Shown: positions 1-64,000 of the stretch, in pieces
How positions within the stretch are numbered: position 1 is the first letter of the stretch
Layout of the letters: every line of letters starts with the position of its first letter
DNA from: Acidobacteriota bacterium
Lineage (GTDB): Bacteria > Acidobacteriota > UBA6911
Direction: 5' to 3'
Assembly: GCA_963664705.1 (NCBI GenBank)
Contig: OY761556.1
Location: 5,568,001 to 5,632,000 of the forward strand
Length of the DNA: 64,000 bases
Program-made: the position numbers and the translations under genes
The notes under the pieces: generated by a model
The model's database searches: none
Told to the model about the DNA's origin: nothing
The model's input: the letters and a program-made list of their open reading frames with translations, nothing else

Positions 1-742
1 GCGCGGCCGTAACACCGGAACCACAATAGCAGATCACATTTTCCGTGGGAACAGATTTTACCAGGTTTTCAAAGCGCTGACACAGGGCGTCTCGGGAAAG
101 AAACTTGCCTTCTGAAGTGACGTTGTTTTCGCAAGGCGCGGACACGGCACCCGGGATGTGCCCGGCAACCGGATCGATCGGCTCCAGCTCCCCACGGAAC
201 CGAGGAGTGCTCCTAGCATCGAGAAGGATATAGCGGGCGTCTTTTCGATATTCCTCCACCTGTTCTGCCGTTACCCAGATGCCTGGGACTTCATGCGGTT
301 CGAATTGTCTGCGCGGGCGGCTTTCCATGCCGGTGCGTTTGGGCAATCCGGATCGTTGCCACTCGCTCCATCCGCCGTCGAGCAATGCCACGCTTGTGTG
401 TCCCAGCCAGTTGAGAAGCCACCAGAGACGAACTCCCATGGTTCCAGTGGCATCATCATAGATAACCACCTGCGTCCGAGCATCGATTCCCCACGAGGAC
501 AGCGTTTCCGTCATCACAGGGATTTGCGGCAGAGGATGGCGCCCCGTTTTGCCTGGAACTTTGGGCGCCGACAGATCATTATCCAGGTGCGCGTACACGG
601 CACCGGGGATGTGCGAAGCCAGATAATCGTTGCGTCCGCGTTCCACGTTATCCAGCGAAAAGCGGCAGTCGACGATAGCCCAATCGGGGTCGTTTAAGTG
701 AAGATGCAGTTCTGAAGCCGGGAGCAGTGTTGTCCATGTCAT
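1..742 (-). CDS. sseA: Tandem-rhodanese sulfurtransferase (SseA/3-mercaptopyruvate type), 3' end outside window
   Basis: Not in the ORF track; manual translation from ATG at 742 gives MTWTTLL...HIPGAVY...GRHPLP...RFRGELEPIDPVAGHIPGA...CYCGSGVTAAR (active-site loop CGSGVTA). Confidence 0.9.
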   Translation of the reverse strand, partial: MTWTTLLPASELHLHLNDPDWAIVDCRFSLDNVERGRNDYLASHIPGAVYAHLDNDLSAPKVPGKTGRHPLPQIPVMTETLSSWGIDARTQVVIYDDATGTMGVRLWWLLNWLGHTSVALLDGGWSEWQRSGLPKRTGMESRPRRQFEPHEVPGIWVTAEQVEEYRKDARYILLDARSTPRFRGELEPIDPVAGHIPGAVSAPCENNVTSEGKFLSRDALCQRFENLVKSVPTENVICYCGSGVTAA

Positions 743-893
743 GGTCCAATGATAGGGCAGCCGGGACTTCAAAGCAAACGAAGGTCGCGATCTAGAGGGC
801 CGGCGGTCCAGGTCCTTGGCGAATGGCCCAAAGAATCCTTTGAGCCTGTACCCCCCACCGCTGTTACAATAGCGCTGCAAAGGAGAAACACTC

Positions 894-1868
894 ATGAGAC
901 GTCGTGACTTTCTGAAACACTCTGCAGCCGGGGCTGCAATATCCATGTTTGGCCGTGCAGCATCGTCTGCGGTTGCCGCGGATCCGATAGCGAAGGTGGC
1001 TTTGGTCAAAACAAACGATCGGGCGCAAGGCATTGCGGATGCCCTGAAACTGATCTCATTCGCTTCGCCCAAAGGCAAGAAAGTCCTGATCAAACCCAAC
1101 TTCAATACTGCCGACCCCACGCCGGGATCGACCCATAACGATACGCTTCGGCAACTCGCCCTGGAAATGAAAGCCCGCGGTGCCTCCCACCTGACCATCG
1201 GGGACAGTTGTGGCCCGGGCAATACAAAACAGGTCATGGAGAAGAAGGGAATTCCCGCGCTGGCCAGCGAACTCGGTATCGATGTGGTCAATTTCGAGGA
1301 GCTTCCTGCGGATGGCTGGAAACAGTGCAATCCGGCGGGATGCCATTGGAAGGACGGTTTCAGCATAGCCAAACCGGTCACCGATGCCGAGTTTCTGCTT
1401 TGGACCTGCTGCCTGAAGACACACGGCTTCGGCGGAGTACACAGCATGTCGCTGAAGCTGGCCGTGGGCGTAACCAATAAAAACATCCGGATGCAGATGC
1501 ACCAGTCTCCGGATATCCGCAAGATGATCGCCGAACTTCACCAGGCATTCACGCCGCAGCTTGTCGTTATGGATGGATTGGACATATTTGTCGACGGCGG
1601 CCCGATGACCGGAAAACTGGTCAACGCCGGAGTGATCATTGCCGGAACGGATCGGATTGCCATTGACGCCGTCGGCCTGGCCGTTCTCAAAAATCACGGC
1701 AGCAACCCGGCCATCATGGACACGAAGATCTTTGCGCAGGAACAGATCGCGCGCGCCGCGGAGCTTGGCCTGGGCGTAAAATCGCCGGATCAGATCGAGA
1801 TCGTCACCGGCGATGCGCAAAGCAAGGAATACGCCGGTAAATTGAAGGAAATTCTGGCTCGCGGCTAA
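894..1868 (+). CDS. Tat-exported DUF362-domain protein
   Basis: RRDFLK twin-arginine signal; VLIKPN, LKTH, SLKLAVG and D-x-IAID motifs; AGGAG RBS. Confidence 0.85.
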   Translation: MRRRDFLKHSAAGAAISMFGRAASSAVAADPIAKVALVKTNDRAQGIADALKLISFASPKGKKVLIKPNFNTADPTPGSTHNDTLRQLALEMKARGASHLTIGDSCGPGNTKQVMEKKGIPALASELGIDVVNFEELPADGWKQCNPAGCHWKDGFSIAKPVTDAEFLLWTCCLKTHGFGGVHSMSLKLAVGVTNKNIRMQMHQSPDIRKMIAELHQAFTPQLVVMDGLDIFVDGGPMTGKLVNAGVIIAGTDRIAIDAVGLAVLKNHGSNPAIMDTKIFAQEQIARAAELGLGVKSPDQIEIVTGDAQSKEYAGKLKEILARG

Positions 1869-1937
1869 AAACCAGGGACGTCTCCCCTGCAGGATTTCGA
1901 TTCCGGAGTCGGATCCCGAAATTGAAATCCTGGAGGT

Positions 1938-3317
1938 CTAGGCGGGTGGGTTATAGGTTCGCAGGATATCCCAGAATGCACCGCGATGACCTTTTTGAAT
2001 GGCATCCACCAGCCGTTGGTTGGAATTGTAATTGTAGTTTTGATCAGGCTTTGAAGGATCCAGAAAGAGAAATCGTCGGTCGTCTCCGATCCGCTCGCCC
2101 AAGAGTTCAAATATGCAGGAAGCGATAGCGGGCTCGAGAAAAAAGGAAGGCTTCAGCGGATCACCCTCTCCCATCCTGGCAGCAAGAACCGTTCCGGGGT
2201 AAATTCTCACGCCCAGCGTCACTCCGACACGCTCCGGGTCCGCATTCTTCATCAAGGCGACGGTCTGTTCGAGGCTTCCTCTGGTTTCGCCCGGCCCCCC
2301 CAAAAGCAGATCAAGCATAACCGCCATTCCTTCCTGCTTCGTCCAGCGAGTGCAATTCAGGATATCTTCCGGAGAGAAATTCCGGCCAAGGCTTTTCAGC
2401 ATCGCCTCACTGCCGTTGTCCGCTCCGAAATCTATTCCGACGCAACCGGCGTGACGCATCGCCGCTGCCAGTTCCTTCGAGAAACCGGCCGGGGAACAAT
2501 AGGCATACCAGCGCATCTTGGATCCCAGTCCGCGGCGGATGATTTCCCGGCAGACTTCCAGTGCGTGCCAGGCTGGAACATTGAATTCGCCGTCGCAGGT
2601 ATGCAGAGCAGTAATACCCAAATCAACCAGGCATTTCAGCTCGGCTGCTACCGCCGCAGGAGGACGGAGACGCACGGTTTTCCCTTTTGCTGCGGGATCG
2701 GCGCAATAGATGCAATCGGCCGAACAACCACGCTTGGTCTCAAACCCGGCCTGGCCGCCTTCCCGAAAATACCGCCGATTATCAATCCAGCCGCGGGTCA
2801 TGGCGGGAAGCTCTGCCAGCGATCTCCACTGCGGAGGATTGCGCCTCCACTGCCGGCCATCCGGCCAGACCAGGCTGGGCAGATCTCTCCATTCGCGCCC
2901 TGTCTCCAATCGGTTTGCCAGGTCGACGATAGTGAATTCACCTTCGCCCCAAATGCCCAGGGCGGATTCCGTCATGGAGAGAATCTGCTCGGGCATTACC
3001 GAGAATCCCACGCCGCCAATCACGATGGGCGCGTCTGTACTTTTTCGCACACACTTGGCCAGCTCAACAAATCCCGGAATGAAGGTCTGACAATCGATGA
3101 AGGAGCAGTCATCGGTATTGCGGAGAGTCATGCCGACGAGTTGATAGCTGGCTTTAGCAAAGAAGCTTTCGATAGATGCCTGAGGATTCTCTTCCCAGGC
3201 AAGATCCAGCAGTTCGATCGAATGACCGGCCGCGCCCAGTGCCTCGGCAACATAGTCCAGACCGATGGGAGCGATCGGAGGCTGCATTCGGTTCGTATTG
3301 ATCAGCGCAATATGCAT
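1938..3317 (-). CDS. Cobalamin-binding radical SAM protein
   Basis: N-terminal PIGLDYVA B12-binding region; RGCSADCIYC (CxxxCxxC). Confidence 0.9.
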   Translation of the reverse strand: MHIALINTNRMQPPIAPIGLDYVAEALGAAGHSIELLDLAWEENPQASIESFFAKASYQLVGMTLRNTDDCSFIDCQTFIPGFVELAKCVRKSTDAPIVIGGVGFSVMPEQILSMTESALGIWGEGEFTIVDLANRLETGREWRDLPSLVWPDGRQWRRNPPQWRSLAELPAMTRGWIDNRRYFREGGQAGFETKRGCSADCIYCADPAAKGKTVRLRPPAAVAAELKCLVDLGITALHTCDGEFNVPAWHALEVCREIIRRGLGSKMRWYAYCSPAGFSKELAAAMRHAGCVGIDFGADNGSEAMLKSLGRNFSPEDILNCTRWTKQEGMAVMLDLLLGGPGETRGSLEQTVALMKNADPERVGVTLGVRIYPGTVLAARMGEGDPLKPSFFLEPAIASCIFELLGERIGDDRRFLFLDPSKPDQNYNYNSNQRLVDAIQKGHRGAFWDILRTYNPPA

Positions 3318-3354
3318 GTAAGGCCAGGCACCACAGATCTCAGGATGTCCGCGA

Positions 3355-3861
3355 TTATCTTCCCAGGAAATTATCGATATTCTTCCGAAGCCGGGCGACT
3401 TCGGCGTCGCTCATCCACGGATTCGACAGATGGCGAAGGACCTCATCTTCGTCCATGCCAAGGCGCATCCCTTCCTCCACGGCCACCGCATACCCTTCAA
3501 TTTCAGTCGGGCGATCGACATAGTGAAGGCTGTGGTCCCAGATATCCTTGCCTTCCGCAAACTGTCGAAGGTGTGTCAATTCATGCATGAGATCCAGGTA
3601 CAAATCGAGCGGATTTGCCTGCCGGTAATACTCTTCGATCAGCGTGATGGCAGGTATTTTGATGTCCACCCAGCAATAGCCTTCTCCAGGCTTGATCCGG
3701 ACAAGAGCGCTTTCCAGCAGAGTCTTGATAGGAAGCGCCGCTGTTTCAATCCTCCGAACCGCGGGACTTTCCTCGGCCCGCGGCAGGAGGTTTCTATATG
3801 GATGCGTGCCGGCGCTCAACGTGCGAACAACAAGTGCAAATTCGGGCAATTCAATCGTCAT
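3355..3861 (-). CDS. Hypothetical protein with zincin-like HExxH motif
   Basis: HELTH followed by E-x-E-G-Y; same strand as its neighbours. Confidence 0.6.
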   Translation of the reverse strand: MTIELPEFALVVRTLSAGTHPYRNLLPRAEESPAVRRIETAALPIKTLLESALVRIKPGEGYCWVDIKIPAITLIEEYYRQANPLDLYLDLMHELTHLRQFAEGKDIWDHSLHYVDRPTEIEGYAVAVEEGMRLGMDEDEVLRHLSNPWMSDAEVARLRKNIDNFLGR

Positions 3862-3916
3862 GTCGAGATTGTGCCAGATTCCCCGCGACTCTGCGAGCCT
3901 TGGATTTCAGTTTTTC

Positions 3917-5191
3917 TTAATCCACGATGGACTGATACACAAGCGTCTGGAACTGGCTGATATTGGTCATATCGCTCGGCATTTGTTGTGTGAAATAGAT
4001 CGAGACCATGTCTTCTTTGGGATCGATAATGACATGGGTTGTGGCTGCGCCGCCCCATCCGAATTGACCCTGGGAGCCAAGATTCCCAGCGCCGGCAGGA
4101 CTGAGCAGAACGGACACTCCCAGTCCGTAGGCTGTACCGCCGATCATGCCGAGGTCGGGGATAGCCGGCGGTAGATTGTTCGAGGTCATCAATTCCACCG
4201 TCTTCCTTCCGAGCAGGCGGACGTTGCCGAGCTTGCCGCGACTCAAAAGCATCTGGGCAAAGCGGTAGTAGTCCATTGCCGTGGAGGACAGACTCAGACC
4301 TCCGAATGGCCGCTCGGTATAGCGGGCATAACTGCTGCTTTCCGGCTTATCGATCGGCTCGAGCTTGCCATCTTTCGGCGGACCATAGTTGGTTGTATAT
4401 CGGCCGATGTATTCCTTGGGTATGCCGAACACCGCATCTTTCATCCCCAGCGGCTGAATAATTTTGCTTTGGACATATTTGTCAAAACGCATCCCGGAGA
4501 AATACTCGACCAGGTAAGCCTGGACATCATGCGAAACGCTATAGACCCAGCGTTCTCCCGGCTGATAGAGAAGCGGAACCGTTGCCAGCTTGTCTACGAG
4601 CTCCTTCAGAGAATCCAACCTGGCGAAATCGATTCCGGCCGCCCGGTAAGCCTTGTCCACCGGATTTGTGTCGGTCATGCCGTACCCAAATCCCGCGGTA
4701 TGTCGGAAAACATCCTGGATCGTAATTTTGCGTTTCGGTTCTTCCAGGACCATGGCCCCTTTGTCATCGAGGCGGCTGAACACCTTCACATTCTTGAAGG
4801 CAGGCAGGTATTTTTCGAGTGGATCTGAAAGCTGAAATTTCCCCTCTTCGTACAACATCAGAAGAGCAGCGCTGGTCACCGGCTTGGTCATCGAGTACAA
4901 ACGGAAAAGAGAGTCGGTCTGCATTTTTTTCCCGGATTCGATGTCAGCCATTCCAAATGCTTTGTGGTATACCACCGCTCCATGACGCGCGACGAGAAGA
5001 ACGATCCCCGCGGTTTTCTTCTTGTCGATATTCTCCTGCATAACCTGGGTCAGCCGCGCAAGCCTGTCTGTCGACAGCCCCACGGATTCAGGCGCGACAG
5101 CTTTCTGATCTCCCGCCCATCCGGGCATAGACATAATTCCTAAAACAATCACAGACTGGAGAAAAACGGCGATGAGTCGAATGCATCGCAT
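3917..5191 (-). CDS. Secreted serine hydrolase, beta-lactamase class C-like
   Basis: Signal peptide; SMTK (SxxK), HTAG, PGERWVYS and WGG motifs; start placed at MRCIRL after a GGAGG RBS. Confidence 0.9.
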   Translation of the reverse strand: MRCIRLIAVFLQSVIVLGIMSMPGWAGDQKAVAPESVGLSTDRLARLTQVMQENIDKKKTAGIVLLVARHGAVVYHKAFGMADIESGKKMQTDSLFRLYSMTKPVTSAALLMLYEEGKFQLSDPLEKYLPAFKNVKVFSRLDDKGAMVLEEPKRKITIQDVFRHTAGFGYGMTDTNPVDKAYRAAGIDFARLDSLKELVDKLATVPLLYQPGERWVYSVSHDVQAYLVEYFSGMRFDKYVQSKIIQPLGMKDAVFGIPKEYIGRYTTNYGPPKDGKLEPIDKPESSSYARYTERPFGGLSLSSTAMDYYRFAQMLLSRGKLGNVRLLGRKTVELMTSNNLPPAIPDLGMIGGTAYGLGVSVLLSPAGAGNLGSQGQFGWGGAATTHVIIDPKEDMVSIYFTQQMPSDMTNISQFQTLVYQSIVD

Positions 5192-5366
5192 ACGTACCTC
5201 CCTGGGGTCAGACTTCATGGAATAGGAATCTGAAACAAAACCGGAACTGATACAATCAGAGAATATCCAATTTAGTAAAAAATATTAAAACCTTTTTATG
5301 GGGACGGACGTCTAATAAAGGAACTGTTGCTTTCCAGAATACCTTTTTTGCTTCTTCGGAGGCCTG

Positions 5367-6620
5367 ATGTTTGTTTGCGTCCGACAGCGCTTTGCGTTTT
5401 TGGCGATGCTTCTTTTTGCGTCCGGGGGCTGCACGCGGCCATCGCCGCAACAGGGCTTTTCCGCAGCCCATGCATCTGAAACCATTACGGTGAAACGCGG
5501 CAACTTCCGACGCGTCGCGCGCCTGAGCGGGAGTGTCAGTGCGACGGAATCCTTTTCCGTGCTCGCGCCGCGTCTCTCCGGACAGATGATGGGTTCGGGA
5601 ATGATGGTCATAACCGGGATTGTGCGTAATGGCATGACTGTCCACAAAGGCGATGTCCTCGTCGAATTCGATCGCCAGGCCCAGCTCAAGAACATACTGG
5701 ATCGCCAGGCGGAGTGCGATGGACTGAATCAGCAGATCCGGAAAAAGCAGGCCGACCAGGTTTCTGCGCGGCTTTCGGATGAGACCGACATCAAATCCGG
5801 GGAAGTCGATGTCCAGATTGCGCTCGTGGAAATGCGCAAAAATGATGTCATCCCGCGATACCAGGCCGAGATCAACAAGGCAAATCTGGCGGAAGCCGAA
5901 GCCGGGTTGAAGCAGTTGAAGGAAACCTTTGCTTTGAAGCGCAAAGCGGAAGCCGCAGATATAAGAATTCTGGAAATTCAGCGGGACCGCGCACTGAAAG
6001 CGCTGGAATACGCAAAGGGCAATGTGGAAAGAATGACCATCCGATCTCCTATGGATGGCCTGGCTGTATTGACTCCCACCGTCAAGGGAACTCGCACGAT
6101 GGATCCGCAGGAAGGGGATGAGGTAAGGCCCGGTTCGGGCATCATGCTCGTAGTGAATCCATCCTCGATGCAGGTTTCAGCGCGAGTCAACCAGGTCGAT
6201 GTATGGGAGGTGCGCGTCGGGCAGGCTGCGGAGGTCCGCCTGGAGGCGTATCCGGACCTGGTCTTTCCTGGAAAAGTGGAGCGCATCAGCGCCATGAGCA
6301 CCACCAGCTCCAATTCGAAACGCATTCGCTATTTTTCCATAGCCATTTCGATCCAGGGACGAAATCCCAAGCTTCTTCCGGATCTGACGGCTGCGGTGGA
6401 TATCCGGTTGCAGGACCGAGGGAATGCGTTGCTGCTTCCGCGGGAGGCCGTGACAATAGAGAACGGCCAGGCATCGGTGGCGATTGCAGCCAATGGAAAA
6501 ACGGAACGGCGGACAATCAAAACAGGGCCGGCGAATGACAGTGAGGTTGTGGTGGAATCCGGGTTGGATGAAGGCGCCGCTGTCCTGCTGGAAGCATCCG
6601 CGGTTAGCAGGTCAAACTGA
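5367..6620 (+). CDS. Efflux periplasmic adaptor (membrane fusion protein) 1
   Basis: V-x-KGDVLVEFD lipoyl half-motif, coiled-coil hairpin, IRSPMDG, C-terminal SGL-x-EG. Confidence 0.88.
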   Translation: MFVCVRQRFAFLAMLLFASGGCTRPSPQQGFSAAHASETITVKRGNFRRVARLSGSVSATESFSVLAPRLSGQMMGSGMMVITGIVRNGMTVHKGDVLVEFDRQAQLKNILDRQAECDGLNQQIRKKQADQVSARLSDETDIKSGEVDVQIALVEMRKNDVIPRYQAEINKANLAEAEAGLKQLKETFALKRKAEAADIRILEIQRDRALKALEYAKGNVERMTIRSPMDGLAVLTPTVKGTRTMDPQEGDEVRPGSGIMLVVNPSSMQVSARVNQVDVWEVRVGQAAEVRLEAYPDLVFPGKVERISAMSTTSSNSKRIRYFSIAISIQGRNPKLLPDLTAAVDIRLQDRGNALLLPREAVTIENGQASVAIAANGKTERRTIKTGPANDSEVVVESGLDEGAAVLLEASAVSRSN

Positions 6621-6802
6621 ACAGCATGTCGATATTATTTGCAAAAAAGACGTGCCCGAATGGGAACCGTGGCGTGAGGCAGCTTGCTGCCGCCATTGGA
6701 AACCATCAAAGCCGAAGGCGAGTGCAAGCCATCGCACTCCAAAGGGCTTCGAAACGGCGGCGCACCCGGTGTGAATGAATTCGAAAATGAGAAACTGAAT
6801 TT

Positions 6803-8077
6803 ATGAGTCCCGTCACAAGAAAACGGAAATGGATGAAGGTCAGCCTTTGGTGCATTCTCCTGGCCGGAATCGCCTTGGGCGGATACCTGCTCAATGCCAG
6901 GCGAAGCACTGCTAAAACCCCGCCCGTTCCTTCCGCGGAGGTCAAACTGGGAGACTTCGTCGACTATATCGAATTGCGCGGAGAAATTGCCGTTCGCGCC
7001 TCCACGGTCATCGCCGCTCCGTATAACACCGGCGATCTCCAGATTCTGAAGCTTGCGCGCAATGGCAGCCAAATCCAGAAGGGGGATGTTGTTGTCGAAT
7101 TTGACCCTTCCACCTTACAGCGCACCGCAGATCAGTCCCGCGCCCAGCTGCGGCAGGTTGAAGCCGAGATTGCACGGGCGAATGCCCAGCAACGCCTGGC
7201 GGAAGAGCAGATCAAGACCGAGATGATGACGGCCCGGTTTCAGAGGGAACGAGCGCAGCTGGATGCAAGCACCGGTGAGGTAGTGCCGAAAATCGAAAAT
7301 GAAAAAAACGCGCTTGCTCTCGCCAAGGCCGAACATAAGCTGCGCGAGCTGGACAGCCGGATGGCATCCAGGAAGGTCGGGCTGGAAGCCGACCTGGCGG
7401 GGATCAACCGGCGGCGGGATAAAGCCAAGGCGGATCTGGAGCAGACCGAGAAGAACATGTCGGCGCTGACTCTGACTTCTCCGACCGCCGGGATCATCAC
7501 CATGCTTCCAAACTCCAGGGCCCGCACAAACCTCCTGGGAGGCGGTTCGACGCCGGTCTTCAAGGAAGGAGACCGCGCCTATGCGGGCGCTGCAATTGCG
7601 GAGATCCCGGATCTCTCCACGATCCAGGCGAAAGCGCCTGTATCGGAGACAGATCGCGGACGCGTGCAGACGGGACAGACCGTCCTGTTGAATATCGAGG
7701 CGGTGCCGGATAAAGAACACAAAGGCCGTATCAATAATATCAGCCCGCTCGCAAAGGTGGACTATTCGAGTCTTCCGATAAAAAAGAACTTTGATTTATC
7801 GGTGGAACTCGAAAACCCCGACCCGAGACTTCGGCCCGGCATGACGGCCACGCTGCGCATCGAGGCGGAGCGTGTACCGAATGCACTTGTGATTCCGGCA
7901 GACTCCGTGTTTATGAAGAATGGTCAGGCCGTTGTCTATGTGCTTCGAGACGGGCTCTATCATGCGCGCTCCGTGACCCTGGCAAGACGGGGTGTCGGGA
8001 ATGTTATGGTATCGCGCGGTTTGAGCGCCGGTGAGCGCATTGCCCTGAAAGATCCGGAGCCAGCCTCCGGAAAATAG
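6803..8077 (+). CDS. Efflux periplasmic adaptor 2
   Basis: N-terminal TM; KGDVVVEFD; LRPGMTA; GLSAGERI. Confidence 0.9.
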   Translation: MSPVTRKRKWMKVSLWCILLAGIALGGYLLNARRSTAKTPPVPSAEVKLGDFVDYIELRGEIAVRASTVIAAPYNTGDLQILKLARNGSQIQKGDVVVEFDPSTLQRTADQSRAQLRQVEAEIARANAQQRLAEEQIKTEMMTARFQRERAQLDASTGEVVPKIENEKNALALAKAEHKLRELDSRMASRKVGLEADLAGINRRRDKAKADLEQTEKNMSALTLTSPTAGIITMLPNSRARTNLLGGGSTPVFKEGDRAYAGAAIAEIPDLSTIQAKAPVSETDRGRVQTGQTVLLNIEAVPDKEHKGRINNISPLAKVDYSSLPIKKNFDLSVELENPDPRLRPGMTATLRIEAERVPNALVIPADSVFMKNGQAVVYVLRDGLYHARSVTLARRGVGNVMVSRGLSAGERIALKDPEPASGK

Positions 8078-8108
8078 TCCTATTCCGTAATGTGACAAAA
8101 GATCGGTT

Positions 8109-9461
8109 ATGTTTATAAAATCCATCCGAAATTTGGTCCTGGTTGCCATCCCGCTTTTCAGTGCCTCCTGTTCATACCTTGGCGATGTCACAGGCCTGCA
8201 GCAGGCACAGATTCGAATTCCATCGGCGAAAGTTGCTCGAGGCCCGATCGAAGTAAGGGTCCACGGACTCGGCGAATTGCGTCCCGGTCAAACATCAACC
8301 ATCGTAGCGCCGCCCATGTCCGGGGGATTGCTGCAGATCATCCATTTGGTCAAGACCGGCACACGGGTCAAAAAAGGGGATGTGGTGGTCGAGTTCGATC
8401 CGAGCGAGCAGGAGTACAACCTGGAGCAAAGCCAATCGCAGCTTGAGGAAGCGGATCAGCAGATTGCAAAGATGAAGGCCGATCAGGCCGTCAAAGCGGC
8501 GCAGGATAAAGTCGCGCTGCTGAAGGCGCAGTACAGCGTGCGCCGCGCCGAATACAAAGTCCAGGGGAACGAGCTGCTGGGCGCCATTGAGGCGAAGAAG
8601 AACCTGATAGACCTGGAGGACGCGAAGCGCAAATACGAGCAGCTGCAGCGCGACACCCAGTCGCGGGCGAGCGCGGATGTCGCGGACCTGGCGATGCAGA
8701 GCGCCTCCCGGATGCGGGCCCAGATGGGAATGAAGATGGCCCAGCAGAATATCGACAACATGATCTGGAAAGCACCAGCGGACGGAGTGGTGGTGTTGGG
8801 ACAGAACCTGGAGGCGCTTGTGTCGGGCAGCGGATCCATCCGTGTATACAGCGGGATGGAAATTCCCGAATTCAAAGAAGGGGACCAGGTCTATCCTGGT
8901 CGCCTGGTCGCGCAGATACAGGGAACAAGCGAGCTGGAAGTCCTTTCCAAGGTGCTTGAAACAGACCGTGGCAACCTCAGCCCCGGACAGCCCATTGAAA
9001 TGTGGATGGATTCGATGCCGTCTAAATCGTTTTCGGGCAAGATCAAATCCTTGGCCACCTCCGCTTCGGATGCGTCTTCCGCCGACACCACCTCGGACTA
9101 CCTGGAAGCGTTGTCGACGCGCAGCTTTGATGCGGTGTTTGAAGTCGATGGCAAAGGGGAGCCATTATATATGGGCTCCAGCGTCCGTTTCATCATCAAG
9201 GGAAACAGCATGCAGGATGTCCTGTCGATTCCGCGCCAGGCCGTATTCCAGAAGGACTCCAAGCCGGCCGTTTATGTGCGGCGCGGCGAGCAATGGGAAT
9301 CGAATGAAATCAGGATCAAATATCTTACCGAGAGCCGCGCGGTGATTGATGGCATTGCCGAGAATGCGGAGGTGGCCCTGGTGAATCCTGATCTGCAGAA
9401 GGACAAAGTGAAGTCTCAAAAGGGTGCGCTGGCATCATTCCTGGGAGGATCAGCCCAATGA
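8109..9461 (+). CDS. Efflux periplasmic adaptor 3
   Basis: Possible lipoprotein signal; VKKGDVVVEFD; KAPADG. Confidence 0.88.
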   Translation: MFIKSIRNLVLVAIPLFSASCSYLGDVTGLQQAQIRIPSAKVARGPIEVRVHGLGELRPGQTSTIVAPPMSGGLLQIIHLVKTGTRVKKGDVVVEFDPSEQEYNLEQSQSQLEEADQQIAKMKADQAVKAAQDKVALLKAQYSVRRAEYKVQGNELLGAIEAKKNLIDLEDAKRKYEQLQRDTQSRASADVADLAMQSASRMRAQMGMKMAQQNIDNMIWKAPADGVVVLGQNLEALVSGSGSIRVYSGMEIPEFKEGDQVYPGRLVAQIQGTSELEVLSKVLETDRGNLSPGQPIEMWMDSMPSKSFSGKIKSLATSASDASSADTTSDYLEALSTRSFDAVFEVDGKGEPLYMGSSVRFIIKGNSMQDVLSIPRQAVFQKDSKPAVYVRRGEQWESNEIRIKYLTESRAVIDGIAENAEVALVNPDLQKDKVKSQKGALASFLGGSAQ

Positions 9462-10750
9462 AGGCTCTGGGAGCGGAGGGACAAAAAGTCCGGTATCGAA
9501 GAAGGAAGTTGCTCCCGGATTGGGGCCTGGCATTGCGCAATCTCGCCTCGCGCAAGCTTCGATCGCTGCTGACCATGCTTGGCATGATTTTCGGAGTGGG
9601 CGCGGTTGTTTCCATGCTGTCCATCGGTGCCGGGGCGCAGCAGCAGGTGCTCGCCTTTATTGAACAGTTGGGCGTCCGAAATCTGATCGTTGAAGCGAAG
9701 GACATTAACGACACGGAGGAACTGGTCAAACTTCGGAAAACGTCCCCCGGCCTTTCCTTCAAGGACCTGCGCGTAATCCGAACCAATATCGCCGGGGTCA
9801 ATGCCTCGACGCCGAGGAAGACTCTCACTCCCACAAATCTGTTTCCCAAGTCCAAGCTCGACATGCCGACTGTCTACGGCGTGGAGCCGCAATTCCAGCT
9901 CATCGCGGGGCTGCGCATGGTTGCGGGGCGGTTCTTTACCGTGGAGGAGAATGACCAGAGACGGCCGGTCTGCGTTCTGGGAGAAGGCGCGAAAGCCAAC
10001 CTGTTTCCGCAGCGGGAGGCAGTGGGCGAAAACATAAAGATCCAGGACCAGTGGTATCACGTCATCGGCGTGTTGGGAGGCCAACTGGTCTCCCAGGGAG
10101 AGGTTTCCGGAGTGAAGACGCAGGACTTGAACAACCTCATCTACATGCCGATCAACAGCATGATTTACCGGATGGAAGGGAATCGCAGTTATCTGAAAGA
10201 TGAGATAGACGGCATATATCTGCGGCTGGATAAGGATGCGGATGTTCCGGTTACTGCGGACATGTTGCGGGGCATATTGAATACAGCGCATCGGAACGCG
10301 AGTGATTTCAGCCTGATCGTTCCCGCCGAACTGCTTGCCGAAAAAAAACGCGCGCAGCGGATTTTCGAAATGGTCATGGTGGCGATCGCGTCCATTTCTC
10401 TTCTGGTAGGCGGCATCGGGATCATGAACATCATGCTTGCCAGCATTCTCGAACGTACGCACGAAATCGGCGTGCGCAGGGCAGTGGGCGGACGCAAGCG
10501 CGATGTGCTGCACCAGTTTCTGGTGGAAGCCATACTGATTTCTTTTGTGGGAGGTTTGCTCGGGATCGCCTGCGGGTTTGGCCTCTCGCGCCTGGTCGCC
10601 GTAATGGCCGGGTGGTCGACGATTATTACCGTGAACTCTATATTGCTGGCCTTTATCGTCTCGGTCTCGGTCGGGCTGATTTTCGGAATCTATCCTGCGG
10701 CGAAAGCCGCGCGCCTCGACCCCGTGGAAGCTCTCCGCCACGAGGGATAA
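9458..10750 (+). CDS. MacB/FtsX-type ABC transporter permease (no fused ATPase)
   Basis: RSLLTMLGMIFGV, GGIGIMNIML...ERTHEIGVRRAVG, YPAAKAARLDPVEAL. Confidence 0.92.
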   Translation: MKALGAEGQKVRYRRRKLLPDWGLALRNLASRKLRSLLTMLGMIFGVGAVVSMLSIGAGAQQQVLAFIEQLGVRNLIVEAKDINDTEELVKLRKTSPGLSFKDLRVIRTNIAGVNASTPRKTLTPTNLFPKSKLDMPTVYGVEPQFQLIAGLRMVAGRFFTVEENDQRRPVCVLGEGAKANLFPQREAVGENIKIQDQWYHVIGVLGGQLVSQGEVSGVKTQDLNNLIYMPINSMIYRMEGNRSYLKDEIDGIYLRLDKDADVPVTADMLRGILNTAHRNASDFSLIVPAELLAEKKRAQRIFEMVMVAIASISLLVGGIGIMNIMLASILERTHEIGVRRAVGGRKRDVLHQFLVEAILISFVGGLLGIACGFGLSRLVAVMAGWSTIITVNSILLAFIVSVSVGLIFGIYPAAKAARLDPVEALRHEG

Positions 10751-10784
10751 GAGCAGTCATGTATTCCCGCAATGCGTGGCTGCT

Positions 10785-11591
10785 CTAAATTTCGTAAAAA
10801 TTGTTGGAATTCTCCCAGACCGCCTGCTCGACCGCTTCTGCCGGCTCGGACCGCAGAGTTTTTAGAAAATCCAGGACGTGCCGCGTAAACGCCGGTTCAT
10901 TGGTACTGAATTTATCGCGGACAGCTTGAGGTACCAGGAAGGGCGCATCCGTTTCCACCAGGATCCGGTTCAGCGGCAATCTGCGCGCTGTTTCCTGGAC
11001 GGCTGTTGATCGCGCGTACGTCAGAATGCCCGAAAACGAAAAATAGATACCATCCGACCAACCCATCAGTTTTTCAGCAAAAGCCATATTCTCACTGTAA
11101 CAATGGATGACCGCGCGCCGGATTTCGCATTCCTTGAGGAGCGCGAAGGTATCGTTGGCGGCATCCCGCGTGTGTATGATCAGCGGCAGGCTGAGCCGGA
11201 GCGATAGTTCGGCCTGCGCGGAAAAAAAGACGCGCTGGGTTTCCTTTTGTTCTTTTTCTTTGCCCCGGGTCACGTGAAAGTAATCGAATCCGGTCTCTCC
11301 AATGCCGACCATCTTGTCGCGGTTGGCCTGGATGAGAGCCTCAAACTGAGTCATCAGTTCGGCTGCGGCGCTTTGCGGCAGGTCCTGGCAGCCGGTGGGA
11401 TGAATGCCGGCAGTGCACCAGGTGTTGTCTCCCCATTCGCGTGCCAGGTCCAGGGCTATCCGGCTTTTTTCGAGTCCTACGCCGATTTGCACGGAGCGTG
11501 CTACTCCTTCGGCCAACATGTTGCGTCGTACGTCCGGAGTCCTGTTTCCGAGCCCCTTCATGTATGCGTGGCAGTGTGTATCAAATATCAT
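10785..11591 (-). CDS. tatD: TatD-family metal-dependent DNase
   Basis: DTHCH, GIHP, IGETGFDY, IIHTR, IHCYS and ETDAP motifs. Confidence 0.92.
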   Translation of the reverse strand: MIFDTHCHAYMKGLGNRTPDVRRNMLAEGVARSVQIGVGLEKSRIALDLAREWGDNTWCTAGIHPTGCQDLPQSAAAELMTQFEALIQANRDKMVGIGETGFDYFHVTRGKEKEQKETQRVFFSAQAELSLRLSLPLIIHTRDAANDTFALLKECEIRRAVIHCYSENMAFAEKLMGWSDGIYFSFSGILTYARSTAVQETARRLPLNRILVETDAPFLVPQAVRDKFSTNEPAFTRHVLDFLKTLRSEPAEAVEQAVWENSNNFYEI

Positions 11592-11697
11592 GATTCTATG
11601 CTATCACAATACCGGGAGAGCCGTCCCGGCGTCATCGCGCCGCGGAAATGGCCGCGCTCAGTAACCGATTCACGAGGCTAACCGACAAGGACCGGTC

Positions 11698-12228
11698 ATG
11701 AGAAACATAGTGATTGCAGTTCTGATCTGTACCGTGCACCTGTTTGGACAGGTATCGGACCCCCAAAAGGGGGTAGCCGCTGATCCCTGGAAACCGCTGC
11801 AATTTCTCGTTGGCACATGGGAGGCAAAAACCGCTGGCGGTTCAGCAGGAGCGGTCAGTTCCGGAACCTATGCATTTCAAATGGAGCTGAAAAATCATGT
11901 GATGGTCCGCCGGACGTTCGGAGGCCAATGCAAGGGTCCCGCGGATTTCAACTGCGAACACAATGACGTTCTGTATACGTATATCAAAGCGCCGGGAGAG
12001 CGATGGAAGGCGATATTCTTCGATAATGAGGGACACGTCATTTACTACAATGTGTCGGTGCCGCGTCCGAACAACGTGGTTTTTTCTTCGGACGCGGTGC
12101 AACCGGGGCCTGCATACCGGTTGAGCTATGAATTAAAAGACAAGGAGTTGTCCGGGAAGTTCGAAATGCGGCTGCCAGGGCAATCCGTATTCACGTCCTA
12201 CCTGGAATGGAGCGGCGGGCGGAAATGA
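11698..12228 (+). CDS. Secreted hypothetical protein, probable beta-barrel
   Basis: Signal peptide; LQFLVGTWE and FFDNEGH motifs. Confidence 0.65.
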   Translation: MRNIVIAVLICTVHLFGQVSDPQKGVAADPWKPLQFLVGTWEAKTAGGSAGAVSSGTYAFQMELKNHVMVRRTFGGQCKGPADFNCEHNDVLYTYIKAPGERWKAIFFDNEGHVIYYNVSVPRPNNVVFSSDAVQPGPAYRLSYELKDKELSGKFEMRLPGQSVFTSYLEWSGGRK

Positions 12229-12239
12229 ACCCGCGGGCG

Positions 12240-15161
12240 CTATAGCGGCTTCAAAAGTTCGATCAACTCTTCCCGTGTGAATATTTTGCTCAGCTCCGGA
12301 TTGTCGGCCTCGACGACGGCATTCATCAGGCGCCGCTTCCGTTCGATGATGGCTGAGATTTTTTCTTCCAGTGTCCCCTCGGTTACCAGCTTGAAGACCT
12401 GGACAGCTCGTTTCTGACCGATTCTATGGACGCGATCGGTTGCCTGGTCTTCTCTCGCGGCATTCCACCACCGATCGTAATGCAGAACCGTAGAACCGCC
12501 GACGAGATCAATGCCGATTCCGCCCGCCTTGAGGCTTCCCAGGAACACCCGGCAGTTTGCGTCCTCGTTGAAACGCCGGATGAGGTCGCCGCGATTCTGG
12601 CTGGCCCCGGTCAGGGTGACCGATTCTATCCCGAGCGTGCCGAGCAGCCGTTGCATCATTTCGATCATTCCGAGGTACTGGGTGAAGACAACGATCTTTT
12701 GCCCGGTGTCGAGCGTTTCAATAAGCAGTTCCTTGAACAGATCCCATTTGCCCGATTCATAGCTTTCGTAATTTTCAATCTGGTTCAGCGCCAGGGCCGG
12801 GTGGTCGCAGATTCGTTTGAGCAGGTTGAGCAGAGCGAAAACATGAATGTACGGCAGCTGGCGGGGATTGGACTCGAGATGCGAGAGCAGCGGCGCTCCC
12901 TTGGTGGCCAGGGCCTCTCGATAGAGCTTCACCTGCATCTCGCTCAGCGCGCAGGTTCGCAAATCCTCAATTTTTTCCGGGAGTTCTTCGAGCACGTCCT
13001 TCTTCAGCCGGCGGAGCGTGAAGGGGGAAATCATCCGCTTCAACTGAGGCAGGGCTGACGAGGCTTCGGGATTTGAATCCGTGACGGCATAGCGTGAGAT
13101 GAAGGCTTCGTCAGTTCCGAGATAGCCTGGAAGAACCATGTCCAGCAGCGATTTCAGCTCCGTCAGGGAGTTTTCGATTGGGGTCCCGGTCAAGCCGATG
13201 CGCGTCTTCGCCTGGATCAAAGAGGCTGCTTGGTATCCCTGGGTATCGCTGTTTTTCAGGTTCTGAATTTCGTCGAATATGGCCAGGGAGAAGGGAATCT
13301 CCTTGAGCCGCGATATATCGTTGCGGAGCACTCCATAGGAGGTGAGAACAACTTCCCCCTTGCGTCGCTTCTTTCCCAAATCCCGCTTGTCTCCGTGGTA
13401 GGCGATGGGAGACAGGCCGGGGGCGTGGTCGCGCAGCTTGTTGCGCCAGTGACTGATCACTGTGGTGGGGCATACGACGAGAAACGGTTCCGTTGTCTTT
13501 TGAGTTTCCTTGAGCCAGGCCATCAAAGCCATGGCCTGGTGAGTCTTGCCCAATCCCATGTCATCACAGAGCAGGCCGCCGAGTTCATTCTCTGTAAGGA
13601 AACGGAGCCAGTCCACTCCTTTGACCTGGTAGGGGCGTAGTTGCGTGGCAAGTCCTTTTGTGGTCTCCCACGGTTTTGAAGGGGAGAGTGCCAGCAGGCG
13701 ATTGAGGATTTGGGACTGCTGTTCCTCTCCGGTGACCTGGACCGGTTTGGCGCAGGTGCTGAAAATGCGCAGGAGATTGGCCGCCGAGACGGCGACTCCC
13801 TTGTTGCCGTTGGCTTGTTTTCCCGACATCTGGTTTTCAATGCTCTCCAGCGGCTTCAGCGCGTCGCAGTACAGATCGATCCAGCCATTTCCGGTCTCGA
13901 GGTATGTTTTCCCTTCCTGCCGCGCTTTCAGAATTTCCGCGAGGCTGATGGTGCTGTCGCCGAAGCGGTAACGGACGGAGAGCCAGAACCAGCTTCGCTG
14001 GAGGGCCTCCATCGATATCTCCATCCGGTCGAAATCCCGGAAGACCGACAGCTCGCGCAGCGGGGCATCGAGGACGACGCTGCCGGCTGCGATCTGCTGC
14101 ATATTTTCATCCAGGAACGATGGCAGCTGGCTCTTTTTGAGGTGCATTGAAACCGGGCTTGCGAATTTTCGGGTTGCGTCGGCACGCTCCAGTTCCGCGA
14201 GCAGGTTCATTTCCTTGATATAGACAAGATCACCATAACGGAATTTGGCAAAGTCTTCGCGTTCGTAAAAACTGGCCTCGCCGGAGGCCTGCAGCGCCTG
14301 GATCATCGGGCGGACTTCCAGGTCGAGTTGTGTTGTCTGGGTCACGCGAAAGATGGATTTCAGCGGCACCGGGTGGATGGCCATGCCGGGCTGATCCGGA
14401 AATTCTGCGGCGAGAAAACTGAGAATCCTGCGCACGCGCATCCGTGGGATGGAAATTTCGATCACGGGTCCGGGTGCATTTTGAGGGATTCCGGCGAGCA
14501 GGAAATCACCGGAATCCGGATCGATGGTCGGGCGGAAAGACCATGTCTGCCCGTATTCCCGGAACGCATGATACGCGAGGCGTCCCCAGAAGCTTTGTTC
14601 GGCAGCCTGCCGACGCGTGAGCATTCCGACCTTGTTCATCGCCTGTTCTTCTTCGGTGCTCTGGAAGGAGGCGAGCCGCTGAATCAGTTCCTCGCGCGAG
14701 GGCGAGTCCGGCTTCCTTGGGATTTTACCGATGCGCTCGATAAAGCGAAGCGATGCGGGCGATGGATCCAGGAGCCGGGCCAGCACCGCGTTGCTGGTGC
14801 GCGTGAATATATAAATGATGCCGGCGGGTCCCTGGGTTTCCGCGACCTGGATTTTGTCGCAAAGAACCGGATCCCCTTCGCTGAGGAGGGCAGTGAGGCG
14901 AGACCATATGAACTTTGAGAGAATCTCGGCCGGGCTCTGGTCGCTGTTGAGCGATTTGAGCCTGGCTGTGAGTTCAATCAGCAGGGAAAAATGCTTGCAG
15001 CTTTTTACTTTTCGACTTTCCCGGCAGTTGCAATAGCCGGTCATTACATTGCCGCCGGCGGTGCGGGGGAAACAGATGGGCGCGCCCGGATCCTGGTCCC
15101 GGAGGTCGGCGAGCAGGCCGTAGCCGTCTCGGAAAAATTCCATGTTCTGAAAGTCAGTCAT
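12240..15161 (-). CDS. SNF2/Swi2-family helicase with N-terminal SWIM-like Zn finger
   Basis: CNC...CKH; LRPYQ, DDMGLGKT, DEIQ, TGTPIEN and QATDRVHRIGQ motifs. Confidence 0.93.
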   Translation of the reverse strand: MTDFQNMEFFRDGYGLLADLRDQDPGAPICFPRTAGGNVMTGYCNCRESRKVKSCKHFSLLIELTARLKSLNSDQSPAEILSKFIWSRLTALLSEGDPVLCDKIQVAETQGPAGIIYIFTRTSNAVLARLLDPSPASLRFIERIGKIPRKPDSPSREELIQRLASFQSTEEEQAMNKVGMLTRRQAAEQSFWGRLAYHAFREYGQTWSFRPTIDPDSGDFLLAGIPQNAPGPVIEISIPRMRVRRILSFLAAEFPDQPGMAIHPVPLKSIFRVTQTTQLDLEVRPMIQALQASGEASFYEREDFAKFRYGDLVYIKEMNLLAELERADATRKFASPVSMHLKKSQLPSFLDENMQQIAAGSVVLDAPLRELSVFRDFDRMEISMEALQRSWFWLSVRYRFGDSTISLAEILKARQEGKTYLETGNGWIDLYCDALKPLESIENQMSGKQANGNKGVAVSAANLLRIFSTCAKPVQVTGEEQQSQILNRLLALSPSKPWETTKGLATQLRPYQVKGVDWLRFLTENELGGLLCDDMGLGKTHQAMALMAWLKETQKTTEPFLVVCPTTVISHWRNKLRDHAPGLSPIAYHGDKRDLGKKRRKGEVVLTSYGVLRNDISRLKEIPFSLAIFDEIQNLKNSDTQGYQAASLIQAKTRIGLTGTPIENSLTELKSLLDMVLPGYLGTDEAFISRYAVTDSNPEASSALPQLKRMISPFTLRRLKKDVLEELPEKIEDLRTCALSEMQVKLYREALATKGAPLLSHLESNPRQLPYIHVFALLNLLKRICDHPALALNQIENYESYESGKWDLFKELLIETLDTGQKIVVFTQYLGMIEMMQRLLGTLGIESVTLTGASQNRGDLIRRFNEDANCRVFLGSLKAGGIGIDLVGGSTVLHYDRWWNAAREDQATDRVHRIGQKRAVQVFKLVTEGTLEEKISAIIERKRRLMNAVVEADNPELSKIFTREELIELLKPL

Positions 15162-15267
15162 GCGGAGCTGAAGGATAGTATTGATCCGCCAGCGTATCCA
15201 GCAATTTCAAAAATTTTCCTGAAGAAAAGCAAAAAGGATCAAAATTGAGGGAAAGGATCCCGCTATA

Positions 15268-16164
15268 GTGTTTGCTATGACTGAGATGAACTATCTGCAA
15301 AACATACTTCGCGCGGTGGATTTCATGGAGCGGAACCTGAACGCTCCCGTGTCGGTTGCGGCGATTGCGTCAGCGGGTGCGTATTCCACTTTTCATTTTC
15401 TTCGACTCTTCAAGATTCTGACCGGAGAAACGCCGGGGAGTTATTTGCGAAGGCGGAGACTGGCCGAGGCGGCAAATGAGCTTGTGCGCAGCCGCAGGCG
15501 GATCATCGAGATAGCGCTGGAATATCAGTTCGGGTCGCAGGAAGCCTTTAGCAGAGCGTTCCGGGAATGTTTTGGATTGACGCCGCTGGCATTTAGGCGG
15601 CGAGGGGGGCTGCATTCTCTGGAGGCCGCGCGGCGGATTGACGCGGCGGCTCTCATTCACTATCAGGAGGGAGTGACAATGGAACCGAGGATGGAGACGA
15701 AGGGGCCGGTGAATCTGGTCGGGTTGGTCTATTATGGGGACAACAAAAACTGGGAAATACCGAAGCTATGGGAAGAGTTCATCCCGTCGATGGGGAAGAT
15801 CCCGAATGCGCTGCCGGGTGGTGAGGCATATGGCGTCTGTTTTTATTCCGGGAATTTTTCAAAGACGGGTCTGTTTTACTACCTGGCGGCGCTGCCGGTT
15901 CTGAGCCTGGAGAATATTCCGATGGAGATGGTGGGGAAGACGCTCCCGGCTTCCGATTATGCGGTTTTCACGCACAGTGGCGCGCTGGTGGGGGAATCGA
16001 AGACGATTCGGGATACGTACGGGTATGCGTACGGCACCTGGCTGCCGCGGTCGGGCTTCGAGAATCCGTTTGGGTTTGATTTTGAATTTTATGGCGAGCG
16101 GTTCCACGGGAATCAGGATCCGAACTCGGAGATCGAGGTCTGGATTCCGATCCAAAAGAAATAG
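15268..16164 (+). CDS. AraC-family regulator with GyrI-like effector domain
   Basis: Double HTH (FGSQEAFSRAF...FGLTP); C-terminal YAVFTH...WLP...DFE-x-Y. Confidence 0.9.
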   Translation: MFAMTEMNYLQNILRAVDFMERNLNAPVSVAAIASAGAYSTFHFLRLFKILTGETPGSYLRRRRLAEAANELVRSRRRIIEIALEYQFGSQEAFSRAFRECFGLTPLAFRRRGGLHSLEAARRIDAAALIHYQEGVTMEPRMETKGPVNLVGLVYYGDNKNWEIPKLWEEFIPSMGKIPNALPGGEAYGVCFYSGNFSKTGLFYYLAALPVLSLENIPMEMVGKTLPASDYAVFTHSGALVGESKTIRDTYGYAYGTWLPRSGFENPFGFDFEFYGERFHGNQDPNSEIEVWIPIQKK

Positions 16165-16185
16165 GGGCCGTGGGATAAAGCTGTC

Positions 16186-16214
16186 TTGACTAGAAGGACG
16201 GGGCCGTGTAGAGT
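16186..16214 (+). promoter_or_regulatory. Sigma70-type promoter of tRNA-Ala
   Basis: TTGACT-17 bp-TAGAGT, ending 11 nt before the tRNA. Confidence 0.75.
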
Positions 16215-16225
16215 TAACGGCCTGT

Positions 16226-16301
16226 GGGGCTGTAGCTCAGCTGGGAGAGTGCCTGACTGGCAGTCAGGAGGTCACGAGTTCGATCCTCGTCAGCTCCACC
16301 A
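16226..16301 (+). tRNA. tRNA-Ala(GGC)
   Basis: 76-nt cloverleaf GGGGCTG...CAGCTCCACCA; G3-U70 pair; anticodon arm CCTGA-CTGGCAG-TCAGG; GTTCGAT T-loop; encoded CCA. Confidence 0.97.
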
Positions 16302-16346
16302 ATAAAATCAATAACTTACAGCCGCAACAAAAATCTCAAAATCAAA

Positions 16347-17076
16347 AAAGGTAACACAAAGGTAACAACCGCAAAAAATTTTTCATTCAATCTCTTTGCC
16401 TTATTTGGCGAAAAAGCATTCGTTACGACAAATCCCAACCAGTTCTGGTCCAAAATCGGGATCATGAGGGCTAACTTCTTCAGAAAATTTGCCTGAAGGT
16501 TGTGAAGACCGCTCCTTGTGGATTGTCGTCTACGAGTCAAAAGGTCGCAAGTTCGAGTCTTGCCGGGCGCACTTGAAAACAAAAGACTTGCGGATTCCAT
16601 CCCAAAGCAAAAACCCAAAAAGGTAACATAAAGGTAACAGCCGAAGACAAAATGTAACGGACGTTGCCCTCTATTGCCGCGGGACTGCGCCGTATAATTC
16701 GTTTTCATCGCGCTCTAGTCGCCATCTGCTTACCAGGACCACATCGTGCAGTGATTACAATGGAGTGTTGTTTATCGGAATGCTGAAACCTTCGGATTTA
16801 AGTTCCGTCGTAGCTTGCCTATCGGAATTATTCCAAAGATATAACTCCTAAAAGGTAGCATAAAGGTAACGGCCGAAAGCAGGAGAAGAAATGGCCCAGA
16901 AACACAGGACTTAAAAGTCAGGGAGGCAAGTTTTCCCAACCCGTTCAGGCGACCGAAGAACATCAATTATCTCTCGCCCGCTCTATCGCTTATCGTCCAA
17001 ACTGATACAAAAGAAACAAGCTCCTGATTGCTCCTTTGCATCTGTTTGAGCGAAAAAGGGGCAACAACGGGGCAAC
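16347..17076 (+). repeat. Four pairs of 11-bp-period direct repeats (GGT/CAAC), integrase arm-site-like
   Basis: AAAGGTAACACAAAGGTAAC 16347-16366; AAAGGTAACATAAAGGTAAC 16619-16638; AAAGGTAGCATAAAGGTAAC 16851-16870; GGCAACAACGGGGCAAC 17060-17076. Confidence 0.7.
16530..16572 (+). pseudogene. Degenerate 3' half of a tRNA (Arg-ACG-like), probable att remnant
   Basis: CTACGAGTCAAAAGGTC-GCAAG-TTCGAGT-CTTGC-CGGGCGCAC: anticodon-loop remnant, intact T arm and acceptor 3' strand; no 5' half. Confidence 0.7.
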
Positions 17077-17157
17077 GAGTACCTTATAGGATATTGCATT
17101 AGGTTGAGAAACTTTGCGAGACGGCTATTTGGGGAAACTGACGGATCTTTTTAATGC

Positions 17158-17202
17158 GCCGGGAGCGACCTCGCGTTAGGAGAGCGCTCCCGGCCACTTT
17201 TT
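17158..17202. terminator. Stem-loop, probable intrinsic terminator
   Basis: GCCGGGAGCG...CGCTCCCGGC 10-bp stem; T-run follows on the + strand. Confidence 0.5.
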
Positions 17203-17217
17203 CTGGCGATGGGGGGG

Positions 17218-17373
17218 TCAATCTGATCGAGGTTCCTGTATAGTGGTAGCAGGCCTCTCGTCCTCATCTGATGAGAACCTATTCGTCTCCTCATTTGAGG
17301 TTTTTTTCCAATCGGGCAGTTCATCAAATTCCCGATTGACTGTCTCGATCACCTCTTTTAACCATTCCGCCAT
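17218..17373 (-). CDS. Small 51-aa acidic protein directly downstream of the dCTP deaminase
   Basis: MAEWLKEVIETVNREFDELPDWKK...; GAGGA RBS; starts 10 nt after the deaminase stop. Confidence 0.55.
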   Translation of the reverse strand: MAEWLKEVIETVNREFDELPDWKKTSNEETNRFSSDEDERPATTIQEPRSD

Positions 17374-17383
17374 GATATCCTCT

Positions 17384-18958
17384 CTATTCAATAATGCCAC
17401 ATTCGTTGATACGTTCGCTAAGAATCCTAAGCTCTCTGAGTTCTTTTTCAAGGTACACGGCAGGATCTTCATAATAGCGAAGCTTGGCGTCCTTGGGAGA
17501 AAATGGCAGCACTGATCCGTCCTCCTTTTTACGCCTGCTCATTGTGAAAAGATTCATATATTGCCGGGGCGCAATGCCGACGAACGGCTCGAATGCAATC
17601 TGAGTGTTATTATGACGCTCCCCGTCAACAGCTATCGAATCCGGATACAATTCCGCTGTCAGGCTCTTGGCGTATGGCTCAACATAAACAACTCTGCCGA
17701 TTCCTGCTGCTACGATGTGACGGGCACACAAATGACAAGGGAACGTAGTCACATACATGGTACAACCTTCGACGGGCACACCTCTTCGCGCCGCATTTGT
17801 GAGCGCCGCCATCTCGGCGTGAACGGCTCGGCCATATTCAATCACGTTGCGTATTTTGCAATCCTTTGGCAGTACCGGTTTATCAGGGTCGAGGGCTTGC
17901 CTGACTAATTCCCTGATGTCGAGATCGGTTTGGGCTGGAGCGAGCCACTTAGCGCCCTTCAGAAGAGAAAGGGTCTCAGCGATCAGATTTCGTTTCTGTT
18001 CTTCGCTGGCGTCAACCCCCTGCTGAAAATCCCTTTTGTCGGGCTCGTCACCTGTCCAATAGAGGCCACCCCCGGCTTTGGGTACTTCGTTACAGCCCAC
18101 AGCAACAATGTCCCCTGCCTCTGTCGCGATCGCGGCTCCAACCTGCCGACCCAACTCGGCGGATCGTAGTGCTGCGGCCTGGGCATGAAACATTGCGTAT
18201 TCGGCTTTTCTTGGAGTGTTAAATGTATTGCCGAAAAGCAAATCCATAAAGCGCTGGATCGAGGGACCGAGGTTTTGCTGATCGCTCATATCGACAAAAA
18301 GGTCGGCTCTATGGAACGTGTCACGCGTGTTCTGGCCGTAGGCAGTCCCCACTTCCTCCTGATCGCGCAACATCAGTTCATCTGCTTTCGGCAAAAACTT
18401 CTCGAATGGAAATTCGGTCCGCGATTCTGCGATCCGCTTTGCAAGATGAACCCGCCGGTCCTTTGATGGCGAATATGCCGCCACTAGGTAGAAAGATGCC
18501 CCGTATATCTGCCTGAGTGCGTGCACCTCCGCTGGGTTTTTCAAGGAACGAAGGATGTGACCGCGTCGATAGACCTTCCCAGCGGCAGATTTGCCGTATT
18601 CTGCCCGCTCGTTCTTGATTTTCGCCACTCCAAGGAGAGCGACAGCTTGGTTCAGTTTCGTCCGTAGCCGAAAATCGTCGCCAGCTTCCATGTGAGTTTC
18701 TGTGTACTCGTCGAGAAATTTCGTAGGGAGGGAGTTGTACGGCTTCAAGGCGTGAAGCAGTGCGGCAAGTCGTTGTCTCGATGAGTCATATTCAAACGTA
18801 AGGAGAGCATTCTCTATTGCGCCCGACAGGCGGTCCAATTCGGTCCCGACCGCACCGACTAATCCGATGACGAGCTCCGATGCTGGTTCCGCCTTTGATG
18901 GATTGCTTTTTTGCACCTCGGGCATATTCGCCGGACTTTCTGCGTTTTCCGATGTCAT
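17384..18958 (-). CDS. Anti-phage dCTP deaminase (AvcD/Dcd-like; P-loop kinase-like + deaminase)
   Basis: ELVIGLVGAVGT N-domain; RQVGAAI, GCNEVPKAGGG, VHAEM, FPCHLC and EPYAKS motifs. Confidence 0.92.
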   Translation of the reverse strand: MTSENAESPANMPEVQKSNPSKAEPASELVIGLVGAVGTELDRLSGAIENALLTFEYDSSRQRLAALLHALKPYNSLPTKFLDEYTETHMEAGDDFRLRTKLNQAVALLGVAKIKNERAEYGKSAAGKVYRRGHILRSLKNPAEVHALRQIYGASFYLVAAYSPSKDRRVHLAKRIAESRTEFPFEKFLPKADELMLRDQEEVGTAYGQNTRDTFHRADLFVDMSDQQNLGPSIQRFMDLLFGNTFNTPRKAEYAMFHAQAAALRSAELGRQVGAAIATEAGDIVAVGCNEVPKAGGGLYWTGDEPDKRDFQQGVDASEEQKRNLIAETLSLLKGAKWLAPAQTDLDIRELVRQALDPDKPVLPKDCKIRNVIEYGRAVHAEMAALTNAARRGVPVEGCTMYVTTFPCHLCARHIVAAGIGRVVYVEPYAKSLTAELYPDSIAVDGERHNNTQIAFEPFVGIAPRQYMNLFTMSRRKKEDGSVLPFSPKDAKLRYYEDPAVYLEKELRELRILSERINECGIIE

Positions 18959-19267
18959 TGGTTCGGCCGAATTGTAAACCTAAATCGCTGCGCTGAAATG
19001 GAAATTTATGAAAAAATCACTTCGGCGATTCTCGGACAACAAACGGCGCCCTTGTTGGTGATGAGGGAAAAAGAGATGGTGGCTTCTGCTCTTCATCACT
19101 GGATCGACCTGGACAGCCCGTATCCGATGAACGTCACCTTCGGCAAATCGGGCTGTCTAGGCCGCATCCTGAACGGACCTTCGGTCTTCCAGCCGTCTTT
19201 TTTAAGATCCCTCAGCGCTTCTTTTTCCCTGCAAGTGGAGATAGTTAGGTTAACGACTAGCGTAGAT

Positions 19268-20404
19268 TCACATTTGTCTGACGAACACCTTGGACAGTAC
19301 CGAAGGCATAAGAACGGAGAGTGCTTCTTCGGTTTCATGTTGCGTTTTGTTCAGCAATTCGACTTTCGCAAAGACTGCACAAATCTTTTCCTGCCATTCA
19401 ACCGGCGGAAGCATCAGACGATGGGAAAGGATTCGATCAGGCTGCACCCGCTGTCTTCGATTGCCTAATCCCTTACTGCCCGCCGCAACTTCAGCCCAAA
19501 TCCCTGGTGATTTAAAATAACTGAATAGGAATTCCGCCTTTATGCGATCAGAACAATCAAAGGTTGGATATTCGTTGGAAACGAAGCATCCATCAAATTG
19601 TTTGGATACAATCCCATATGCTCCTTCAAACGCGAACAACCGACTATAAATGAATTGGCCGGAGTGGATTCGATTAAGCGACGATGCGCTTGTCATCATG
19701 CCATCAATAGGTGATTTGTCGAATAGTCCGCGACCGAAGCTATAGATTCCCGCATTGGGATACTTGGCATCAAGCCTTACGGGATGAGGATCGAATGTTT
19801 GGCGGATTACCTCTTCCAAAACAACAGAACTCCATCCCATTTTGCATTTGGAGCGATCGTCGAGGTCATCTCGATGGGCCATCGTTATCAATAGACTGTT
19901 CAATTCTTTGATGCTCTGTTTCCGCAAATCGCGTGCCTCGTCGACCTTTTTGGACAGTTCCTCAATCTTAGCGACAATTCGAAGCTGCTCAATAACGGGA
20001 GGGAGGGGGATTTGGACCCCAGAAATATCCTGGACCTTTAGCGATACGTTTGCGGTGCCCAGCATCAACGGTACAAAATATTCATCTTTCTTGGCCATAA
20101 GAAGGAAATACAGGTATTTCGGATTACAGATATTTAGTTCCTTCGGGAGCAGAGCCACCAATAGATTTGAAAGCGCAAATTTTCCTTCCTGAAAATGAAC
20201 CCTATGAAGAGCCGCATCCCCATGCCCAGTCGAAGAAACTAACGGTATGCAAACAGCAGGACCTTCTAGCTGATAGTTTTTGGACGTTCGCCTATACGCA
20301 GCCGTAACCACAAGAGGGTAGCTGCCTGGCTCTGTTTTCATGGCTGGAGACTCCCCTTTTATCAGAGTACAAATATCCCCAATTTGAAAATATTTAAAAG
20401 TCAT
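19268..20404 (-). CDS. hsdS: Type I R-M specificity subunit
   Basis: Two TRD-like halves ending IPLPPVIEQLRIV and LPPVEWQEKI; directly follows hsdM. Confidence 0.88.
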   Translation of the reverse strand: MTFKYFQIGDICTLIKGESPAMKTEPGSYPLVVTAAYRRTSKNYQLEGPAVCIPLVSSTGHGDAALHRVHFQEGKFALSNLLVALLPKELNICNPKYLYFLLMAKKDEYFVPLMLGTANVSLKVQDISGVQIPLPPVIEQLRIVAKIEELSKKVDEARDLRKQSIKELNSLLITMAHRDDLDDRSKCKMGWSSVVLEEVIRQTFDPHPVRLDAKYPNAGIYSFGRGLFDKSPIDGMMTSASSLNRIHSGQFIYSRLFAFEGAYGIVSKQFDGCFVSNEYPTFDCSDRIKAEFLFSYFKSPGIWAEVAAGSKGLGNRRQRVQPDRILSHRLMLPPVEWQEKICAVFAKVELLNKTQHETEEALSVLMPSVLSKVFVRQM

Positions 20405-21968
20405 GTGACGATTCCGCCAGGATTTTTCTAATTTCGTTCATGATCTGCGTAATGCGCTCTTCTTTTTGCAGAATGCCCGCGACAAGTTGTTCGGGAGGGG
20501 AATGCTCGAGGTCCTGCTTGGCATTTGGATTCTTTATATCGAGATTTACTGAGACTAAGATTCCCTTGTCATCGTATTTCAAAATATCCTTTGCCTTCAC
20601 CTTCCAGGCCAGTCCGTTTTCTTTGCGCTTTCTCGACCATTCCAAACAGGGAGCAAACTCCTCGAATTGCATCGGTTGGGTTTTGCTGTAGTTCTTTCTG
20701 CCCTCTGGGGTTGGTTGTTCGTAATACCAGATATCCCTAGTCGGGCCTGATCGATCAAAGAAAAGAAGGTTTGTAGGAATTGGCGTATAAGGCGCAAAAA
20801 CACCGTTCGGAAGTCGCACGATTGTATGAAGGTTGAATTCTTTTAGCAGCTCCTCCTTTATTCGTGCACAAACGCCATCACCAAATAGGACACCGTTCGG
20901 CACAACCATTCCGCAGCGGCCACCTTTTAGACCTCCAACCGGTCGCCGCAGTTTGCGCATAATGAGCTGCAGGAAAAGAAGCGCCGTTTCCGCGTTCTGC
21001 TTGTCCTCGGGAAAGTTTGAGAGAATACCACGCTCCTCTTCACCTCCGAAAGGTGGATTGGTGATTATCACATCAACCCGGTCTCTGTCCCCGATTTCCC
21101 TAAGCGGGAAACGCAACGCGTTCCCCGGGTCGATATCCGGATACTCAAGCCCATGGAGCAAGAGGTTCATTTGGCAAAGCAGATAGGGGAGGGACTTGGC
21201 TTCGATTCCATGGATCGTACCCCGCTGCAAGCGTGCATAGTCATCCGCTTTCTTACACTGTTTTCTCATGTGTTCGAAGGCTTCGACCAGGAATCCACCA
21301 GTTCCCGCGGCCGGATCGAGCACGGCCTCTCCGAGCTTTGGATCGATGACGCTCACGATGAACTTGATCACGGCGCGGGGCGTATAGAACTCGCCGGAAT
21401 CCCCGGCGGCGTCCCGCATCTCCCTGAGCATCGTTTCATAGAGGGCACCTAGCGTATGAATCTCGTCCTTTGACAGGAAATGAATCTCGTTGACCTTGTT
21501 GAGCACATCCCGGAGAAGGTATCCGTTGACCATCCTGTTGACGGTTCCGTCAAAGACGCGGGCGATGACATCGCGACGATCGCCGTTTGTGCTCTGGAGC
21601 GACCGCAAATACGCGAAGAGTCCCGGACCGCGTTTGCCGTCCGGCCGCGTGGCTTCGTCCTGGTTGATGAAGGCGATGAGTTCCGGTCCGGTGATGCCGT
21701 CCGCTTTGGCGGCCCAATCGCGCCAGCGGTACGGTGCTTCGACCGCAGGCCGGAATTTCTTGCCGGCGAGAGTCGCCTCTTCCTTCCGGATCTCTTCCAT
21801 GTCGTCGAGGAACTTCAGGAACATGATCCAGGTGAGCATCGGAAGCCGGTCGAGGTCGCCGTTCAGACCTTTGTCCTTCCGCATGATATCGCGGCAGGAT
21901 TTTATAAGGTTCCCTAGTTGCTGGGCCGTGGATAGAGGAATGATTGCTTTGGATTTCGTTTTAGGCAT
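20394..21968 (-). CDS. hsdM: Type I R-M N6-adenine methyltransferase
   Basis: GEFYTPR, DPAAGTGGFL and NPPF motifs. Confidence 0.95.
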   Translation of the reverse strand: MPKTKSKAIIPLSTAQQLGNLIKSCRDIMRKDKGLNGDLDRLPMLTWIMFLKFLDDMEEIRKEEATLAGKKFRPAVEAPYRWRDWAAKADGITGPELIAFINQDEATRPDGKRGPGLFAYLRSLQSTNGDRRDVIARVFDGTVNRMVNGYLLRDVLNKVNEIHFLSKDEIHTLGALYETMLREMRDAAGDSGEFYTPRAVIKFIVSVIDPKLGEAVLDPAAGTGGFLVEAFEHMRKQCKKADDYARLQRGTIHGIEAKSLPYLLCQMNLLLHGLEYPDIDPGNALRFPLREIGDRDRVDVIITNPPFGGEEERGILSNFPEDKQNAETALLFLQLIMRKLRRPVGGLKGGRCGMVVPNGVLFGDGVCARIKEELLKEFNLHTIVRLPNGVFAPYTPIPTNLLFFDRSGPTRDIWYYEQPTPEGRKNYSKTQPMQFEEFAPCLEWSRKRKENGLAWKVKAKDILKYDDKGILVSVNLDIKNPNAKQDLEHSPPEQLVAGILQKEERITQIMNEIRKILAESSHDF

Positions 21969-21976
21969 GGTTCAAA

Positions 21977-24337
21977 TCAGGCTGCATAGAGAATGGTTTG
22001 TAATTCGGTGACTGCGGCCCGCAGGTTTTCGGCTCCGCCGAAAAGGGCCGTGATCTGCGGTATGGTCCCCCGTTCCGAGATCGGCGGGACCCGCAGAATA
22101 TCTGGAATTGTGAATTCAGCAGTGCCGAACTCGATGTATTTGTCGAGCATCTCGTTTAGCACTGTGTTTGCTTCAGGCGAATACTTGTCAAAGAAATCGG
22201 TCTTTTCCTTGCGGACCATCTCTGCGCGCTCCCTTCGGGTCCGGAGCGGAGCATTGAAGGCCACATGGCAAAGAAGGTCGAAGGGATCGGCATCCGGCTG
22301 TTTTGCCGCCTCTACAAGCTCACCGAAAGATATGCCGCGCTCCTCCAATGCCTGAATGATGGAAGCCCGTTCCTCCGCGTTGCTCCATTTCGAACGGAGA
22401 GCTGCGGCGGAAGGATACATATTCCTTACCTTGTCTGCAGTGTAATCGGTGAATTTGACGACGCGGAGCTGCTTGCCGTCGGGATCGAGTTCGTAGACGA
22501 GATGGGCTGCGATCTCGATGGAACCTTCGTCCACATAGTATTTGCGCGACGGGCCTTCGGGCCGTTCAGGCGGGGTTGTGTATGCTCGTTCCTCTTCTTC
22601 CACGCCCTCTCCCGGTTTTTCTTCCTCGACCACCTCGGGTTCCCTAACCGTCTCGCCCTTGTTGTTCATCTCTTCTTCGGTCACGAGCGCGGGTTCACCG
22701 TCGAAGTCCGGATCAGCAAACAGCCTTGTAGCGCTGCCGGTATAGTCGAGGATATTGAAGTAAAGCTTGCCGTAGTCGTCCCGGACCCTTGTCCCCCGCC
22801 CGATGATTTGCTTGAACTCGGTCATGGAGTTGATCACGCGGGCAAGCACGATGTTTTTGCAGGTCTGCACGTCGACGCCGGTCGTGAGCATCTGGGAGGT
22901 TGTGACGATCGTCGGGACCAATGTTTCAAGTTCCATAAATCGGTCGAGATGACCGCGGCCGATCTTTCCCTCGTCGGAGACGATACGGGCCGTGTAATCA
23001 GGGTTCTTCTGCACCAGATCCGCATTGAGATTGTTCAACACCTTCCGCATTTCCTCTGCATGTTCCTGGTCAACGCAGAAAACAATGGTCTTCGCGTACC
23101 GGTCGGTCTTCTTGAGAAAGTCCGTTAGGTTCCGGGCAATCGCCTCGGTGCGGGCCTTCAACGCCACGATCCGTTCGAAGTCCTTGGTGCTGTACTCCCC
23201 GTCCGGGATCTCGCGTCCGAAGCGGTCGAGCTCGCCCTTGTTCGGCCGCCAGCCTGCGGCATCGGCCGTCGTCACGATGCGGTGGACCTTGTAGGGAGCA
23301 AGGAAACCATCATCGATCCCCTGGCGGAGGCTGTACATATAGATCGGATTGCCGAAATAGCGGTACGTATCGCGGTTATCCTCCCGCATCGGGGTCGCAG
23401 TCATCCCAAGCTGGAATGCAGGTTCAAAGTATTCCAGAATGTCGCGCCAGTTAGACTCGTCGCGAGCGCTACCTCGATGGCACTCATCCACGATCACGAG
23501 ATCGAAGAAATCTTTGGGATATTCGCGATAGAGGCCGGGCCGGCGGGAATCCTTTGCGATCGACTGGTACGTGGCGAAATACATCTCCCGGCTTTTTATC
23601 GCTTCGCCCTCGATCTTGTACCGGGCGTCGCCGAAGGGCGTGAAGATCTTGTCCTTCGGATCATCCACAAGCACATTCCGGTCGGCCAGGTACAGGATCC
23701 TCGGGCGGCGATACTCGCCCGTCCGGTTCCAGCGCGAGTTCCAAAGCTTCCAGCAGATCTGGAAAGCGACAACAGTCTTGCCGGTTCCCGTGGCCAGCGT
23801 CAGAAGCACGCGCTTCTTCCCCTGCAGGATGGACTTCACGGCGCCGTTGATTGCAATTTCCTGATAATAGCGGGGAGTCTTCCCAGAAAGGTGGTAATAC
23901 GGAGCCAGCACGCGCTCAGCCACTTCCGGTGGTATATTTTCGGCAGCCTTCAGGCGAGTCCAAAGCTCTTCGGGTGTGGGGAAGGACTCCAAGTCGTTGT
24001 CCTTTCCCGTGAAGAAATCGTGTTCGACGATCCCGTGGCCGTTCGTGGCATACGCGAACTTGAGGCCCAGGATTTGGGCGTATTCTTTGGCTTGCTGGAG
24101 GCCGTCTCCGGGATTTTTGTATACGGACTTCGCCTCAACGACGGCGAGCGTGAAGTCGCGACGGTACTTCAGGAGATAATCGGCCCGCTTCTGCGGGCGG
24201 CGCGTGGGCTTCGATCCGGCGACCACAATCCGGCCGTCGGTAAAACTCTTCTGTTCGCTAATCTGGTCGTCGGTCCAGCCCGCGGCATAGAGCTTCGGGA
24301 CAACGTACTGGCGGCAGGTATCGGCTTCGGTGAGCAT
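21977..24337 (-). CDS. hsdR: Type I restriction subunit R (EcoAI/EcoEI-like short form)
   Basis: ADY...VEAK nuclease motif; ATGTGKT, DECH, TATP, QIIGRGTR; D-x-FDLLCHVAF C-terminal domain. Confidence 0.95.
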   Translation of the reverse strand: MLTEADTCRQYVVPKLYAAGWTDDQISEQKSFTDGRIVVAGSKPTRRPQKRADYLLKYRRDFTLAVVEAKSVYKNPGDGLQQAKEYAQILGLKFAYATNGHGIVEHDFFTGKDNDLESFPTPEELWTRLKAAENIPPEVAERVLAPYYHLSGKTPRYYQEIAINGAVKSILQGKKRVLLTLATGTGKTVVAFQICWKLWNSRWNRTGEYRRPRILYLADRNVLVDDPKDKIFTPFGDARYKIEGEAIKSREMYFATYQSIAKDSRRPGLYREYPKDFFDLVIVDECHRGSARDESNWRDILEYFEPAFQLGMTATPMREDNRDTYRYFGNPIYMYSLRQGIDDGFLAPYKVHRIVTTADAAGWRPNKGELDRFGREIPDGEYSTKDFERIVALKARTEAIARNLTDFLKKTDRYAKTIVFCVDQEHAEEMRKVLNNLNADLVQKNPDYTARIVSDEGKIGRGHLDRFMELETLVPTIVTTSQMLTTGVDVQTCKNIVLARVINSMTEFKQIIGRGTRVRDDYGKLYFNILDYTGSATRLFADPDFDGEPALVTEEEMNNKGETVREPEVVEEEKPGEGVEEEERAYTTPPERPEGPSRKYYVDEGSIEIAAHLVYELDPDGKQLRVVKFTDYTADKVRNMYPSAAALRSKWSNAEERASIIQALEERGISFGELVEAAKQPDADPFDLLCHVAFNAPLRTRRERAEMVRKEKTDFFDKYSPEANTVLNEMLDKYIEFGTAEFTIPDILRVPPISERGTIPQITALFGGAENLRAAVTELQTILYAA

Positions 24338-24696
24338 GAGTTTTCGTTGTTTTGGTTACGCCCATCTGCAATTTTACGAAATGATATTGATGGTAATCCC
24401 GCAAGCGCGAGTAAATGCTTATAATAACAGAAACACTGGGGATTTCAGCCGAAAACTAAGGGGCGGATGCCTTGATTCTATGGCGTTTACAGGTTTTGCG
24501 CAAACAAATCTAAGGGTTAATTCCAATTTCCTGAGCGCGGCGGGTAAAGCATTTTGGGAACATTCGCAATTCTTGACAGAGAAAAAATAAAAGCCGAACA
24601 TTATGGTGTTCCTCGTCCAACTGTCCTTGGAATGTCGCTAAAGGCCGGGAGGCAATTGTGACGATTGCTTTCTATAAAAAACAGGAAAATAGCTAT

Positions 24697-24945
24697 ATGG
24701 ATGAACACACGAAACACGAATTTACGATATTCGTCAATAATCAGTCGTTTGAGACCCCTGCTCATGAACTTACCGGCGCAGAAACCAAAGCTTTGGCTGG
24801 CGTTCCGGCTGACTATGAATTGTTCTTGGTCAACGGGAATCAAACGTCTCCGGTAAGTGATAGCGACAAGATACATATTCACAATAACGAGCACTTTCGC
24901 GCGATCCCTTCGGGTACATTTGGTAAACGTGACCTTACCGCCTAA
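24697..24945 (+). CDS. Ubiquitin-like (multiubiquitin-domain) protein 1
   Basis: FTIFVNN...LTGAETKALAGVPADYELF...EHFRAIPSGTFG plus tail KRDLTA; AGGA RBS. Confidence 0.8.
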   Translation: MDEHTKHEFTIFVNNQSFETPAHELTGAETKALAGVPADYELFLVNGNQTSPVSDSDKIHIHNNEHFRAIPSGTFGKRDLTA

Positions 24946-25309
24946 ACTACAAAAAGAGCTCGAAGAGCTCCGTCAAGAGCATAGTATTGTGGTGGTGGAA
25001 GAGGGAGATTGGATCAATCTCACCTTTACTGGGTTTAGTTTGGAGGACGGGTTTAATATCCCCACTTCCGACCTACTTCTTCGAATACCCCGGTCCTATC
25101 CCGATGCAGGTCCAGATATGTTCTGGCTTGAAGAAGCGCTGACCCTTGCAAACGGCCAAATACCTCAAGCAGCTGAAGCAATCGAGGGACCATTTTCCGG
25201 GCGCAGATGGCGTAGATTCTCATGGCATCGCCAAGGATGGCGGCCGTCCATCGACAACATCGATGCTCATCTTGAATTTATCCGTCGCAGGCTCCGAGAA
25301 AAAAGATGA
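24929..25309 (+). CDS. E2/UBC-fold protein 1 (Prok-E2 family E-like), cysteine-free
   Basis: GTG start overlapping the Ubl gene; LLLRIPRSYPDAGPDMFW and WRRFSWH motifs. Confidence 0.82.
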   Translation: MTLPPKLQKELEELRQEHSIVVVEEGDWINLTFTGFSLEDGFNIPTSDLLLRIPRSYPDAGPDMFWLEEALTLANGQIPQAAEAIEGPFSGRRWRRFSWHRQGWRPSIDNIDAHLEFIRRRLREKR

Positions 25310-26673
25310 AACCCGTATTTATTACAATCAATTCGAACGATTGGGAACTGCTAAGACAAGGCCTCTTTACTGAAGACGGCCACGAGAATGCCGCTGTTTT
25401 ACTTTGTGGATCATCCGATACTGATACTCAACGCCGTCTATTGGTTCGTCGGATACGGAATGTGCCCTCCGACATGTATGTCGAGCGCCTTCCCTATCAT
25501 TTGGAAGTCGCATCTTCTTTTTATAACCAAATCGTAACCGAATGTCTTAACTCTAAATTATCCCCGGTTATAGTCCATTCACATCCCGGACATCATAAGG
25601 CCTGGTACTCCGAATCAGATGACTATGGCGAAAAGCGACTTCTGCCTGTCTTGGCTACGCTGCTACCGGGCACCTTGCCTACAAGCCTTGTTGTGACTCC
25701 AAAGGAAGCGACCGGCCGCGTCTTTGTAGATGGTGCCTTTATTCCGTTGGCAGGCATGACAGTAATGGGCACTCCCATGGTTAGATCTCGGTTTATCGGC
25801 GATAGTCGGGATAATGAGGAATTCTCAGAGAAGTTCAATCGCCAGATCCGGGCATTTGGAAGAGATGGGCAGCAGACAATCGAATCGTTGAAAATTGGGG
25901 TGGTTGGCGTTGGGGGTACCGGCTCTCTCGTCGCCGAGCAAATGGCGCGAGCTGGAATTCGCAATCTTCTTCTCGTTGATCACGATCTTATTGAAGAGAG
26001 TAATCTCAGTCGAATTTTTGGAGCAACCCATCAGGATCTAAATCGATACAAAGTTGATGTGCTTGCGGAATATTTGGAGAAGATAAGCGACTCTGCAGTA
26101 TCGAAGGACAACCGATCGGCCATAAAACAGACGGTGCTGGCAAGGATGCGAGATTGCGATTTGGTATTCAGCTGTGTTGATAATGACCGGACACGGGCCT
26201 TGCTTAATCGTTTCGCTCACCAGTATTTGATACCTGTCATTGACCTTGGGACACGGCTCGATGGGCGACAGGGCCATATCACGGCCGCTGCCGGCCGTGT
26301 AAGCATACTAGGGAACAGTTTTACATGTTTACGATGCTCAAATCATATCAGTGCCGAACGTATTCGGGCGGAATCCATGCCTCGTGATGAAAGGATTGCC
26401 CTACAAAAGGAGGGCTACATCATGGGCATCGACGAACCAGCTCCGGCGGTGGTTTCGATGAATACCGTTGTCGCTGGCTTGGGTGTCACGGCTGCACTAA
26501 ACCTTTTTGTTTCGCTAACAGGAGGCATCCAGCCTCTTGATCAGATTTATGATGCCCGATCTGGGTCCGTATTTCCGATAAACCCACGACACGAAAAAGG
26601 ATGTGATATTTGTGACGATACAGAGGGAATAAAAGCACTTGGAGATGTCCAAATAGTTTCAGCTTACGATTAG
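25306..26673 (+). CDS. JAB-peptidase-E1(ThiF) fusion 1
   Basis: E...VHSHP-x6-S-x2-D JAB motif; RQ...GVGGTGS, DHDLIEESNLSR, CVD, CLRC...CDIC. Confidence 0.9.
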   Translation: MKPVFITINSNDWELLRQGLFTEDGHENAAVLLCGSSDTDTQRRLLVRRIRNVPSDMYVERLPYHLEVASSFYNQIVTECLNSKLSPVIVHSHPGHHKAWYSESDDYGEKRLLPVLATLLPGTLPTSLVVTPKEATGRVFVDGAFIPLAGMTVMGTPMVRSRFIGDSRDNEEFSEKFNRQIRAFGRDGQQTIESLKIGVVGVGGTGSLVAEQMARAGIRNLLLVDHDLIEESNLSRIFGATHQDLNRYKVDVLAEYLEKISDSAVSKDNRSAIKQTVLARMRDCDLVFSCVDNDRTRALLNRFAHQYLIPVIDLGTRLDGRQGHITAAAGRVSILGNSFTCLRCSNHISAERIRAESMPRDERIALQKEGYIMGIDEPAPAVVSMNTVVAGLGVTAALNLFVSLTGGIQPLDQIYDARSGSVFPINPRHEKGCDICDDTEGIKALGDVQIVSAYD

Positions 26674-26685
26674 GTAGAGCCTATT

Positions 26686-27522
26686 ATGAGCGCGACTCCA
26701 TCCCATCCGCCGAAATTCACATTAACTCTTCGAGCCTCCCCTTTGGCAACCCGGTATTTTGAGCCGATTGCGGTTGACTTTGCGGTAACGAATGATTCGA
26801 GCGATATGTTGTTCATTGAATCATCCTCGTTGAAATTTGAGGCAGATACCGGAGCAATTCCAAACTACGTCGACTGGTCTCCTGGTTTGAGATTGGCCCC
26901 GAGTGAGCAAGGACGCATTTCAGTTGTCGTTCGACCGGTTCCTCTATACAAAGAGTTCACAAATCAATTTGACGTCCTAATAAAATACCGTCCCGAAGTT
27001 CAGGGGCGATTGGGTAAGTTATCGACTGAACAGCACGGTGGTTTTTATATAATCGTCAACACCCCTCCTGCTGATTTGGGGGATGTTTTCGTGAGTTTTA
27101 AGCAGCCCGAAGACCAGCGATTAGCAAACATTTTAGAGCGCTATGCAAAGAGAGCTGGATTCACGCCACACCTTTTCATGCGCAATCCGGCCGTTGGCAC
27201 CGACCAGTGGAGATCAATTGAAAAGCTGATTAAGCAGTCTCATTCAATGTTCGTGGTATGGGGGCGCAGGACCGAATGGGGTGAAGGAGTCGAAAAGGAA
27301 ATCGAATTGTGCCGAAAGCGACGCATGCGAGAGGTTCTCTTAATCGAGAACGACCTTGCACTACCGGACATTTATCATGGCACCAACTGCACATATAAAA
27401 GATATGATCAATCGGATCCGGCGCATGCACTATCGGAGGCCGTAAGTTCACTGCGGGATCAGATCGTCGATTCGCAAAATAGGTTAAGGCGAACCGAAGA
27501 TGCCCACACCGTGGAATATTGA
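26686..27522 (+). CDS. Ig-like beta-sandwich + TIR-domain protein
   Basis: Beta-rich N-half; C-half DVFVSF...D...A..L...G...GT...I...I..S...FVVW...GVEKEI fits the TIR_2 pattern, including the catalytic Glu. Confidence 0.75.
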   Translation: MSATPSHPPKFTLTLRASPLATRYFEPIAVDFAVTNDSSDMLFIESSSLKFEADTGAIPNYVDWSPGLRLAPSEQGRISVVVRPVPLYKEFTNQFDVLIKYRPEVQGRLGKLSTEQHGGFYIIVNTPPADLGDVFVSFKQPEDQRLANILERYAKRAGFTPHLFMRNPAVGTDQWRSIEKLIKQSHSMFVVWGRRTEWGEGVEKEIELCRKRRMREVLLIENDLALPDIYHGTNCTYKRYDQSDPAHALSEAVSSLRDQIVDSQNRLRRTEDAHTVEY

Positions 27523-27596
27523 TTATTCTCGTGAGATGAAAGAGTATTTCAGCCCTTTGGTTCGAGAAAAGTGAATTACCGAAAACAGCTTCCTAG

Positions 27597-27938
27597 TCAA
27601 ATCCATTTCACGCGATTCTGCACTATCCAAAAATGGCTATGACATTGATCTCGATACCAGAGGGAAGGGCTAATTGTCACCGAGCCTCTTCCGTATTTCA
27701 CGGTCCAGTGGGGATGATCAGTTGGACGCAGATTCACTGATAATCGATGTCCCCTACGACAGGGACAGTCAAAAATCGCCCAGAGAGGGTGTCCATGCCG
27801 TTCGACCACAAAGATAAGGGACACCGTATCATCCGGAACATCACTGACCCGCTCGACGAAACGCACGCCGGTAAAGCGCCGCCGGCGCATCAGACGCGGA
27901 GCAATACGTACCAAGAGATCGGTGAATCTTTTTTTCAT
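27597..27938 (-). CDS. DUF6527-family protein
   Basis: FDCPCRRGH...VNL...W...TISPSLW...CHSHFWI; start overlaps the E1 stop. Confidence 0.82.
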   Translation of the reverse strand: MKKRFTDLLVRIAPRLMRRRRFTGVRFVERVSDVPDDTVSLIFVVERHGHPLWAIFDCPCRRGHRLSVNLRPTDHPHWTVKYGRGSVTISPSLWYRDQCHSHFWIVQNRVKWI

Positions 27939-29314
27939 CAGCTTCCCCAGGTCATATCCAAAAACAGGTCCACATCTCCTCTCCCCCAATTAGTGCGATT
28001 TGCACAAAAGCAGTTCGCTTCCGCCGGCGTTGAATTTTTGATGATCTTTGAATCATCGAAAAGAACAAGCAACTCGGAACTGACGCGGTCCGTTCCCATA
28101 TAACCGCTAAGCCTGTGAAGAAGCTCATTGATGGCGAAAGATGCTACGGAGGTCGTGAAAGGAATGACAGCTGGCGCATCGGTATGTAGCTCCGGCACAT
28201 ATTGCTGGCGTCGGCGGCGCTCATATTCTGCTGGATCCGATTCCTCCAATACCTCTGCGGCAACCACGTCTCCGGATATCCGTTTGCGGCAAAACAGGCA
28301 CGCAGCACCCGGCAGCAACGTTGTAACACGGCCCTCAATTGCCTTGATTGTGCCATTATCCGAATCAATCTTTGCGCCCAAATCGAATACCGGAATCAGA
28401 TACCAAATCGCGAACCGCGTCAGTATAGAACGCCCCCGCTCGCGGTCCGTACATCCAAAGATCAGATCGCATTCCCGAAACCGCTTTATCACCGCTACAT
28501 TGGTTATATTTTCAGGAATGATCTCGATCGCTGTTCCCATTCCAACATCCTCAGAATGGTGCCTAAACACTTCCACCTTCGGGTTGCCGACATCGTGGAC
28601 ACGCGAACCGTGACAGCGAGTCACGTTGGATTTTTCAAGACCCTGGGCGTCTGCGATGATGAGTTTTCCGACTCCGAGCCGGATCAATTGTTCCGCAACT
28701 GCGGACCCGGTTCCGCCCATCCCGACGATTCCAACGACCAATCGGCCCAGCAGTTTCTGAAGGTCTTCACCGAAGGCCAGAACCTGCCGGGAAAAGAAAT
28801 CCAGATCGATCTCCGACTCGCGGTCCAACACAAATCGGAATCGATTGCCGATAACGCGAATCCTCTCCATGGACACGATCGTGCCGTCCTGCCGCCAGAT
28901 CCTACCGACGGGCTTTTCTGGAGAGGAGAATACGATGCTGCCGTGGATGGCCGCCTCGTTGTGTATTCGATTGTATGCCGTCCGAAACAGCGGAGCTTCG
29001 GTCCAATCATCTTGTTCGGAGTGCCCGGGAACCGTCGGGGGATGAGAGTGCGCAAACACAAAGCAGAGTTGCCGGTCGGCCGCAGCTTTTATCGCGTGCA
29101 GGAAGGACGACTGCTGGATCTGCATGTGAACATTTGAGGAATGGTCGATTTCGGTTGCCGATACCGGAATCACTTCCCGCACCAGCAGCCGATTCTCGTC
29201 CGCGCTCGCCGAAATGCCGCAAAGGAGATAGGCTGCCTCTTCGCGAGACGAGTGGAAAAGATGGTTAGTGAGCCGCTCGTAATCCTCTTCTGTGAAGGTC
29301 AACGTGAAGCGCAT
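27938..29314 (-). CDS. JAB-peptidase-E1(ThiF) fusion 2
   Basis: EEAAY...AHSHP-x6-SEQDD; RQ...GMGGTGS, SNVTR, GCTD, CLFC...CFC; start at MRFTL. Confidence 0.9.
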   Translation of the reverse strand: MRFTLTFTEEDYERLTNHLFHSSREEAAYLLCGISASADENRLLVREVIPVSATEIDHSSNVHMQIQQSSFLHAIKAAADRQLCFVFAHSHPPTVPGHSEQDDWTEAPLFRTAYNRIHNEAAIHGSIVFSSPEKPVGRIWRQDGTIVSMERIRVIGNRFRFVLDRESEIDLDFFSRQVLAFGEDLQKLLGRLVVGIVGMGGTGSAVAEQLIRLGVGKLIIADAQGLEKSNVTRCHGSRVHDVGNPKVEVFRHHSEDVGMGTAIEIIPENITNVAVIKRFRECDLIFGCTDRERGRSILTRFAIWYLIPVFDLGAKIDSDNGTIKAIEGRVTTLLPGAACLFCRKRISGDVVAAEVLEESDPAEYERRRRQQYVPELHTDAPAVIPFTTSVASFAINELLHRLSGYMGTDRVSSELLVLFDDSKIIKNSTPAEANCFCANRTNWGRGDVDLFLDMTWGS

Positions 29315-29316
29315 GG

Positions 29317-29685
29317 TTATATCCCTTTGGAGATTTCGGCGCTTACGGCGGCAATGAAGTTCCGCAGACTGTCGACACCCGAGCGCCACGTCAGATGCCG
29401 CGACCACTGCTGCCATAACTTGTTGCCGACGGTGACATGCTGGTTACAATTCTGCGGAAAGCTACCGGAGGGAAGCTTGACATCCGGGATCGTGTAAAAC
29501 ATATCCACCGCAGTCTGCGGATATCCCGAAAGAAGCCGAATCAGTATGTCGGCTTCTTTCGGTGCGTATGGACCGAAGGGAAAGCGATGGATGATCAGGT
29601 GGATTTCTTTGTCCGATTGCAGGAGCTCGTAGTCGAACTCCTTCTCCTTCAGAAATTCGATATCGTCTTCCGGTATTAGCGGCAT
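29317..29685 (-). CDS. E2/UBC-fold protein 2 (Prok-E2 family E-like)
   Basis: ILIRLLSGYPQTAVDMFY and WQQWSRH...WRSGVD motifs. Confidence 0.85.
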   Translation of the reverse strand: MPLIPEDDIEFLKEKEFDYELLQSDKEIHLIIHRFPFGPYAPKEADILIRLLSGYPQTAVDMFYTIPDVKLPSGSFPQNCNQHVTVGNKLWQQWSRHLTWRSGVDSLRNFIAAVSAEISKGI

Positions 29686-29927
29686 AGGCTTCCAGGATTG
29701 AGTTTCTTTTGGACCGAGAAGAAGTGCTCCCCATTCTTCAGCGTAAGGGGCGTGCCGTCATTAGGCACCAGCGTATCATCCACTTTCCCGTGGACTTCTT
29801 GGTACAGGTCATACATGTTCGGATCAATCGTGCCGAGCACGTATAATGCCGCACCCGTGGTCGGATTCGGCGAATCGTGCTTCTTCTTGTCGATGAAAAT
29901 CTCAACTTTAGTGTGTTCCATTTGCAT
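29676..29927 (-). CDS. Ubiquitin-like (multiubiquitin-domain) protein 2
   Basis: VEIFID...TTGAALYVLG...YDLY...LKNGEHFFSVQKKLNPG plus tail SLCR. Confidence 0.82.
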   Translation of the reverse strand: MQMEHTKVEIFIDKKKHDSPNPTTGAALYVLGTIDPNMYDLYQEVHGKVDDTLVPNDGTPLTLKNGEHFFSVQKKLNPGSLCR

Positions 29928-30001
29928 TTTCTCCCAATTTTTGAGCTCGACCTTTCATTCAACCTTGCCGGCCTTGACTATCCGGCTACTTTATGCAAAA
30001 C

Positions 30002-30069
30002 TGTCTTATATGTGAAACAGTATAGGCGGATCCGTATCACATGTCAAGCTTTGTCTTAGGTATGAAACA
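30002..30069 (-). promoter_or_regulatory. Consensus sigma70 promoter for Ubl operon 2, flanked by two operator palindromes
   Basis: Minus strand TTGACA (30047-30042)-17 bp-TATACT (30024-30019); TGTCTTA-N4-TGAAACA at 30002-30019 and 30052-30069. Confidence 0.82.
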
Positions 30070-30071
30070 CT

Positions 30072-30404
30072 ATGGCTAAAATCACCATTCAAACACTCGG
30101 ACGCAAGCTTGTTGAAGCCAGGGGAACCCGGGGCATCAGGGAAGCTGCAAAAGAAATTGGAATAAGCCCGGCAACCCTGTCGCGGGTAGAGAGAGGCAAC
30201 CTCCCAGACCTGGAGACGTTCGGGAAAATCTGCAAATGGCTCAAAATCGATCCGGGGCATGTATTGGGTGTTACGCAATCCCCCACGGAAAGGCCGACCA
30301 TTGCAGTCCAGTTCCGGAAGGATCAGGCCCTTGATCCCAAAACGGCCCAGGCCCTTGCGAGCATGATCCTTGCCGCCCAGAGGGCGATCCTGGCTTCCGA
30401 GTAG
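30072..30404 (+). CDS. XRE-family HTH regulator (CapH/ImmR-like)
   Basis: GIREAAKEIGISPATLSRVERGNLPD. Confidence 0.9.
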   Translation: MAKITIQTLGRKLVEARGTRGIREAAKEIGISPATLSRVERGNLPDLETFGKICKWLKIDPGHVLGVTQSPTERPTIAVQFRKDQALDPKTAQALASMILAAQRAILASE

Positions 30405-30418
30405 TTTAAAAAGGATTA

Positions 30419-31000
30419 TTGAAGAACATGTTCCAACGTGGCTTCAAGAGCTGGTGCGAGAATGTTTCTGTCCAATTACGGAAGGAAATCGGTCTGGGCG
30501 CTACAGCACCCCTTGACCCTCATATTTTGGCAGAAAGCCTTGAGGTGAAGGTTTGGAAAGCCGGCGACGTCCCAGGAGTGGACGCGGAAACGCTGGACAT
30601 CCTGCTGCGAAAAGATCCAGATAGCTGGTCTGCAGTGACACTGCACGTCGAGACTACCGATCTCGTCATTCTGAACTCGTCCCACTCATTGGCGCGCCAG
30701 GCGAGTGACCTCATGCACGAACTGGCCCACATCTACCTCGGCCATACGCCTGCGCGAATCGACGTCACGGAAGATGGCCTTCTTATGCTGAACACCTTCA
30801 ACAAACAGCAGGAAGAGGAGGCGGCTTGGTTTTCAGGCTGCCTTCTGCTGCCTCGAGAAGCCTTATTGGCCATATGCTCTCAATCGATGGAGCACCGCAC
30901 GGCGGCGAAAACTTACGGAGTGAGTAAAGACATGTTGGAATATCGGCTCCAGGTAACGGCGGTCAACATGCAAATCAGGCGGCGGCGAATGCGTGCGTAA
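30419..31000 (+). CDS. ImmA/IrrE-family Zn metallopeptidase (CapP-like)
   Basis: MHELAH...EEEAAWFSGCLLLP; follows the HTH gene. Confidence 0.9.
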   Translation: MKNMFQRGFKSWCENVSVQLRKEIGLGATAPLDPHILAESLEVKVWKAGDVPGVDAETLDILLRKDPDSWSAVTLHVETTDLVILNSSHSLARQASDLMHELAHIYLGHTPARIDVTEDGLLMLNTFNKQQEEEAAWFSGCLLLPREALLAICSQSMEHRTAAKTYGVSKDMLEYRLQVTAVNMQIRRRRMRA

Positions 31001-31031
31001 ACAGCTTGAGTTTATAGGAACCTTAAGTTCG

Positions 31032-31179
31032 ATGAAACAAATCGTCTTTTATTCATGGCAGTCTGATCTACCGAACTCATGCAATAGAAGCTTTATTTAA
31101 TCGCGGTCAACGACCGGCTCCACCTCGACTGATTTGTCGGCCCGGATCGAGGCGGCGGCGTTCTCCAAGGCAGCTTCAA
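31032..31179 (+). pseudogene. 5' remnant of a YSWQSD-type (TIR/NDT-like) gene with its continuation inverted
   Basis: + strand MKQIVFYSWQSDLPNSCNRSFI* (31032-31100); - strand EAALENAAASIRADKSVEVEPVVDRD (31177-31100). Confidence 0.65.
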
Positions 31180-31691
31180 GCAGGTTCCCCTCTTCCTGCG
31201 TAATGCTGAGTACAAGAGAAGTGCGGAGCAGATGATAAAGATATTCCATATTACCAGTATTGATTTGTTCCGCGCCCGACTGTTGCAACGAGTTCAGCGA
31301 CTGCGCCGAATGTGGGATGGGGGTTCCTGGTGGAATCCAATCAGGACCGATGACATAAATAAGTTCGGCACACGCTGATTCTTCAGGAAGATTGTCTTCA
31401 GCCTCCTGATCCACATACCTGCCGCAGGGTGAATGGGGTAAACAAACCGCGGAGACAAACATTCTCGCCAAGTCGTTTGCTACCCCATCTTCAAATCTGT
31501 ATTATTAGAACATATTAAAAAATCATGAGTCAAAAGCCCGGAAGAGGGGCTTTTATGGCGATTTCTGCTTCAGTAGACAGCTTTCCCGATCATCGAGACA
31601 CCGGATCATCCGCTATCGAACAAAGGAAGGCTGCAAGCGGAGTCGCCCGATCCCATGGGGCCGGCTGTCACAGTGAGGGGAATTTCTAGCC

Positions 31692-34685
31692 GTGGAAAAC
31701 ATCATTACCGAATTCATATCTGCGCTCGACGAAGAAATCACAACTTTGAAGCAAGGCCGTGGTGGCAGCATCACCAAGGTCTTCAACGGTAAATTGATCC
31801 GCAAGGTACCGAACGGTTTCGTTTATATCTTCCATCTGGAGAATTTTCTGGCCACCCTCGATGACGCTCCTGCGGAAATCGAGATCAATCATCAGATACA
31901 CAAGGCCAACGTTCTGCTTACCCGCGGTCTGGAAGTGGAGATCTGCATCGAAGACTATTGCGGCGAATTCGTCGCTGAGGCAAAGCTCCATAATAACCTC
32001 TGGTATCTGCTTGAAATGCTGAAGAAGAAGTTCTCGGAATCGGCCAGTGACACCGCGAAATTCAAGCTCAGCAACGCTCTCTTTTCGGGAGATACATCAC
32101 AATTTCCGCCGAACACCTATGCAGGCGATACCCGATACTCGCCCACTCCAGCGAGCCCGCCCAATCCGGCGCAGCAGCGAGCTATCGAAGCTTCTTTCAA
32201 AAAGCCTTTGACCATCATTTGGGGGCCGCCGGGCACGGGCAAGACGACCACAATCGCCAAAGCCATAGAGGCCCATCTGAACGCCGGCCGAAAGGTCCTG
32301 CTGGTCTCCCATGCCAACAACGCCGTCGACCAGGCACTGATGGACGTCGCCCAGCAGATGAAAGCCACCTCCTATTACCAGAACGGCGAACTGGTCAGGT
32401 TAGGAACCCCGACGGATCCGGCAATCTACAAAGAGATGGAAGACAAGTATGAGATGGTCCTGATGGACCGGATCGGGCGCACGCTCGGTGCCTCGCTGGT
32501 ATCGGAAAGGGACCAATTACAGAAGAAAAAGGCAGATGTCGACCAGAGGGTGGAGGAGCTGAAAACCGCAACAAACCTGATAACGCAGGTGGATTCTCTT
32601 CTCGGCAAACTCGAAAGCAGCGTTCAAGCCGTTCAAGGGTACGGCACGGAGCTGATCCAGATAGAGCAAAGCCTCCGGCAACTGGAGCAGCTACGGACGG
32701 CCGACCAGGCCAGACTCCAGGAAGCCATGTCGTCAGGTGCGCTGAAACGGTTCTTCAAGAGCTTGAACCCTCAAAAAATCCAGACGGAAATAAATAAGAC
32801 GACAATCGCAATCGATTCCCAGCAGCGGCAGATTGCTGCGCTCAAGGAGAGGCTGGAAGCCTCAAAGAAAGAGCAGTCGGAGACCTTGGGAGAGGTCAGA
32901 AAGGTGACAGCAGAAAGGGATCAGGCGCTCAAACGCTTTTCGATCAGCTCTCCGGAACTGTTCACGAAGATCAGCCTCGACCTCGGAGCCGAAATCAAAA
33001 CAATCCAGAAACGAATATCTGAAATTGATGGGCTCTTGGACGAACTCCAGAAAGGCGTGCTGGGCAAGGCGAAACTGGTGGCTACGACGCTCACCAAGAC
33101 GTTCTGCGACAAGAACCTCGAAAACCTGGGAGGTTTCGATGTTTTATTCGTGGACGAAGCCAGTATGGCACCCCTCCCCTACGTCTATTGGGCTGCCAGC
33201 AAATGCACGCAGTTCATCACGATCGTAGGCGATTTCCTGCAGCTTCCCCCGATTGCGATCTCGGACGGTGCAATGTCGAAGAAATGGCTGGCGAGAAGCA
33301 TCTTCGGCGTACTGGACATCAATACCGTGGAAAAGGCGGACAAAAGTCCGCTGGTCAACCTCCTCGACACTCAATACCGGATGGTTCCCGAAATTGCCGA
33401 AATACCGAGGACTTTCTTCTATCAGGAAAAACTGAAGACCGGCGAGAGCGCGAAGGCCAAGAACAAAAGCGACGGCATAACCGAAAAGCCGCTCGTCCTC
33501 GTGAAGACCGAACGGATGAACCCGTGGTGCAGCCGACTCTCGACCGGCGGCAGGTTCAATCTGTATAACGCTCTGGTCTGTGCCACATTGGCCAGGAGAA
33601 TACTCGAACGCGGCTATACCGGCAATATCGGGATCGCCACGCCCTATGTCGCGCAGGCGCGGCTCATCAACCATATCGCGAAGGACTGGGGCCTTGAGAA
33701 CGTGCACATCAGCACGATCCACAGATTTCAGGGAGGGGAAGAGCCCATCATCATCTTCGACACGGTCGAAGCCACCGGCACGTACATAGCCCCGATGCTC
33801 TCCGGCGGAGGCGTGGGATCGGAGACCGATCTGCTGCTCAACGTGGCGATCACCCGGGCTGAATCGAAATTCTATCTCGTCGCGCACACGGGCCATCTGC
33901 AAGGCGGACTCAGCTATAATTCCACCCTCGCCAAACTGCTCAAGTACATGGAGAAAAACGGCGAGAAAAGGGATTCCGACGAGTTCGTCGACAGCTATCT
34001 CGTCACCGATTTTGAGAAATACACCCAGGCGCCGCCGGTACCCCCTTTCATGCAGAACGACGGGAACTTCTATACGGAAAAGAACTTTTGGATGCATTTC
34101 GATCAGGACCTGAACACGGTCCAGGAACGCCTGATCATTTTGAGCCCGTTCCTGTCCATTCGCCGCAGCGACCGTTTCATGAACCGGTTCCAGGCGCTCC
34201 TGGCCAAAGGGGTCAAGATATTTGTCTATACCCGCCCCAAGGGCCAGCAGACCGGCGAAATGGTCCATCAGGCCGAGGTCGTCATAGAGCATTTGTTGGC
34301 TATCGGGGCCAAGGTGATCGAGCGGAAGGACATGCATCAAAAGGTGGCTATTATGGACGACCGGATCGCCTGGGAAGGGAGCCTTAACATCCTGAGTCAC
34401 CGTGACACCGGTGAGCAGATGCGCCGTTTGGAGGGCCAGGCCACAATCAGCGACATTGTCAAAAACCTGGAGCTCGATGGGGACGACGCGGTCGGGAATT
34501 ACTCCACCAAGGTCTGCCCCGTGTGCTCAAGACCACTGATCTACAAGACAGGCAAATTCGGCAAATTTCTTGGATGTTCAGGATTCTCAGCACACCCTCA
34601 ATGCACCTATACGGAGAATATCGGGAAACCTTACCGGAAAAAATCCGCTCACTCATCGAGGAAAACGTATAGCAAAACATACTAG
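31692..34685 (+). CDS. SF1 (Upf1/Dna2-like) helicase-coiled coil-PLD nuclease-Zn ribbon fusion
   Basis: GPPGTGKT, DEAS, GDFLQLPP, QYRM, TIHRFQG, NVAITRA; HQKVAIMD...GSLN (HKD); CPVC...GKFGKFLGC...C. Confidence 0.9.
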   Translation: MENIITEFISALDEEITTLKQGRGGSITKVFNGKLIRKVPNGFVYIFHLENFLATLDDAPAEIEINHQIHKANVLLTRGLEVEICIEDYCGEFVAEAKLHNNLWYLLEMLKKKFSESASDTAKFKLSNALFSGDTSQFPPNTYAGDTRYSPTPASPPNPAQQRAIEASFKKPLTIIWGPPGTGKTTTIAKAIEAHLNAGRKVLLVSHANNAVDQALMDVAQQMKATSYYQNGELVRLGTPTDPAIYKEMEDKYEMVLMDRIGRTLGASLVSERDQLQKKKADVDQRVEELKTATNLITQVDSLLGKLESSVQAVQGYGTELIQIEQSLRQLEQLRTADQARLQEAMSSGALKRFFKSLNPQKIQTEINKTTIAIDSQQRQIAALKERLEASKKEQSETLGEVRKVTAERDQALKRFSISSPELFTKISLDLGAEIKTIQKRISEIDGLLDELQKGVLGKAKLVATTLTKTFCDKNLENLGGFDVLFVDEASMAPLPYVYWAASKCTQFITIVGDFLQLPPIAISDGAMSKKWLARSIFGVLDINTVEKADKSPLVNLLDTQYRMVPEIAEIPRTFFYQEKLKTGESAKAKNKSDGITEKPLVLVKTERMNPWCSRLSTGGRFNLYNALVCATLARRILERGYTGNIGIATPYVAQARLINHIAKDWGLENVHISTIHRFQGGEEPIIIFDTVEATGTYIAPMLSGGGVGSETDLLLNVAITRAESKFYLVAHTGHLQGGLSYNSTLAKLLKYMEKNGEKRDSDEFVDSYLVTDFEKYTQAPPVPPFMQNDGNFYTEKNFWMHFDQDLNTVQERLIILSPFLSIRRSDRFMNRFQALLAKGVKIFVYTRPKGQQTGEMVHQAEVVIEHLLAIGAKVIERKDMHQKVAIMDDRIAWEGSLNILSHRDTGEQMRRLEGQATISDIVKNLELDGDDAVGNYSTKVCPVCSRPLIYKTGKFGKFLGCSGFSAHPQCTYTENIGKPYRKKSAHSSRKTYSKTY

Positions 34686-34720
34686 GATCTGAACCATGCC
34701 AGAGGGCAACAGGTGAAGAT

Positions 34721-35182
34721 ATGCCGACAATAACTATCGATGGTGAAGTGTATGCCTGGCTCCAAAAGCAGGCACGTCCTTTCCAGGACACTCCCAACTC
34801 GGTCCTGCGCCGCATAGCGGGATTTGATAGGGCCACGAAGGTCGAGGCCAAAGCTATACCGGTACAGACCGTGGAGCTCTCATCTTCCAGGAAGACTCCT
34901 CAGCCCGCCTATCGGAATCCCATTCTGAGGATCCTCAGAAAGCGGGGCGGGCAGGCCGACCGACTGAATGTCCTCAAGGAGCTCGAATCGGTGATGAAGG
35001 ATAAATTCACTGCTCGCGACAAGTCGGATATCAAATCGGGTTCTATCCGATGGCAAAAGACTGCCGAATGGGAAGTGAGGGTGATGCGAGAGACAGGACT
35101 GCTGAAACCTGTTGAGGACACTCCCCGCGGAGTATGGGCCTTAACCCAAAAAGGGAAAGAGGCCGCGGATTCACTTAATTAA
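34721..35182 (+). CDS. Putative DNA-binding protein: SeqA-N/RHH-like + Mrr_N-like winged helix
   Basis: TITIDGEVYAWL...DTPNSVLRR; YRNPILRIL...RWQKTAEW...GLL...RGVWALT..G. Confidence 0.7.
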   Translation: MPTITIDGEVYAWLQKQARPFQDTPNSVLRRIAGFDRATKVEAKAIPVQTVELSSSRKTPQPAYRNPILRILRKRGGQADRLNVLKELESVMKDKFTARDKSDIKSGSIRWQKTAEWEVRVMRETGLLKPVEDTPRGVWALTQKGKEAADSLN

Positions 35183-35205
35183 TTCAGCGAAAGAAGCTAT
35201 AAGGC

Positions 35206-36285
35206 ATGATCTACAACGGCGTGTCGAAAATTCGGGCTGCAGAAGAGCAATTGAAGAGAGCCATTGTTTTATTTTTCAAAAACGAAGACCCAATTTCTAC
35301 TCATACGTTGGCCTCGGCCGCGCAAGAAATCCTCGAATCCCTGGGCAAAAGGCAGGGTATAACAAGCCTGAAACAACAGGTCGTGAACCAGGCCGACGAA
35401 AGCAGAAGGGGCCAGTTCATAAATGCAATGAATGATGCCAAGAATGCATTCAAACATGCCGACAGAGACCCCGACGGAATAACAAAACTGAACCCCGAAT
35501 ACACCGAGTTGGTGCTATGGGATGCTGTGAATCTCTTCTATAAGGTGACCCAGCAGAAGATTCCTGCATTCGTTGTGTATGATCTTTGGATTTATTCGAG
35601 ATATCCGGAAATGCGCGATTTCACACCGGAGATCGAAAAACTCTACAAGGACACCCTGAACGGGCACAGCTATCAGAAAGAACACTTCCTGGACATGATT
35701 TCCAAGCTCGAAAATGAGCTAAAGAAAAATATAAAACCCCATGAAGAGATCCTGCACTTTAACAACAAGAATTTCGGACCTCCGGCCATCTTTCTCGATC
35801 CTTATACAAAGGTATGGAATGTCCTCTTCCCCCTCAACGGCGAACGGCCCGACAAGGCTGAAGAGGAGGTCATGATCAACTTTTATCTAACCGGCGTATG
35901 GGCAAGCGGAGAATCCCCGGATTGTATGGCCGGCCAGATCGCAGGCCAAATGACAAGAGACAAAGACAGGCTTATCGGGTTCCCCTTCATAGCTCCCGAC
36001 AACATCACCCGAAAACCAGCCCACTTTATATGGTCCTTCGATCCCCAAAAAGATCATGCCGATGTTTTTATCAGCAAAGTGCTGCCGATAGAGGACGGGG
36101 CCTTGTCCATCATATATAGGAAGAGAATAATGGGCAGCGGCAAGATGCTTGAAGAAAACATAAATGCGTGGCTGCTTCAAGACCTGCAATCGAATTTCGG
36201 CATTTCGAAAGAGATAGGGAATACCGGAATGGACGAATCATGGGTGGGCTACTTAAAGAACAAACGAATCCCGCAAGGTAATTAA
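35206..36285 (+). CDS. Hypothetical protein, N-terminal HEPN-like domain
   Basis: QLKRAI..F...D..STHTLASAA.EIL and KNAFKHAD motifs. Confidence 0.55.
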   Translation: MIYNGVSKIRAAEEQLKRAIVLFFKNEDPISTHTLASAAQEILESLGKRQGITSLKQQVVNQADESRRGQFINAMNDAKNAFKHADRDPDGITKLNPEYTELVLWDAVNLFYKVTQQKIPAFVVYDLWIYSRYPEMRDFTPEIEKLYKDTLNGHSYQKEHFLDMISKLENELKKNIKPHEEILHFNNKNFGPPAIFLDPYTKVWNVLFPLNGERPDKAEEEVMINFYLTGVWASGESPDCMAGQIAGQMTRDKDRLIGFPFIAPDNITRKPAHFIWSFDPQKDHADVFISKVLPIEDGALSIIYRKRIMGSGKMLEENINAWLLQDLQSNFGISKEIGNTGMDESWVGYLKNKRIPQGN

Positions 36286-36315
36286 AGAACCGATCCCTTG
36301 GAGGAGTTAGCAACA

Positions 36316-36687
36316 ATGATTGATCTGGCCAGCATTGGTGCTGCGCTCGCGAGCGCCAAAACGATCTTTGAGCTTTTGAAGAACGCAAAAGACGCGCAAC
36401 TTGCCGTTGAGATCCGGAACGAGGTCAGCAACATTCAAGGAAAACTGATCGACGTGCAGCAACAAACCCTTTCTTTGCAGAGCGAGAATATGGCTCTAAG
36501 AGAGGAGATCAGCGGTCTGAAAGCCAAGCTCGCCGAAACGGTCGAGGCGGAACCTTGTCCTCATTGCCTGCGAAAAGGATGGCACGTCGAGTCGAGCAAG
36601 CCGGATGAGGAGTTTGGAATTGTCGGTGGATCTCGCCGCATATATAAATGCAGTTTCTGCGGGTTTACCGAAAGCAAAATCGTTTAG
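36316..36687 (+). CDS. Hypothetical coiled-coil + Zn-ribbon protein
   Basis: GAGGAG RBS; CPHC...CSFC. Confidence 0.65.
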   Translation: MIDLASIGAALASAKTIFELLKNAKDAQLAVEIRNEVSNIQGKLIDVQQQTLSLQSENMALREEISGLKAKLAETVEAEPCPHCLRKGWHVESSKPDEEFGIVGGSRRIYKCSFCGFTESKIV

Positions 36688-36715
36688 GCAATTGGATCTG
36701 CCGGAAAGGGAACGG

Positions 36716-37489
36716 ATGACCACTGAAGATTCTGTCGAGAGCTTCCTTACTTCACTCCACCTTGCGGTGAAACGAATCCCAGTCGGTTTACAAAAAACTC
36801 CCGACTTCCTGGTTTCGGACTCCGCCGCGACCTACCTTATCGAGGTGAAAGACAAATTCCCTGATCCGGAAATCGAGCAGCAACGGTGCGAGTCGCTGGA
36901 TCAAACCGGCATCTGGGAAGAGGAAATCTCCCTTGGGTTCCGGAACTCCGTATCCTCGGTCATACGGGAAGCCTGCGATCAGCTGGCTGCATTCGAGCCG
37001 GAAGCGGCCCATCTCCGACTGCTCTGGCTTCATGCAAAAGGCCGATACCCCGATGACCAACTGGAACAATTCAGGGCAACTCTCATCGGGGTCGTTGATC
37101 TTATCGACACAGCCGAGATCGACGGATCGGTCGAGGCGCGTCCCTGCTATTACTTCAGGGAGTCGGCATTCTTCCGGCACCGGAATGTCCTGGACGGGGC
37201 ATTCGTCTCCACGGATGAAAAAGGCCAACTGATCCTCAACACAATGTCTCCACGACACGGATCATTGAAGCAATCGAAGCTCTGCGAGGTTTTTCCGGCA
37301 ATCTGCGATCCCGCGGAAGGAGAAGCCGTGGGTAACAGTTATATAGCCGATTGCACCTGCAGCCGCTCCGATTCCAAGACCGTTCTCGATTACGTGAAAT
37401 CGAAATACGGCCGGCCCGGATTGGTAGAATTCGCGCCAAAGCACCACCTGGCGGAAATGGTAGTAAATCGTCGGATGAAACCTGATTAG
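36716..37489 (+). CDS. Putative PD-(D/E)xK nuclease-fold protein
   Basis: KTPDFLV...YLIEVKD. Confidence 0.6.
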   Translation: MTTEDSVESFLTSLHLAVKRIPVGLQKTPDFLVSDSAATYLIEVKDKFPDPEIEQQRCESLDQTGIWEEEISLGFRNSVSSVIREACDQLAAFEPEAAHLRLLWLHAKGRYPDDQLEQFRATLIGVVDLIDTAEIDGSVEARPCYYFRESAFFRHRNVLDGAFVSTDEKGQLILNTMSPRHGSLKQSKLCEVFPAICDPAEGEAVGNSYIADCTCSRSDSKTVLDYVKSKYGRPGLVEFAPKHHLAEMVVNRRMKPD

Positions 37490-37543
37490 ACGAAACGCCA
37501 TTCTCTACCGCGCGCAGCGAGCCTATTTGGCCCGCATTTCAGA

Positions 37544-38212
37544 TCACCACACGAACGGTATGAGGCGGTAGCGCACCTCGCGCATATATTCGGAATATCC
37601 CTGCAGGTCCCGGGCAAGGACCTTCTCCTCGTTCGCCATGCGGAAATACAGGATCGGCAGGAAAAGCGGAACGAGAAGCAGCGCCCACCACGAACCGAGC
37701 CCAAGCGCCGTACCGACGAAGAGAATGAGCGCGCCGGAATACATGGGATGCCGGACGATGCCGTACACCCCGGTCGAGATCACCTTTTGCCCTTCCTCGA
37801 CGCGTACGTTCGCTGCCGCATAGGTGTTCACCTTCGATACGAGATAGAAGATATAGAAGGAGATCGCGACCAGGGCATCCCCGAACGCCGAGACGTACCA
37901 TTGCACATGCGACCAGCCGAACCGGAAATCGAGAGGAGGCAGGATCATGAGGGCGATGAATGCGACGTACAGGAAGGAGATGACTATCTTTTGCGCGGGT
38001 TCCTTTTCGTGCGAGACTCCGGCTTCCGTACGTCGTTTGAGGAGCGCCGGATCATGCCTGGCAACGTACACGGTATATGCAGTGCCGACGATGATCCAGG
38101 TCACGAGATAGGTCCATCCCTGCCAATAATGAAGGGTGCCGGCAGGAATGAAGATAAGCGCGATAAATGCGGCAATGCCGAATATCGAAGCGCGGATGAC
38201 GGAAGAGGTCAT
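37544..38212 (-). CDS. Isoprenylcysteine carboxylmethyltransferase-family membrane protein
   Basis: QKVISTGVYGIVRHPMY...EEKVL...GY.EY...VRYRLIP. Confidence 0.9.
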   Translation of the reverse strand: MTSSVIRASIFGIAAFIALIFIPAGTLHYWQGWTYLVTWIIVGTAYTVYVARHDPALLKRRTEAGVSHEKEPAQKIVISFLYVAFIALMILPPLDFRFGWSHVQWYVSAFGDALVAISFYIFYLVSKVNTYAAANVRVEEGQKVISTGVYGIVRHPMYSGALILFVGTALGLGSWWALLLVPLFLPILYFRMANEEKVLARDLQGYSEYMREVRYRLIPFVW

Positions 38213-38270
38213 GGTTTGATTATAGGCTATTCGGAACCGGGGCCGAATAAGCTCGTCAATCGATCTCGTC

Positions 38271-39337
38271 CTATTGGATCGCTATCGCTTGAACCCCTGA
38301 AAGGCTGAACGTCGCGAGGAGAGTGCCGCTCGCGTTGTATTCGACGACGGTGCTTGTGCTTGCTACGAAAATATCTCCGACGGCATCAAGAGCGACACCT
38401 CTTGAATTGACAACGCCAATCCGGGAAAGGTATGCCCCGGTGGGATCGAATTTGGCCACCCGATTATTTCCCAGATCAACCACATAGACGTTTCCAGCTG
38501 AGTCAAGGGCCACATAAGTAGGACTTGAGAGTTGTCCACTGCCGATCGTGAGGAGGGCGACGCCGGCGGGACTGTATTTCGTGACATTATTATTGTTGAA
38601 ATCCGATACATAGACGTTCCCAACAGCATCGATGGCGATGCCCCAAGGATGACCGCTGACAAAAGCCGCAATATATGTACCATCCGGACCGAACTCTTGG
38701 ACGTTCTGACGTGCACCGCTCCAATCCGTAACGTAAATGTTTCCTTTTGAATCCACAGCGACACCCTGCGGCGAAGTAAATTGAACTGTCGTTCCAATCG
38801 ACAGGAGGTAGTTGCCGTTGGGACCGAACTTTTTGACGCTATAATTAAGCAAATCCACAACATAAACATTCCCCATGGAATCGACCGAAATCCCGCGTAG
38901 GTCATTGAAAGCTGACCAGCACCGAAGTTGGAGACATAGGCGCGGTTGTTTATGTTGAATTTCGTTACATTGTTACCGGTAGCGGGTATCAAAAGAAACT
39001 GCCCCGCAAAGTCGATGGGAGCCAGGGAGAGGTTCGAGCCCTTTTCAAGGAGATTGATGAACTTTCCTCCGTCCGTGGAGACGAGGTCGTTTGAGCCTCC
39101 GAGACCGTACTTCGTTGAGTCCATAATGGAAGTCACCTCATACTGGGAGCCGTTCGTGACATAGGCGTAGTACTGGCCCGTGGAAGACTGCTGGACGGCA
39201 TCGATGGGGAGCTGGCTGAGAGGAGAACCTCCGGGCATCTGGGAGAAGTTCACGGGGAGCCATCCGGTGCCGTCGATCTTTCTGAAAGTACTGGAGGCGG
39301 AGCAGTGCCAGATCCAAGGAGAAGGAAGATAAGGCAT
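38271..39337 (-). pseudogene. 5'-truncated, frameshifted gene: pilin-associated-like domain + NHL-repeat propeller
   Basis: One frame reads ...GTGWLPVNF...LPID...QLSMTYAG, then shifts near 38895 into ISVDSMGNVYVVD / PQGVAVDSKGNIYV NHL repeats. Confidence 0.7.
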
Positions 39338-39342
39338 GGAGA

Positions 39343-39690
39343 AAACGTGGGATCCGCGAGGGACTGGACCCGGAAAGCATCGCGATCTACGACCTTATCA
39401 AAAAGGAGAACCTCAATTCAAAAGAGATCGGGCGTATCAAGCAGGTTGCTGTTGAACTACTCACGAAACTCAAAGCCGAACAACTGCGCGTCAACCAATG
39501 GTGCGACAAAGAAGCAACACGAGACGCTGTGCGATCGACGATCTTCGACCTCTTATATAGCGACAACACCGGACTCCCCGAGTCCTATACGGACGACGAG
39601 ATCAAAGCGAAAGCAGAGGGCGTCTTCCAGCACGTGTTCTACGCATACCCCACGATCCCGTCGCCGATCTACGCCGTTCCCTCAAGGTAA
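39343..39690 (+). pseudogene. hsdR: 3' remnant of a second type I hsdR (DUF3387-like C-terminus)
   Basis: Manual translation IREGLDPESIAIYDLI...IKQVAVELL...WCDKEATRDAV...GLPESY...VFQHVFYAYP*; no start codon. Confidence 0.72.
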
Positions 39691-40095
39691 GCAGGAAGGG
39701 ATAGCTCCTATCCTGGCAGCAGAGGACAAAGATATTTCTTTGGAAGTTGCATTTCCTTGTGCAGCGTGCTTGTCAAGGATTTCATTGTAAACAAGGTATA
39801 TCAAGGTAGACCTTGTAAACCTTGACAAGGGCTTGCTCGGCATGTGAGGATTTTTTGTCCCTTGATAGATGGCAACGGAAATATTGAAGGAGACCATATC
39901 TATGAAGGGAACCCGACAAAGCGATTTTCTCTACAAGATTAAAGTTGTTGCAATTGAGCTCACCGTTCTCATTATTACGCTCATCGCCTTATACAGGATC
40001 ATAGCCTTTGAGATTGCCTCGATTACGAAATGAGCCGAATGCTGGAGAAGGTTTATGAATGATACTACCCCAACCCCTATGGGAGGTGGAACGCG

Positions 40096-40317
40096 ATGGA
40101 CTTGCGGTTCAAGACACTGGAGCGTTATCAGACTGGCGGAATGAAGGATCGCATGCAACTTGCCGTGCCACTGCCGCGCACCCCAAAGGGGTTGATCTAT
40201 CGCTACTGCCCCAATGAATCATGCGCGCCACGATTATTCCTCCTCGGCGAAGCACACCCCAAGGCCTATCTCGGTGACGACACCACCATTATCGCTATCA
40301 AACGAAAGCCGGTATAG
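40096..40317 (+). pseudogene. Short chimeric/truncated ORF
   Basis: Strong GGAGGT RBS; RYCPNESCAPRLF half Zn-site; tail GDDTTIIAIKR resembles a PP2C/SpoIIE C-terminus. Confidence 0.4.
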
Positions 40318-40349
40318 TCGAACAGGGAGTATCTTTTGCGAGAGTGTGC

Positions 40350-41717
40350 TTAGCTTCGCAGCTTTGCTTCGATGTCGGCGATGTCGTTTTCAACTTTTTG
40401 CAGCTTTTCCTCTTTTGATTGTATGCGGTCTTCCACGTCGGAAATTTTCTCTTCGAGGCTGTCGCGTATTTCATCCGCGCGACCACCGTCTCGTAGGTTG
40501 TCGATCGTCTCGCGCCATCGTGTAATGTTGCCTTCGTCGTGGTCAATTGATTCGCGGAGGCGGGTGGCTTGTTCCCGCTTGGCTTGCAGGGTGTCATGCA
40601 TTTTGTCGCGCCATTCTTGTTGCTTGCGTTCCCATTCCTCGTGTTTGCGTTCTCGCTCTTCCTTTCTTGCTTTGTATTCCGCTTGGCGTTGCTCCCAGTC
40701 GCGCTGTGCTGCGGCGAACACCATATCGCAAGCGTGTCGAAACCGGTTCCAGAGCAGTTCATCCTGCTCTCGTGGTGCGGGACCGATGGTTTTCCAATCG
40801 GCTTGAAGTTCCTTCACGCTTGCTACGGCGGCCTTCAGGTCGTCCGAATGCCGCAGGGATTCGGCGGTTGTGCAGAGTCGTTCCTTTTGCGCAGCATTTT
40901 GTGCTCGCTGGCGATCGAGCATCGCAAAGTGTTCTGTCCGGCGTTTGAAAAAGCGATCGCAGTTCACGCGGAACCGCTGCCAGAGGTTGTCTTCATCGCT
41001 GCCGGCGTTGCCTGCATCCTTCCAGCGTGCTTGTAGGGACTTGATCTCAGTGGCGGTGTTTTTCCAGTCTGATGAATAACTTAGGCGGTCAGCTTCTGCT
41101 AGTAACGCTGTTTTTGCTGCAATCGTTGCGCGTCGTTTGGTGTCGATCTCGTTTGCCAGGTCTTCTTCAAGCCGCTTCAATCGTCGTATCAGGGTGTCGA
41201 AATCCCCTAGACCGTCGAATTCCGGGACGTAACTGAGCATGTGACGCACTTTCCCGAGGTATTTTCCCTTGTGATCGGCTTGTCGCGCTTCCTTGTCGAG
41301 TTGCTCAAACCGTTCGAGGAGTCCTTTGAAACGCAAAGCGTAGAATCCGAGTGCTGCTTCTTTGTTGTGACCGCGCATTTTCCCGATAATTCGCCCTCGG
41401 AAGATAATGCCGTCGCGTTGTCGTATGTTTCCGTCCTTGTCGACGTAGCCCCATTCTTCGCCCGAGAATATGATTCCGTCCTCAGCGTAGGCAGTTGTTC
41501 CCTTGACCTGCCCGACAATCTCACCCTTAAAAATAATCCCGTCAGGTTTGCGGATCTTCTTCTGACGGTCAACATATCCAATCTCATCTCCCTTGAAAAT
41601 CACGCCGTCAGGCTTGCGAATGTGAGATTCCTTATCAGCGTGACCTATCGTGTCGCCTTTGAAAATGGTTCCATCGGGTTTGTGGATATTCGTATCTTTT
41701 TGGTTAGGCATCACCAT
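40350..41717 (-). CDS. DUF349-domain protein with N-terminal beta-repeats
   Basis: Five (I)RKPDG.IF.G..IG repeats; two W.....K.LQ..WK..G....E..LW.RF...CD blocks; C-terminal coiled coil. Confidence 0.8.
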   Translation of the reverse strand: MVMPNQKDTNIHKPDGTIFKGDTIGHADKESHIRKPDGVIFKGDEIGYVDRQKKIRKPDGIIFKGEIVGQVKGTTAYAEDGIIFSGEEWGYVDKDGNIRQRDGIIFRGRIIGKMRGHNKEAALGFYALRFKGLLERFEQLDKEARQADHKGKYLGKVRHMLSYVPEFDGLGDFDTLIRRLKRLEEDLANEIDTKRRATIAAKTALLAEADRLSYSSDWKNTATEIKSLQARWKDAGNAGSDEDNLWQRFRVNCDRFFKRRTEHFAMLDRQRAQNAAQKERLCTTAESLRHSDDLKAAVASVKELQADWKTIGPAPREQDELLWNRFRHACDMVFAAAQRDWEQRQAEYKARKEERERKHEEWERKQQEWRDKMHDTLQAKREQATRLRESIDHDEGNITRWRETIDNLRDGGRADEIRDSLEEKISDVEDRIQSKEEKLQKVENDIADIEAKLRS

Positions 41718-42084
41718 TCTCCATCAATGGACAGGGGCATCCACCTTTAGATGCATTCAGACGTATTTGTCACATTTCGCTGGAGCAATCCTGCAAATCT
41801 ATGGTGAGAAATTACACGTTCAAATGACATGATTCAATAATTGTATTTGCTCAACTAAGCCGTCGCTTTGCGAAGCCGTGACTCGATTGTGACTCCATTG
41901 GCAGCCAAATTGCGAAAACTGGGTTAACACGGTGCGCTTTGGTGTGCTTCGGTAGCCGTAGAATCCTGGATAAACGATGTCTATGCGTTTTCCCAAGCTG
42001 GAGGTCTCGGATTTTATCCGCCGCTATTACAGAAATCTGTTCACCTGAATCGCGGGCGCTTGTTCCTGATCCAGCTCATCGACG

Positions 42085-42645
42085 CTATTTGGCATGAGTT
42101 CTAGCAAGCAGTCGCCCAACCGTGGCAGGGTGGACTTTAAAAAGGCGTGCCGCATCAGCGGCAGTTTTATCTCCTTTTGTAACCATTCTGATAATCTCAG
42201 TCTGTTGTTGGGGGGTCAGCTTAGGTCTCCGTCCGCCAATGCGTCCTTCTCGTCGGGCAGCGTCCAAACCGGCTTTTGTTCGTTCCCGCAATATCGCCCT
42301 TTCAAATTCCGCAAATGCTCCAACCATCTGCATCATCATGCGCCCAGCCGGAGTCGTAGTATCGATAGCTTCGGTTAGGCTACGGAATCCGGTTTTGGCC
42401 TCACTTAATTTCTCCATGATTGTAAGAACATCGCGAAGGGAGCGAGACAATCGATCGAGTTTCCAAACTACAAGCACATCTCCTTTGCGCAGTTGTTCCA
42501 AAAGGCGATGAAGCTCCGGTCGGTCCCAGCGACCGCCTGAAGCCTTTTCACGAAAAATTCGCTCGCAGCCGGCACTTTTCAGGGCAGCAACCTGCAGGTT
42601 AGTTTCCTGGTCATTGGATGAAACACGAGCATAGCCAATAAGCAT
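42085..42645 (-). CDS. Serine recombinase (resolvase/invertase)
   Basis: GYARVSS, VVWKLDRLSR, FAEFER, GGRRPKL and C-terminal HTH. Confidence 0.93.
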   Translation of the reverse strand: MLIGYARVSSNDQETNLQVAALKSAGCERIFREKASGGRWDRPELHRLLEQLRKGDVLVVWKLDRLSRSLRDVLTIMEKLSEAKTGFRSLTEAIDTTTPAGRMMMQMVGAFAEFERAILRERTKAGLDAARREGRIGGRRPKLTPQQQTEIIRMVTKGDKTAADAARLFKVHPATVGRLLARTHAK

Positions 42646-43005
42646 TGCGTAAATGTATCGCCATTGCCTATATCAATGCAATACCTTTTCGCAATTCTGG
42701 AACCCTCTTAGATAAATGCTATATCTCTTTGTTGCAGAAAGGATCGTTTGAGCAAAGGGACTGTTGAATTCATGGCACATAACTTTAGGCAAGCGATAGC
42801 TACTTTTGATTAGCCAAAGCAAACAGATCCCGAACTGCATTAGTAAACAGGGGTTATTTCCTAGAAGGAACCGCAGGGAGGCCCCCAGGTGAAGGAGATC
42901 CAAGAGATGTGCGCGAAAAGGGCGCTCCCGTCTTCGTCGCGGGTGCCGATCAGAAAGACCTGGCGGGTGAGGAAGCAGGCCGTTTCCGGCATAATGGGCT
43001 TCATC

Positions 43006-43431
43006 TTACAATTCCTCCACAGGCACGGTTGTATTGCTCAGACCGTGGTAATAATTGACCATCTCGGCTGTAAAGGCCAACACGCAGTAGTCTGGGTCGT
43101 CCACCCCTTTGGGATAATAAACCTCAAATCCCTCGCGCCAGAGCAGGGCCTTGGTCTCCCGGTCCGTGCGGACCTCCATGGTCCCTGTGAACAGCGCTCC
43201 CTTGAACTGCGGCCCGTCGCAGTAATAGACCGAGGCTTTTCGGTTTTTTAGAAACTGCTGCGCCCGCTTGGAACTGAGAGTTGTGGAAAAAAGCTGCGTG
43301 CGTGAGCTTTCATGTTCCAACACCAGCATGGCTTTGATCTGGGGGAAACCTTGCTCGTTAATGGATGCTACGTAGGCCACGGCGCTGCTTTCGCGCAACG
43401 CGCGGACTTCGGATGCAATCGCTTCATTCAT
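43006..43431 (-). CDS. Pyridoxamine 5'-phosphate oxidase-like (general stress protein 26) FMN-binding protein
   Basis: S...GFP..KAM...FST..SS....Q...N.KASVY; YYPKGVDDPDY. Confidence 0.82.
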   Translation of the reverse strand: MNEAIASEVRALRESSAVAYVASINEQGFPQIKAMLVLEHESSRTQLFSTTLSSKRAQQFLKNRKASVYYCDGPQFKGALFTGTMEVRTDRETKALLWREGFEVYYPKGVDDPDYCVLAFTAEMVNYYHGLSNTTVPVEEL

Positions 43432-43874
43432 TGCGTTTTTACCTTCCCTGTGAGGTTTTCAAGAATCCGGCGGAGCGCGCCCTCAAAGACCATGATCTCC
43501 GAATCCGTGAAGCCCTCGTAAAAGATGTTGTTCATTTGCCGGGATACGGCTTGGTAATCGTCCCTCAGCCCCCGCGCGTCTTGGGTCAGCCGGATCCGGA
43601 CCTTGCGGCGGTCGGTCGGATCCAGGATCCGCTCGATGTGGCCCGAGGCCTCCAGGCGGTCCAGCATGCTGGTCAAGGTCGTGGTGGCAAGGCCCGTCCG
43701 GTCCGAGAGGCTGCAGATAGGGATGCCGTCCTCCTCCCAAAGCACAAAGAGAATCCTTCCCTGCGCCCCGTTGAATTGGTCGATGCCGTGGGCGGCAAGG
43801 AGTTTTTCAAAGACCCGGCCTTGGATTTGCTTTATCTTGCTAATCAAAAAGCCGCCGTTCGTTTTTCTTTTCAA
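43428..43874 (-). CDS. MarR-family regulator
   Basis: QGRILFVLW...TTLTSMLDRLE..G.I.R..D..DRR...I.LT. Confidence 0.9.
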   Translation of the reverse strand: MKRKTNGGFLISKIKQIQGRVFEKLLAAHGIDQFNGAQGRILFVLWEEDGIPICSLSDRTGLATTTLTSMLDRLEASGHIERILDPTDRRKVRIRLTQDARGLRDDYQAVSRQMNNIFYEGFTDSEIMVFEGALRRILENLTGKVKTQ

Positions 43875-43899
43875 ACCAAGCGCCTCCTCCTATATAGAA

Positions 43900-43917
43900 T
43901 AATACTATATGGTATTA
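43900..43917. promoter_or_regulatory. Probable MarR operator
   Basis: Near-perfect palindrome TAATACTATATGGTATTA just upstream of marR. Confidence 0.6.
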
Positions 43918-44340
43918 TAATAGTACATGGAATGCTTCTCACATGGTTTTTTGTTTGTAGGCGGAGTAGTGGCTGGTTGGTATCGACAGCTTGAAATCTC
44001 ATTGGCCAAGCTGAGGACCAAATAAAACATGTCAGCCTTAATGCCACCTTTGCTGATGGGAGAAATGCGAAATTGACATTTTGGCGTTATCTCCTCGAAG
44101 CCCGTTTTAAGACAATAACTCATTTGAACCAACCTTAAGCTGCTCGAGTTACAAGAAACAGGCTATTCGCATATATATGCTAATAGCTGCCCTGGAAACG
44201 CAGATGGGCTTTGGTTTTCTCAACAGGTAACACGTTGGTAACAAATATTTGTTAACTTCTTATCCATTCGTTTTGTCCAGTTGCGCTTATTTGGAGTCGG
44301 AGGGCATCGTATGAGAAAATTGATGTACCAAAAGAGCAAT

Positions 44341-44793
44341 ATGAAACTAAACATTTTCGTCTCTCTAATTATGCTGCTCGCTATTGTGAATTCTGGTATT
44401 GGAATTACATATTCTGCTCAATCATCATCCTCACCAACCTTGATTGGGCCTATAAAAGGAAAAGGGGGATATGAATTTTATTCTTGGCAGACGCAAGGAC
44501 GATGGAATTTTGCACTGCTATCTGCCACGAACATTCTAAAATCCGTGGAGCAAATCACGGTGTCGCCAGATACGGTAAGCGAAAACTATGTAAAACTGAG
44601 CGGTCAAGGCATTGAGGCCATCAAATCGCAGCTCAACCGGCTTCCCAGAAATGAGCATATTCTTTGGATTAGTAAACTGGCCCGAGTTCAATCTCTTGTT
44701 GATGCGGGGCCAATAGAAATGCCTTCGCAACCCATTATTGATGCGATTGCAGACCATTGCAAAAAGCTCGGTTTAGAGCTGAGTTTAGTGTGA
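44341..44793 (+). CDS. Secreted hypothetical protein (cassette A-B, gene 1)
   Basis: Signal peptide; GYEFYSWQ..G.WNFALL..TN. Confidence 0.65.
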   Translation: MKLNIFVSLIMLLAIVNSGIGITYSAQSSSSPTLIGPIKGKGGYEFYSWQTQGRWNFALLSATNILKSVEQITVSPDTVSENYVKLSGQGIEAIKSQLNRLPRNEHILWISKLARVQSLVDAGPIEMPSQPIIDAIADHCKKLGLELSLV

Positions 44794-44806
44794 GGAGGTC
44801 TTTAAT

Positions 44807-45232
44807 ATGAAGAAGATTCTGATTTGGTCAGCAATTGTTATCCTGCTGCTAATCCTGCCTTCGCTGGTTGGCAAGCTTCACCGTGCTAGCTATTCAGATA
44901 AACAACTTACGATCTTGTATCAGCACATCACTGCCAGGAATGTTAGATCAGCTAAAATCACTGGCGAATACCTGGAATGGGATGACCTTTCCGGGAACAA
45001 GTTCCAAACCACGATCCCTCCCGATAACGGCTATGAAATAGTTGAGAAGTTGAAGGACCATGGCGCAACCGTCAAATTTGTAAAATCCTCGGATATTTCG
45101 GGCTGGCCCATCATTCTAATTTCATGGCTGCCGCTGGTTTTAAACATAAGCATATTGGTTGCGCTTGTCTTTTTGATTATTTCGATTATTAAGTTAAGGC
45201 GTCAAACGGCTAATCCCTCGCAAAAACTGTAA
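44807..45232 (+). CDS. Stand-alone FtsH-extracellular-like domain protein (TM-domain-TM)
   Basis: GGAGG RBS; SYS...NVRSAKITG...F.T.IP...L...G...W..ILISWLP; no AAA or protease domain. Confidence 0.6.
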   Translation: MKKILIWSAIVILLLILPSLVGKLHRASYSDKQLTILYQHITARNVRSAKITGEYLEWDDLSGNKFQTTIPPDNGYEIVEKLKDHGATVKFVKSSDISGWPIILISWLPLVLNISILVALVFLIISIIKLRRQTANPSQKL

Positions 45233-45365
45233 TCCTATTTCTTTTAAGGTTAAACACTGGCGCGCGCGATTGTCCCGAAGTCCGATTCGGGGAAAGAATC
45301 AGGAACTCATGCGAGCAGCAGTAGCGAGCCTCCGGGAGCACTGCACTCGTTGCCATGCGCCTGAA

Positions 45366-45869
45366 TCAGTTGACGAACGTAAGTTTTACCCTTTGCGACC
45401 GCAGGAAGTAGAATGTCCATATAGCACAGTGAATCGCGGTTCGTACCAGAGGGGAGGAATCGTAACCGCTGCCGGGATGGGCGGTAACAACGGCCACATT
45501 GTCGGATTGATTCAGGACTAACTTGGCAGCGTTTGATAGGAGTGGATGAAGACCGGCAGCTGCAACCATCACAACCAGCCATGCGATCATGATTTTGGGA
45601 AAAAGTTGTTTCTTTTTTACCAAGCAAAAAACGATTACCCCCTCAAGAATCAGTGGCACTGCGTTGAGCAAAAGCTCAGACGAGACAATGAACGCCAGTG
45701 AGTTTTGAAATCCATTGGAGCCCAAGCTGAAAGTTTCGCCTATGCCGCTATTCGAGAGAATATGGAAAATTGTATAAATTTGGTAAAAGGCGGAAATGGC
45801 AATCCATAGAACAGGAAAAATCAACCAGCCGCCAAATCCGCGAAGTTCCGATTGTCCTAAATCTTCCAT
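45366..45869 (-). CDS. DUF2569-like membrane protein
   Basis: LRGFGGWLI...IWTFYFLRSQRVKLTF. Confidence 0.75.
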   Translation of the reverse strand: MEDLGQSELRGFGGWLIFPVLWIAISAFYQIYTIFHILSNSGIGETFSLGSNGFQNSLAFIVSSELLLNAVPLILEGVIVFCLVKKKQLFPKIMIAWLVVMVAAAGLHPLLSNAAKLVLNQSDNVAVVTAHPGSGYDSSPLVRTAIHCAIWTFYFLRSQRVKLTFVN

Positions 45870-46054
45870 TCCAAGACCGTCCTATTTTGAGCAATGTAAT
45901 AGCTGGAGATTATTGCTGGAGCACCTTTGATGTCAATACTGGCATATGCTTCTTTGTAGAAATTGTCAGAAAGTAGAAGAATATCCTCCTTATTTTCCCT
46001 AAGTCCGGATATGAGAAAGAACCCTGTTCGGAAGGATATGAGGTTGCAATCTAT

Positions 46055-46486
46055 TTAAACAAAATGCTCAACTAGATATTTGCCGATAGCTGTATCGAGG
46101 TCTTCCATTGGCGTGTAAAACATTTTCCATAACCGATCGTCATCATCGTCCGGAATCTCGCCTTTGTTTTGTTTGAATAATTCTCTGGCTTCCGACAGCC
46201 CAAGATAGCAATTAACCTTCCCGAATAGGGTCAATCCCAGCCTTACCTGCTCATCAAATCGCTCATCTAGATTTGACAAATAATTCTTGAATCCGTCGCT
46301 GCCAATCATTCCCCATGCTTGATGTGCTGCGATGATTTCTTTCAGAGGCGATTCGAACTCAGCAAGACCGTCCAAAAGCGATTCCTTGCTGAATAATATT
46401 GTCTCATACCAGCCGAAAAATGCTTCAAGGGCCTCTTTGGGATTATCTTTAGAGGCAATAATGCGTTCTCGCAGTCGTGGCAGCAT
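46055..46486 (-). CDS. Hypothetical acidic protein (DUF4375/DMP19-like, weak)
   Basis: Sole long ORF between sites C and D; I.SDGF.NY motif. Confidence 0.5.
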   Translation of the reverse strand: MLPRLRERIIASKDNPKEALEAFFGWYETILFSKESLLDGLAEFESPLKEIIAAHQAWGMIGSDGFKNYLSNLDERFDEQVRLGLTLFGKVNCYLGLSEARELFKQNKGEIPDDDDDRLWKMFYTPMEDLDTAIGKYLVEHFV

Positions 46487-46802
46487 AAAAGATCCCTCAA
46501 AAGCGCTAAGCTCACTGTGTGACCGACTCTGATCGATTCAGTTTGAAATTTTAACACGAAACGATCGTTACTTTCCTGAAGTCGCATTCGCGGAGATAAC
46601 GCCAAATTGTATATCTGCCACCATTAATGCTACATTCTACGCCAATCTACCCTTCTAGGATCGCCTTTTAATGGGAACTGGGCTAGATAATCGACCGTAT
46701 CATTAAGTATGAAATCATCTTCTTAGCGCTGGTAGGTGGACCCGGAGAAGTTGTTCGTCATAGCTCGTGGCTGACATACAATCTATCAAAAAGGAGCATA
46801 GA

Positions 46803-47555
46803 ATGCGCATCCGGTACCTGCTGCTTCTTGCTGCTCTCACGATCGCTCTTCAACACGGAATTACAAAAGACAAAATACTGAAGGAAAAGATTAACTCTGG
46901 CGATCGGGAGCGGAGCTATGTACTTTTCGTTCCAGAATCAATAGATCCAAACAAACCTGCACCTTTACTGATTACTTTGCACGGTTCCGGCCGCGATGGC
47001 TCGAGCCTGGTGGATCCTTGGAAGAAGCTGGCGAGAGAGAAGGGAATTATTCTTGCGGGTCCAAACGCATTGAGTTCTGGTGCCTGGATTACACCCACGG
47101 ACGGGCCCGTCTTCCTGCGGGATGTTGTCGATGCAGTGAAGGCCCGCTTCAGTATCGATTCAAAACGCGTGTACCTCTTCGGCCATTCCGGCGGAGGCGG
47201 TTTTGCAATCATTAATTCGATTTTAGAACCAAACTATTTTGCAGCCGCCGCAGTCCATGCTGGGGCTTTGCCGGTCCCAGAACAATTGGCTTCCTTCTTA
47301 CCGGCATCTCGAAGGGTCCCAATTTCAATTTGGGTGGGAGATCGCGATCCGTTCTTCCCCATGTCCGCCATGAAACCCACTGTGAATTTTCTACAGATCA
47401 ACGGATTTCCGGGGCAGTTTTCAGTATTGTTGAATCACGCCCACAATTACTACGGCATCGCAGATCGCGTGAACAAAGAGGCCTGGTTATTTCTTGAATC
47501 ACATGTCCTTGAAAATGAACCTGAATGGAACGAAATTCTTTTCAAAGAACGCTAA
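46803..47555 (+). CDS. Secreted alpha/beta hydrolase (PHB-depolymerase/esterase-like)
   Basis: PLLITLHGSG, RVYLFGHSGGG, G.RDP, H.H; AGGAG RBS. Confidence 0.85.
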   Translation: MRIRYLLLLAALTIALQHGITKDKILKEKINSGDRERSYVLFVPESIDPNKPAPLLITLHGSGRDGSSLVDPWKKLAREKGIILAGPNALSSGAWITPTDGPVFLRDVVDAVKARFSIDSKRVYLFGHSGGGGFAIINSILEPNYFAAAAVHAGALPVPEQLASFLPASRRVPISIWVGDRDPFFPMSAMKPTVNFLQINGFPGQFSVLLNHAHNYYGIADRVNKEAWLFLESHVLENEPEWNEILFKER

Positions 47556-47772
47556 GTACTGCCGTACTGGCCGCCCTTTCTTCGGCCAACGAATATTGCG
47601 ATGCTACAAAAGGCGAGAACCTTATCGAAGGGGGAAAACTGCGCAATTTTCATCGTGACGCTCCCATGATGTCGCGATCGGGGAAATTGTGCCAAAATGC
47701 TAATTTGCAGTCGTCCATGATGTGAGGAGGATGTTATAGTTGCGCGGTCCCACATCCCGCATGAGGAGTTCA

Positions 47773-48345
47773 ATGAAGAAATTATTTTTTATATTCTTTT
47801 TGTTCTCATCTTTGCCGGCAATTCTAGCCGCCCAAGAGGCACCCAAGTTTGAGGCATTCCTCGGTTATTCGCATTTCCGGATGCCAAGTGGATTTGATCT
47901 TGACGAGCTTTATCCAACCACAGAAGAAGCAAGGTTAAGTGGATTCGATATCACTATTACATGGAACATAAACCGATGGCTTGGTGCAGATGCCGATTTC
48001 GGGCATTATGATGGCAAGGTCAATTCAATGTTTGTAAAGACCGGTCGAATCAGCAGCCAAGACGCTTCAATCACCTCATATTTGTTTGGTCCCCGCGTGT
48101 TTTATCGCGTGAATCGATTTACTCCATTTGTCCATTCCTTATTCGGCGGTATGGCGTTAGGACGTGGACCGTACACTGGAAATGGGAGATCCGCAGCGGG
48201 TATTGCACTCGGGGGAGGCGTCGATATCAGCGTTGCCAGGCACTTTTCAGTTCGCGCAATTCAGGCTGATTACGTGAGAAGCGACTTTGTTCCAACGGGG
48301 CAAAATAATCTACGGTTATGCATTGGCGGAGTCCTTCGCTTCTGA
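47773..48345 (+). CDS. Outer-membrane beta-barrel protein
   Basis: Signal peptide; YLFGPR...PFVH.L.G...GGGVD...QADY; C-terminal Phe. Confidence 0.8.
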   Translation: MKKLFFIFFLFSSLPAILAAQEAPKFEAFLGYSHFRMPSGFDLDELYPTTEEARLSGFDITITWNINRWLGADADFGHYDGKVNSMFVKTGRISSQDASITSYLFGPRVFYRVNRFTPFVHSLFGGMALGRGPYTGNGRSAAGIALGGGVDISVARHFSVRAIQADYVRSDFVPTGQNNLRLCIGGVLRF

Positions 48346-48525
48346 GGTCGAGCCTTGGGGAATCTTACCGGCAAATATAAGTTAAGCCGCCGGTCTGATA
48401 CGCTTGGGTGTCACAGGATGGAATTGCCGTTGTCCTGAAATCAGCTTTGCCGAGATAGCGCCAAAATGGTAATTGACCTGTTTCAGAACTGTTTTCAACT
48501 TATCTGAAGCCTATAGGTTGGCGGC

Positions 48526-49290
48526 TCAATTTTCAGTTGGAATCCGCTTCGCATGATCGACGACTAGCATTTCAACCGGCGCTCTTCCAGGCTCCAGTTT
48601 CAACCCAAGCTGCTCCTGAATTGCGGTAAAAAGGCTCGGACCAGGTTGATTGCTGTCCTCTCCGTCTTCTGGAGTCCATTTCAGGCTGATGTCGAATGTC
48701 CCTGCCAATCCCGTGCGATCCACCACCTGGCATCCAGCAACGAACGACAAACTACCGGCAAGTGTTCCGATGAGCATGGACTTTCCAAATATTCCGCCGC
48801 GAAAGACCCTAACCGCCGGGCTTTCCCCGCGCACCTGTTCAGCCTCTTGGCCGCTATCCGTCTTTGGCACTTCCTTGAGCTTCGGCCCATTTTTTCCCAG
48901 CACCAGAAAGTACACTCGCTGCACTTTCATCTCTCGGTGGACCGACAGATTGAATCGTTCCGACAACAGTGCCCGCAACATGGCCGGAACTCGATCCTTC
49001 GGAGTGCCTGGAGGCAATTTTGCGGACAATCCATAGAATTGCTCATCCAGCCACTCGGGGCCACCCGTAACCAGGGGGCTGTCGAAGCCGTATGCGACAC
49101 TAATCAGGTTCTTGAGAGTGACGTTCGAATACCGCACCATGGCCGGATCGGAATCCATGGCGAAGAAAGCCGCGGTTCCCGTTTGCGGTTGGGCAAGCTT
49201 TACCGACGCTACTTCAAATGCCGCCGGTGCCTGCGGCCAGGCCGGAACAGATACGCAGCACAGAACGAGGGCGAGGACAATCTCTCTCAT
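48526..49290 (-). CDS. TIGR03435/DUF3738-family protein
   Basis: AFEVASVK, GGPEWL, ML..LL.ERF.L, VVDRTGL.G.FD..L.W, EQLGLKL and LVVDH motifs. Confidence 0.9.
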   Translation of the reverse strand: MREIVLALVLCCVSVPAWPQAPAAFEVASVKLAQPQTGTAAFFAMDSDPAMVRYSNVTLKNLISVAYGFDSPLVTGGPEWLDEQFYGLSAKLPPGTPKDRVPAMLRALLSERFNLSVHREMKVQRVYFLVLGKNGPKLKEVPKTDSGQEAEQVRGESPAVRVFRGGIFGKSMLIGTLAGSLSFVAGCQVVDRTGLAGTFDISLKWTPEDGEDSNQPGPSLFTAIQEQLGLKLEPGRAPVEMLVVDHAKRIPTEN

Positions 49291-49576
49291 TGTTTCTACT
49301 CCTGCCGCTTTGGCTCCCAGAATACTCTATCCTACAGTTTCCTATTTTTATCAACAGAGTATCATCGGTCCTGGATTGTTCATGAAAAATCGCGTGCGAA
49401 GATAACTCCAGAATGGTAATTGCCGTTTGGGGTCTTCTCACCGGTTGGATGCTCCTCTGATTGCGTTTCTCGAACCCGTGACGGATTACCCCCTTTATTT
49501 CATTTAAACACTCTCGAACTGCAACGAAGTCACATCCAACAAACTTTTTAGGAACTCACGAAAACATTGCTGTAAT

Positions 49577-50008
49577 ATGGGATCCTTTAAATGCGTAATG
49601 GACAGCCGAAATGAAAGGGATTTCTTAATGGAATTTGCGTTAAGAGCTTTCATCCTTCTGGATGGCAAGATCAAGCGATTCGGAGTAAGCCGCTTGTCTC
49701 GGATTCACAACGATCTCATGCCTGAATATGCTGGGCTGAAAATTCCATATGCGATTCTTGTGTTCGAACGTGAAGAAGGAAAACTTGGAGATCTGCGTTA
49801 CCACGAATGCGGGTACCTTGTCTTTGACAATGAGGGAAAGTTGGATGAGAGCAAGGGGCTAAATCATCTCCGGTTGGTTCAGGCTGGCGAAAACGATCCC
49901 AAATCATTTGCCGCCAGGAGAGCGGAACAGGTCCGGCGGGAAAATACATGGTATGCCAGCGGCGACCAACTGAGTCAAATGATCGCACAAGCCAAACAAA
50001 GGAAATAG
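49577..50008 (+). CDS. Hypothetical protein
   Basis: Sole plausible ORF between sites G and H. Confidence 0.55.
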   Translation: MGSFKCVMDSRNERDFLMEFALRAFILLDGKIKRFGVSRLSRIHNDLMPEYAGLKIPYAILVFEREEGKLGDLRYHECGYLVFDNEGKLDESKGLNHLRLVQAGENDPKSFAARRAEQVRRENTWYASGDQLSQMIAQAKQRK

Positions 50009-50173
50009 CTATTCTAAATTAAAGTTCCCGGATAAATTGTGTTCAAGGAGATCCGCTGAGGACGGCGACAAGGGAAACTTCCATTTTGGATCAAAATCGT
50101 CATCGGCGGCAGTAATTACCATTTTGGCGTTATCTCCGCGAACGCGACATAACCGGCCAATCGCTGCCCGTTT

Positions 50174-51310
50174 TTAGGCTCTGCGGAGTTTGCCCGCCTC
50201 TTTGATTATCTTGGTAAGGCGATTGGAGAGTCGGTTGAGGCATTTGCGTTCAACACCAATCGGCAGTCCGCGCCGAAACATCTCCATTGCACGTTGAGTG
50301 GCGTGCAATGAATCGATTACCCCATCTAAACCAGTTCGAATGGGATCTGACGGTCTCGGTTGAGGAACCAGGTGTCGGGGTTTTGAATGAGCCAGTTGAA
50401 ACTCTCTCTGAAGGTCTTTCAACGCCACTTCGATATAGAGCATTGTCATGTCCGGAGAAGTGTGGCCGAGTAATTTCATCAGTACAGGAAAACTGACGCC
50501 GGAGCGAAGCATCTCTGTGGCATAGGTGTGGCGAAACTGGTGTGGAACAATGCGAGTGGAGATTTCGAGAGAGTAACAAACTTCATGCAGATAATCGCGA
50601 AGTTGACGAACGAGAGCATACTTGGTGCTAGGCCGTGCAAGCAGTCGACCGTCAGGAGGACACGGATCTAGAAAACGAAAGAATCGCAAGCGTTGGATAA
50701 TCGCGACTATCGACGAATCCACCGGGACCATCCGTTCTGTTTTGAGTTTACCAAGTGGTACGTGAATGGCCCACTGGCGGAGACCGGTCGAGCGGAGGCA
50801 ATCGACGGGCAAATCGGCGCACTCGCCAATGCGCATGCCGGTATGGCGGAGGAGCAGAAAGACATTCGATCCCAGATCGTTGCGCTTGAGGAACTCCTTC
50901 TGCAGAAGCTGATCCTGTTCGGCGGTGAGCGGACGTGCAAGTCTGTGCGGGCGGCGAGGGATATCTTCACGACGAATCAAGCGGGCGACTTGAGGAAGCT
51001 GTTTGGTCCACGCCAGTTCTATGAACAGAGGGCGTAAAGCGATGAGCTTACCGATATAGGTGGATGTGGCGAGCGGAGGCGTCTGGGCGCGCAAGTGGGA
51101 CATCCAGCCGAGGAGGTGTGGCTCCCGCCGCAGTTGTTCGAGAGAATTCACCTCGGGGAAATGGGCGCCCAGATAAGTAAGGAAGTTGCGTACGGTCCCG
51201 CGATACTGGACCTGGCTTGCTGAGCCGAGCGCAATACAGAGCGAATCGACCGCGCGATCAAAGACATCAACCAGTGGATGTGAGAGGGGAGGACGCCAGG
51301 AGCGTTTCAT
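50174..51310 (-). CDS. Tyrosine recombinase B
   Basis: TGMRIGE, GKLK, HQFRH and LGH...Y catalytic set. Confidence 0.93.
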   Translation of the reverse strand: MKRSWRPPLSHPLVDVFDRAVDSLCIALGSASQVQYRGTVRNFLTYLGAHFPEVNSLEQLRREPHLLGWMSHLRAQTPPLATSTYIGKLIALRPLFIELAWTKQLPQVARLIRREDIPRRPHRLARPLTAEQDQLLQKEFLKRNDLGSNVFLLLRHTGMRIGECADLPVDCLRSTGLRQWAIHVPLGKLKTERMVPVDSSIVAIIQRLRFFRFLDPCPPDGRLLARPSTKYALVRQLRDYLHEVCYSLEISTRIVPHQFRHTYATEMLRSGVSFPVLMKLLGHTSPDMTMLYIEVALKDLQREFQLAHSKPRHLVPQPRPSDPIRTGLDGVIDSLHATQRAMEMFRRGLPIGVERKCLNRLSNRLTKIIKEAGKLRRA

Positions 51311-52353
51311 GAAGGGAGCCTCGGAAGGGGGCGGACTTGCAGCGCTACTGCGCGCGTATATTGCTGGTAAACGTCTTGTGGGGTGACCTGCACATAATGC
51401 AGGGTCGTCTGAATATCGGAATGCCCCATCAACTGCATAAGTGCCGGCAGGCTGATTCCGGCGCGTATCATATCGGAGGCGAAAGTGTGGCGGAACCGAT
51501 GCGGGTGAGCAAGCTTAATACCAGTACGCTTGCGGTGGTAACGGAACAATGACCTCAGTCCGGCCAGAGTCATACGGGTTCCGCGGGCCTGCCCCTTTAG
51601 CGAGACGAAAAGCGCAGCGGTGGCAACCTGGGGCCGTTCCATCCGCCGATAGTGGTCGAGGAGCTGCACGGTTTCCGGCGCCAGTGGCAGTAAGCGTAAT
51701 TTGTTGCCTTTGCCGCGTACGCGCAGCTGTGCTTCGGAGAGCAACAAGTCGTCCTGATTTAGACCCAACACTTCGGCCGAGCGCAGTCCTTGAAAAAGCA
51801 TCACTCCAACAAGAGCCAAATCGCGAGCCATGCGGAAACTGGACCAAAAACGTGCCACCTCGTCCACCGAGAGCGGAACAAGTTGGCGTTTGGGCACCTT
51901 CACTCGCAGCCGGCTCATGGCCAGCCGTCGACGGCCCAGGCCCAGCGGTCCACGCCGCAAATAAACATGCTGGAAGCCCTGTGCCATGGACGAGGGGGAG
52001 TCAGGAAACTGATTGCGAAGAGCGCGATCGGCAACGCCAACACGGTGATTGATTGTATAACTGGAAATCGGGGGTTGGTGGTTACACTGAAACTTCAGAT
52101 AATCCGGGAGAGTCGATTCGGTCAGGTCGGCTGTGCAAACATCGGCGGTGTGATGAAGACTCTCCCACCAGCGAACAAAATGTAGCAGGTAGTAAGCCCA
52201 TGCTCGCAGAGTAGTATCCGCCAACCGGCGGACATACTCGTGATCGAGGTAGCGATTGACCCAGCCAATCTCCTGACCAGTTTCTTGCTCGACCACACGA
52301 ACCGGGCTTTGTGCGGTGTTGCGAATCTGCGGGCGAATCACACAAAATTTCAT
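51307..52353 (-). CDS. Tyrosine recombinase A
   Basis: GLRSAE, GKGNK, HRFRH and MGH...Y; ATGA overlap with recombinase B; start tentatively MKFCV. Confidence 0.92.
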   Translation of the reverse strand: MKFCVIRPQIRNTAQSPVRVVEQETGQEIGWVNRYLDHEYVRRLADTTLRAWAYYLLHFVRWWESLHHTADVCTADLTESTLPDYLKFQCNHQPPISSYTINHRVGVADRALRNQFPDSPSSMAQGFQHVYLRRGPLGLGRRRLAMSRLRVKVPKRQLVPLSVDEVARFWSSFRMARDLALVGVMLFQGLRSAEVLGLNQDDLLLSEAQLRVRGKGNKLRLLPLAPETVQLLDHYRRMERPQVATAALFVSLKGQARGTRMTLAGLRSLFRYHRKRTGIKLAHPHRFRHTFASDMIRAGISLPALMQLMGHSDIQTTLHYVQVTPQDVYQQYTRAVALQVRPLPRLPS

Positions 52354-52390
52354 AGCAGAGCCAAGCTCCAGAAAAGAATGTGTATCAGAG

Positions 52391-52708
52391 TCAGGCAGCA
52401 GGAAGTTCAAGTACCTGGTAGACTCCATCTTTGAATGCGATCAGATCTCGCGCCAGGAGTTCATTACGGGCGCCGGTAAGTTCGTGGCGGTGATGAATCT
52501 CGAGGAGTTCCTCCATACGTTCGTCGGAGTAAAAACTCACACCATCTCGATTAGCAACTGAGACCAAGACCAAGTAGAGAAGCTTTTCCAAGCGGGTTAG
52601 TCCCTGATCGAAACCCTGCCGAAAAAAGCGATGGTCAATCCAACTGAAAGAACCGCTGATGGCGCGGAGTCGGTCCGGCTGTAGCGGTTGAGGTCGTTTG
52701 TTCATCAT
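52391..52708 (-). CDS. Small winged-helix-like accessory protein
   Basis: RLR.I.GSFSWIDHRF...LY..L..VA.R.G.SFYSD...YQVL.LP. Confidence 0.7.
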   Translation of the reverse strand: MMNKRPQPLQPDRLRAISGSFSWIDHRFFRQGFDQGLTRLEKLLYLVLVSVANRDGVSFYSDERMEELLEIHHRHELTGARNELLARDLIAFKDGVYQVLELPAA

Positions 52709-52787
52709 GCTTTCCCCATTTTGTACATGCCGAAATTAACGAAGCTATATGGGATGAATCAATATGTCGGGACTAAATCTAACAAGC

Positions 52788-53291
52788 TCATCGGCGGCTG
52801 CGGTGACGCTCCGACCAACGCCTCTCTCGCTCCCAAACTCGTTCGAGAGCGCGGCGACATGCATAGGAACAGAAGCGTTGCAGGGGCGACCGCCGGCTGC
52901 GGTGGAATTCTTGGTATCAACCAGGGCGATCGCAGGAACACGAAAATAAGTTTCTTATAATGACCCTCGCTTCGGGGGCCGGGCCCTTGTTTTGTTGCGT
53001 GCGCTCCTTTTGCCGCACTCTGTATCTGTGGCTTTGAACGCGGCGAACCTGCTTTCCACCATCAGTTTTGCGGTACTTTTGCCGGGCTTTCCACTCTCTC
53101 CATTTTCCCGCCTCATTGCGGCAATGCTCGCTACAATAGCGTGCTCGGGGGTGTTCCGGCCGGAATATGCGACCGCAGTCTTTCAGCAAACACGCACGGG
53201 CGCGCGGCCATCTAGCTTTTCGCCTGGTATGGGGTCTTGTTCCTTTTGCTTGATTTTGAAGGAGAATTATCGGATGTTCACGAGGGCCCAT
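52788..53291 (-). CDS. Two-Zn-finger basic protein with in-frame TGA at a Cys position (Sec or nonsense)
   Basis: CLLKDC...YCSEHC, then CDRPG[TGA 52919-52917]YQ...FCSYAC...; next stop at 52788. Confidence 0.6.
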
Positions 53292-53689
53292 GGGAGTTGC
53301 CTCTCCCAGAAGCTCAAGCCTCGAGGGGGACCCATTCCCCTTCGGGGCACACTGAGCACAATTGGATGCAATATCCTTAACCCTGCTCTTAGATTAGGAT
53401 CGGAAATAAAACCGGCGAGATTACTCGAAAATCAAATTCGATTTGCCGAGTAGTTGTTGTTGCGAAGCACCGTGAAAAAAAGCAGAAGTATAAGGGAAAA
53501 GCTATATTTATACTGCTTCACAACTTGAAGAATTACCGAAAGACTTTATAGACCAATTTTAAACATTGGCCGGTTATTTTGGACTTCCTGGGACCTTGGA
53601 AAACTTTCACAAATTAGGTAGGCATTCTTATACCTATTACGTTCTTGTTATTAGGAACAGTGGAGGACTTATAGGGAGGGTATTGCGCA

Positions 53690-54430
53690 ATGAGAAAGGC
53701 ATCTATTCTTATAATTTTCGCAGGGCTAGTTGTTTTTGTGCTCATTAATGTTCGATATATTTCGGGTTCTTGCATAACTCCCGGTCCTCCATGCCAGGAG
53801 TTTTGGCGTGCAAACGCGGTATTTGCTGGGCGTGTTATATCTGTCACCGACGACACAGCGAAATGGCCGTCTAATCTGAGCTATCAGGAACTGAATAAGC
53901 TTGATCCATCAACAGCCGTGCATGTGGTGTTTGATGTCAGCGAACCATTTCGAGGGGTAAGCGAATCCAAGATTGAAGTCCTAACAGGCAGTCGAGGTCC
54001 TAAGGTATGGTCTTCGGAGGCCTTTGATTTTAGAGTCGGGCAGGAATATATCGTCTATGCATCCCGGCTAACATCACGACCTGACCTTTATACCTCAGGA
54101 TGCGCACGGACTCGCTTGATCCAAAATGCGGCAGAAGATTTGGCCTATGCTCGATCTTTGGCTACGAGCACAGCAACCGGAGCCCAAATATTTGGAACAG
54201 TTTTTTCGCCCATAACTCAAAAACCCATAAGTGGCATCCAGATATCGCTCTTGCTGGGTCAAAAAAGTTGGAAAACTAAGACCAATTCGGATGGCGATTT
54301 CGTATTTACCGGAAAGCCCGTGGGTGATTATCAAGTATTGCTTCCCAGCGGAAGGCAAATTTCTGCCAGTGTTTTGGATGTCAAAGGATGCGCATGCATG
54401 GGAAAAATTCCGGATAGGTTGGACCGATGA
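53690..54430 (+). CDS. Exported protein: TIMP/NTR-like domain + carboxypeptidase-regulatory-like domain
   Basis: N-terminal TM; SC...PPC...AVFAGRV, F..G.EYIVYA...C.RT; TNSDG.F.F...P.G.Y.V. Confidence 0.7.
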   Translation: MRKASILIIFAGLVVFVLINVRYISGSCITPGPPCQEFWRANAVFAGRVISVTDDTAKWPSNLSYQELNKLDPSTAVHVVFDVSEPFRGVSESKIEVLTGSRGPKVWSSEAFDFRVGQEYIVYASRLTSRPDLYTSGCARTRLIQNAAEDLAYARSLATSTATGAQIFGTVFSPITQKPISGIQISLLLGQKSWKTKTNSDGDFVFTGKPVGDYQVLLPSGRQISASVLDVKGCACMGKIPDRLDR

Positions 54431-54510
54431 GAAGTAACTGATTTTGAGGAAATTTACTTTTTGGCGTTATCTCCCACAATCGGACATAACCGGCCAATCG
54501 CTGCCCGTTT

Positions 54511-55647
54511 TTAGGCTCTGCGGAGTTTGCCCGCCTCTTTGATTATCTTGGTAAGGCGATTGGAGAGTCGGTTGAGGCATTTGCGTTCAACACCAATCGG
54601 CAGTCCGCGCCGAAACATCTCCATTGCACGTTGAGTGGCGTGCAATGAATCGATTACCCCATCTAAACCAGTTCGAATGGGATCTGACGGTCTCGGTTGA
54701 GGAACCAGGTGTCGGGGTTTTGAATGAGCCAGTTGAAACTCTCTCTGAAGGTCTTTCAACGCCACTTCGATATAGAGCATTGTCATGTCCGGAGAAGTGT
54801 GGCCGAGTAATTTCATCAGTACAGGAAAACTGACGCCGGAGCGAAGCATCTCTGTGGCATAGGTGTGGCGAAACTGGTGTGGAACAATGCGAGTGGAGAT
54901 TTCGAGAGAGTAACAAACTTCATGCAGATAATCGCGAAGTTGACGAACGAGAGCATACTTGGTGCTAGGCCGTGCAAGCAGTCGACCGTCAGGAGGACAC
55001 GGATCTAGAAAACGAAAGAATCGCAAGCGTTGGATAATCGCGACTATCGACGAATCCACCGGGACCATCCGTTCTGTTTTGAGTTTACCAAGTGGTACGT
55101 GAATGGCCCACTGGCGGAGACCGGTCGAGCGGAGGCAATCGACGGGCAAATCGGCGCACTCGCCAATGCGCATGCCGGTATGGCGGAGGAGCAGAAAGAC
55201 ATTCGATCCCAGATCGTTGCGCTTGAGGAACTCCTTCTGCAGAAGCTGATCCTGTTCGGCGGTGAGCGGACGTGCAAGTCTGTGCGGGCGGCGAGGGATA
55301 TCTTCACGACGAATCAAGCGGGCGACTTGAGGAAGCTGTTTGGTCCACGCCAGTTCTATGAACAGAGGGCGTAAAGCGATGAGCTTACCGATATAGGTGG
55401 ATGTGGCGAGCGGAGGCGTCTGGGCGCGCAAGTGGGACATCCAGCCGAGGAGGTGTGGCTCCCGCCGCAGTTGTTCGAGAGAATTCACCTCGGGGAAATG
55501 GGCGCCCAGATAAGTAAGGAAGTTGCGTACGGTCCCGCGATACTGGACCTGGCTTGCTGAGCCGAGCGCAATACAGAGCGAATCGACCGCGCGATCAAAG
55601 ACATCAACCAGTGGATGTGAGAGGGGAGGACGCCAGGAGCGTTTCAT
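54511..55647 (-). CDS. Tyrosine recombinase B (copy 2)
   Basis: Identical translation to 50174-51310. Confidence 0.93.
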   Translation of the reverse strand: MKRSWRPPLSHPLVDVFDRAVDSLCIALGSASQVQYRGTVRNFLTYLGAHFPEVNSLEQLRREPHLLGWMSHLRAQTPPLATSTYIGKLIALRPLFIELAWTKQLPQVARLIRREDIPRRPHRLARPLTAEQDQLLQKEFLKRNDLGSNVFLLLRHTGMRIGECADLPVDCLRSTGLRQWAIHVPLGKLKTERMVPVDSSIVAIIQRLRFFRFLDPCPPDGRLLARPSTKYALVRQLRDYLHEVCYSLEISTRIVPHQFRHTYATEMLRSGVSFPVLMKLLGHTSPDMTMLYIEVALKDLQREFQLAHSKPRHLVPQPRPSDPIRTGLDGVIDSLHATQRAMEMFRRGLPIGVERKCLNRLSNRLTKIIKEAGKLRRA

Positions 55648-56690
55648 GAAGGGAGCCTCGGAAGGGGGCGGACTTGCAGCGCTACTGCGCGCGTATATTG
55701 CTGGTAAACGTCTTGTGGGGTGACCTGCACATAATGCAGGGTCGTCTGAATATCGGAATGCCCCATCAACTGCATAAGTGCCGGCAGGCTGATTCCGGCG
55801 CGTATCATATCGGAGGCGAAAGTGTGGCGGAACCGATGCGGGTGAGCAAGCTTAATACCAGTACGCTTGCGGTGGTAACGGAACAATGACCTCAGTCCGG
55901 CCAGAGTCATACGGGTTCCGCGGGCCTGCCCCTTTAGCGAGACGAAAAGCGCAGCGGTGGCAACCTGGGGCCGTTCCATCCGCCGATAGTGGTCGAGGAG
56001 CTGCACGGTTTCCGGCGCCAGTGGCAGTAAGCGTAATTTGTTGCCTTTGCCGCGTACGCGCAGCTGTGCTTCGGAGAGCAACAAGTCGTCCTGATTTAGA
56101 CCCAACACTTCGGCCGAGCGCAGTCCTTGAAAAAGCATCACTCCAACAAGAGCCAAATCGCGAGCCATGCGGAAACTGGACCAAAAACGTGCCACCTCGT
56201 CCACCGAGAGCGGAACAAGTTGGCGTTTGGGCACCTTCACTCGCAGCCGGCTCATGGCCAGCCGTCGACGGCCCAGGCCCAGCGGTCCACGCCGCAAATA
56301 AACATGCTGGAAGCCCTGTGCCATGGACGAGGGGGAGTCAGGAAACTGATTGCGAAGAGCGCGATCGGCAACGCCAACACGGTGATTGATTGTATAACTG
56401 GAAATCGGGGGTTGGTGGTTACACTGAAACTTCAGATAATCCGGGAGAGTCGATTCGGTCAGGTCGGCTGTGCAAACATCGGCGGTGTGATGAAGACTCT
56501 CCCACCAGCGAACAAAATGTAGCAGGTAGTAAGCCCATGCTCGCAGAGTAGTATCCGCCAACCGGCGGACATACTCGTGATCGAGGTAGCGATTGACCCA
56601 GCCAATCTCCTGACCAGTTTCTTGCTCGACCACACGAACCGGGCTTTGTGCGGTGTTGCGAATCTGCGGGCGAATCACACAAAATTTCAT
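55644..56690 (-). CDS. Tyrosine recombinase A (copy 2)
   Basis: Identical translation to 51307-52353. Confidence 0.92.
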   Translation of the reverse strand: MKFCVIRPQIRNTAQSPVRVVEQETGQEIGWVNRYLDHEYVRRLADTTLRAWAYYLLHFVRWWESLHHTADVCTADLTESTLPDYLKFQCNHQPPISSYTINHRVGVADRALRNQFPDSPSSMAQGFQHVYLRRGPLGLGRRRLAMSRLRVKVPKRQLVPLSVDEVARFWSSFRMARDLALVGVMLFQGLRSAEVLGLNQDDLLLSEAQLRVRGKGNKLRLLPLAPETVQLLDHYRRMERPQVATAALFVSLKGQARGTRMTLAGLRSLFRYHRKRTGIKLAHPHRFRHTFASDMIRAGISLPALMQLMGHSDIQTTLHYVQVTPQDVYQQYTRAVALQVRPLPRLPS

Positions 56691-56727
56691 AGCAGAGCCA
56701 AGCTCCAGAAAAGAATGTGTATCAGAG

Positions 56728-57045
56728 TCAGGCAGCAGGAAGTTCAAGTACCTGGTAGACTCCATCTTTGAATGCGATCAGATCTCGCGCCAGGAGTTCA
56801 TTACGGGCGCCGGTAAGTTCGTGGCGGTGATGAATCTCGAGGAGTTCCTCCATACGTTCGTCGGAGTAAAAACTCACACCATCTCGATTAGCAACTGAGA
56901 CCAAGACCAAGTAGAGAAGCTTTTCCAAGCGGGTTAGTCCCTGATCGAAACCCTGCCGAAAAAAGCGATGGTCAATCCAACTGAAAGAACCGCTGATGGC
57001 GCGGAGTCGGTCCGGCTGTAGCGGTTGAGGTCGTTTGTTCATCAT
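56728..57045 (-). CDS. Small winged-helix-like accessory protein (copy 2)
   Basis: Identical translation to 52391-52708. Confidence 0.7.
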   Translation of the reverse strand: MMNKRPQPLQPDRLRAISGSFSWIDHRFFRQGFDQGLTRLEKLLYLVLVSVANRDGVSFYSDERMEELLEIHHRHELTGARNELLARDLIAFKDGVYQVLELPAA

Positions 57046-57124
57046 GCTTTCCCCATTTTGTACATGCCGAAATTAACGAAGCTATATGGGATGAATCAAT
57101 ATGTCGGGACTAAATCTAACAAGC

Positions 57125-57628
57125 TCATCGGCGGCTGCGGTGACGCTCCGACCAACGCCTCTCTCGCTCCCAAACTCGTTCGAGAGCGCGGCGACATGCA
57201 TAGGAACAGAAGCGTTGCAGGGGCGACCGCCGGCTGCGGTGGAATTCTTGGTATCAACCAGGGCGATCGCAGGAACACGAAAATAAGTTTCTTATAATGA
57301 CCCTCGCTTCGGGGGCCGGGCCCTTGTTTTGTTGCGTGCGCTCCTTTTGCCGCACTCTGTATCTGTGGCTTTGAACGCGGCGAACCTGCTTTCCACCATC
57401 AGTTTTGCGGTACTTTTGCCGGGCTTTCCACTCTCTCCATTTTCCCGCCTCATTGCGGCAATGCTCGCTACAATAGCGTGCTCGGGGGTGTTCCGGCCGG
57501 AATATGCGACCGCAGTCTTTCAGCAAACACGCACGGGCGCGCGGCCATCTAGCTTTTCGCCTGGTATGGGGTCTTGTTCCTTTTGCTTGATTTTGAAGGA
57601 GAATTATCGGATGTTCACGAGGGCCCAT
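57125..57628 (-). CDS. Two-Zn-finger protein with in-frame TGA (copy 2)
   Basis: Identical to copy 1; TGA at 57256-57254. Confidence 0.6.
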
Positions 57629-58008
57629 GGGAGTTGCCTCTCCCAGAAGCTCAAGCCTCGAGGGGGACCCATTCCCCTTCGGGGCACACTGAGCACAATT
57701 GGATGCAATATCCTTAACCCTGCTCTTAGATTAGGATCGGAAATAAAACCGGCGAGATTACTCGAAAATCAAATTCGATTTGCCGAGTAGTTGTTGTTGC
57801 GAAGCACCGTGAAAAAAAGCAGAAGTATAAGGGAAAAGCTATATTTATACTGCTTCACAACTTGAAGAATTACCGAAAGACTTTATAGACCAATTTTAAA
57901 CATTGGCCGGTTATTTTGGACATATTGGGATTTACTCCATTTATAAATTGGAAGGTGTGGGATCATGAAGCTGTAGTATAAAAGTATAATTCAGCACTTT
58001 GGTGAATC

Positions 58009-58878
58009 ATGAACTGGCCAGCCCGAATCACTCTCGGGATTTTGGGAGTCGTCCTTCTTTCCGTGTCATACCTCTGTATCCGCCATTACACTCGTGAGGA
58101 CAACTCGATCAGCACTTCGATCCATCTCGAACCAGTTGTTCGCAATTCCCCCAATTTCCCCACGGTGCATTCGGGTGTAGATCAATTACCACAAGAAAGA
58201 AAATCGTTATCAGCGACAATCCCCTTTGGACGTTCAAATCCAAATTCGGGAGATCTGTCTAATGCCACTGCTGCGGAAAGAACAGTTCGTGTTGCCCTTC
58301 AGATGATTGAAGAGGGTGATTACAAAAAGGCCCGAGATTTGCTCCTGACGAGAATCATGGCTACGCCTCGCGGTAGCAATTATCTCAGGTACGGTAAGCC
58401 AGATCGTGTATCCATGCGAAAGGAAATTACGCTCACTGGAAAGGATCAGGTCCAGTTCGAAAATTGGGTTTACGAAAATGGCCGAGGCAGGATCTCGCGT
58501 GAGCTTGAGTTTATGGCTAACCCAGCAGACCGACAGACAGAAGAACAAGGGGCGTCCGAATTGTGGGCCCTCGGCTACAGCTTTTATAGTGAAGGAGGGG
58601 TCGAAAACGAGAAAAAAGGCAAAAATATTTTTGAGGATTTCCTCGTAATTTTTGCAAATGGTCCTGAAGATTTGGTTCAAGCAGCTCAAATTGATATTGC
58701 CGTTATTGACATTAAGCTAATGCATTCTGCTTCTACTCTTGGATACAGGATTGCAGCAGCTTCTGAGGCAGTAGAAGTGCTTAAGAAATTTATATTGAAA
58801 TGGCCAAATCACCCTAGAGCCAATGACGCGGGTATTTCACTAAAAATTGCGCAGGAATTTTTGCTTAATCCTAGGTAG
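58009..58878 (+). CDS. Membrane-anchored helical-repeat hypothetical protein
   Basis: N-terminal TM; RG..YLRYGKPD...E.W.Y (GWxTD-associated-like); C-terminal F..KWPNHP.A.DA TPR-like helices. Confidence 0.6.
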   Translation: MNWPARITLGILGVVLLSVSYLCIRHYTREDNSISTSIHLEPVVRNSPNFPTVHSGVDQLPQERKSLSATIPFGRSNPNSGDLSNATAAERTVRVALQMIEEGDYKKARDLLLTRIMATPRGSNYLRYGKPDRVSMRKEITLTGKDQVQFENWVYENGRGRISRELEFMANPADRQTEEQGASELWALGYSFYSEGGVENEKKGKNIFEDFLVIFANGPEDLVQAAQIDIAVIDIKLMHSASTLGYRIAAASEAVEVLKKFILKWPNHPRANDAGISLKIAQEFLLNPR

Positions 58879-59085
58879 TAGATCAACTTTCGATCCTATG
58901 ATACGTTCCAGATCGGGATATCCACTTACCCTACGGGGTGGCGGCACTTTGCATTATGGCGTTATCTCCGCGAAGCCGACATCAAAGGAGTATCGGAGTA
59001 TCCTCTATTCCAGCTGAGCTCTGTTGATTGTTCCCTTCAGGAACAGAAATCAGTTGCCTTGGGCTACCAAATAGGGAGATAAGAA

Positions 59086-59463
59086 ATGAAATTTTCAGAT
59101 ATCTGCATCATTACCGAAGACGTCTCAAGACTTGCTCGGTTCTATGAATCCGTTTTCCAGACAAAGGCTGAGGGAGACGCCATTCATTCATCCCTATTAA
59201 CTGAGGGAGCAAGCATCGCTTTCTATTCAAAGAAGGCGGCTGAGACCGATATGTGTTTTGATTTCTCACAATTTTGGGGGTCAGGTAATTACACACTCGG
59301 ATACAACGTAGGTGATGTAGATCAAGAGTATGAGCGCCTGAAATCGCTAAAGATCGATTTTGTAACGATCCCTACAACTTGGCCTTGGGGTGCCAGGTCC
59401 GTGCATTTCAGAGATCCAGATGGGAACATTATCTGCTTTAGAAGCTTCCCGAAACAAAACTGA
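59086..59463 (+). CDS. VOC/glyoxalase-family protein
   Basis: DV.RLARFY..VF; V.DVD.EYERL; PWGARSVHFRDPDGN. Confidence 0.9.
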   Translation: MKFSDICIITEDVSRLARFYESVFQTKAEGDAIHSSLLTEGASIAFYSKKAAETDMCFDFSQFWGSGNYTLGYNVGDVDQEYERLKSLKIDFVTIPTTWPWGARSVHFRDPDGNIICFRSFPKQN

Positions 59464-59564
59464 TATCTCGCTTTGGTGCCCATTGTATATAAGGCGCTAT
59501 TTCCTACAATGAGACTACAGGAAAACAACGATTTGCGGCAGAGTGATTGTGCTGAAACAATGCC

Positions 59565-60344
59565 TCATTTCTCTGGCCAAGATATTTTAATGACATTGGA
59601 CTGCAAACCGCCGAATTCGAACTGACATTTGTGTTCTCCTGATGAGATATTTTCAGTGTAATCAAACGGAGAAAGAAAGAATGCCCAGGATTTTCCTGGC
59701 CTAAGGCCTGGAACCCCGTCCCATGAAACTCCATTTCTCTTATACCGCTGGCCGTCCAGATAGAAAACGGAGGTGAACAATAGATCTGGCATGCTAACGA
59801 CTTCTTTATTGTCATTTCTAAAGTGGCCAGCAATTTTTATGTCTTTGGCTGATATGGTTTTGAGAGGGATACTCTCGATTTCGAATGGAGAACTTACCAA
59901 TCGGCCTTGAGGAGCCTGGACCTGAAAATATACAATGTTGGATTTGATACTGCCATTAACTATCCATTCGGCTCGGTAATTCCCTTTTTTGAGCTTTTTT
60001 GAAAAAAATGTGAATGCAGAGTAAGTACCCATTCGACTCTTGACCTGGACGGGTCGCGATTCTGAAATGTAGAATGCGTTGTCCTGAGAAAAGATAACAT
60101 GTCCTTTGGGGTCTTCCACTTTAACATTCGAATTTGCCAGCTCCACATCTTCTTCATGTCTGTTAATAATCAAACCACCGAATCCGATTTCATCAGTAGT
60201 CCGATAGAGTTTAGAATCGGTTATAAGATATAAAATCGGCTGACCACTTTCATCTTGACCGCTTATAAATCCAGAACTGAGGATTGTCAATGCGATTGGA
60301 ATTGCGGACAGACAAGGAATGGCAAATATTAATCTGCGTATCAT
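59565..60344 (-). CDS. Secreted hypothetical protein, two Ig-like domains
   Basis: Signal peptide; repeated G.Y/H.......G...SN.V/I motif. Confidence 0.6.
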   Translation of the reverse strand: MIRRLIFAIPCLSAIPIALTILSSGFISGQDESGQPILYLITDSKLYRTTDEIGFGGLIINRHEEDVELANSNVKVEDPKGHVIFSQDNAFYISESRPVQVKSRMGTYSAFTFFSKKLKKGNYRAEWIVNGSIKSNIVYFQVQAPQGRLVSSPFEIESIPLKTISAKDIKIAGHFRNDNKEVVSMPDLLFTSVFYLDGQRYKRNGVSWDGVPGLRPGKSWAFFLSPFDYTENISSGEHKCQFEFGGLQSNVIKISWPEK

Positions 60345-60740
60345 CGGGCACCTTCAGTTGTAGGCTATTGGATATATGCTCCTGGTAATTATACTCTGAT
60401 CATTGAGCATACTAACTCCCGAATTATTTGATGCTGTTTGTATCAGAATTTCGTGGATATAGCCCCCAAGTCCCAAGATACGGCCATCCTGGAATGTCAC
60501 CGAACACTGAAAAGCGGCCAGGAAAGAACACTTGAAAACCGGCCACTCCGATAGCGGAGAGTCAGTATCGAATAGATCCCCTCAAAGAATCAAGACAATC
60601 GAAAATTAAGCCAGCAGGGCCTGTGGGAAATGTGGGAAAGCCGCAGGCTTTTCCAAGTCTCCGTGGGAATCCGCGCTTTCCAGCGGATTTCCATGGAGAC
60701 GGCATTTTCCATAGGCCACAACGTGATGTCGACTGGACTT

Positions 60741-61493
60741 TCATGCGTCCTCCCCGGCAGCGCGACCAGCGCGTTGGTGAAGACGAAAACTCTTTCCCTG
60801 CATCTGAATGACTTCAGCATGAGCCAGGAAGCGGTCGAGAATGGCTGTGGCCGCCGGGATGTCGCCGAGGAACTGGCCCCAATCCTGAGTGGGCCGATTT
60901 GTTGTAATCAGCGTCGATGTTCTTTCGTGACGGCGCACGAAAATCTCCAATAAATCCTCCGCGCCACTGGGACCGAGCTTCTTCATGCCGAAGTCTTCGA
61001 GGATCAGAAGATCGACTCGCGTGAGTTGATCGACAAGCAAGCGCCGTTCGCCGGTGGCTTCCGCTTCCGCAAAATCCTGAGCCAGGTCGAAGACGCTCCG
61101 AACAAGGGCTCTATGCCCCGCACGAATGGCCCCGACGGCGATAGCGATTGCGATATGGGTTTTGCCGATGCCGGGCGGTCCAATCAGCAGGACGCCCTGA
61201 TGTGAGGCAATGAAGCGAGCTGTGGCCAAATCAACGAGCTTTGCGCGAGGAATCTTGGAGTTAAAAGAGAAATCAAAATCAGAAAGCTCCTTGATCTGGA
61301 CAATGCCGGCCTGTTTGAGACGGCGAGCGAAGAGGCGGTCCGAGCGCCGAGCAAGCTCGTCCGAGACGAGGAGTTCGAGAAACTCCATGTAATCCAGAGG
61401 GGCGCTACGGGCTTGTTCAAGGCGACCAGGCAGCGCTTGAACAATGCCGGAAAGACGGAGATGCCGGAGCTGTGACAGCAGTTGCGGGTTCAT
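60741..61493 (-). CDS. istB: IS21 helper ATPase
   Basis: GPPGIGKT, LLILED, ITTN and AILDR motifs. Confidence 0.95.
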   Translation of the reverse strand: MNPQLLSQLRHLRLSGIVQALPGRLEQARSAPLDYMEFLELLVSDELARRSDRLFARRLKQAGIVQIKELSDFDFSFNSKIPRAKLVDLATARFIASHQGVLLIGPPGIGKTHIAIAIAVGAIRAGHRALVRSVFDLAQDFAEAEATGERRLLVDQLTRVDLLILEDFGMKKLGPSGAEDLLEIFVRRHERTSTLITTNRPTQDWGQFLGDIPAATAILDRFLAHAEVIQMQGKSFRLHQRAGRAAGEDA

Positions 61494-63064
61494 AAAAAAT
61501 CCTCCAGGCGATAATCGGTTAAGGGACGAATGATGGGATGTTCGGAAAGAAGAGTTTGGACTGGCGATTTTGCCGCCTGTTGTTCAGTTAGCCGCTGCAG
61601 ATCCTTATAGCGAAACAATCGGTTGACGGTGGCCGTCCGGGCAGCCGCCAACACACGTTCGCGGGGATGCTGACGCGTCAAACCGAGGACGCCCTGAATC
61701 AGCCGTAGAGCCCGCACGCCTCGTTCTTCGATGGCTGCTTCGGCCCATTCGCGCAGTGCCGTTCCGACACGTTCGCAACGGGCGAGCAACTGGGCTGCAA
61801 AAGCCTTCTGCGAGGAAGGTGCCACCCCCGGTTCACCGGAACGGGGAGCAAACTGGCCCGGTCGCAAGCGTGTATAGACGGCGACTTGGGTTTCGTCGTG
61901 ATACAGGCGCACGAGGTTGCGATCCCAACGCACCCGGATCTTTTGTCCCAGAAGATGTAACGGTGCCGGATAAAAAGCTCCGTCGACTTCGACATGCCCA
62001 TCGGGGTGAATGGTGCGTTGCCCGGTGCGGAAGAAAGCAAACGGCTCTGTAGCGAGCGGTTGCAATGCTGCTTTCTCCGCCTCAAGAAAATGGGTAAAGA
62101 CCTGACGGCGGGTGGTGCCGTGAATCCGCAAGCGAGCGATGGTTCTATTCCAGCGCCGGAGATGCTCGTTCTGCTCGGCGAGGCTATTGAAGCGGCGACC
62201 TTTGAGAGCGTTATCTTTGACATAACCACCGCTGCGTTCCTGCTTGCCGTTCTCCTGGGGATTGCGCGGACGGGTAGGCAAAGGCGTGAAGCCCCAGTGC
62301 GTGGCAAAGGCTGCATAGATCACGTTAACGTCCGGATCATAGAGGCATGCCCGGACAACTGCTGCCTTCAGATTGTCATGCCTAATAACCTTCGGAACGC
62401 CGCCCAGATCGGTAAAGGCGTTTTCGTGCAGGCGAAGAAAGGTCTCGAGGCTTTGATCCCAGACAGCTTCTTCATAACCGTGCCGGGAGTGACACAAAGT
62501 CAAACGGAACACCCATGGACGTTTCCATTGACCGCTTGTCTCATCAAGCGTGGGAACTCCCTGGAAAAAATCAACCTGGCCTTCTTCACCAGGCGCGCTA
62601 TGAAATACCCCGACTGCGCGACGAGCCCGGGGCAGTTTCCGGATGAAACGTTTGACAGCTTCGTAGCTGTATCCGAATCCGTAGTCCTCGCCCAGATCCT
62701 GCCAGATGCGCTGAACAGACAAACCGGCGTCCAGCTTGGAGACGATCACATCGCGATAGCGGGCTGCCGAAGATCGTGGTGGGGGATCGGACCCGGCGAA
62801 CACTTTGGCCGGATTTGAATCCGAGCCGGCGGTCACTTTGGCCGGTTTTGGCGGATCGGATCCCTCAAACTCGTTGGTTTCAGTGACTGCAGGCTCCCCA
62901 GAGCCGGGGAACACTTTGGCCGCTTTTGCTTTCTGCAGGCGATCGTATCGGGAGATGGTTTCTCGCCGGACTCCCGTTTCAGCTTCTATGCGCCGGTATG
63001 TCCAACCGAGTTCAAGAAGAGCAGTAACTTGTTGCAGCTTTGGCGTTTTCAAGTAGTTCGGCAC
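61490..63064 (-). CDS. istA: IS21 DDE transposase
   Basis: PGEEGQVDF, GGVP....DNLK and P.ENGK.ER motifs. Confidence 0.95.
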   Translation of the reverse strand: MPNYLKTPKLQQVTALLELGWTYRRIEAETGVRRETISRYDRLQKAKAAKVFPGSGEPAVTETNEFEGSDPPKPAKVTAGSDSNPAKVFAGSDPPPRSSAARYRDVIVSKLDAGLSVQRIWQDLGEDYGFGYSYEAVKRFIRKLPRARRAVGVFHSAPGEEGQVDFFQGVPTLDETSGQWKRPWVFRLTLCHSRHGYEEAVWDQSLETFLRLHENAFTDLGGVPKVIRHDNLKAAVVRACLYDPDVNVIYAAFATHWGFTPLPTRPRNPQENGKQERSGGYVKDNALKGRRFNSLAEQNEHLRRWNRTIARLRIHGTTRRQVFTHFLEAEKAALQPLATEPFAFFRTGQRTIHPDGHVEVDGAFYPAPLHLLGQKIRVRWDRNLVRLYHDETQVAVYTRLRPGQFAPRSGEPGVAPSSQKAFAAQLLARCERVGTALREWAEAAIEERGVRALRLIQGVLGLTRQHPRERVLAAARTATVNRLFRYKDLQRLTEQQAAKSPVQTLLSEHPIIRPLTDYRLEDFL

Positions 63065-63232
63065 CTATATCCTCCGTCGTCGAAACGACAGAGAATAGCG
63101 GAAAGCCGCTACCTGGAGTGGCCGGTTTTCAAACGTTCGGTCGTGGCCGCTTTTGGGTGTTCGCTAACACCTGGAAATTGAGATCGACGTAGAATGTAGT
63201 ATTGTGGGTGGGATTGATCCTGAAAAACCCAA

Positions 63233-63784
63233 CTAATTCTTAGTCAGCAGCATTTTCCGATTGCGTGCATTCACACGAAAACGAAAAAGGAATGCGCCGA
63301 CAATAAATAGCGTGCAAAAAGGAATGCTGATAAGTGTTGTGTGCATGGCCTGCCTCAGCGACAGACCCCCAACCACCCAAATGCAGAATACAAAAACCAA
63401 GGCAATTGCTGAAGGAAATTCATGATCGTGAGAACGGGTTGCCACATGCCAGCCGATAAAAGCGGGGAGAATATAGCCCAAAATATGAAACAAAATATTT
63501 CCTAAATGAGTATGCTCTGCAAAATACAGTTTATTACAATACGCAAATAGGCATGCCATGACGAACAATTCCAAGAATCCTGAGAGGCCAAGCCATATCA
63601 TCCTAAGCCAATGAACCTGCAAATCGCGGCATATCAGGGATACAAAGATCCGCAACAATCCGCACCAAAACCAAAAAGGGCTTCTGTTCGAGGTTTCCTC
63701 CAGCAAATCGCCTATGATTGAGGCTGCGCGACTGGACGTAGTGATCGTTTCTAAGATTCGCTCGGCTATGGTTAGCTTAAGCAT
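63233..63784 (-). CDS. Membrane protein paired with PadR
   Basis: IIGDLLEE...WFW N-terminal motif; four TM segments; overlaps the padR stop. Confidence 0.7.
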   Translation of the reverse strand: MLKLTIAERILETITTSSRAASIIGDLLEETSNRSPFWFWCGLLRIFVSLICRDLQVHWLRMIWLGLSGFLELFVMACLFAYCNKLYFAEHTHLGNILFHILGYILPAFIGWHVATRSHDHEFPSAIALVFVFCIWVVGGLSLRQAMHTTLISIPFCTLFIVGAFLFRFRVNARNRKMLLTKN

Positions 63785-64000
63785 GTGAAACTCCCGGTAA
63801 TTTCAATCCTTTCAGTAATCGCTGAAAACTGCGCTGTGCGGCGGTAACGGCCTTTAAGCCTGTCGGGGTAACCATAAAATACCGTTTCGAGCGTCCGCCT
63901 CTCTGAGGTGTTGGATCTCCTGTTCGGGATTCGACTAGGCCTTTTTCCTCAAGTCGGTCTAGAGTGGTATATAGAGCGCCGGGAGCAGGTCTTCTGCCAG
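63777..64000 (-). CDS. PadR-family regulator, 5' end outside window
   Basis: Manual translation GALYTTLDRLEEKGLV.S..G.PTPQRGGRSKRYF.VT..G. Confidence 0.88.
   Translation of the reverse strand, partial: GRRPAPGALYTTLDRLEEKGLVESRTGDPTPQRGGRSKRYFMVTPTGLKAVTAAQRSFQRLLKGLKLPGVSHA

Follow-up and report, generated by a model that had tools for sequence, protein, structure and literature searches.

A BubE-less Bub-type ubiquitin-like cassette with a putative Ig-TIR effector in bacteria and archaea

A Bub-type ubiquitin-like (Ubl) cassette that lacks BubE and carries a putative effector with an Ig-like and a TIR domain (Ig-TIR) occurs in bacteria and archaea; this combination is real, conserved, and apparently undescribed. 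It was found in the window, i.e. the whole 64,000-nucleotide stretch of Acidobacteriota DNA analyzed here, where Ig-TIR is the last of four genes in the co-directional run Ubl, E2, JAB-E1, and Ig-TIR (Table 1). The Ig-TIR ATG is located 12 nt past the JAB-E1 stop at 26673, and close homologues share this start position. Both this spacing and the place as fourth gene of a ubiquitin-like operon, its preceding genes being assigned by Pfam, agree with the original prediction made from the sequence. The stretch was present in one piece and without differences in two runs, possibly its source. Promoter and terminator scans of the locus remained at chance level.

The chemistry of Bub operons has been solved; their targets and biological role are still to be found. 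With a predicted NADase encoded in the same cassette, a Bub-type system could be followed directly through NAD+ level or toxicity, and it would supply a candidate protein that carries or reads the tag. These puzzling tagging operons would thereby gain a first testable output.

Table 1. Features of the cassette and its surroundings in the window
Feature	Position	Strand	Remarks
tRNA-Ala, dCTP deaminase defence gene, type I restriction-modification operon	16226..24337		Upstream context
Ubl, single-domain, BubA-like	24697..24945	+	PF14452, E = 2.9e-6
E2, BubB-like, Cys-free	24929..25309	+	PF14462, E = 1e-22; GTG start overlaps Ubl tail
JAB peptidase-E1 fusion, BubCD-like	25306..26673	+	PF14464 and PF00899
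Ig-TIR protein	26686..27522	+	278 aa; subject of this study
Ig-like beta-sandwich (predicted)	26707..27063	+	Residues ~8-126; AlphaFold2, structure matches, conservation
TIR domain	27079..27471	+	Residues ~132-262; structure matches, SPARTA alignment, conservation
Second type I Bub operon, complete, convergent	27597..29927	-	Stop 74 nt from TIR stop
Second-operon BubE/DUF6527	27938-27597	-	Last gene of second Bub operon
Second-operon JAB-E1	29314-27938	-	30% identical to TIR-linked E1; in BubE clade
Second-operon E2	29685-29317	-	Part of second Bub operon
Second-operon Ubl	29927-29676	-	Ubl split from E2
CapH-like HTH and CapP-like peptidase	30072..31000	+	HTH_3, Peptidase_M78 (Pfam); capH, capP (PADLOC); divergent from second operon

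The Ig-TIR protein and its predicted chemistry

Twenty-nine close homologues of Ig-TIR (38-75% identity) and 137 family representatives in a 50%-identity library, mostly 230-290 aa long or fragments, were obtained, and the family so defined has a constant two-domain layout. In the AlphaFold2 model (pLDDT 92), an all-beta N-domain precedes an alpha/beta C-domain. Foldseek with the whole model returned only poor two-domain matches, no NCBIfam family covers the protein, and PADLOC yielded Argonaute-linked TIR models only. Longer fused forms were absent at 1e-15 among 7988 scored, and neither of just two candidates examined was a stand-alone Ig domain; both are weak tests. Two irregular copies, a frameshifted TIR (L016:2369-3029) and, at the end of a contig, a partial TIR repeat in inverted orientation (L001:3435-3689), may be assembly errors.

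Pfam TIR_2 matched residues 134-211 of the window protein with E = 6e-5 and 24 bits, below the curated cut-off of 28; five of six distant relatives scanned exceeded the Pfam TIR cut-off. A profile of 99 relatives searched against the PDB had SPARTA TIR-APAZ as its best match (E = 8e-10), and all 21 rows were TIR proteins. Furthermore, model residues 127-269 matched TIR-1, MAL, and SARM1 TIR (Z 12.8-13.6, rmsd about 3 Å over 121-130 residues). Nucleoside deoxyribosyltransferases tied with these structure matches (Z 12.9); the sequence profile matched TIR proteins only. Model and profile search both led to a TIR fold in the C-terminal half, so the objection raised with the original prediction, that the fold might be another one, fell away.

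Within GVEKEI, the motif originally proposed to contain the catalytic Glu, E205 (second E, codon 27298-27300) was the sole invariant column (99/99 relatives) and aligned with SPARTA E77. The same alignment paired G171 with G42, D173 with D44, W175 with W46, G201 with G73, and Y230 with Y105. Roles are assigned to these residues in SPARTA: E77 is the catalytic Glu, the head-to-tail interface on which activity depends is built from G42 and D44, adenine is stacked by Y105 in a docked model, and the position of the Trp required for ADPR cyclization is taken by G73 (10.1101/2023.07.14.549122). Among the 99 relatives, the BB-loop residues G171 and D173 were conserved in 95 and 51, W175 in 98, and an aromatic residue at position 230 in 78. 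K139, conserved in 81 of 99, is a candidate conjugation site or an active-site residue. The cyclizing Trp at E-4 was absent from all 99, and Gly occupied its place in 30 of 30 close ones. The TIR domain is predicted from these residues to be an oligomer-activated hydrolase giving linear ADPR; that Ig-TIR hydrolyses NAD+ is quite probable.

The C-termini of the 99 relatives vary and a late Gly occurs in a subset only; the TIR protein as a conjugated modifier was rejected for lack of a conserved Gly conjugation tail. No conserved receptor gene was located 3' of TIR in the loci listed. Pfam revealed no nucleotide cyclase among 15 + 24 window proteins and 39 locus proteins, a scan that covered part of the locus neighbours.

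Alternatively, the TIR domain could make a signal, a cyclic or other ADPR derivative, for a receptor encoded elsewhere, as in Thoeris. Not every TIR signal requires the cyclizing Trp, and weak ThsB_TIR matches (E 0.004-0.13) were obtained. Thoeris operons with Cap2/Cap3 enzymes exist as well (10.64898/2025.12.03.692087). Against such signalling stand the lack of a conserved gene 3' of TIR, of the cyclizing Trp, and of a conjugation tail, and we regard it as quite improbable. Because both cyclizing Trp and downstream receptor gene are missing, NAD+ depletion appears likelier than signalling, and the TIR domain therefore points to a terminal effector. Thus, of the two roles originally offered for the TIR domain, the NADase gained support from the SPARTA-like residues and the missing Trp and the signal producer became less likely.

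The N-domain was all-beta with a pLDDT of 96 (AlphaFold2). Its best structure match was a TRAP subunit (Z 11.2, rmsd 3.0 over 116), followed by Spo0M (Z 10.8), band 4.2 (Z 10.2), and ApaG (Z 10.1). A beta-rich, Ig-like N-terminus of about 125 aa had been anticipated, and the model and its Ig-sandwich matches bear this out. Such matches are generic, and no function is derivable from them. No named family was found for this domain, and CARDB-like look-alikes are a lead only. Conserved residues were Y24, N36 (94/99), F51, T92, and N93 (89/99); mean column conservation among the 99 relatives was 0.31 for the Ig domain versus 0.45 for TIR.

Tagging genes and genomic neighbourhood

The Ubl carries Gly76 (codon 24922-24924) followed by a 6-residue tail, which is predicted to be removed by the JAB domain. 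Gly76 was invariant across 23 aligned Ubls, several of which terminate exactly there; TIR is also found next to Ubls just 29-34% identical to that of the window. The E2 profile had Citrobacter BubB as its sole match (E = 3.6e-6). The window E2 contains D63, S98, and H100, and the Asp plus S-x-H were found in 17/17 TIR-linked E2s.

The E1 profile matched Citrobacter BubCD with E = 7e-75, the runner-up reaching 1e-27. JAB-E1 contains the JAB residues E27, H91, H93, and D105, the adenylation residue R236, and Y371 in the crossover loop. The latter aligns with BubCD Y370, so that Tyr, not Cys, occupies the catalytic place. These key residues were invariant in 14 aligned proteins and present in 16/16 TIR-linked E1s, with the JAB Glu checked in the 14-row alignment. 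Residues needed in Bub are JAB E28/D104, E1 Y370, and E2 S333/H335 (PMC11601596). The tagging genes are of Bub type and keep the oxyester residues, from which conjugation activity is predicted. A frameshift error as the origin of separate Ubl and E2 genes was rejected: the split was present in 11/11 metagenome loci reaching it and occurs in Bub Table S1 (PMC11601596).

In the 14 loci where 1.2-8 kb of DNA past TIR was available, BubE was absent; as a control, a divergent BubE was recovered by the first BubE model with E = 6e-20. Likewise, no BubE was located within 1.5 kb of any of 13 JAB-E1 loci of an archaeal sample. The BubE of the second Bub operon in the window and in locus L004 might act in trans. 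In L004, the TIR cassette and a second complete Bub operon are arranged in tandem; L049 contains two convergent TIR cassettes.

The upstream context of the window cassette is the edge of a defence island. Defence neighbours of Ig-TIR cassettes were type I RM, Wadjet JetA, DarTG, and HEPN; CapH/CapP, Wadjet, and DarTG are named here after PADLOC and Pfam matches. Divergent regulators were observed upstream of archaeal TIR cassettes (L049:266-1006, L107:3038-3817, and L050:5103-5849, all on the minus strand), either CARF-like/winged-helix HFX_2341/DUF6293 proteins (L049 by Pfam, L107 by eye) or TrmB. The window also encodes a 997-aa Upf1-like helicase with PLD-like and zinc-ribbon domains (31692-34685), which matches Mokosh MkoA/MkoC models, a tandem pair of tyrosine-integrase genes that occurs twice, with identical ORF lengths and the copies 4.3 kb apart (50174-52428 and 54511-56765), and an IS21 element (60741-63064).

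In loci L062-L064, L103-L105, and L102:1811-5906 (a Bradyrhizobium plasmid), a 490-530 aa TCAD9/APH kinase-like gene lies between JAB-E1 and BubE. This kinase is a second kind of output module inserted in Bub operons, and the kinase-linked E1s form one branch. Kinase cassettes without BubE were considered and rejected, BubE being located after the kinase. Bub operons acquire output modules, TIR here and the kinase elsewhere.

Linkage of Ig-TIR to the cassette and history of the cassette

Co-occurrence with Bub-like genes had been named as a check of the original prediction. JAB-E1 was located directly upstream of 20/20 other Ig-TIR genes with visible upstream DNA, and the objection that homologues are not linked failed. 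A metagenome scan yielded 342 stretches with 16 relatives, two of them starting inside the gene; the other 14 all had JAB-E1 directly upstream, a set that includes the near-duplicate pairs L008/L009 and L011/L016. Ubl and E2 were also present in 11/11 of the metagenome loci reaching far enough. A genome scan with a distant-relative motif gave 22 stretches; the four relatives among them, one from a Terriglobia MAG and the others from three Nitrososphaerota MAGs, were each part of such a cassette. Upstream of the second TIR copy of L049 an E1 C-terminus was found at the contig edge, and G532 from a 251-genome archaeal sample was a fifth genome with a cassette-linked Ig-TIR; altogether, 6/6 Ig-TIR genes in five genomes follow JAB-E1.

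The spacing between JAB-E1 and TIR ranged from -8 to +12 nt in 14 measured loci. Linkage persisted down to 18-22% TIR identity and was observed in Acidobacteriota, metagenomes, and Nitrososphaerota archaea. Ig-TIR without the cassette was found for 0/21 genes with visible upstream DNA (window included), most of the 137 family representatives coming without genomic context here. The first genome scan with a close alignment (27 stretches) and a scan of viral contigs (17 stretches) returned no relative, and plasmids gave no TIR match. Among 401 genomes of the window's own phylum, 26 had a match at 1e-8; only that in the window's genome was full-length, the others being TIR-only.

The reverse relation was analyzed in three samples, which include many incomplete MAGs. 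The archaeal class sample (251 genomes) contained 13 JAB-E1 loci in 10 genomes, with Ig-TIR next to three, two of these genomes having first been found via TIR, and not to the other 10; TIR-less archaeal cassettes include close sisters of TIR-linked ones. The Terriglobia-class sample (301 genomes) contained 19 loci: eight with BubE next, three with a kinase and then BubE, one with Ig-TIR, which is the centre genome of that sample, and seven with none. In the own-phylum sample (301 genomes), 13 loci comprised one with TIR (the window), four with BubE, and eight with none, one of these in G024, an unpublished genome on which no conclusion rests. The Terriglobia-class and own-phylum samples have one genome in common, which suggests that the own phylum is Acidobacteriota. 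The archaeal genomes furthermore contain three-gene Ubl-E2-JAB/E1 cassettes (L078-L088), as many as three in one genome, for which both BubE and TIR are missing within 1.5 kb and whose Ubls differ in the type of their ends. The window's genome contains a third such JAB-E1 outside the window (L101); TIR, BubE, and kinase were all absent within 1.5 kb of it.

Thus, TIR is rare and optional for the cassette and was never seen without it, i.e. the link is one-way. TIR-less cassettes are common; therefore, tagging has its own job. That TIR is a dedicated part of the cassette is very probable. The contrary reading, an unrelated passenger of a defence island, draws on the cassettes that work without TIR and on the location of the window in such an island. 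It is strongly disfavoured by the 20/20 linked homologues and conflicts with the same slot, coupled spacing, three E1 lineages, and two domains of life, with flanks that differ per locus; we consider it highly improbable. The one-way dependence and the lack of BubE would also fit Ig-TIR as a guard of the tagging pathway, with conjugation or binding of a Bub protein keeping TIR off until a phage inhibitor of the pathway releases it. The TIR copy of L016 is frameshifted, which may be an assembly error, but no TIR-only remnants or losses could be arranged in a time order, and a guard seems improbable.

An E1 tree was calculated from 35 of 45 rows (quick LG+G4; three long rows and seven near-copies left out), and a 45-row tree was also built. 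It contained a BubE-linked branch (99), a kinase-linked branch (99), and a bacterial TIR-linked branch (100), the last sampled almost wholly via TIR, so its purity is no test. Archaeal TIR-linked E1s formed two further branches, intermixed with TIR-less E1s. A single clade for all TIR-linked E1s was rejected (p-AU 3e-80), leaving three distinct E1 lineages. Since the link is kept at 18-22% TIR identity beside three E1 lineages, it is not one inherited block.

Four archaeal cassette TIRs formed one branch (96); their E1s are about 30% identical between two groups. This could reflect transfer of TIR from one cassette type to another or, alternatively, an ancient TIR with frequent loss. For 11 bacterial pairs, TIR and E1 identity correlated with rho 0.93 (0/5000 shuffles); such congruence among kin is co-inheritance, not interaction. 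The TIR protein changes faster than E1 (22% versus 53% identity, window versus L047).

Proposed mechanism and comparison with known systems

We tentatively propose, giving it close to an even chance, that the Ig-TIR NAD+ hydrolase is the killing output of the cassette and is switched on by Ubl conjugation. A gating of TIR assembly by Ubl conjugation or Ubl binding, as originally suggested, is thus kept as a hypothesis. As established for Bub, the Ubl is cut back to its Gly by JAB; after adenylation by E1, it passes via Tyr and Ser oxyesters to a lysine of the target. Upon infection or stress, the tag may land on Ig-TIR itself or on proteins read by its Ig domain. Tagging would cluster the TIR domains head to tail and complete a two-subunit active site, and the clustered TIR would hydrolyse NAD+ to linear ADP-ribose so that the cell arrests. 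No cyclase or second messenger would be required, and with BubE missing, erasure of the tag would fall to the JAB domain alone.

Ig-TIR strictly occurs together with an intact ligase set, whichever of the three E1 lineages is involved, as a reader or substrate of the tag would be expected to. Against this explanation speaks the divergence of the Ubls, which a strict reader would need to follow down to 29-34% identity with that of the window. Complex prediction of Ig-TIR with mature Ubl scored 0.00 and gave no answer, which counts neither for nor against. The wider notion that oxyester Ubl tagging is itself the alarm, directly assembling an Ig-TIR NADase across two domains of life without cyclase, messenger, or dedicated eraser, is possible and is held slightly more cautiously. 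If true, ubiquitin-driven signalosome assembly would have a counterpart in prokaryotes, and a defined output would be assigned to a Bub pathway for the first time.

A serious rival by analogy is that the Ig domain directly senses a phage or virus protein and alone clusters the TIR NADase, with the Ubl machinery running in parallel or tuning (priming or restraining) it. A precedent is pSlfn5, whose Ig-like domain recognizes a phage tail chaperone; exchanging this domain swaps specificity (PMC13056530). Faster divergence of the Ig domain than of TIR is what a phage sensor should show, and the TIR protein in turn diverges faster than E1. However, a self-sufficient sensor-effector should occur alone, which none of 21 genes does, and the likeness to the Schlafen Ig domain comes without any homology seen. 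Direct sensing is therefore judged rather unlikely, and activation by tagging is kept as the working model.

No published description of a Bub cassette paired with Ig-TIR was found, subscription papers and bioRxiv supplements being outside the search. Text searches for 'TIR' returned nothing in the available text of PMC11601596 with both supplements, of PMC1779556 (6e operons), and of 10.1101/2024.11.21.623966; 10.1101/2022.05.11.491447 and PMC13434031 were also covered. Cluster tables of the Thoeris survey may list the Ig-TIR family. The published generalization of BubE to every Bub operon is based on a table compiled from DUF6527-containing operons (PMC11601596). The table could not hold TIR cassettes because it was built on BubE, which these lack, and a BubE-based catalogue misses BubE-less lineages in Acidobacteriota and ammonia-oxidizing-type archaea. 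Elsewhere, Ubl systems were described beside caspase effectors in FtsH ternary systems (PMC7159879); in the text available, Bub is not shown to protect against phage (PMC13373217).

Several known systems resemble the cassette in part. SPARTA TIR-APAZ, a short Argonaute NADase, is the nearest solved TIR by profile and has counterparts for the active-site residues; the window TIR has no APAZ or Argonaute, its partner being the N-terminal Ig-like sandwich and its neighbours conjugation enzymes. The Schlafen protein pSlfn5 likewise fuses an Ig-like domain to a toxic enzyme, but it is a stand-alone nuclease without Ubl machinery, and the Ig domains are likened by fold, not homology (PMC13056530). 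Thoeris with Cap2/Cap3, type II CBASS, and Pycsar with TIR also combine TIR and E1/E2/JAB enzymes in one operon. There, the TIR, which itself carries the tail in such Thoeris operons (10.64898/2025.12.03.692087), or the cyclase is a tailed, conjugated modifier, the E2-E1 fusion is of Cys type, and a nucleotide signal is made; here, a separate Ubl, Bub-type chemistry, a separate Ser-type E2, and a tail-less TIR were found, and neither cyclase nor receptor was seen. Bil (bacterial ISG15-like) has separate Ubl, E2, JAB, and E1 activities as well, but uses catalytic cysteines, tags phage tail proteins, and has no TIR effector in the source available (PMC11601596), in contrast to the Cys-free E2 and the E1 Tyr found here.

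The closest system is type I Bub (6E.1; Citrobacter BubAB, BubCD, and BubE; PMC11601596), with which the cassette shares the Ubl, the Ser/His/Asp E2, the JAB-E1 with its crossover Tyr, and the gene order. Judged by these residues, the cassette would work like type I Bub, but it fails one defining feature, bubE (DUF6527); it carries Ig-TIR in fourth place and belongs to separate E1 lineages.

What the first reader, a model, noticed from the sequence alone, without database searches (positions are those of the whole stretch)
44071..63196. Integron-like gene-cassette array delimited by an unfamiliar 44-bp recombination-type site
Seen in the sequence, 12 aligned sites (leader, left arm|7-bp spacer|right arm): A 44071+ aattgacattttggcgttat ctcctcga|agcccgt|tttaagaca; B 45251+ taaacactggcgcgcgcgat tgtcccga|agtccga|ttcggggaa; C 45974+ tagaagaatatcctccttat tttcccta|agtccgg|atatgagaa; D 46572- gatatacaatttggcgttat ctccgcga|atgcgac|ttcaggaaa; E 47662- aattagcattttggcacaat ttccccga|tcgcgac|atcatggga; F 48431- aattaccattttggcgctat ctcggcaa|agctgat|ttcaggaca; G 49378- aattaccattctggagttat cttcgcac|gcgattt|ttcatgaac; H 50114+ aattaccattttggcgttat ctccgcga|acgcgac|(element)ttcctggga; I 54451+ aatttactttttggcgttat ctcccaca|atcggac|(element)atattggga; J 58946+ actttgcattatggcgttat ctccgcga|agccgac|atcaaagga; K 59481+ cattgtatataaggcgctat ttcctaca|atgagac|tacaggaaa; L 60471/63177- cattctacgtcgatctcaat(IS21)ttccagga|tggccgt|atcttggga. 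Every site is intergenic. Setting aside the inserted elements, each interval holds one gene (two in A-B) of unrelated function, in either orientation, and I found no such site in 1-44 kb. Established: inverted arms around a 6-8 bp spacer is the layout of tyrosine-recombinase core sites. Inference: a site-specific gene capture/shuffling system analogous to integrons or pdif modules but using neither attC nor dif. B, C and L are degenerate and less certain. The responsible recombinase is not identified.
Basis: partly seen in the sequence, partly recalled or inferred. Interest (0 to 1): 0.92.

Follow-up and report, generated by a model that had tools for sequence, protein, structure and literature searches.

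The report
Gene-cassette arrays with two site classes
An acidobacterium keeps single accessory genes between short repeated DNA sites of two kinds, which are likely cut-and-swap points for a recombinase whose gene sits between the same two kinds of site in relatives but was not found in this genome; this points to a gene-shuffling system that is neither an integron nor a dif module.

Summary
The repeat is real. All 12 sites are present, B and C are strong minus-strand sites, and a 13th (M, 46651) was missed. The conserved unit is a 28-bp core (11-6-11); the leader is almost confined to this genus. About 60 sites lie in five clusters of this genome, 47 of 49 outside ORF interiors. Spacers end in GAC or CGT: same-class neighbours are direct (114 of 126), different-class neighbours inverted (104 of 109). 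In relatives, shared segments start and stop at the sites.

The likely enzyme is a 313-aa tyrosine recombinase ('IntX'), distinct from IntI and XerC/D. In 79 metagenome loci picked only by that gene there are 106 sites against 0.2 shuffled, often a CGT site just upstream and a GAC site just downstream. IntX was not found in this genome, so these arrays are probably orphans. A separate two-integrase element inserts into the sites.

Not attC, not dif; ten literature searches found no description. Catalysis is untested. This scan noted what appears to be the same system before in other genomes (e1-6400047, e1-6735796, e1-2195375).

The parts
44071..44116 (+). Site A: leader 44071-44088 plus CGT-class core 44089-44116; closes the left array
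   Evidence: 24 bits
44281..45232 (+). Two cargo ORFs between A and B (170 aa, no Pfam; 141 aa, weak FtsH_ext)
45269..45296 (-). Site B, GAC-class core, no leader
   Evidence: 33 bits
45366..45869 (-). Cargo gene, DUF2569 membrane protein
45992..46019 (-). Site C, GAC-class core, no leader
   Evidence: 23 bits
46055..46486 (-). Cargo gene, weak DMP19-like match
46570..46615 (-). Site D, GAC-class core 46570-46597 with leader
   Evidence: 32 bits
46651..46678 (+).
46767..47555 (+). Cargo gene, alpha/beta-hydrolase (esterase-like)
47660..47705 (-). Site E, GAC-class core 47660-47687 with leader
   Evidence: 34 bits
47740..48345 (+). Cargo gene, outer-membrane beta-barrel
48429..48474 (-). Site F, strong leader, decayed GAC core
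48526..49290 (-). Cargo gene, DUF3738 / TIGR03435 family
49378..49421 (-). Site G, leader with degenerate core
49577..50008 (+). 143-aa ORF at the centre from which the two arrays diverge (the position IntX holds in several relatives); a 68% DNA homologue lies between two CGT sites in G017
50114..50148 (+). Site H, leader, left arm and GAC spacer; right arm displaced to 53585-53595
50149..53584 (-). Two-integrase element, copy 1: 13-bp terminal inverted repeats (50149, 53565-53577), own 7-bp spacer 53578-53584, two tyrosine recombinases (378, 373 aa) and two small ORFs
53690..54430 (+). Cargo gene with carboxypeptidase-regulatory-like domain
54451..54485 (+). Site I, leader, left arm and GAC spacer; right arm displaced to 57922-57932
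54486..57921 (-). Two-integrase element, copy 2, identical to copy 1 over 3436 bp
58009..58878 (+). Cargo gene, 289 aa, no Pfam
58946..58991 (+). Site J, leader plus GAC-class core 58964-58991
   Evidence: 24 bits
59086..59463 (+). Cargo gene, glyoxalase/VOC family
59481..59526 (+). Site K, weak leader plus GAC-class core 59499-59526
   Evidence: 23 bits
59565..60344 (-). Cargo gene, 259 aa, weak MG2 match
60469..60496 (-). Site L, CGT-class core; closes the right array
   Evidence: 20 bits
60495..63169 (-). IS21-family element inserted in the left arm of L, with a 7-bp duplication (60488-60494 / 63170-63176)
63170..63196 (-). Displaced outer part of site L (same flank type as M)
63233..63998 (-). 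PadR regulator plus membrane protein, between L and the next CGT-class site about 170 bp beyond the window

Best explanation
The repeats are likely the recombination sites of a gene-cassette system run by its own small tyrosine recombinase (IntX), whose gene lies between the same two site classes in relatives but was not found in this genome. Shown: a 28-bp core of two 11-bp inverted arms round a 6-bp spacer ending in GAC or CGT; same-class neighbours are direct, different-class neighbours inverted; one or two genes of either orientation lie between sites; shared DNA ends at sites; the IntX gene is a ~1.05-kb module often bounded by an upstream CGT site and a downstream GAC site. Inferred: IntX binds the arms on double-stranded DNA and exchanges the strand pair at the right-arm edge, needing only the shared triplet, so the variable spacer bases stay with the left arm and the junction is resolved by replication or a second exchange. 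Direct same-class sites would excise and insert cassette circles; the two classes would not recombine with each other, so a crossover at each class would swap whole modules. The window is two arrays diverging from G/H, each closed by CGT sites, left without the enzyme and since hit by a two-integrase element and an IS21.
For: Clustering and intergenic position: (47 of 49 outside ORF interiors that cover 63% of the span). Grammar: (114 of 126 same-class pairs direct; 104 of 109 different-class pairs inverted). Breakpoints: (G014 cassette at two loci, 83%, from spacer to next left arm; G014/G028 segment, 91%, ending exactly at the GAC triplet; G000/G007 segment, 88%, ending in a CGT site). Spacer follows the left side: 2.82 of 4 in 79 left-sharing pairs, 1.67 in 12 right-sharing pairs, 2.00 baseline. 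IntX link: 106 sites vs 0.2 shuffled in 506 kb chosen by IntX alone; CGT opposite in 44 of 46, GAC same-strand in 64 of 72; CGT site 49-53 nt upstream in 21 of 44; GAC site just downstream in 27 of 47; site within 1.5 kb at 15 of 23 IntX loci vs 5 of 67 other recombinase loci. IntX modules 98-99% identical in unrelated flanks (3 pairs). Catalytic motifs intact in 115-118 of 120 homologues; separate clade, support 96/97.
Against: IntX was not found in this single-contig genome (best match 29.5%, XerC). Only 12 of the 25 genomes with the core pattern have an IntX hit, and several copies are frameshifted or truncated. 8 of 23 IntX loci have no site within 1.5 kb; loci of 44-47% relatives show no enrichment (11 vs 9.2). 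One pair (L327/L335) shares a whole site, spacer included, with the downstream flank, against the left-travel rule. Pair counts are not independent. No window cassette was found elsewhere with exact site-to-site ends. Contigs and reads laid on 41500-54300 showed no circle or empty-site junction (contigs drop rare forms). IntX could be a frequent passenger. No biochemistry.
Confidence: 0.75

Rival explanations
1. The sites are degenerate dif-like sites acted on by host XerC/XerD, alone or with IntX taking one arm, as for Acinetobacter dif modules.
For: 11-6-11 geometry. The genome's XerC arm scores p=7.5e-4 under the left-arm matrix, p=3.8e-3 under the right arm; the XerD arm scores p=5.5e-3 under the right arm and p=2.2e-3 under the leader. 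XerC and XerD are the only core recombinases shared by G000 and site-rich G014, and would explain arrays in genomes without IntX.
Against: The inner ATAA...TTAT is complete in 2 of 391 sites, and PMC11705084 (passages) reports that a site diverging there was poorly recognised and did not recombine. dif is conserved in family genomes where the site patterns were not found. It does not explain the fixed-position sites round IntX. dif modules alternate in orientation and need near-identical spacers (PMC13141974 passages).
Confidence: 0.09
2. The sites are ends of IS-like IntX elements and of gene-less miniature derivatives that pile up at hot spots; the genes between them are passengers, not independent cassettes.
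For: The IntX module moves as a unit with ends at both sites. 29 of 43 left-arms-inward CGT/GAC pairs are 130 bp or less apart and hold no gene.
Against: 100 of 235 neighbour pairs are direct GAC-GAC with a median of 1.1 kb between, which paired element ends do not give. A unit from one GAC site to the next occurs at two loci of G014.
Confidence: 0.08
3. The two-integrase element seen in H and I supplies the recombinases, and the sites are its targets and scars.
For: All four full copies in this genome, one in G018 and mini-derivatives in G000, G005 and G029 sit in site cores with a matching 3' triplet. It is the only site-linked recombinase pair in this genome.
Against: Found in 4 of 60 relatives, not in site-rich G014. 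5 of 12 distinct left junctions of the element family are at other targets. Its own arms differ from the site arms. It does not explain the IntX layout.
Confidence: 0.06
4. The motif is a transcription-factor operator or a REP-like repeat.
For: Intergenic, roughly palindromic core.
Against: Confined to five clusters; no fixed side relative to genes (6 window intervals run with the site direction, 4 against); class-dependent orientation rule; homology breakpoints; no stable hairpin.
Confidence: 0.02

Closest known systems
Acinetobacter dif modules (pdif sites, host XerC/XerD; PMC13141974, PMC11705084, passages read)
   Same: 28-bp 11-6-11 sites with intrinsic orientation; one or two genes per module; modules with left arms inward or right arms inward; spacer sets compatibility; exchange by two crossovers is the proposed route.
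   Different: Here a linked, non-Xer recombinase gene sits between the sites; arms lack dif's inner bases; most neighbours are direct repeats, so single cassettes could excise; only two spacer classes, sharing 3-4 bp; mainly chromosomal clusters in Acidobacteriota.
Integrons and CALINs (IntI, attI, attC; PMC8618304, passages read)
   Same: Dedicated tyrosine recombinase, tandem single-gene cassettes, distinct sites beside the recombinase gene, arrays left without the enzyme; a conserved triplet at the crossover (recalled for integrons).
   Different: No IntI, no attC hairpin; sequence-conserved double-strand-type sites; genes in either orientation; two site classes; the recombinase gene is itself a mobile module.
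Strand-biased circularizing integrative elements (SE; PMC10214605, passages read) - for the inserted element only
   Same: Two tyrosine recombinases plus two other ORFs; element spacer ends up at one junction and target spacer at the other.
   Different: 3.4 kb with no cargo; 7-bp spacer that is constant between copies; targets cassette sites; homology to SE proteins not tested.
Recombinase-mediated cassette exchange with heterospecific lox sites (engineered; PMC10250229, passages read)
   Same: One recombinase with two site types flanking an exchangeable segment.
   Different: Natural; 11-6-11 rather than 13-8-13; spacers vary within a class.

Membership tests
Integron / CALIN | IntI-family integrase in the genome or linked to the arrays | tested here: not met
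   No TIGR02249 match in G000; 9 of 50 family genomes have one, 3 of them among the site-positive set. IntX is 25% identical to IntI and in a separate clade.
Integron / CALIN | attC sites folding as single-strand hairpins | tested here: not met
   12 folds of 6 sites, both strands, z from -1.29 to +1.36.
Integron / CALIN | Cassette genes co-oriented with the array | tested here: not met
   6 window intervals with, 4 against the site direction.
Integron / CALIN | A distinct primary site next to the recombinase gene | tested here: inconclusive
   IntX-flanking sites have their own left-arm consensus; preferential insertion there was not tested.
Integron / CALIN | IntegronFinder call | not testable with these tools
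   Program and attC model not available.
dif modules (pdif) | 11-6-11 site geometry | tested here: met
   Best arm symmetry at 6 bp over 390 sites.
dif modules (pdif) | XerC and XerD arms like host dif, with inner ATAA...TTAT | tested here: not met
   Both inner motifs in 2 of 391 sites; mean identity to host arms 4.8-5.7 of 11, though above chance.
dif modules (pdif) | Neighbouring sites alternate in orientation | tested here: not met
   119 of 235 neighbour pairs are direct.
dif modules (pdif) | Dependence on host XerC/XerD | not testable with these tools
   Needs genetics or biochemistry.
SE-type element (inserted element only) | Two tyrosine recombinases and a one-sided spacer footprint | tested here: met
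   same 7-bp spacer at the right junction of four G000 copies and the G018 copy.
SE-type element (inserted element only) | Homology to SE Tfp and Srap proteins; strand-biased circles | not tested
   No comparison run; the small ORFs gave only sub-threshold Pfam matches.
REP / transcription-factor site | Genome-wide dispersal at a fixed position to genes, or stable hairpin | tested here: not met
   58 of 63 strong hits in five clusters; no hairpin.

The most novel reading that the evidence does not exclude
A third natural gene-cassette system beside integrons and dif modules: an abundant Acidobacteriota recombinase (thousands of metagenome clusters) travels as a 1-kb module between two mutually incompatible sites, builds cassette arrays outward from both, tolerates variable spacers by exchanging one strand pair, and performs natural cassette exchange; host genomes keep orphan arrays that passing IntX modules can reshuffle and that specialised elements parasitise.
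Probability: 0.6. Interest if true: 0.9.

Novelty: categorically new. Interest (0 to 1): 0.8.

Why it matters
Only integrons and dif modules are established as cassette systems. A third one in Acidobacteriota would explain part of their accessory-gene patchwork and give a function to a large family now labelled just 'XerD' or 'integrase' (7856 of 8000 candidates scored). It is directly testable: a cultured isolate's plasmid (Granulicella tundricola pACIX905, ACIX9_RS23090) carries a 62% homologue with sites of both classes. A single enzyme with two natural site classes is also a ready-made cassette-exchange tool. A soil survey reports that 97.4% of contigs with 'integron-type' recombinases lack a complete integron (PMC13323075, section 15 read); whether IntX accounts for some of these is an untested lead.

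Tried and rejected
Integron: no IntI, no hairpins. Rfam at gathering thresholds on the window and four loci: only tRNA and cobalamin riboswitches. Island integrases at tRNA-Arg near two clusters: not linked elsewhere. A hidden extra recombinase in G000: a home-made profile found only the 27 known hits plus two apparently spurious ORFs. An IntX relic in G000: none by tblastn or blastn; a six-frame profile search timed out. The gene found divergent from IntX in several relatives has a G000 homologue with no sites around it. Leader as promoter: 11 promoter-like matches vs 8.9 shuffled. Leader as a dif half-site: 5-bp gap and genus-limited. Leader pattern in viral contigs: 0. In genome contigs, the non-acidobacterial hits were single or inside ORFs, except one Desulfomonilaceae-labelled contig with 7 sites. 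MarR/PNPOx pair left of A: 91% paralogue is a cassette elsewhere in G000, but homology ends 120-180 bp from sites. Site 5876367 has the element's spacer; kept only as a possible footprint. Sequencing runs: no RNA holder listed. Rows dropped: 7 weak hits; 4 duplicate IntX loci and 4 IntX-bearing controls; neighbour pairs over 4 kb.
Full report
OBSERVATION. The 12 sites are in the sequence as written. A 44-bp matrix from A and D-K gives 32 hits at >=18 bits in the 6.89-Mb single-contig genome (9 are training sites) and 0 in a locally shuffled copy; leave-one-out scores are 18.8-56.1. With leader and core models, 63 strong sites fall into five clusters (18, 6, 12, 19 and 3 sites) plus five singles. 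A family-wide core model gives 63 hits at >=16 bits against 12 shuffled, and 31 against 0 at >=24. 47 of 49 cluster sites lie outside ORF interiors, which cover 63% of the cluster span (simple ORF calls). Window 1-44 kb has no core site. B and C are minus-strand sites, M was missed, and F and G have decayed cores. Cargo genes are unrelated in function. One run's contig spans 43767-50154 without a difference; that run may be the source sample.

ANATOMY. Over 390 distinct sites the arms are most symmetric round a 6-bp spacer (5.62 of 11; 7-bp register 3.79; 8-bp 5.24). The consensus is ATTTCCCAGAA - 6 bp - TTCTGGGGAGT. Spacers end in GAC (268) or are of the CGT class (122). The leader is on 38 of 196 genus sites and 0 of 88 from other genera, and forms part of the interior of a gene-less CGT/GAC pair of 78-82 bp such as D-M. 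Among 235 neighbour pairs within 4 kb, same-class pairs are direct in 114 of 126 and different-class pairs inverted in 104 of 109 (the model was partly trained on these loci, which affects detection but not orientation). The window reads A(+,CGT) B C D(-,GAC) M(+,CGT) E F G(-) | H I J K(+,GAC) L(-,CGT): two arrays diverging from G/H.

DISTRIBUTION. The leader pattern is in 12 of 29 same-genus genomes. The core pattern is in 24 of 50 family genomes from 5 of 11 genera, reversed control 0, and as single hits in 4 of 400 phylum genomes. Record titles name Acidobacteriota for the array-bearing hits, apart from one Desulfomonilaceae-labelled contig.

MOVEMENT AT THE SITES. All-against-all comparison of 36 array regions and inspection of 14 selected pairs gave clear cases: one G014 cassette at two loci (83%) running from a spacer to the next left arm; a G014/G028 segment (91%) ending exactly at the GAC triplet; a G000/G007 segment (88%) ending in a CGT site; a G002/G014 segment (96%) and a G028/G024 segment (94%) that include left arm and spacer and stop in the right arm. 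Several other inspected segments ended 50-200 bp or more from a site. The four variable bases before the triplet match 2.82 of 4 in 79 pairs sharing only upstream DNA, 1.67 in 12 pairs sharing only downstream DNA and 2.00 in unrelated pairs. This fits a crossover at the right-arm edge; pairs are not independent, and L327/L335 is a counter-case. For the window's own cassettes, genus and family DNA searches found only partial homologues or none. Three contig sets and one raw-read run laid on 41500-54300 showed no circle or empty site; the joints listed are explained by other site copies (the raw-read run had 2 reads).

THE RECOMBINASE. G000 has 27 tyrosine-recombinase hits: XerC, XerD, eight genes of a two-integrase element, and island-type or unassigned genes. 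No IntI is present. A 313-aa recombinase kept appearing beside arrays in relatives. It is in 18 of 50 family genomes; 15 of 23 of its loci have a site within 1.5 kb against 5 of 67 other recombinase loci. As an independent test, 79 metagenome loci chosen only by this protein (the best of 563 confirmed) hold 106 sites at >=16 bits against 0.2 shuffled; CGT sites oppose the gene in 44 of 46 cases and GAC sites run with it in 64 of 72. An arm-blind pattern gives 226 against 62.8 in loci at >=71% identity, 50 against 26.8 at 60-69%, and 11 against 9.2 at 44-47%. Among 49 distinct full-length copies, a CGT site lies 49-53 nt upstream in 21 of 44 testable and a GAC site just downstream in 27 of 47; these sites have their own left-arm consensus. 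Three pairs share only the ~1.05-kb module at 98-99% in unrelated flanks. Homology ends cluster at sites (397 of 970 within 25 bp in both partners), but gene boundaries lie close to these sites, so that count is weak. Catalytic motifs are intact in 115-118 of 120 homologues; nearest solved structures are XerA and XerD; IntX forms its own clade, 96/97, apart from XerC, XerD and IntI (long branches elsewhere in the tree). The G. tundricola plasmid has 9 matches at >=13 bits of both classes in 25 kb round a 62% homologue, with somewhat different arms (no separate shuffle). IntX was not found in G000, and 13 of 25 site-positive genomes have no hit, most being fragmented assemblies.

THE INSERTED ELEMENT. 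H and I each hold an identical 3436-bp element with two recombinases. Two more copies sit in GAC sites elsewhere in G000, and a ~250-bp derivative sits in a CGT site with a matching spacer end. The target spacer stays left and the element's own spacer goes right, as described for SEs (PMC10214605, passages). 7 of 12 distinct left junctions of this family are site cores; 5 are other targets. It is found in 4 of 60 relatives. I read it as a parasite of the sites; a helper role in this genome is not excluded.

MECHANISM. Shown: site structure, two classes, orientation rule, breakpoints, linkage to IntX. Inferred: IntX catalysis, one-sided exchange needing three matching bases, cassette circles, incompatibility of the classes, module swap by two crossovers. 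How new genes become cassettes is unexplained.

XER RIVAL. The host dif lies next to xerD near the terminus and is conserved in the family. Site arms resemble its arms above chance (p 7.5e-4 to 5.5e-3), but the inner bases that PMC11705084 ties to Xer binding and cutting are complete in 2 of 391 sites. Shared ancestry of IntX and Xer is the simpler reading; host XerC on one arm remains possible.

KNOWN SYSTEMS. It works like a cross of an integron and a dif-module array and fails defining tests of both. Ten full-text searches listed no description; the library lacks most subscription papers and supplements were not opened. Read: passages of PMC8138268 (no mention of Acidobacteria), PMC3414803, PMC10214605, PMC8618304, PMC10250229, PMC13141974; part 1 plus passages of PMC11705084; part 1 of 10.1101/2022.12.17.520857 and of PMC3469429; abstract of PMC12907356; passages and section 15 of PMC13323075. 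IntX was not placed among the subgroup models of PMC8138268, whose datasets may contain it.

EARLIER SCAN NOTES. After the IntX result, look-ups returned notes on other genomes describing what appears to be the same system. They agree with my reading and are not counted as evidence.

VERDICT. Real, and most likely an undescribed cassette system seen here without its enzyme. Interest 0.8.

Noticed in passing
G000:C1 5884022, 5887790, 5894131 (+); 5019455 (+), 4129904 (-): Leader-bearing sites whose spacer is 5 bp short (three cases in one cluster) or about 3 bp short; they look like mis-registered recombination products or dead sites.
   Followed up: partly
window 16226-44000: Lower-GC island after tRNA-Ala (16226-16301) with a dCMP-deaminase-domain gene, a type I restriction system, two ThiF/JAB proteins with an E2 and a TIR protein, an IrrE-like peptidase and a large helicase; probably a defence island.
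   Followed up: no
window 16346-16872 and 44222-44244: Four copies of a 23-bp repeat with a tandem AAGGTAAC unit, three after the tRNA and one just inside A-B; resembles integrase arm-type sites.
   Followed up: no
window 43006-43874 and G000:C1 5871.1-5872.0 kb: MarR plus pyridoxamine-phosphate-oxidase-like pair, 91% identical to a pair lying between two GAC sites elsewhere in the genome.
   Followed up: partly
L041:9577-10041, L040:10038-10134: IS91-type elements carrying their own tyrosine recombinase end at GAC sites in G028.
   Followed up: partly
L286:6173-6928; G000:C1 6405696-6406346: A ~250-aa HTH plus nucleotidyltransferase-like gene sits divergent from IntX in several family genomes; the G000 homologue has neither IntX nor sites nearby.
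   Followed up: partly
L108:860 and L109:743 (G002): Two near-identical extra dif-like sites with a perfect XerD arm, besides the main dif.
   Followed up: no
L157: A contig labelled Desulfomonilaceae carries 7 sites with the same grammar; transfer or misbinning not resolved.
   Followed up: no
L176:5083-5322 and 5949; L046:1924-2107; G000:C1 2937480-2937730: 180-250-bp non-autonomous derivatives of the two-integrase element in GAC and CGT-type sites.
   Followed up: partly
L067, L083 (G014:C4): Xer-like recombinase copies next to Rhs-type genes, one fused in frame to an Rhs tail.
   Followed up: no

Follow-up and report, generated by a model that had tools for sequence, protein, structure and literature searches.

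The window, by which we mean the whole 64,000-nucleotide stretch of an Acidobacteriota genome analyzed here, harbors two copies of a compact mobile element on its reverse strand. They measure 3,429 bp each from inverted repeat to inverted repeat (50149..53577 and 54486..57914), with 0 mismatches between them. The 13-bp inverted repeat (IR), ATAACCGGCCAAT, is found without mismatch at 50149, 53565, 54486 and 57902, reading forward at the recombinase-B end (50149..50161; copy 2, 54486-54498) and in reverse at the accessory-gene end (53565..53577; copy 2, 57902-57914). The description of two identical copies of about 3.43 kb with perfect 13-bp IRs, given by a first-pass annotation, is thus borne out. 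On the left, the copies adjoin the remaining parts of two target sites on the forward strand, namely the leader, left arm and GAC-terminated spacer of site H (50111..50148) and the left part of site I (54448..54485), which end in ACGCGAC and ATCGGAC, respectively. On the right, both copies are followed by the 7-mer TTTGGAC (53578..53584, forward; copy 2, 57915-57921), the predicted circle spacer, and then the displaced right arm of the site (53585..53595 for H, where the next cassette has its 5′ end, and 57922..57932 for I, both forward). These flanks had been proposed before and are confirmed. The accompanying claim that the target is not duplicated depends on how the ends are defined: with TTTG counted as part of the right end, GAC or GGAC forms a direct repeat.

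The two-copy arrangement is not an assembly artefact. Both sets of junctions are supported by contigs from same-sample runs, and one contig of 958 nt, whose depth is that of a single copy, runs out of copy 1 at its right end, through the cassette and into the left end of copy 2; these contigs are not independent, since the sample may be the source of the assembly. Two further copies (93%) are present elsewhere in the same genome (G000), and their flanks place them at the same site family with TTTGGAC on the right, so that all four genomic copies occupy family sites with this 7-mer.

The element encodes two tyrosine recombinases on the reverse strand, A and B, and in both the R-K-H-R-H-Y set is complete, as had been read from the sequence. 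Recombinase A is TnpA-like (51307..52428, likely start 52353; copy 2, 55644-56765) and shares 38% identity with the short recombinase in a Tn554-like module on pBD2, which has been given as a Tn554-like plasmid (PMC3414803). Its 28 near-full-length matches on plasmids (32-36%) were all actinobacterial. Recombinase B (50174..51310; copy 2, 54511-55647) shows 29% identity to the long Tn554-like partner and is a short relative of 378 aa without the long N-terminal extension of that partner. Its stop codon lies 12 bp from the IR and thus leaves no space for a third gene such as TnpC; two recombinases were present in every complete copy examined. The accessory genes, also on the reverse strand, comprise a winged-helix (HTH) ORF of 105 aa (52391..52708; copy 2, 56728-57045) and a Cys-rich Zn-finger-like ORF (52788..53291; copy 2 shifted by +4337). 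For the former, the best fold matches are weak ones to plasmid replication-initiator domains (E 3e-3 to 1e-2, TM 0.52-0.59), and single-sequence structure prediction gave a pLDDT of 48, too low for use. The latter is read for 124 aa before it meets an in-frame TGA (52917-52919) at a position with Cys in homologues, and its frame is conserved for 42 codons past the TGA.

Empty sites are also found in the window. Sites D, E, J and K (46592, 47682, 58957 and 59492) end in GAC, in agreement with the earlier reading (46570..46618 and 47660..47708, reverse; 58943..58991 and the weak site 59478..59526, forward), and two further ones (44082 and 48451) lack a GAC end, their spacers ending in CGT (44068..44116, forward) and GAT (48429..48477, reverse). 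The sites delimit cassettes such as H-I (53585..54485, forward; gene 53690-54430, 46% GC) and I-J (57922..58980, forward; gene 58009-58878, 45% GC). Two homologues of cassette H-I in genome G037 each begin at the GAC of a site, and nine sites are present in genome G039 (99% complete, about 10 contigs), where a duplicated cassette with 99% identity has its end at GAC. A repeat cassette of G039 represents a 7-residue protein repeat and not an RNA array, and the Rfam search gave 0 matches in 42000-64000. Recombinases near the sites are IS91-linked, island-type or primase-linked, and a search for a cassette recombinase among them found none that is consistently adjacent. Most probably, the sites bound a cassette system of Acidobacteriota which is neither an integron nor a dif module.

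Insertion point and orientation are fixed, directly behind GAC, and when G000 is ranked with a profile of 10 targets from other genomes, its four occupied targets are all among the 15 best-scoring positions. Compared position by position, target and element 7-mers are identical in 18, 11, 12, 36, 37, 39 and 39 of 40 insertions, i.e. in 36-39 for the last four positions and in 11-18 for the first three. The shared 7-mer suffix amounts to 4.2 nt in cognate versus 1.2 nt in non-cognate combinations, and lineages whose 7-mers end in GGC, GTAA, GCC, GTC or CGT use matching targets. The proposal that about 3 bp of spacer identity suffice is supported, in the form of a one-sided identity of 3-4 bp. 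The 7 bp apply to the element junction and not to the site, which has its own symmetry centre of 5-6 bp. In five multi-copy genomes, the right-hand 7-mer is constant in 18/18 copies, with a single version per genome (G000 4/4, G051 7/7, G052 3/3, G040 2/2 and G018 2/2), and equals the left flank in 1/18. This constancy suggests an exchange at one spacer edge; the 7-mer is neither a coupling sequence of the conjugative-transposon kind nor a carried-over flank as in Tn554 or in strand-biased circularizing integrative elements (SE). The leader is absent from 8 of the 10 same-order targets and thus dispensable for targeting. The four G000 copies had raised the suspicion that “long-arm” sites are preferred, an idea dropped after a soil contig was seen to join the right end to a short arm.

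The element likely moves as a circle in which the IRs enclose 7 bp. The 13-7-13 junction predicted in the first-pass annotation was detected in three recombinase-bearing metagenome contigs of relatives, with a spacer of exactly 7 even though 5-9 were allowed, and one of these contigs is a circular permutation of 3,973 bp; the contigs were seen to 2.5-kb flanks, over which a circle and a head-to-tail tandem dimer both fit. A fourth metagenome match (L274) lacks a recombinase gene and was left out of the count. The junction of the window element itself was found neither in seven contig sets, which drop rare forms, nor in one raw-read run (X23, 2 reads), and viral contigs contained 0 instances of the IR-7-IR pattern.

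The family of which the element is a member is found in Acidobacteriota and is related to actinobacterial Tn554-like TnpA/TnpB pairs; we found no published description of this family in the open-access literature. Its members are 3.3-4 kb long, possess perfect 13-bp IRs, lack TnpC and carry a swappable accessory module, either HTH plus Zn-finger or DnaG primase plus DUF6431. The family also has MITE derivatives of 183-255 bp in which the perfect IRs are kept. Distant relatives with the same IR sit at unlike targets, one of them beside a Y1 transposase gene. Recombinase A was present in 2/301 genomes of a phylum sample in which only six candidates were scored per genome, so that the prevalence appears patchy and is poorly measured. 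The site-bearing genomes G039, G037 and G038 gave no match to recombinase A or B, with the caveat for G039 that draft assemblies lose repeats; this genome retains an IR-bounded mini-element of about 60 bp, which suggests that the family was once present there.

With the Tn554 family and actinobacterial Tn554-like tnpAB(C) elements (PMC3414803; Tn552-II, PMC12486829), the element shares an adjacent, co-oriented recombinase pair in the same order, target specificity and the retention of the target 7-mer on one side with a different 7-mer on the other. The IR-7-IR contigs of relatives, which fit a tandem dimer as well, may reflect a circle with a 7-bp spacer like that of Tn554. In contrast, the Tn554 family has a large TnpB with a long N-terminal extension, followed by a TnpC that is missing in some members, and carries 6-7 bp of the donor flank to the right junction, whereas here B is short, TnpC is absent and the 7-mer does not vary between copies. 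The brought-in 7-mer lies upstream of A and not at the downstream end, and the perfect 13-bp IRs, the 3-4 bp target identity, the intergenic repeated sites, the HTH/Zn or primase module and the MITEs are further differences. SE and GInts (PMC10214605) are likewise non-conjugative, with two catalytic tyrosine recombinases and tolerance of spacer mismatches, and their circles have a biased spacer, as is predicted here. However, SE have four core genes (IntA, Tfp, a large IntB and Srap, with GinC in place of Tfp in GInts), a set which the window element lacks, a variable 6-bp footprint instead of a constant 7-mer, a median length of 15.7 kb instead of 3.3-4 kb, and Gammaproteobacterial hosts. RIT elements (PMC3414803, PMC5737581) are also compact and cargo-free, with overlapping recombinase genes and terminal IRs, and the same HTH ORF lies ahead of three-recombinase modules from the same taxonomic order; they differ in having three overlapping recombinases and a 34-bp IR, while the element has two, a 13-bp IR and best full-length matches to Tn554-like proteins. 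A selfish nature and a fixed orientation at cassette or module sites are common to IS1202/ISAjo2 at pdif (PMC10132070) and group IIC-attC introns (PMC3001079). These site hunters rely on intron machinery or on transposases of the DDE or DEDD type, in contrast to the element with its tyrosine recombinases and insertion at the apparent crossover base of the sites. IS1111-attC elements are another kind of recombination-site hunter.

On balance, we favor the view that the element is a compact relative of Tn554-like pairs that inserts behind the GAC of imperfectly palindromic cassette sites and likely parasitises the sites of another recombinase. The IRs and the degenerate arms of the target would be the binding sites of recombinases A and B, and one strand pair would be swapped where 3-4 nt match. 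As judged from integrated copies, exchange is probably confined to one strand, the one at the spacer edge with GAC, and this would leave the target spacer on the B side and the element 7-mer on the other. Replication may then resolve the junction with the Rep-like HTH protein as a helper, a role that DnaG primase would take in relatives. It would be rather unlikely, but is worth considering, that A and B, or close family members in trans, also move the cassettes, which would then be non-autonomous elements with decayed ends in arrays built by the family. In that case, A and B could tentatively be seen as the recombinase of a cassette system beyond integrons and dif, a self-replicating “integrase on a transposon” with single-strand exchange at double-stranded sites, a 3-4 bp identity and retuning via the last bases of the 7-mer. 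Cassette breakpoints do coincide with the GAC crossover base of the element and have the same polarity, which also counts against parasitism. The GAC and CGT flavours of the sites are mirrored in the 7-mers of elements and MITEs, the 7-mer in junction contigs L272/L273 is similar to the seven bases after the leader, one soil-metagenome contig (n=1) joins TTTGGAC to the reversed leader, and G000 lacks an integron integrase. The resemblance of the IR to the reversed leader, noticed earlier, was confirmed (mean 6.6/13 over 36 sites); it exceeds that of the displaced right arm (3.6/13), a further point which sits uneasily with parasitism. Between engine and parasite of the array, left as alternatives by the first-pass annotation, the analysis nevertheless leans to the parasite, because sites exist in genomes without the recombinases, including G039 with its recently duplicated cassettes, and distant relatives use other targets. 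Moreover, the IRs stay almost unchanged among elements whose proteins share 40-50% identity, in contrast to the site arms, which are degenerate and lineage-specific, and true non-autonomous derivatives, the MITEs, have perfect IRs, which the cassettes do not.

Other explanations concern the chemistry and the nature of the sites. An exchange of both strands over a 3-4 bp core, or over the whole spacer with biased repair, in a cut-and-paste process with a 3-4 bp target repeat appears unlikely, although integrated sequences alone do not separate two-strand from single-strand exchange and empty sites are common. The two cuts made by tyrosine recombinases are normally spaced by 6-8 bp; the junction of the element (7) and the centre of the target (5-6) are unequal in length, and the replication-type accessory genes would be left without explanation. 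Strand bias is a property of the related Tn554-type and SE elements (PMC10214605, PMC12486829). Sites of the pdif type, moved by host XerC/XerD and visited by a dif-site hunter like the IS1202 family, are quite improbable: an 11-6-11 reading with inner AA/TT can be made, the left arm matches the XerC arm of the genome at 5.4/11 and the leader box its XerD arm at 6.2/11, and paired inverted sites exist in G051-G054 (G052 among them), but between right arm and XerD arm the agreement is only 4.7/11 (30 sites), 27/29 neighbouring sites in G000 are direct rather than alternating, and no copy lies at chromosomal dif. We give very little credence to atypical attC hairpins of an integrase-less integron array with the element as an attC hunter. 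The short low-GC genes with toxin-antitoxin pairs are cassette-like, the paired sites of G051-G054 have a two-site palindromic layout and 2-3/30 sites fold well; the crossover, however, lacks a GTT triplet, the bottom-strand hairpin with complementary R and L boxes that characterizes attC was not seen, RNAalifold gave no consensus hairpin for the top strand, cognate complementarity was seen neither in 17 cassettes (p 0.12-0.72) nor in 17 paired sites (p 0.11-0.42), and 10 IntI-bearing regions contained 0 sites. IntI is absent from G000 and G039 and occurs in 9/51 genomes of the order. Single-site folding, arm matching, circular-form complementarity and paired-site covariation were all unsupportive, and the hairpin model is largely refuted.

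How Tn554-type, SE and RIT elements transpose is still a largely open question (PMC10214605). The element family described here offers a minimal test case, with perfect 13-bp ends, MITEs as substrates and a 3-4 bp identity rule taken from natural covariation, and its footprint rule, opposite to that of Tn554, makes strand choice directly testable. Furthermore, the family marks a cassette system of Acidobacteriota with fixed breakpoints, and a directional two-protein integrase tuned by a few spacer bases may become a tool for gene insertion in a phylum for which few tools exist.

Self-comparison of the window revealed a single long repeat, formed by two copies of the element, a transposon with the tyrosine recombinases A and B, at 50149-53577 and 54486-57914. 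Measured from inverted repeat (IR) to IR, each comprises 3,429 bp with 0 mismatches to the other and is bounded by perfect 13-bp IRs. The flanks to the left of copies 1 and 2 end in ACGCGAC and ATCGGAC, and at the right end of both TTTGGAC is followed by the displaced site arm. Both recombinases were assigned to PF00589 and contain the complete R-K-H-R-H-Y set. A 958-nt contig of single-copy depth, drawn from four runs of one sample that is possibly the source of the assembly, spans the right end of copy 1, the cassette and the left end of copy 2; thus, both copies are real. The closed source genome (G000, 6.89 Mb) harbors two further copies with 93% identity, each inserted at a site of this family and followed by TTTGGAC. 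The first-pass annotation had described the identical copies, their flanks and the intact recombinases in just this way, and the location of the further genomic copies agrees with the insertion at such sites that it proposed.

In total, 40 distinct insertions were compiled, with three wrong-orientation rows and one duplicate removed and one probably mispaired row (L297) retained. The 7-mers of target and element agree at positions 1-7 in 18, 11, 12, 36, 37, 39 and 39 of these 40. Targets share a mean suffix of 4.2 nt with the 7-mer of their own element against 1.2 nt with those of other lineages, and they end like the lineage's own 7-mer for GGC, GTAA, GCC, GTC and CGT endings. The proposal that about 3 bp of spacer identity suffice agrees with this short, one-sided identity of 3-4 bp; in two of the four G000 copies only 3 nt are common to both 7-mers. 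Within five multi-copy genomes, all copies (18/18) show one right-hand 7-mer per genome, and the left flank equals it in only one of the 18.

A circle junction of two IRs around a 7-bp spacer had also been predicted. A search of JGI metagenome contigs, permitting spacers of 5-9 bp, gave four IR-spacer-IR matches, every one with a 7-bp spacer. In three of these contigs, the right and left ends of recombinase-bearing relatives are joined, two representing the same variant, and one contig, 3,973 bp long, corresponds to a circularly permuted element. The predicted form therefore occurs in relatives, where a head-to-tail dimer would equally produce it, but an end-to-end junction of the element itself was not seen in contigs of the four same-sample runs.

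The one-sided footprint is read most simply as single strand exchange followed by replication. One strand would be exchanged at the GAC edge of the spacer, with pairing of 3-4 nt there, in excision and integration alike, and replication would resolve the resulting junction; the primase or Rep-like protein of the accessory slot would fit such a step. Exchange of both strands over a mismatched spacer should yield two kinds of product after replication, one carrying the element's 7-mer to its left and one to its right. Since only one kind was seen, strand exchange at a single edge appears the simplest reading; a double exchange confined to a short core may operate instead. According to PMC10214605 and PMC12486829, SE, Tn554 and Tn552-II transfer the flank of the donor to the new junction; the element differs from these descriptions in that its right-hand 7-mer is constant per genome and is not the donor flank. 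It seems to work like Tn554 and SE, but membership fails on gene set and footprint. All 28 near-full-length plasmid matches of recombinase A (32-36%) are actinobacterial, and the pair from pBD2, which is listed as a carrier of Tn554-like modules, shows 38% identity to A and 29% to B.

Of the 7,999 candidates scored, at least 4,072 are relatives of recombinase B. The same layout was found at 18 loci in species genomes, all titled Acidobacteriota, and the IR core is kept in members at 40-50% protein identity. Upstream of A, a gene pair exists in two forms: a Zn-finger ORF with an HTH ORF (window, L011, L100, L105, L106), or DUF6431/Zn-ribbon with a DnaG-type primase (L012-L026, L096-L104). For the HTH model (pLDDT 83), no structure matched at E 0.001; among the first six matches, which are weak (E 3e-3 to 1e-2), five are plasmid initiator or Rep-DNA structures, the initiators being presumably RepA_N. 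The same HTH ORF, together with an upstream Cys-rich ORF, precedes three-recombinase (RIT-like) modules (L225:5335-9482; L227), so the accessory pair is common to several tyrosine-recombinase elements. The Zn-finger ORF of the window (52788-53291, minus strand) carries an in-frame TGA (52917-52919; CDRPG-stop-Y) at a position otherwise held by Cys, and the G000 variant, L011 and L106 have it too. Cys occupies this position in 83 of 120 homologues, and the motif is missing in 35, many of which continue in a different frame. Two SelA matches are present in G000. The TGA may represent selenocysteine, recoding or a shared nonsense change.

MITEs of 183-255 bp with the element's ends occupy sites of this kind in G002, G026, G030, G038 and G042. 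A 251-bp family MITE at G000:C1:2937478-2937728 has the 7-mer TTCCCGT and a target ending in CCGT, a second site flavour. Two inverted left ends of the element bound contig L223 (G016:C167) around host-type genes, a possible composite or assembly break, and IR-palindrome clusters with a mini-element of about 60 bp and without recombinase genes lie at L274:1270-1400 and L251:1455-1515.

A profile seeded on such sites in G000 detected 36 sites there at ≥15 bits, whereas 2 Mb of shuffled single strand contained 0. GAC endings are present in 27 of the 36, and 27 of 29 neighbouring sites within 10 kb are oriented alike (median gap, 1.2 kb). Of 51 genomes of the order, 17 matched a strict site pattern; these comprise 14 of the 29 genus members other than G000. 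When a profile was derived solely from 10 targets of other genomes, the G000 targets that hold the four copies ranked 1st, 7th, 13th and 15th among all positions, and additional leaderless sites inside arrays were exposed. The TTTTGGCG leader is missing from 8 of these 10 targets, so recognition rests on the core palindrome. The more distant group G051-G054 possesses a site version of its own in direct arrays, often with an inverted partner site, and its elements insert at that version. In G052 (L264-L271) the inverted partner, with a spacer ending in CGT, lies 50-60 bp upstream of cassette sites; hairpin covariation is absent in these paired sites.

The sites are genuine breakpoints. One G039 cassette starts directly after GAC at two loci that differ in their left flanks, and it ends at a site beyond which the right flanks differ. 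Also in G039, a 776-bp duplicate (99% identical) terminates at GAC, as does a 300-bp homology in G000. The gene of the window's H-I cassette occurs twice in G037, each time starting at a site and with different left flanks. A further site-bounded G039 cassette, encoding a 7-residue-repeat protein, is present in three diverged copies (L060:8971-9852, L062, L064). MarR and pyridoxamine-oxidase-like cassette genes lie between sites at G000 5870967-5872116; their inverted 91% copy at window 43013-43919 stops short of sites at its ends. The array of the window ends at an IS21-type element (60495-63169; rve transposase and IstB, imperfect terminal IRs), and a serine resolvase gene (42085-42645) lies directly upstream of the first site; no test links the resolvase to the sites. 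Three successive sites at window 46570-48477 point in the opposite direction to the remaining sites of the array, which suggests an inversion or the insertion of an inverted block. Three G000 sites (C1:5884033, 5887801, 5894142) share an identical 5-bp spacer deletion, and further spacer-deletion sites lie at C1 5879198 and 4129881, one site of the set having a 3-bp deletion; all are possibly scars of aberrant recombination. A reading as attC is very unlikely, since the sites failed the attC tests and are absent from 10 IntI regions. A reading as dif is also unlikely, the arms matching the genome's own dif arms at only 5.4 and 4.7 of 11; the chromosomal dif (G000:C1:2036985-2037012) adjoins xerD at the KOPS convergence point.

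The element is probably a parasite of the cassette sites. That its recombinases drive the cassette arrays seems rather unlikely, although cassettes and element have crossover point and polarity in common, their GAC and CGT flavours match, the leader resembles the IR, and one contig joins TTTGGAC to the reversed leader. Parasitism is supported by G037, G038 and G039, which have sites and no matches to A or B, and by the 16 recombinase matches of G039, which include no adjacent co-oriented pair. In favor of a driving role, G039 contains an IR-bounded mini-element and G038 contains MITEs, and no other candidate cassette enzyme was found in the surroundings of the sites. Against a driving role, true derivatives of the element retain perfect IRs, and the targets of distant relatives are unlike these sites.

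No description of the element family or the sites was found in the open-access literature searched; the family tables in the supplement of PMC3414803 may list members. The element is real and looks active. It belongs to a family that is related to Tn554 and apparently undescribed, and the cassette-site system hosting it is apparently undescribed as well.
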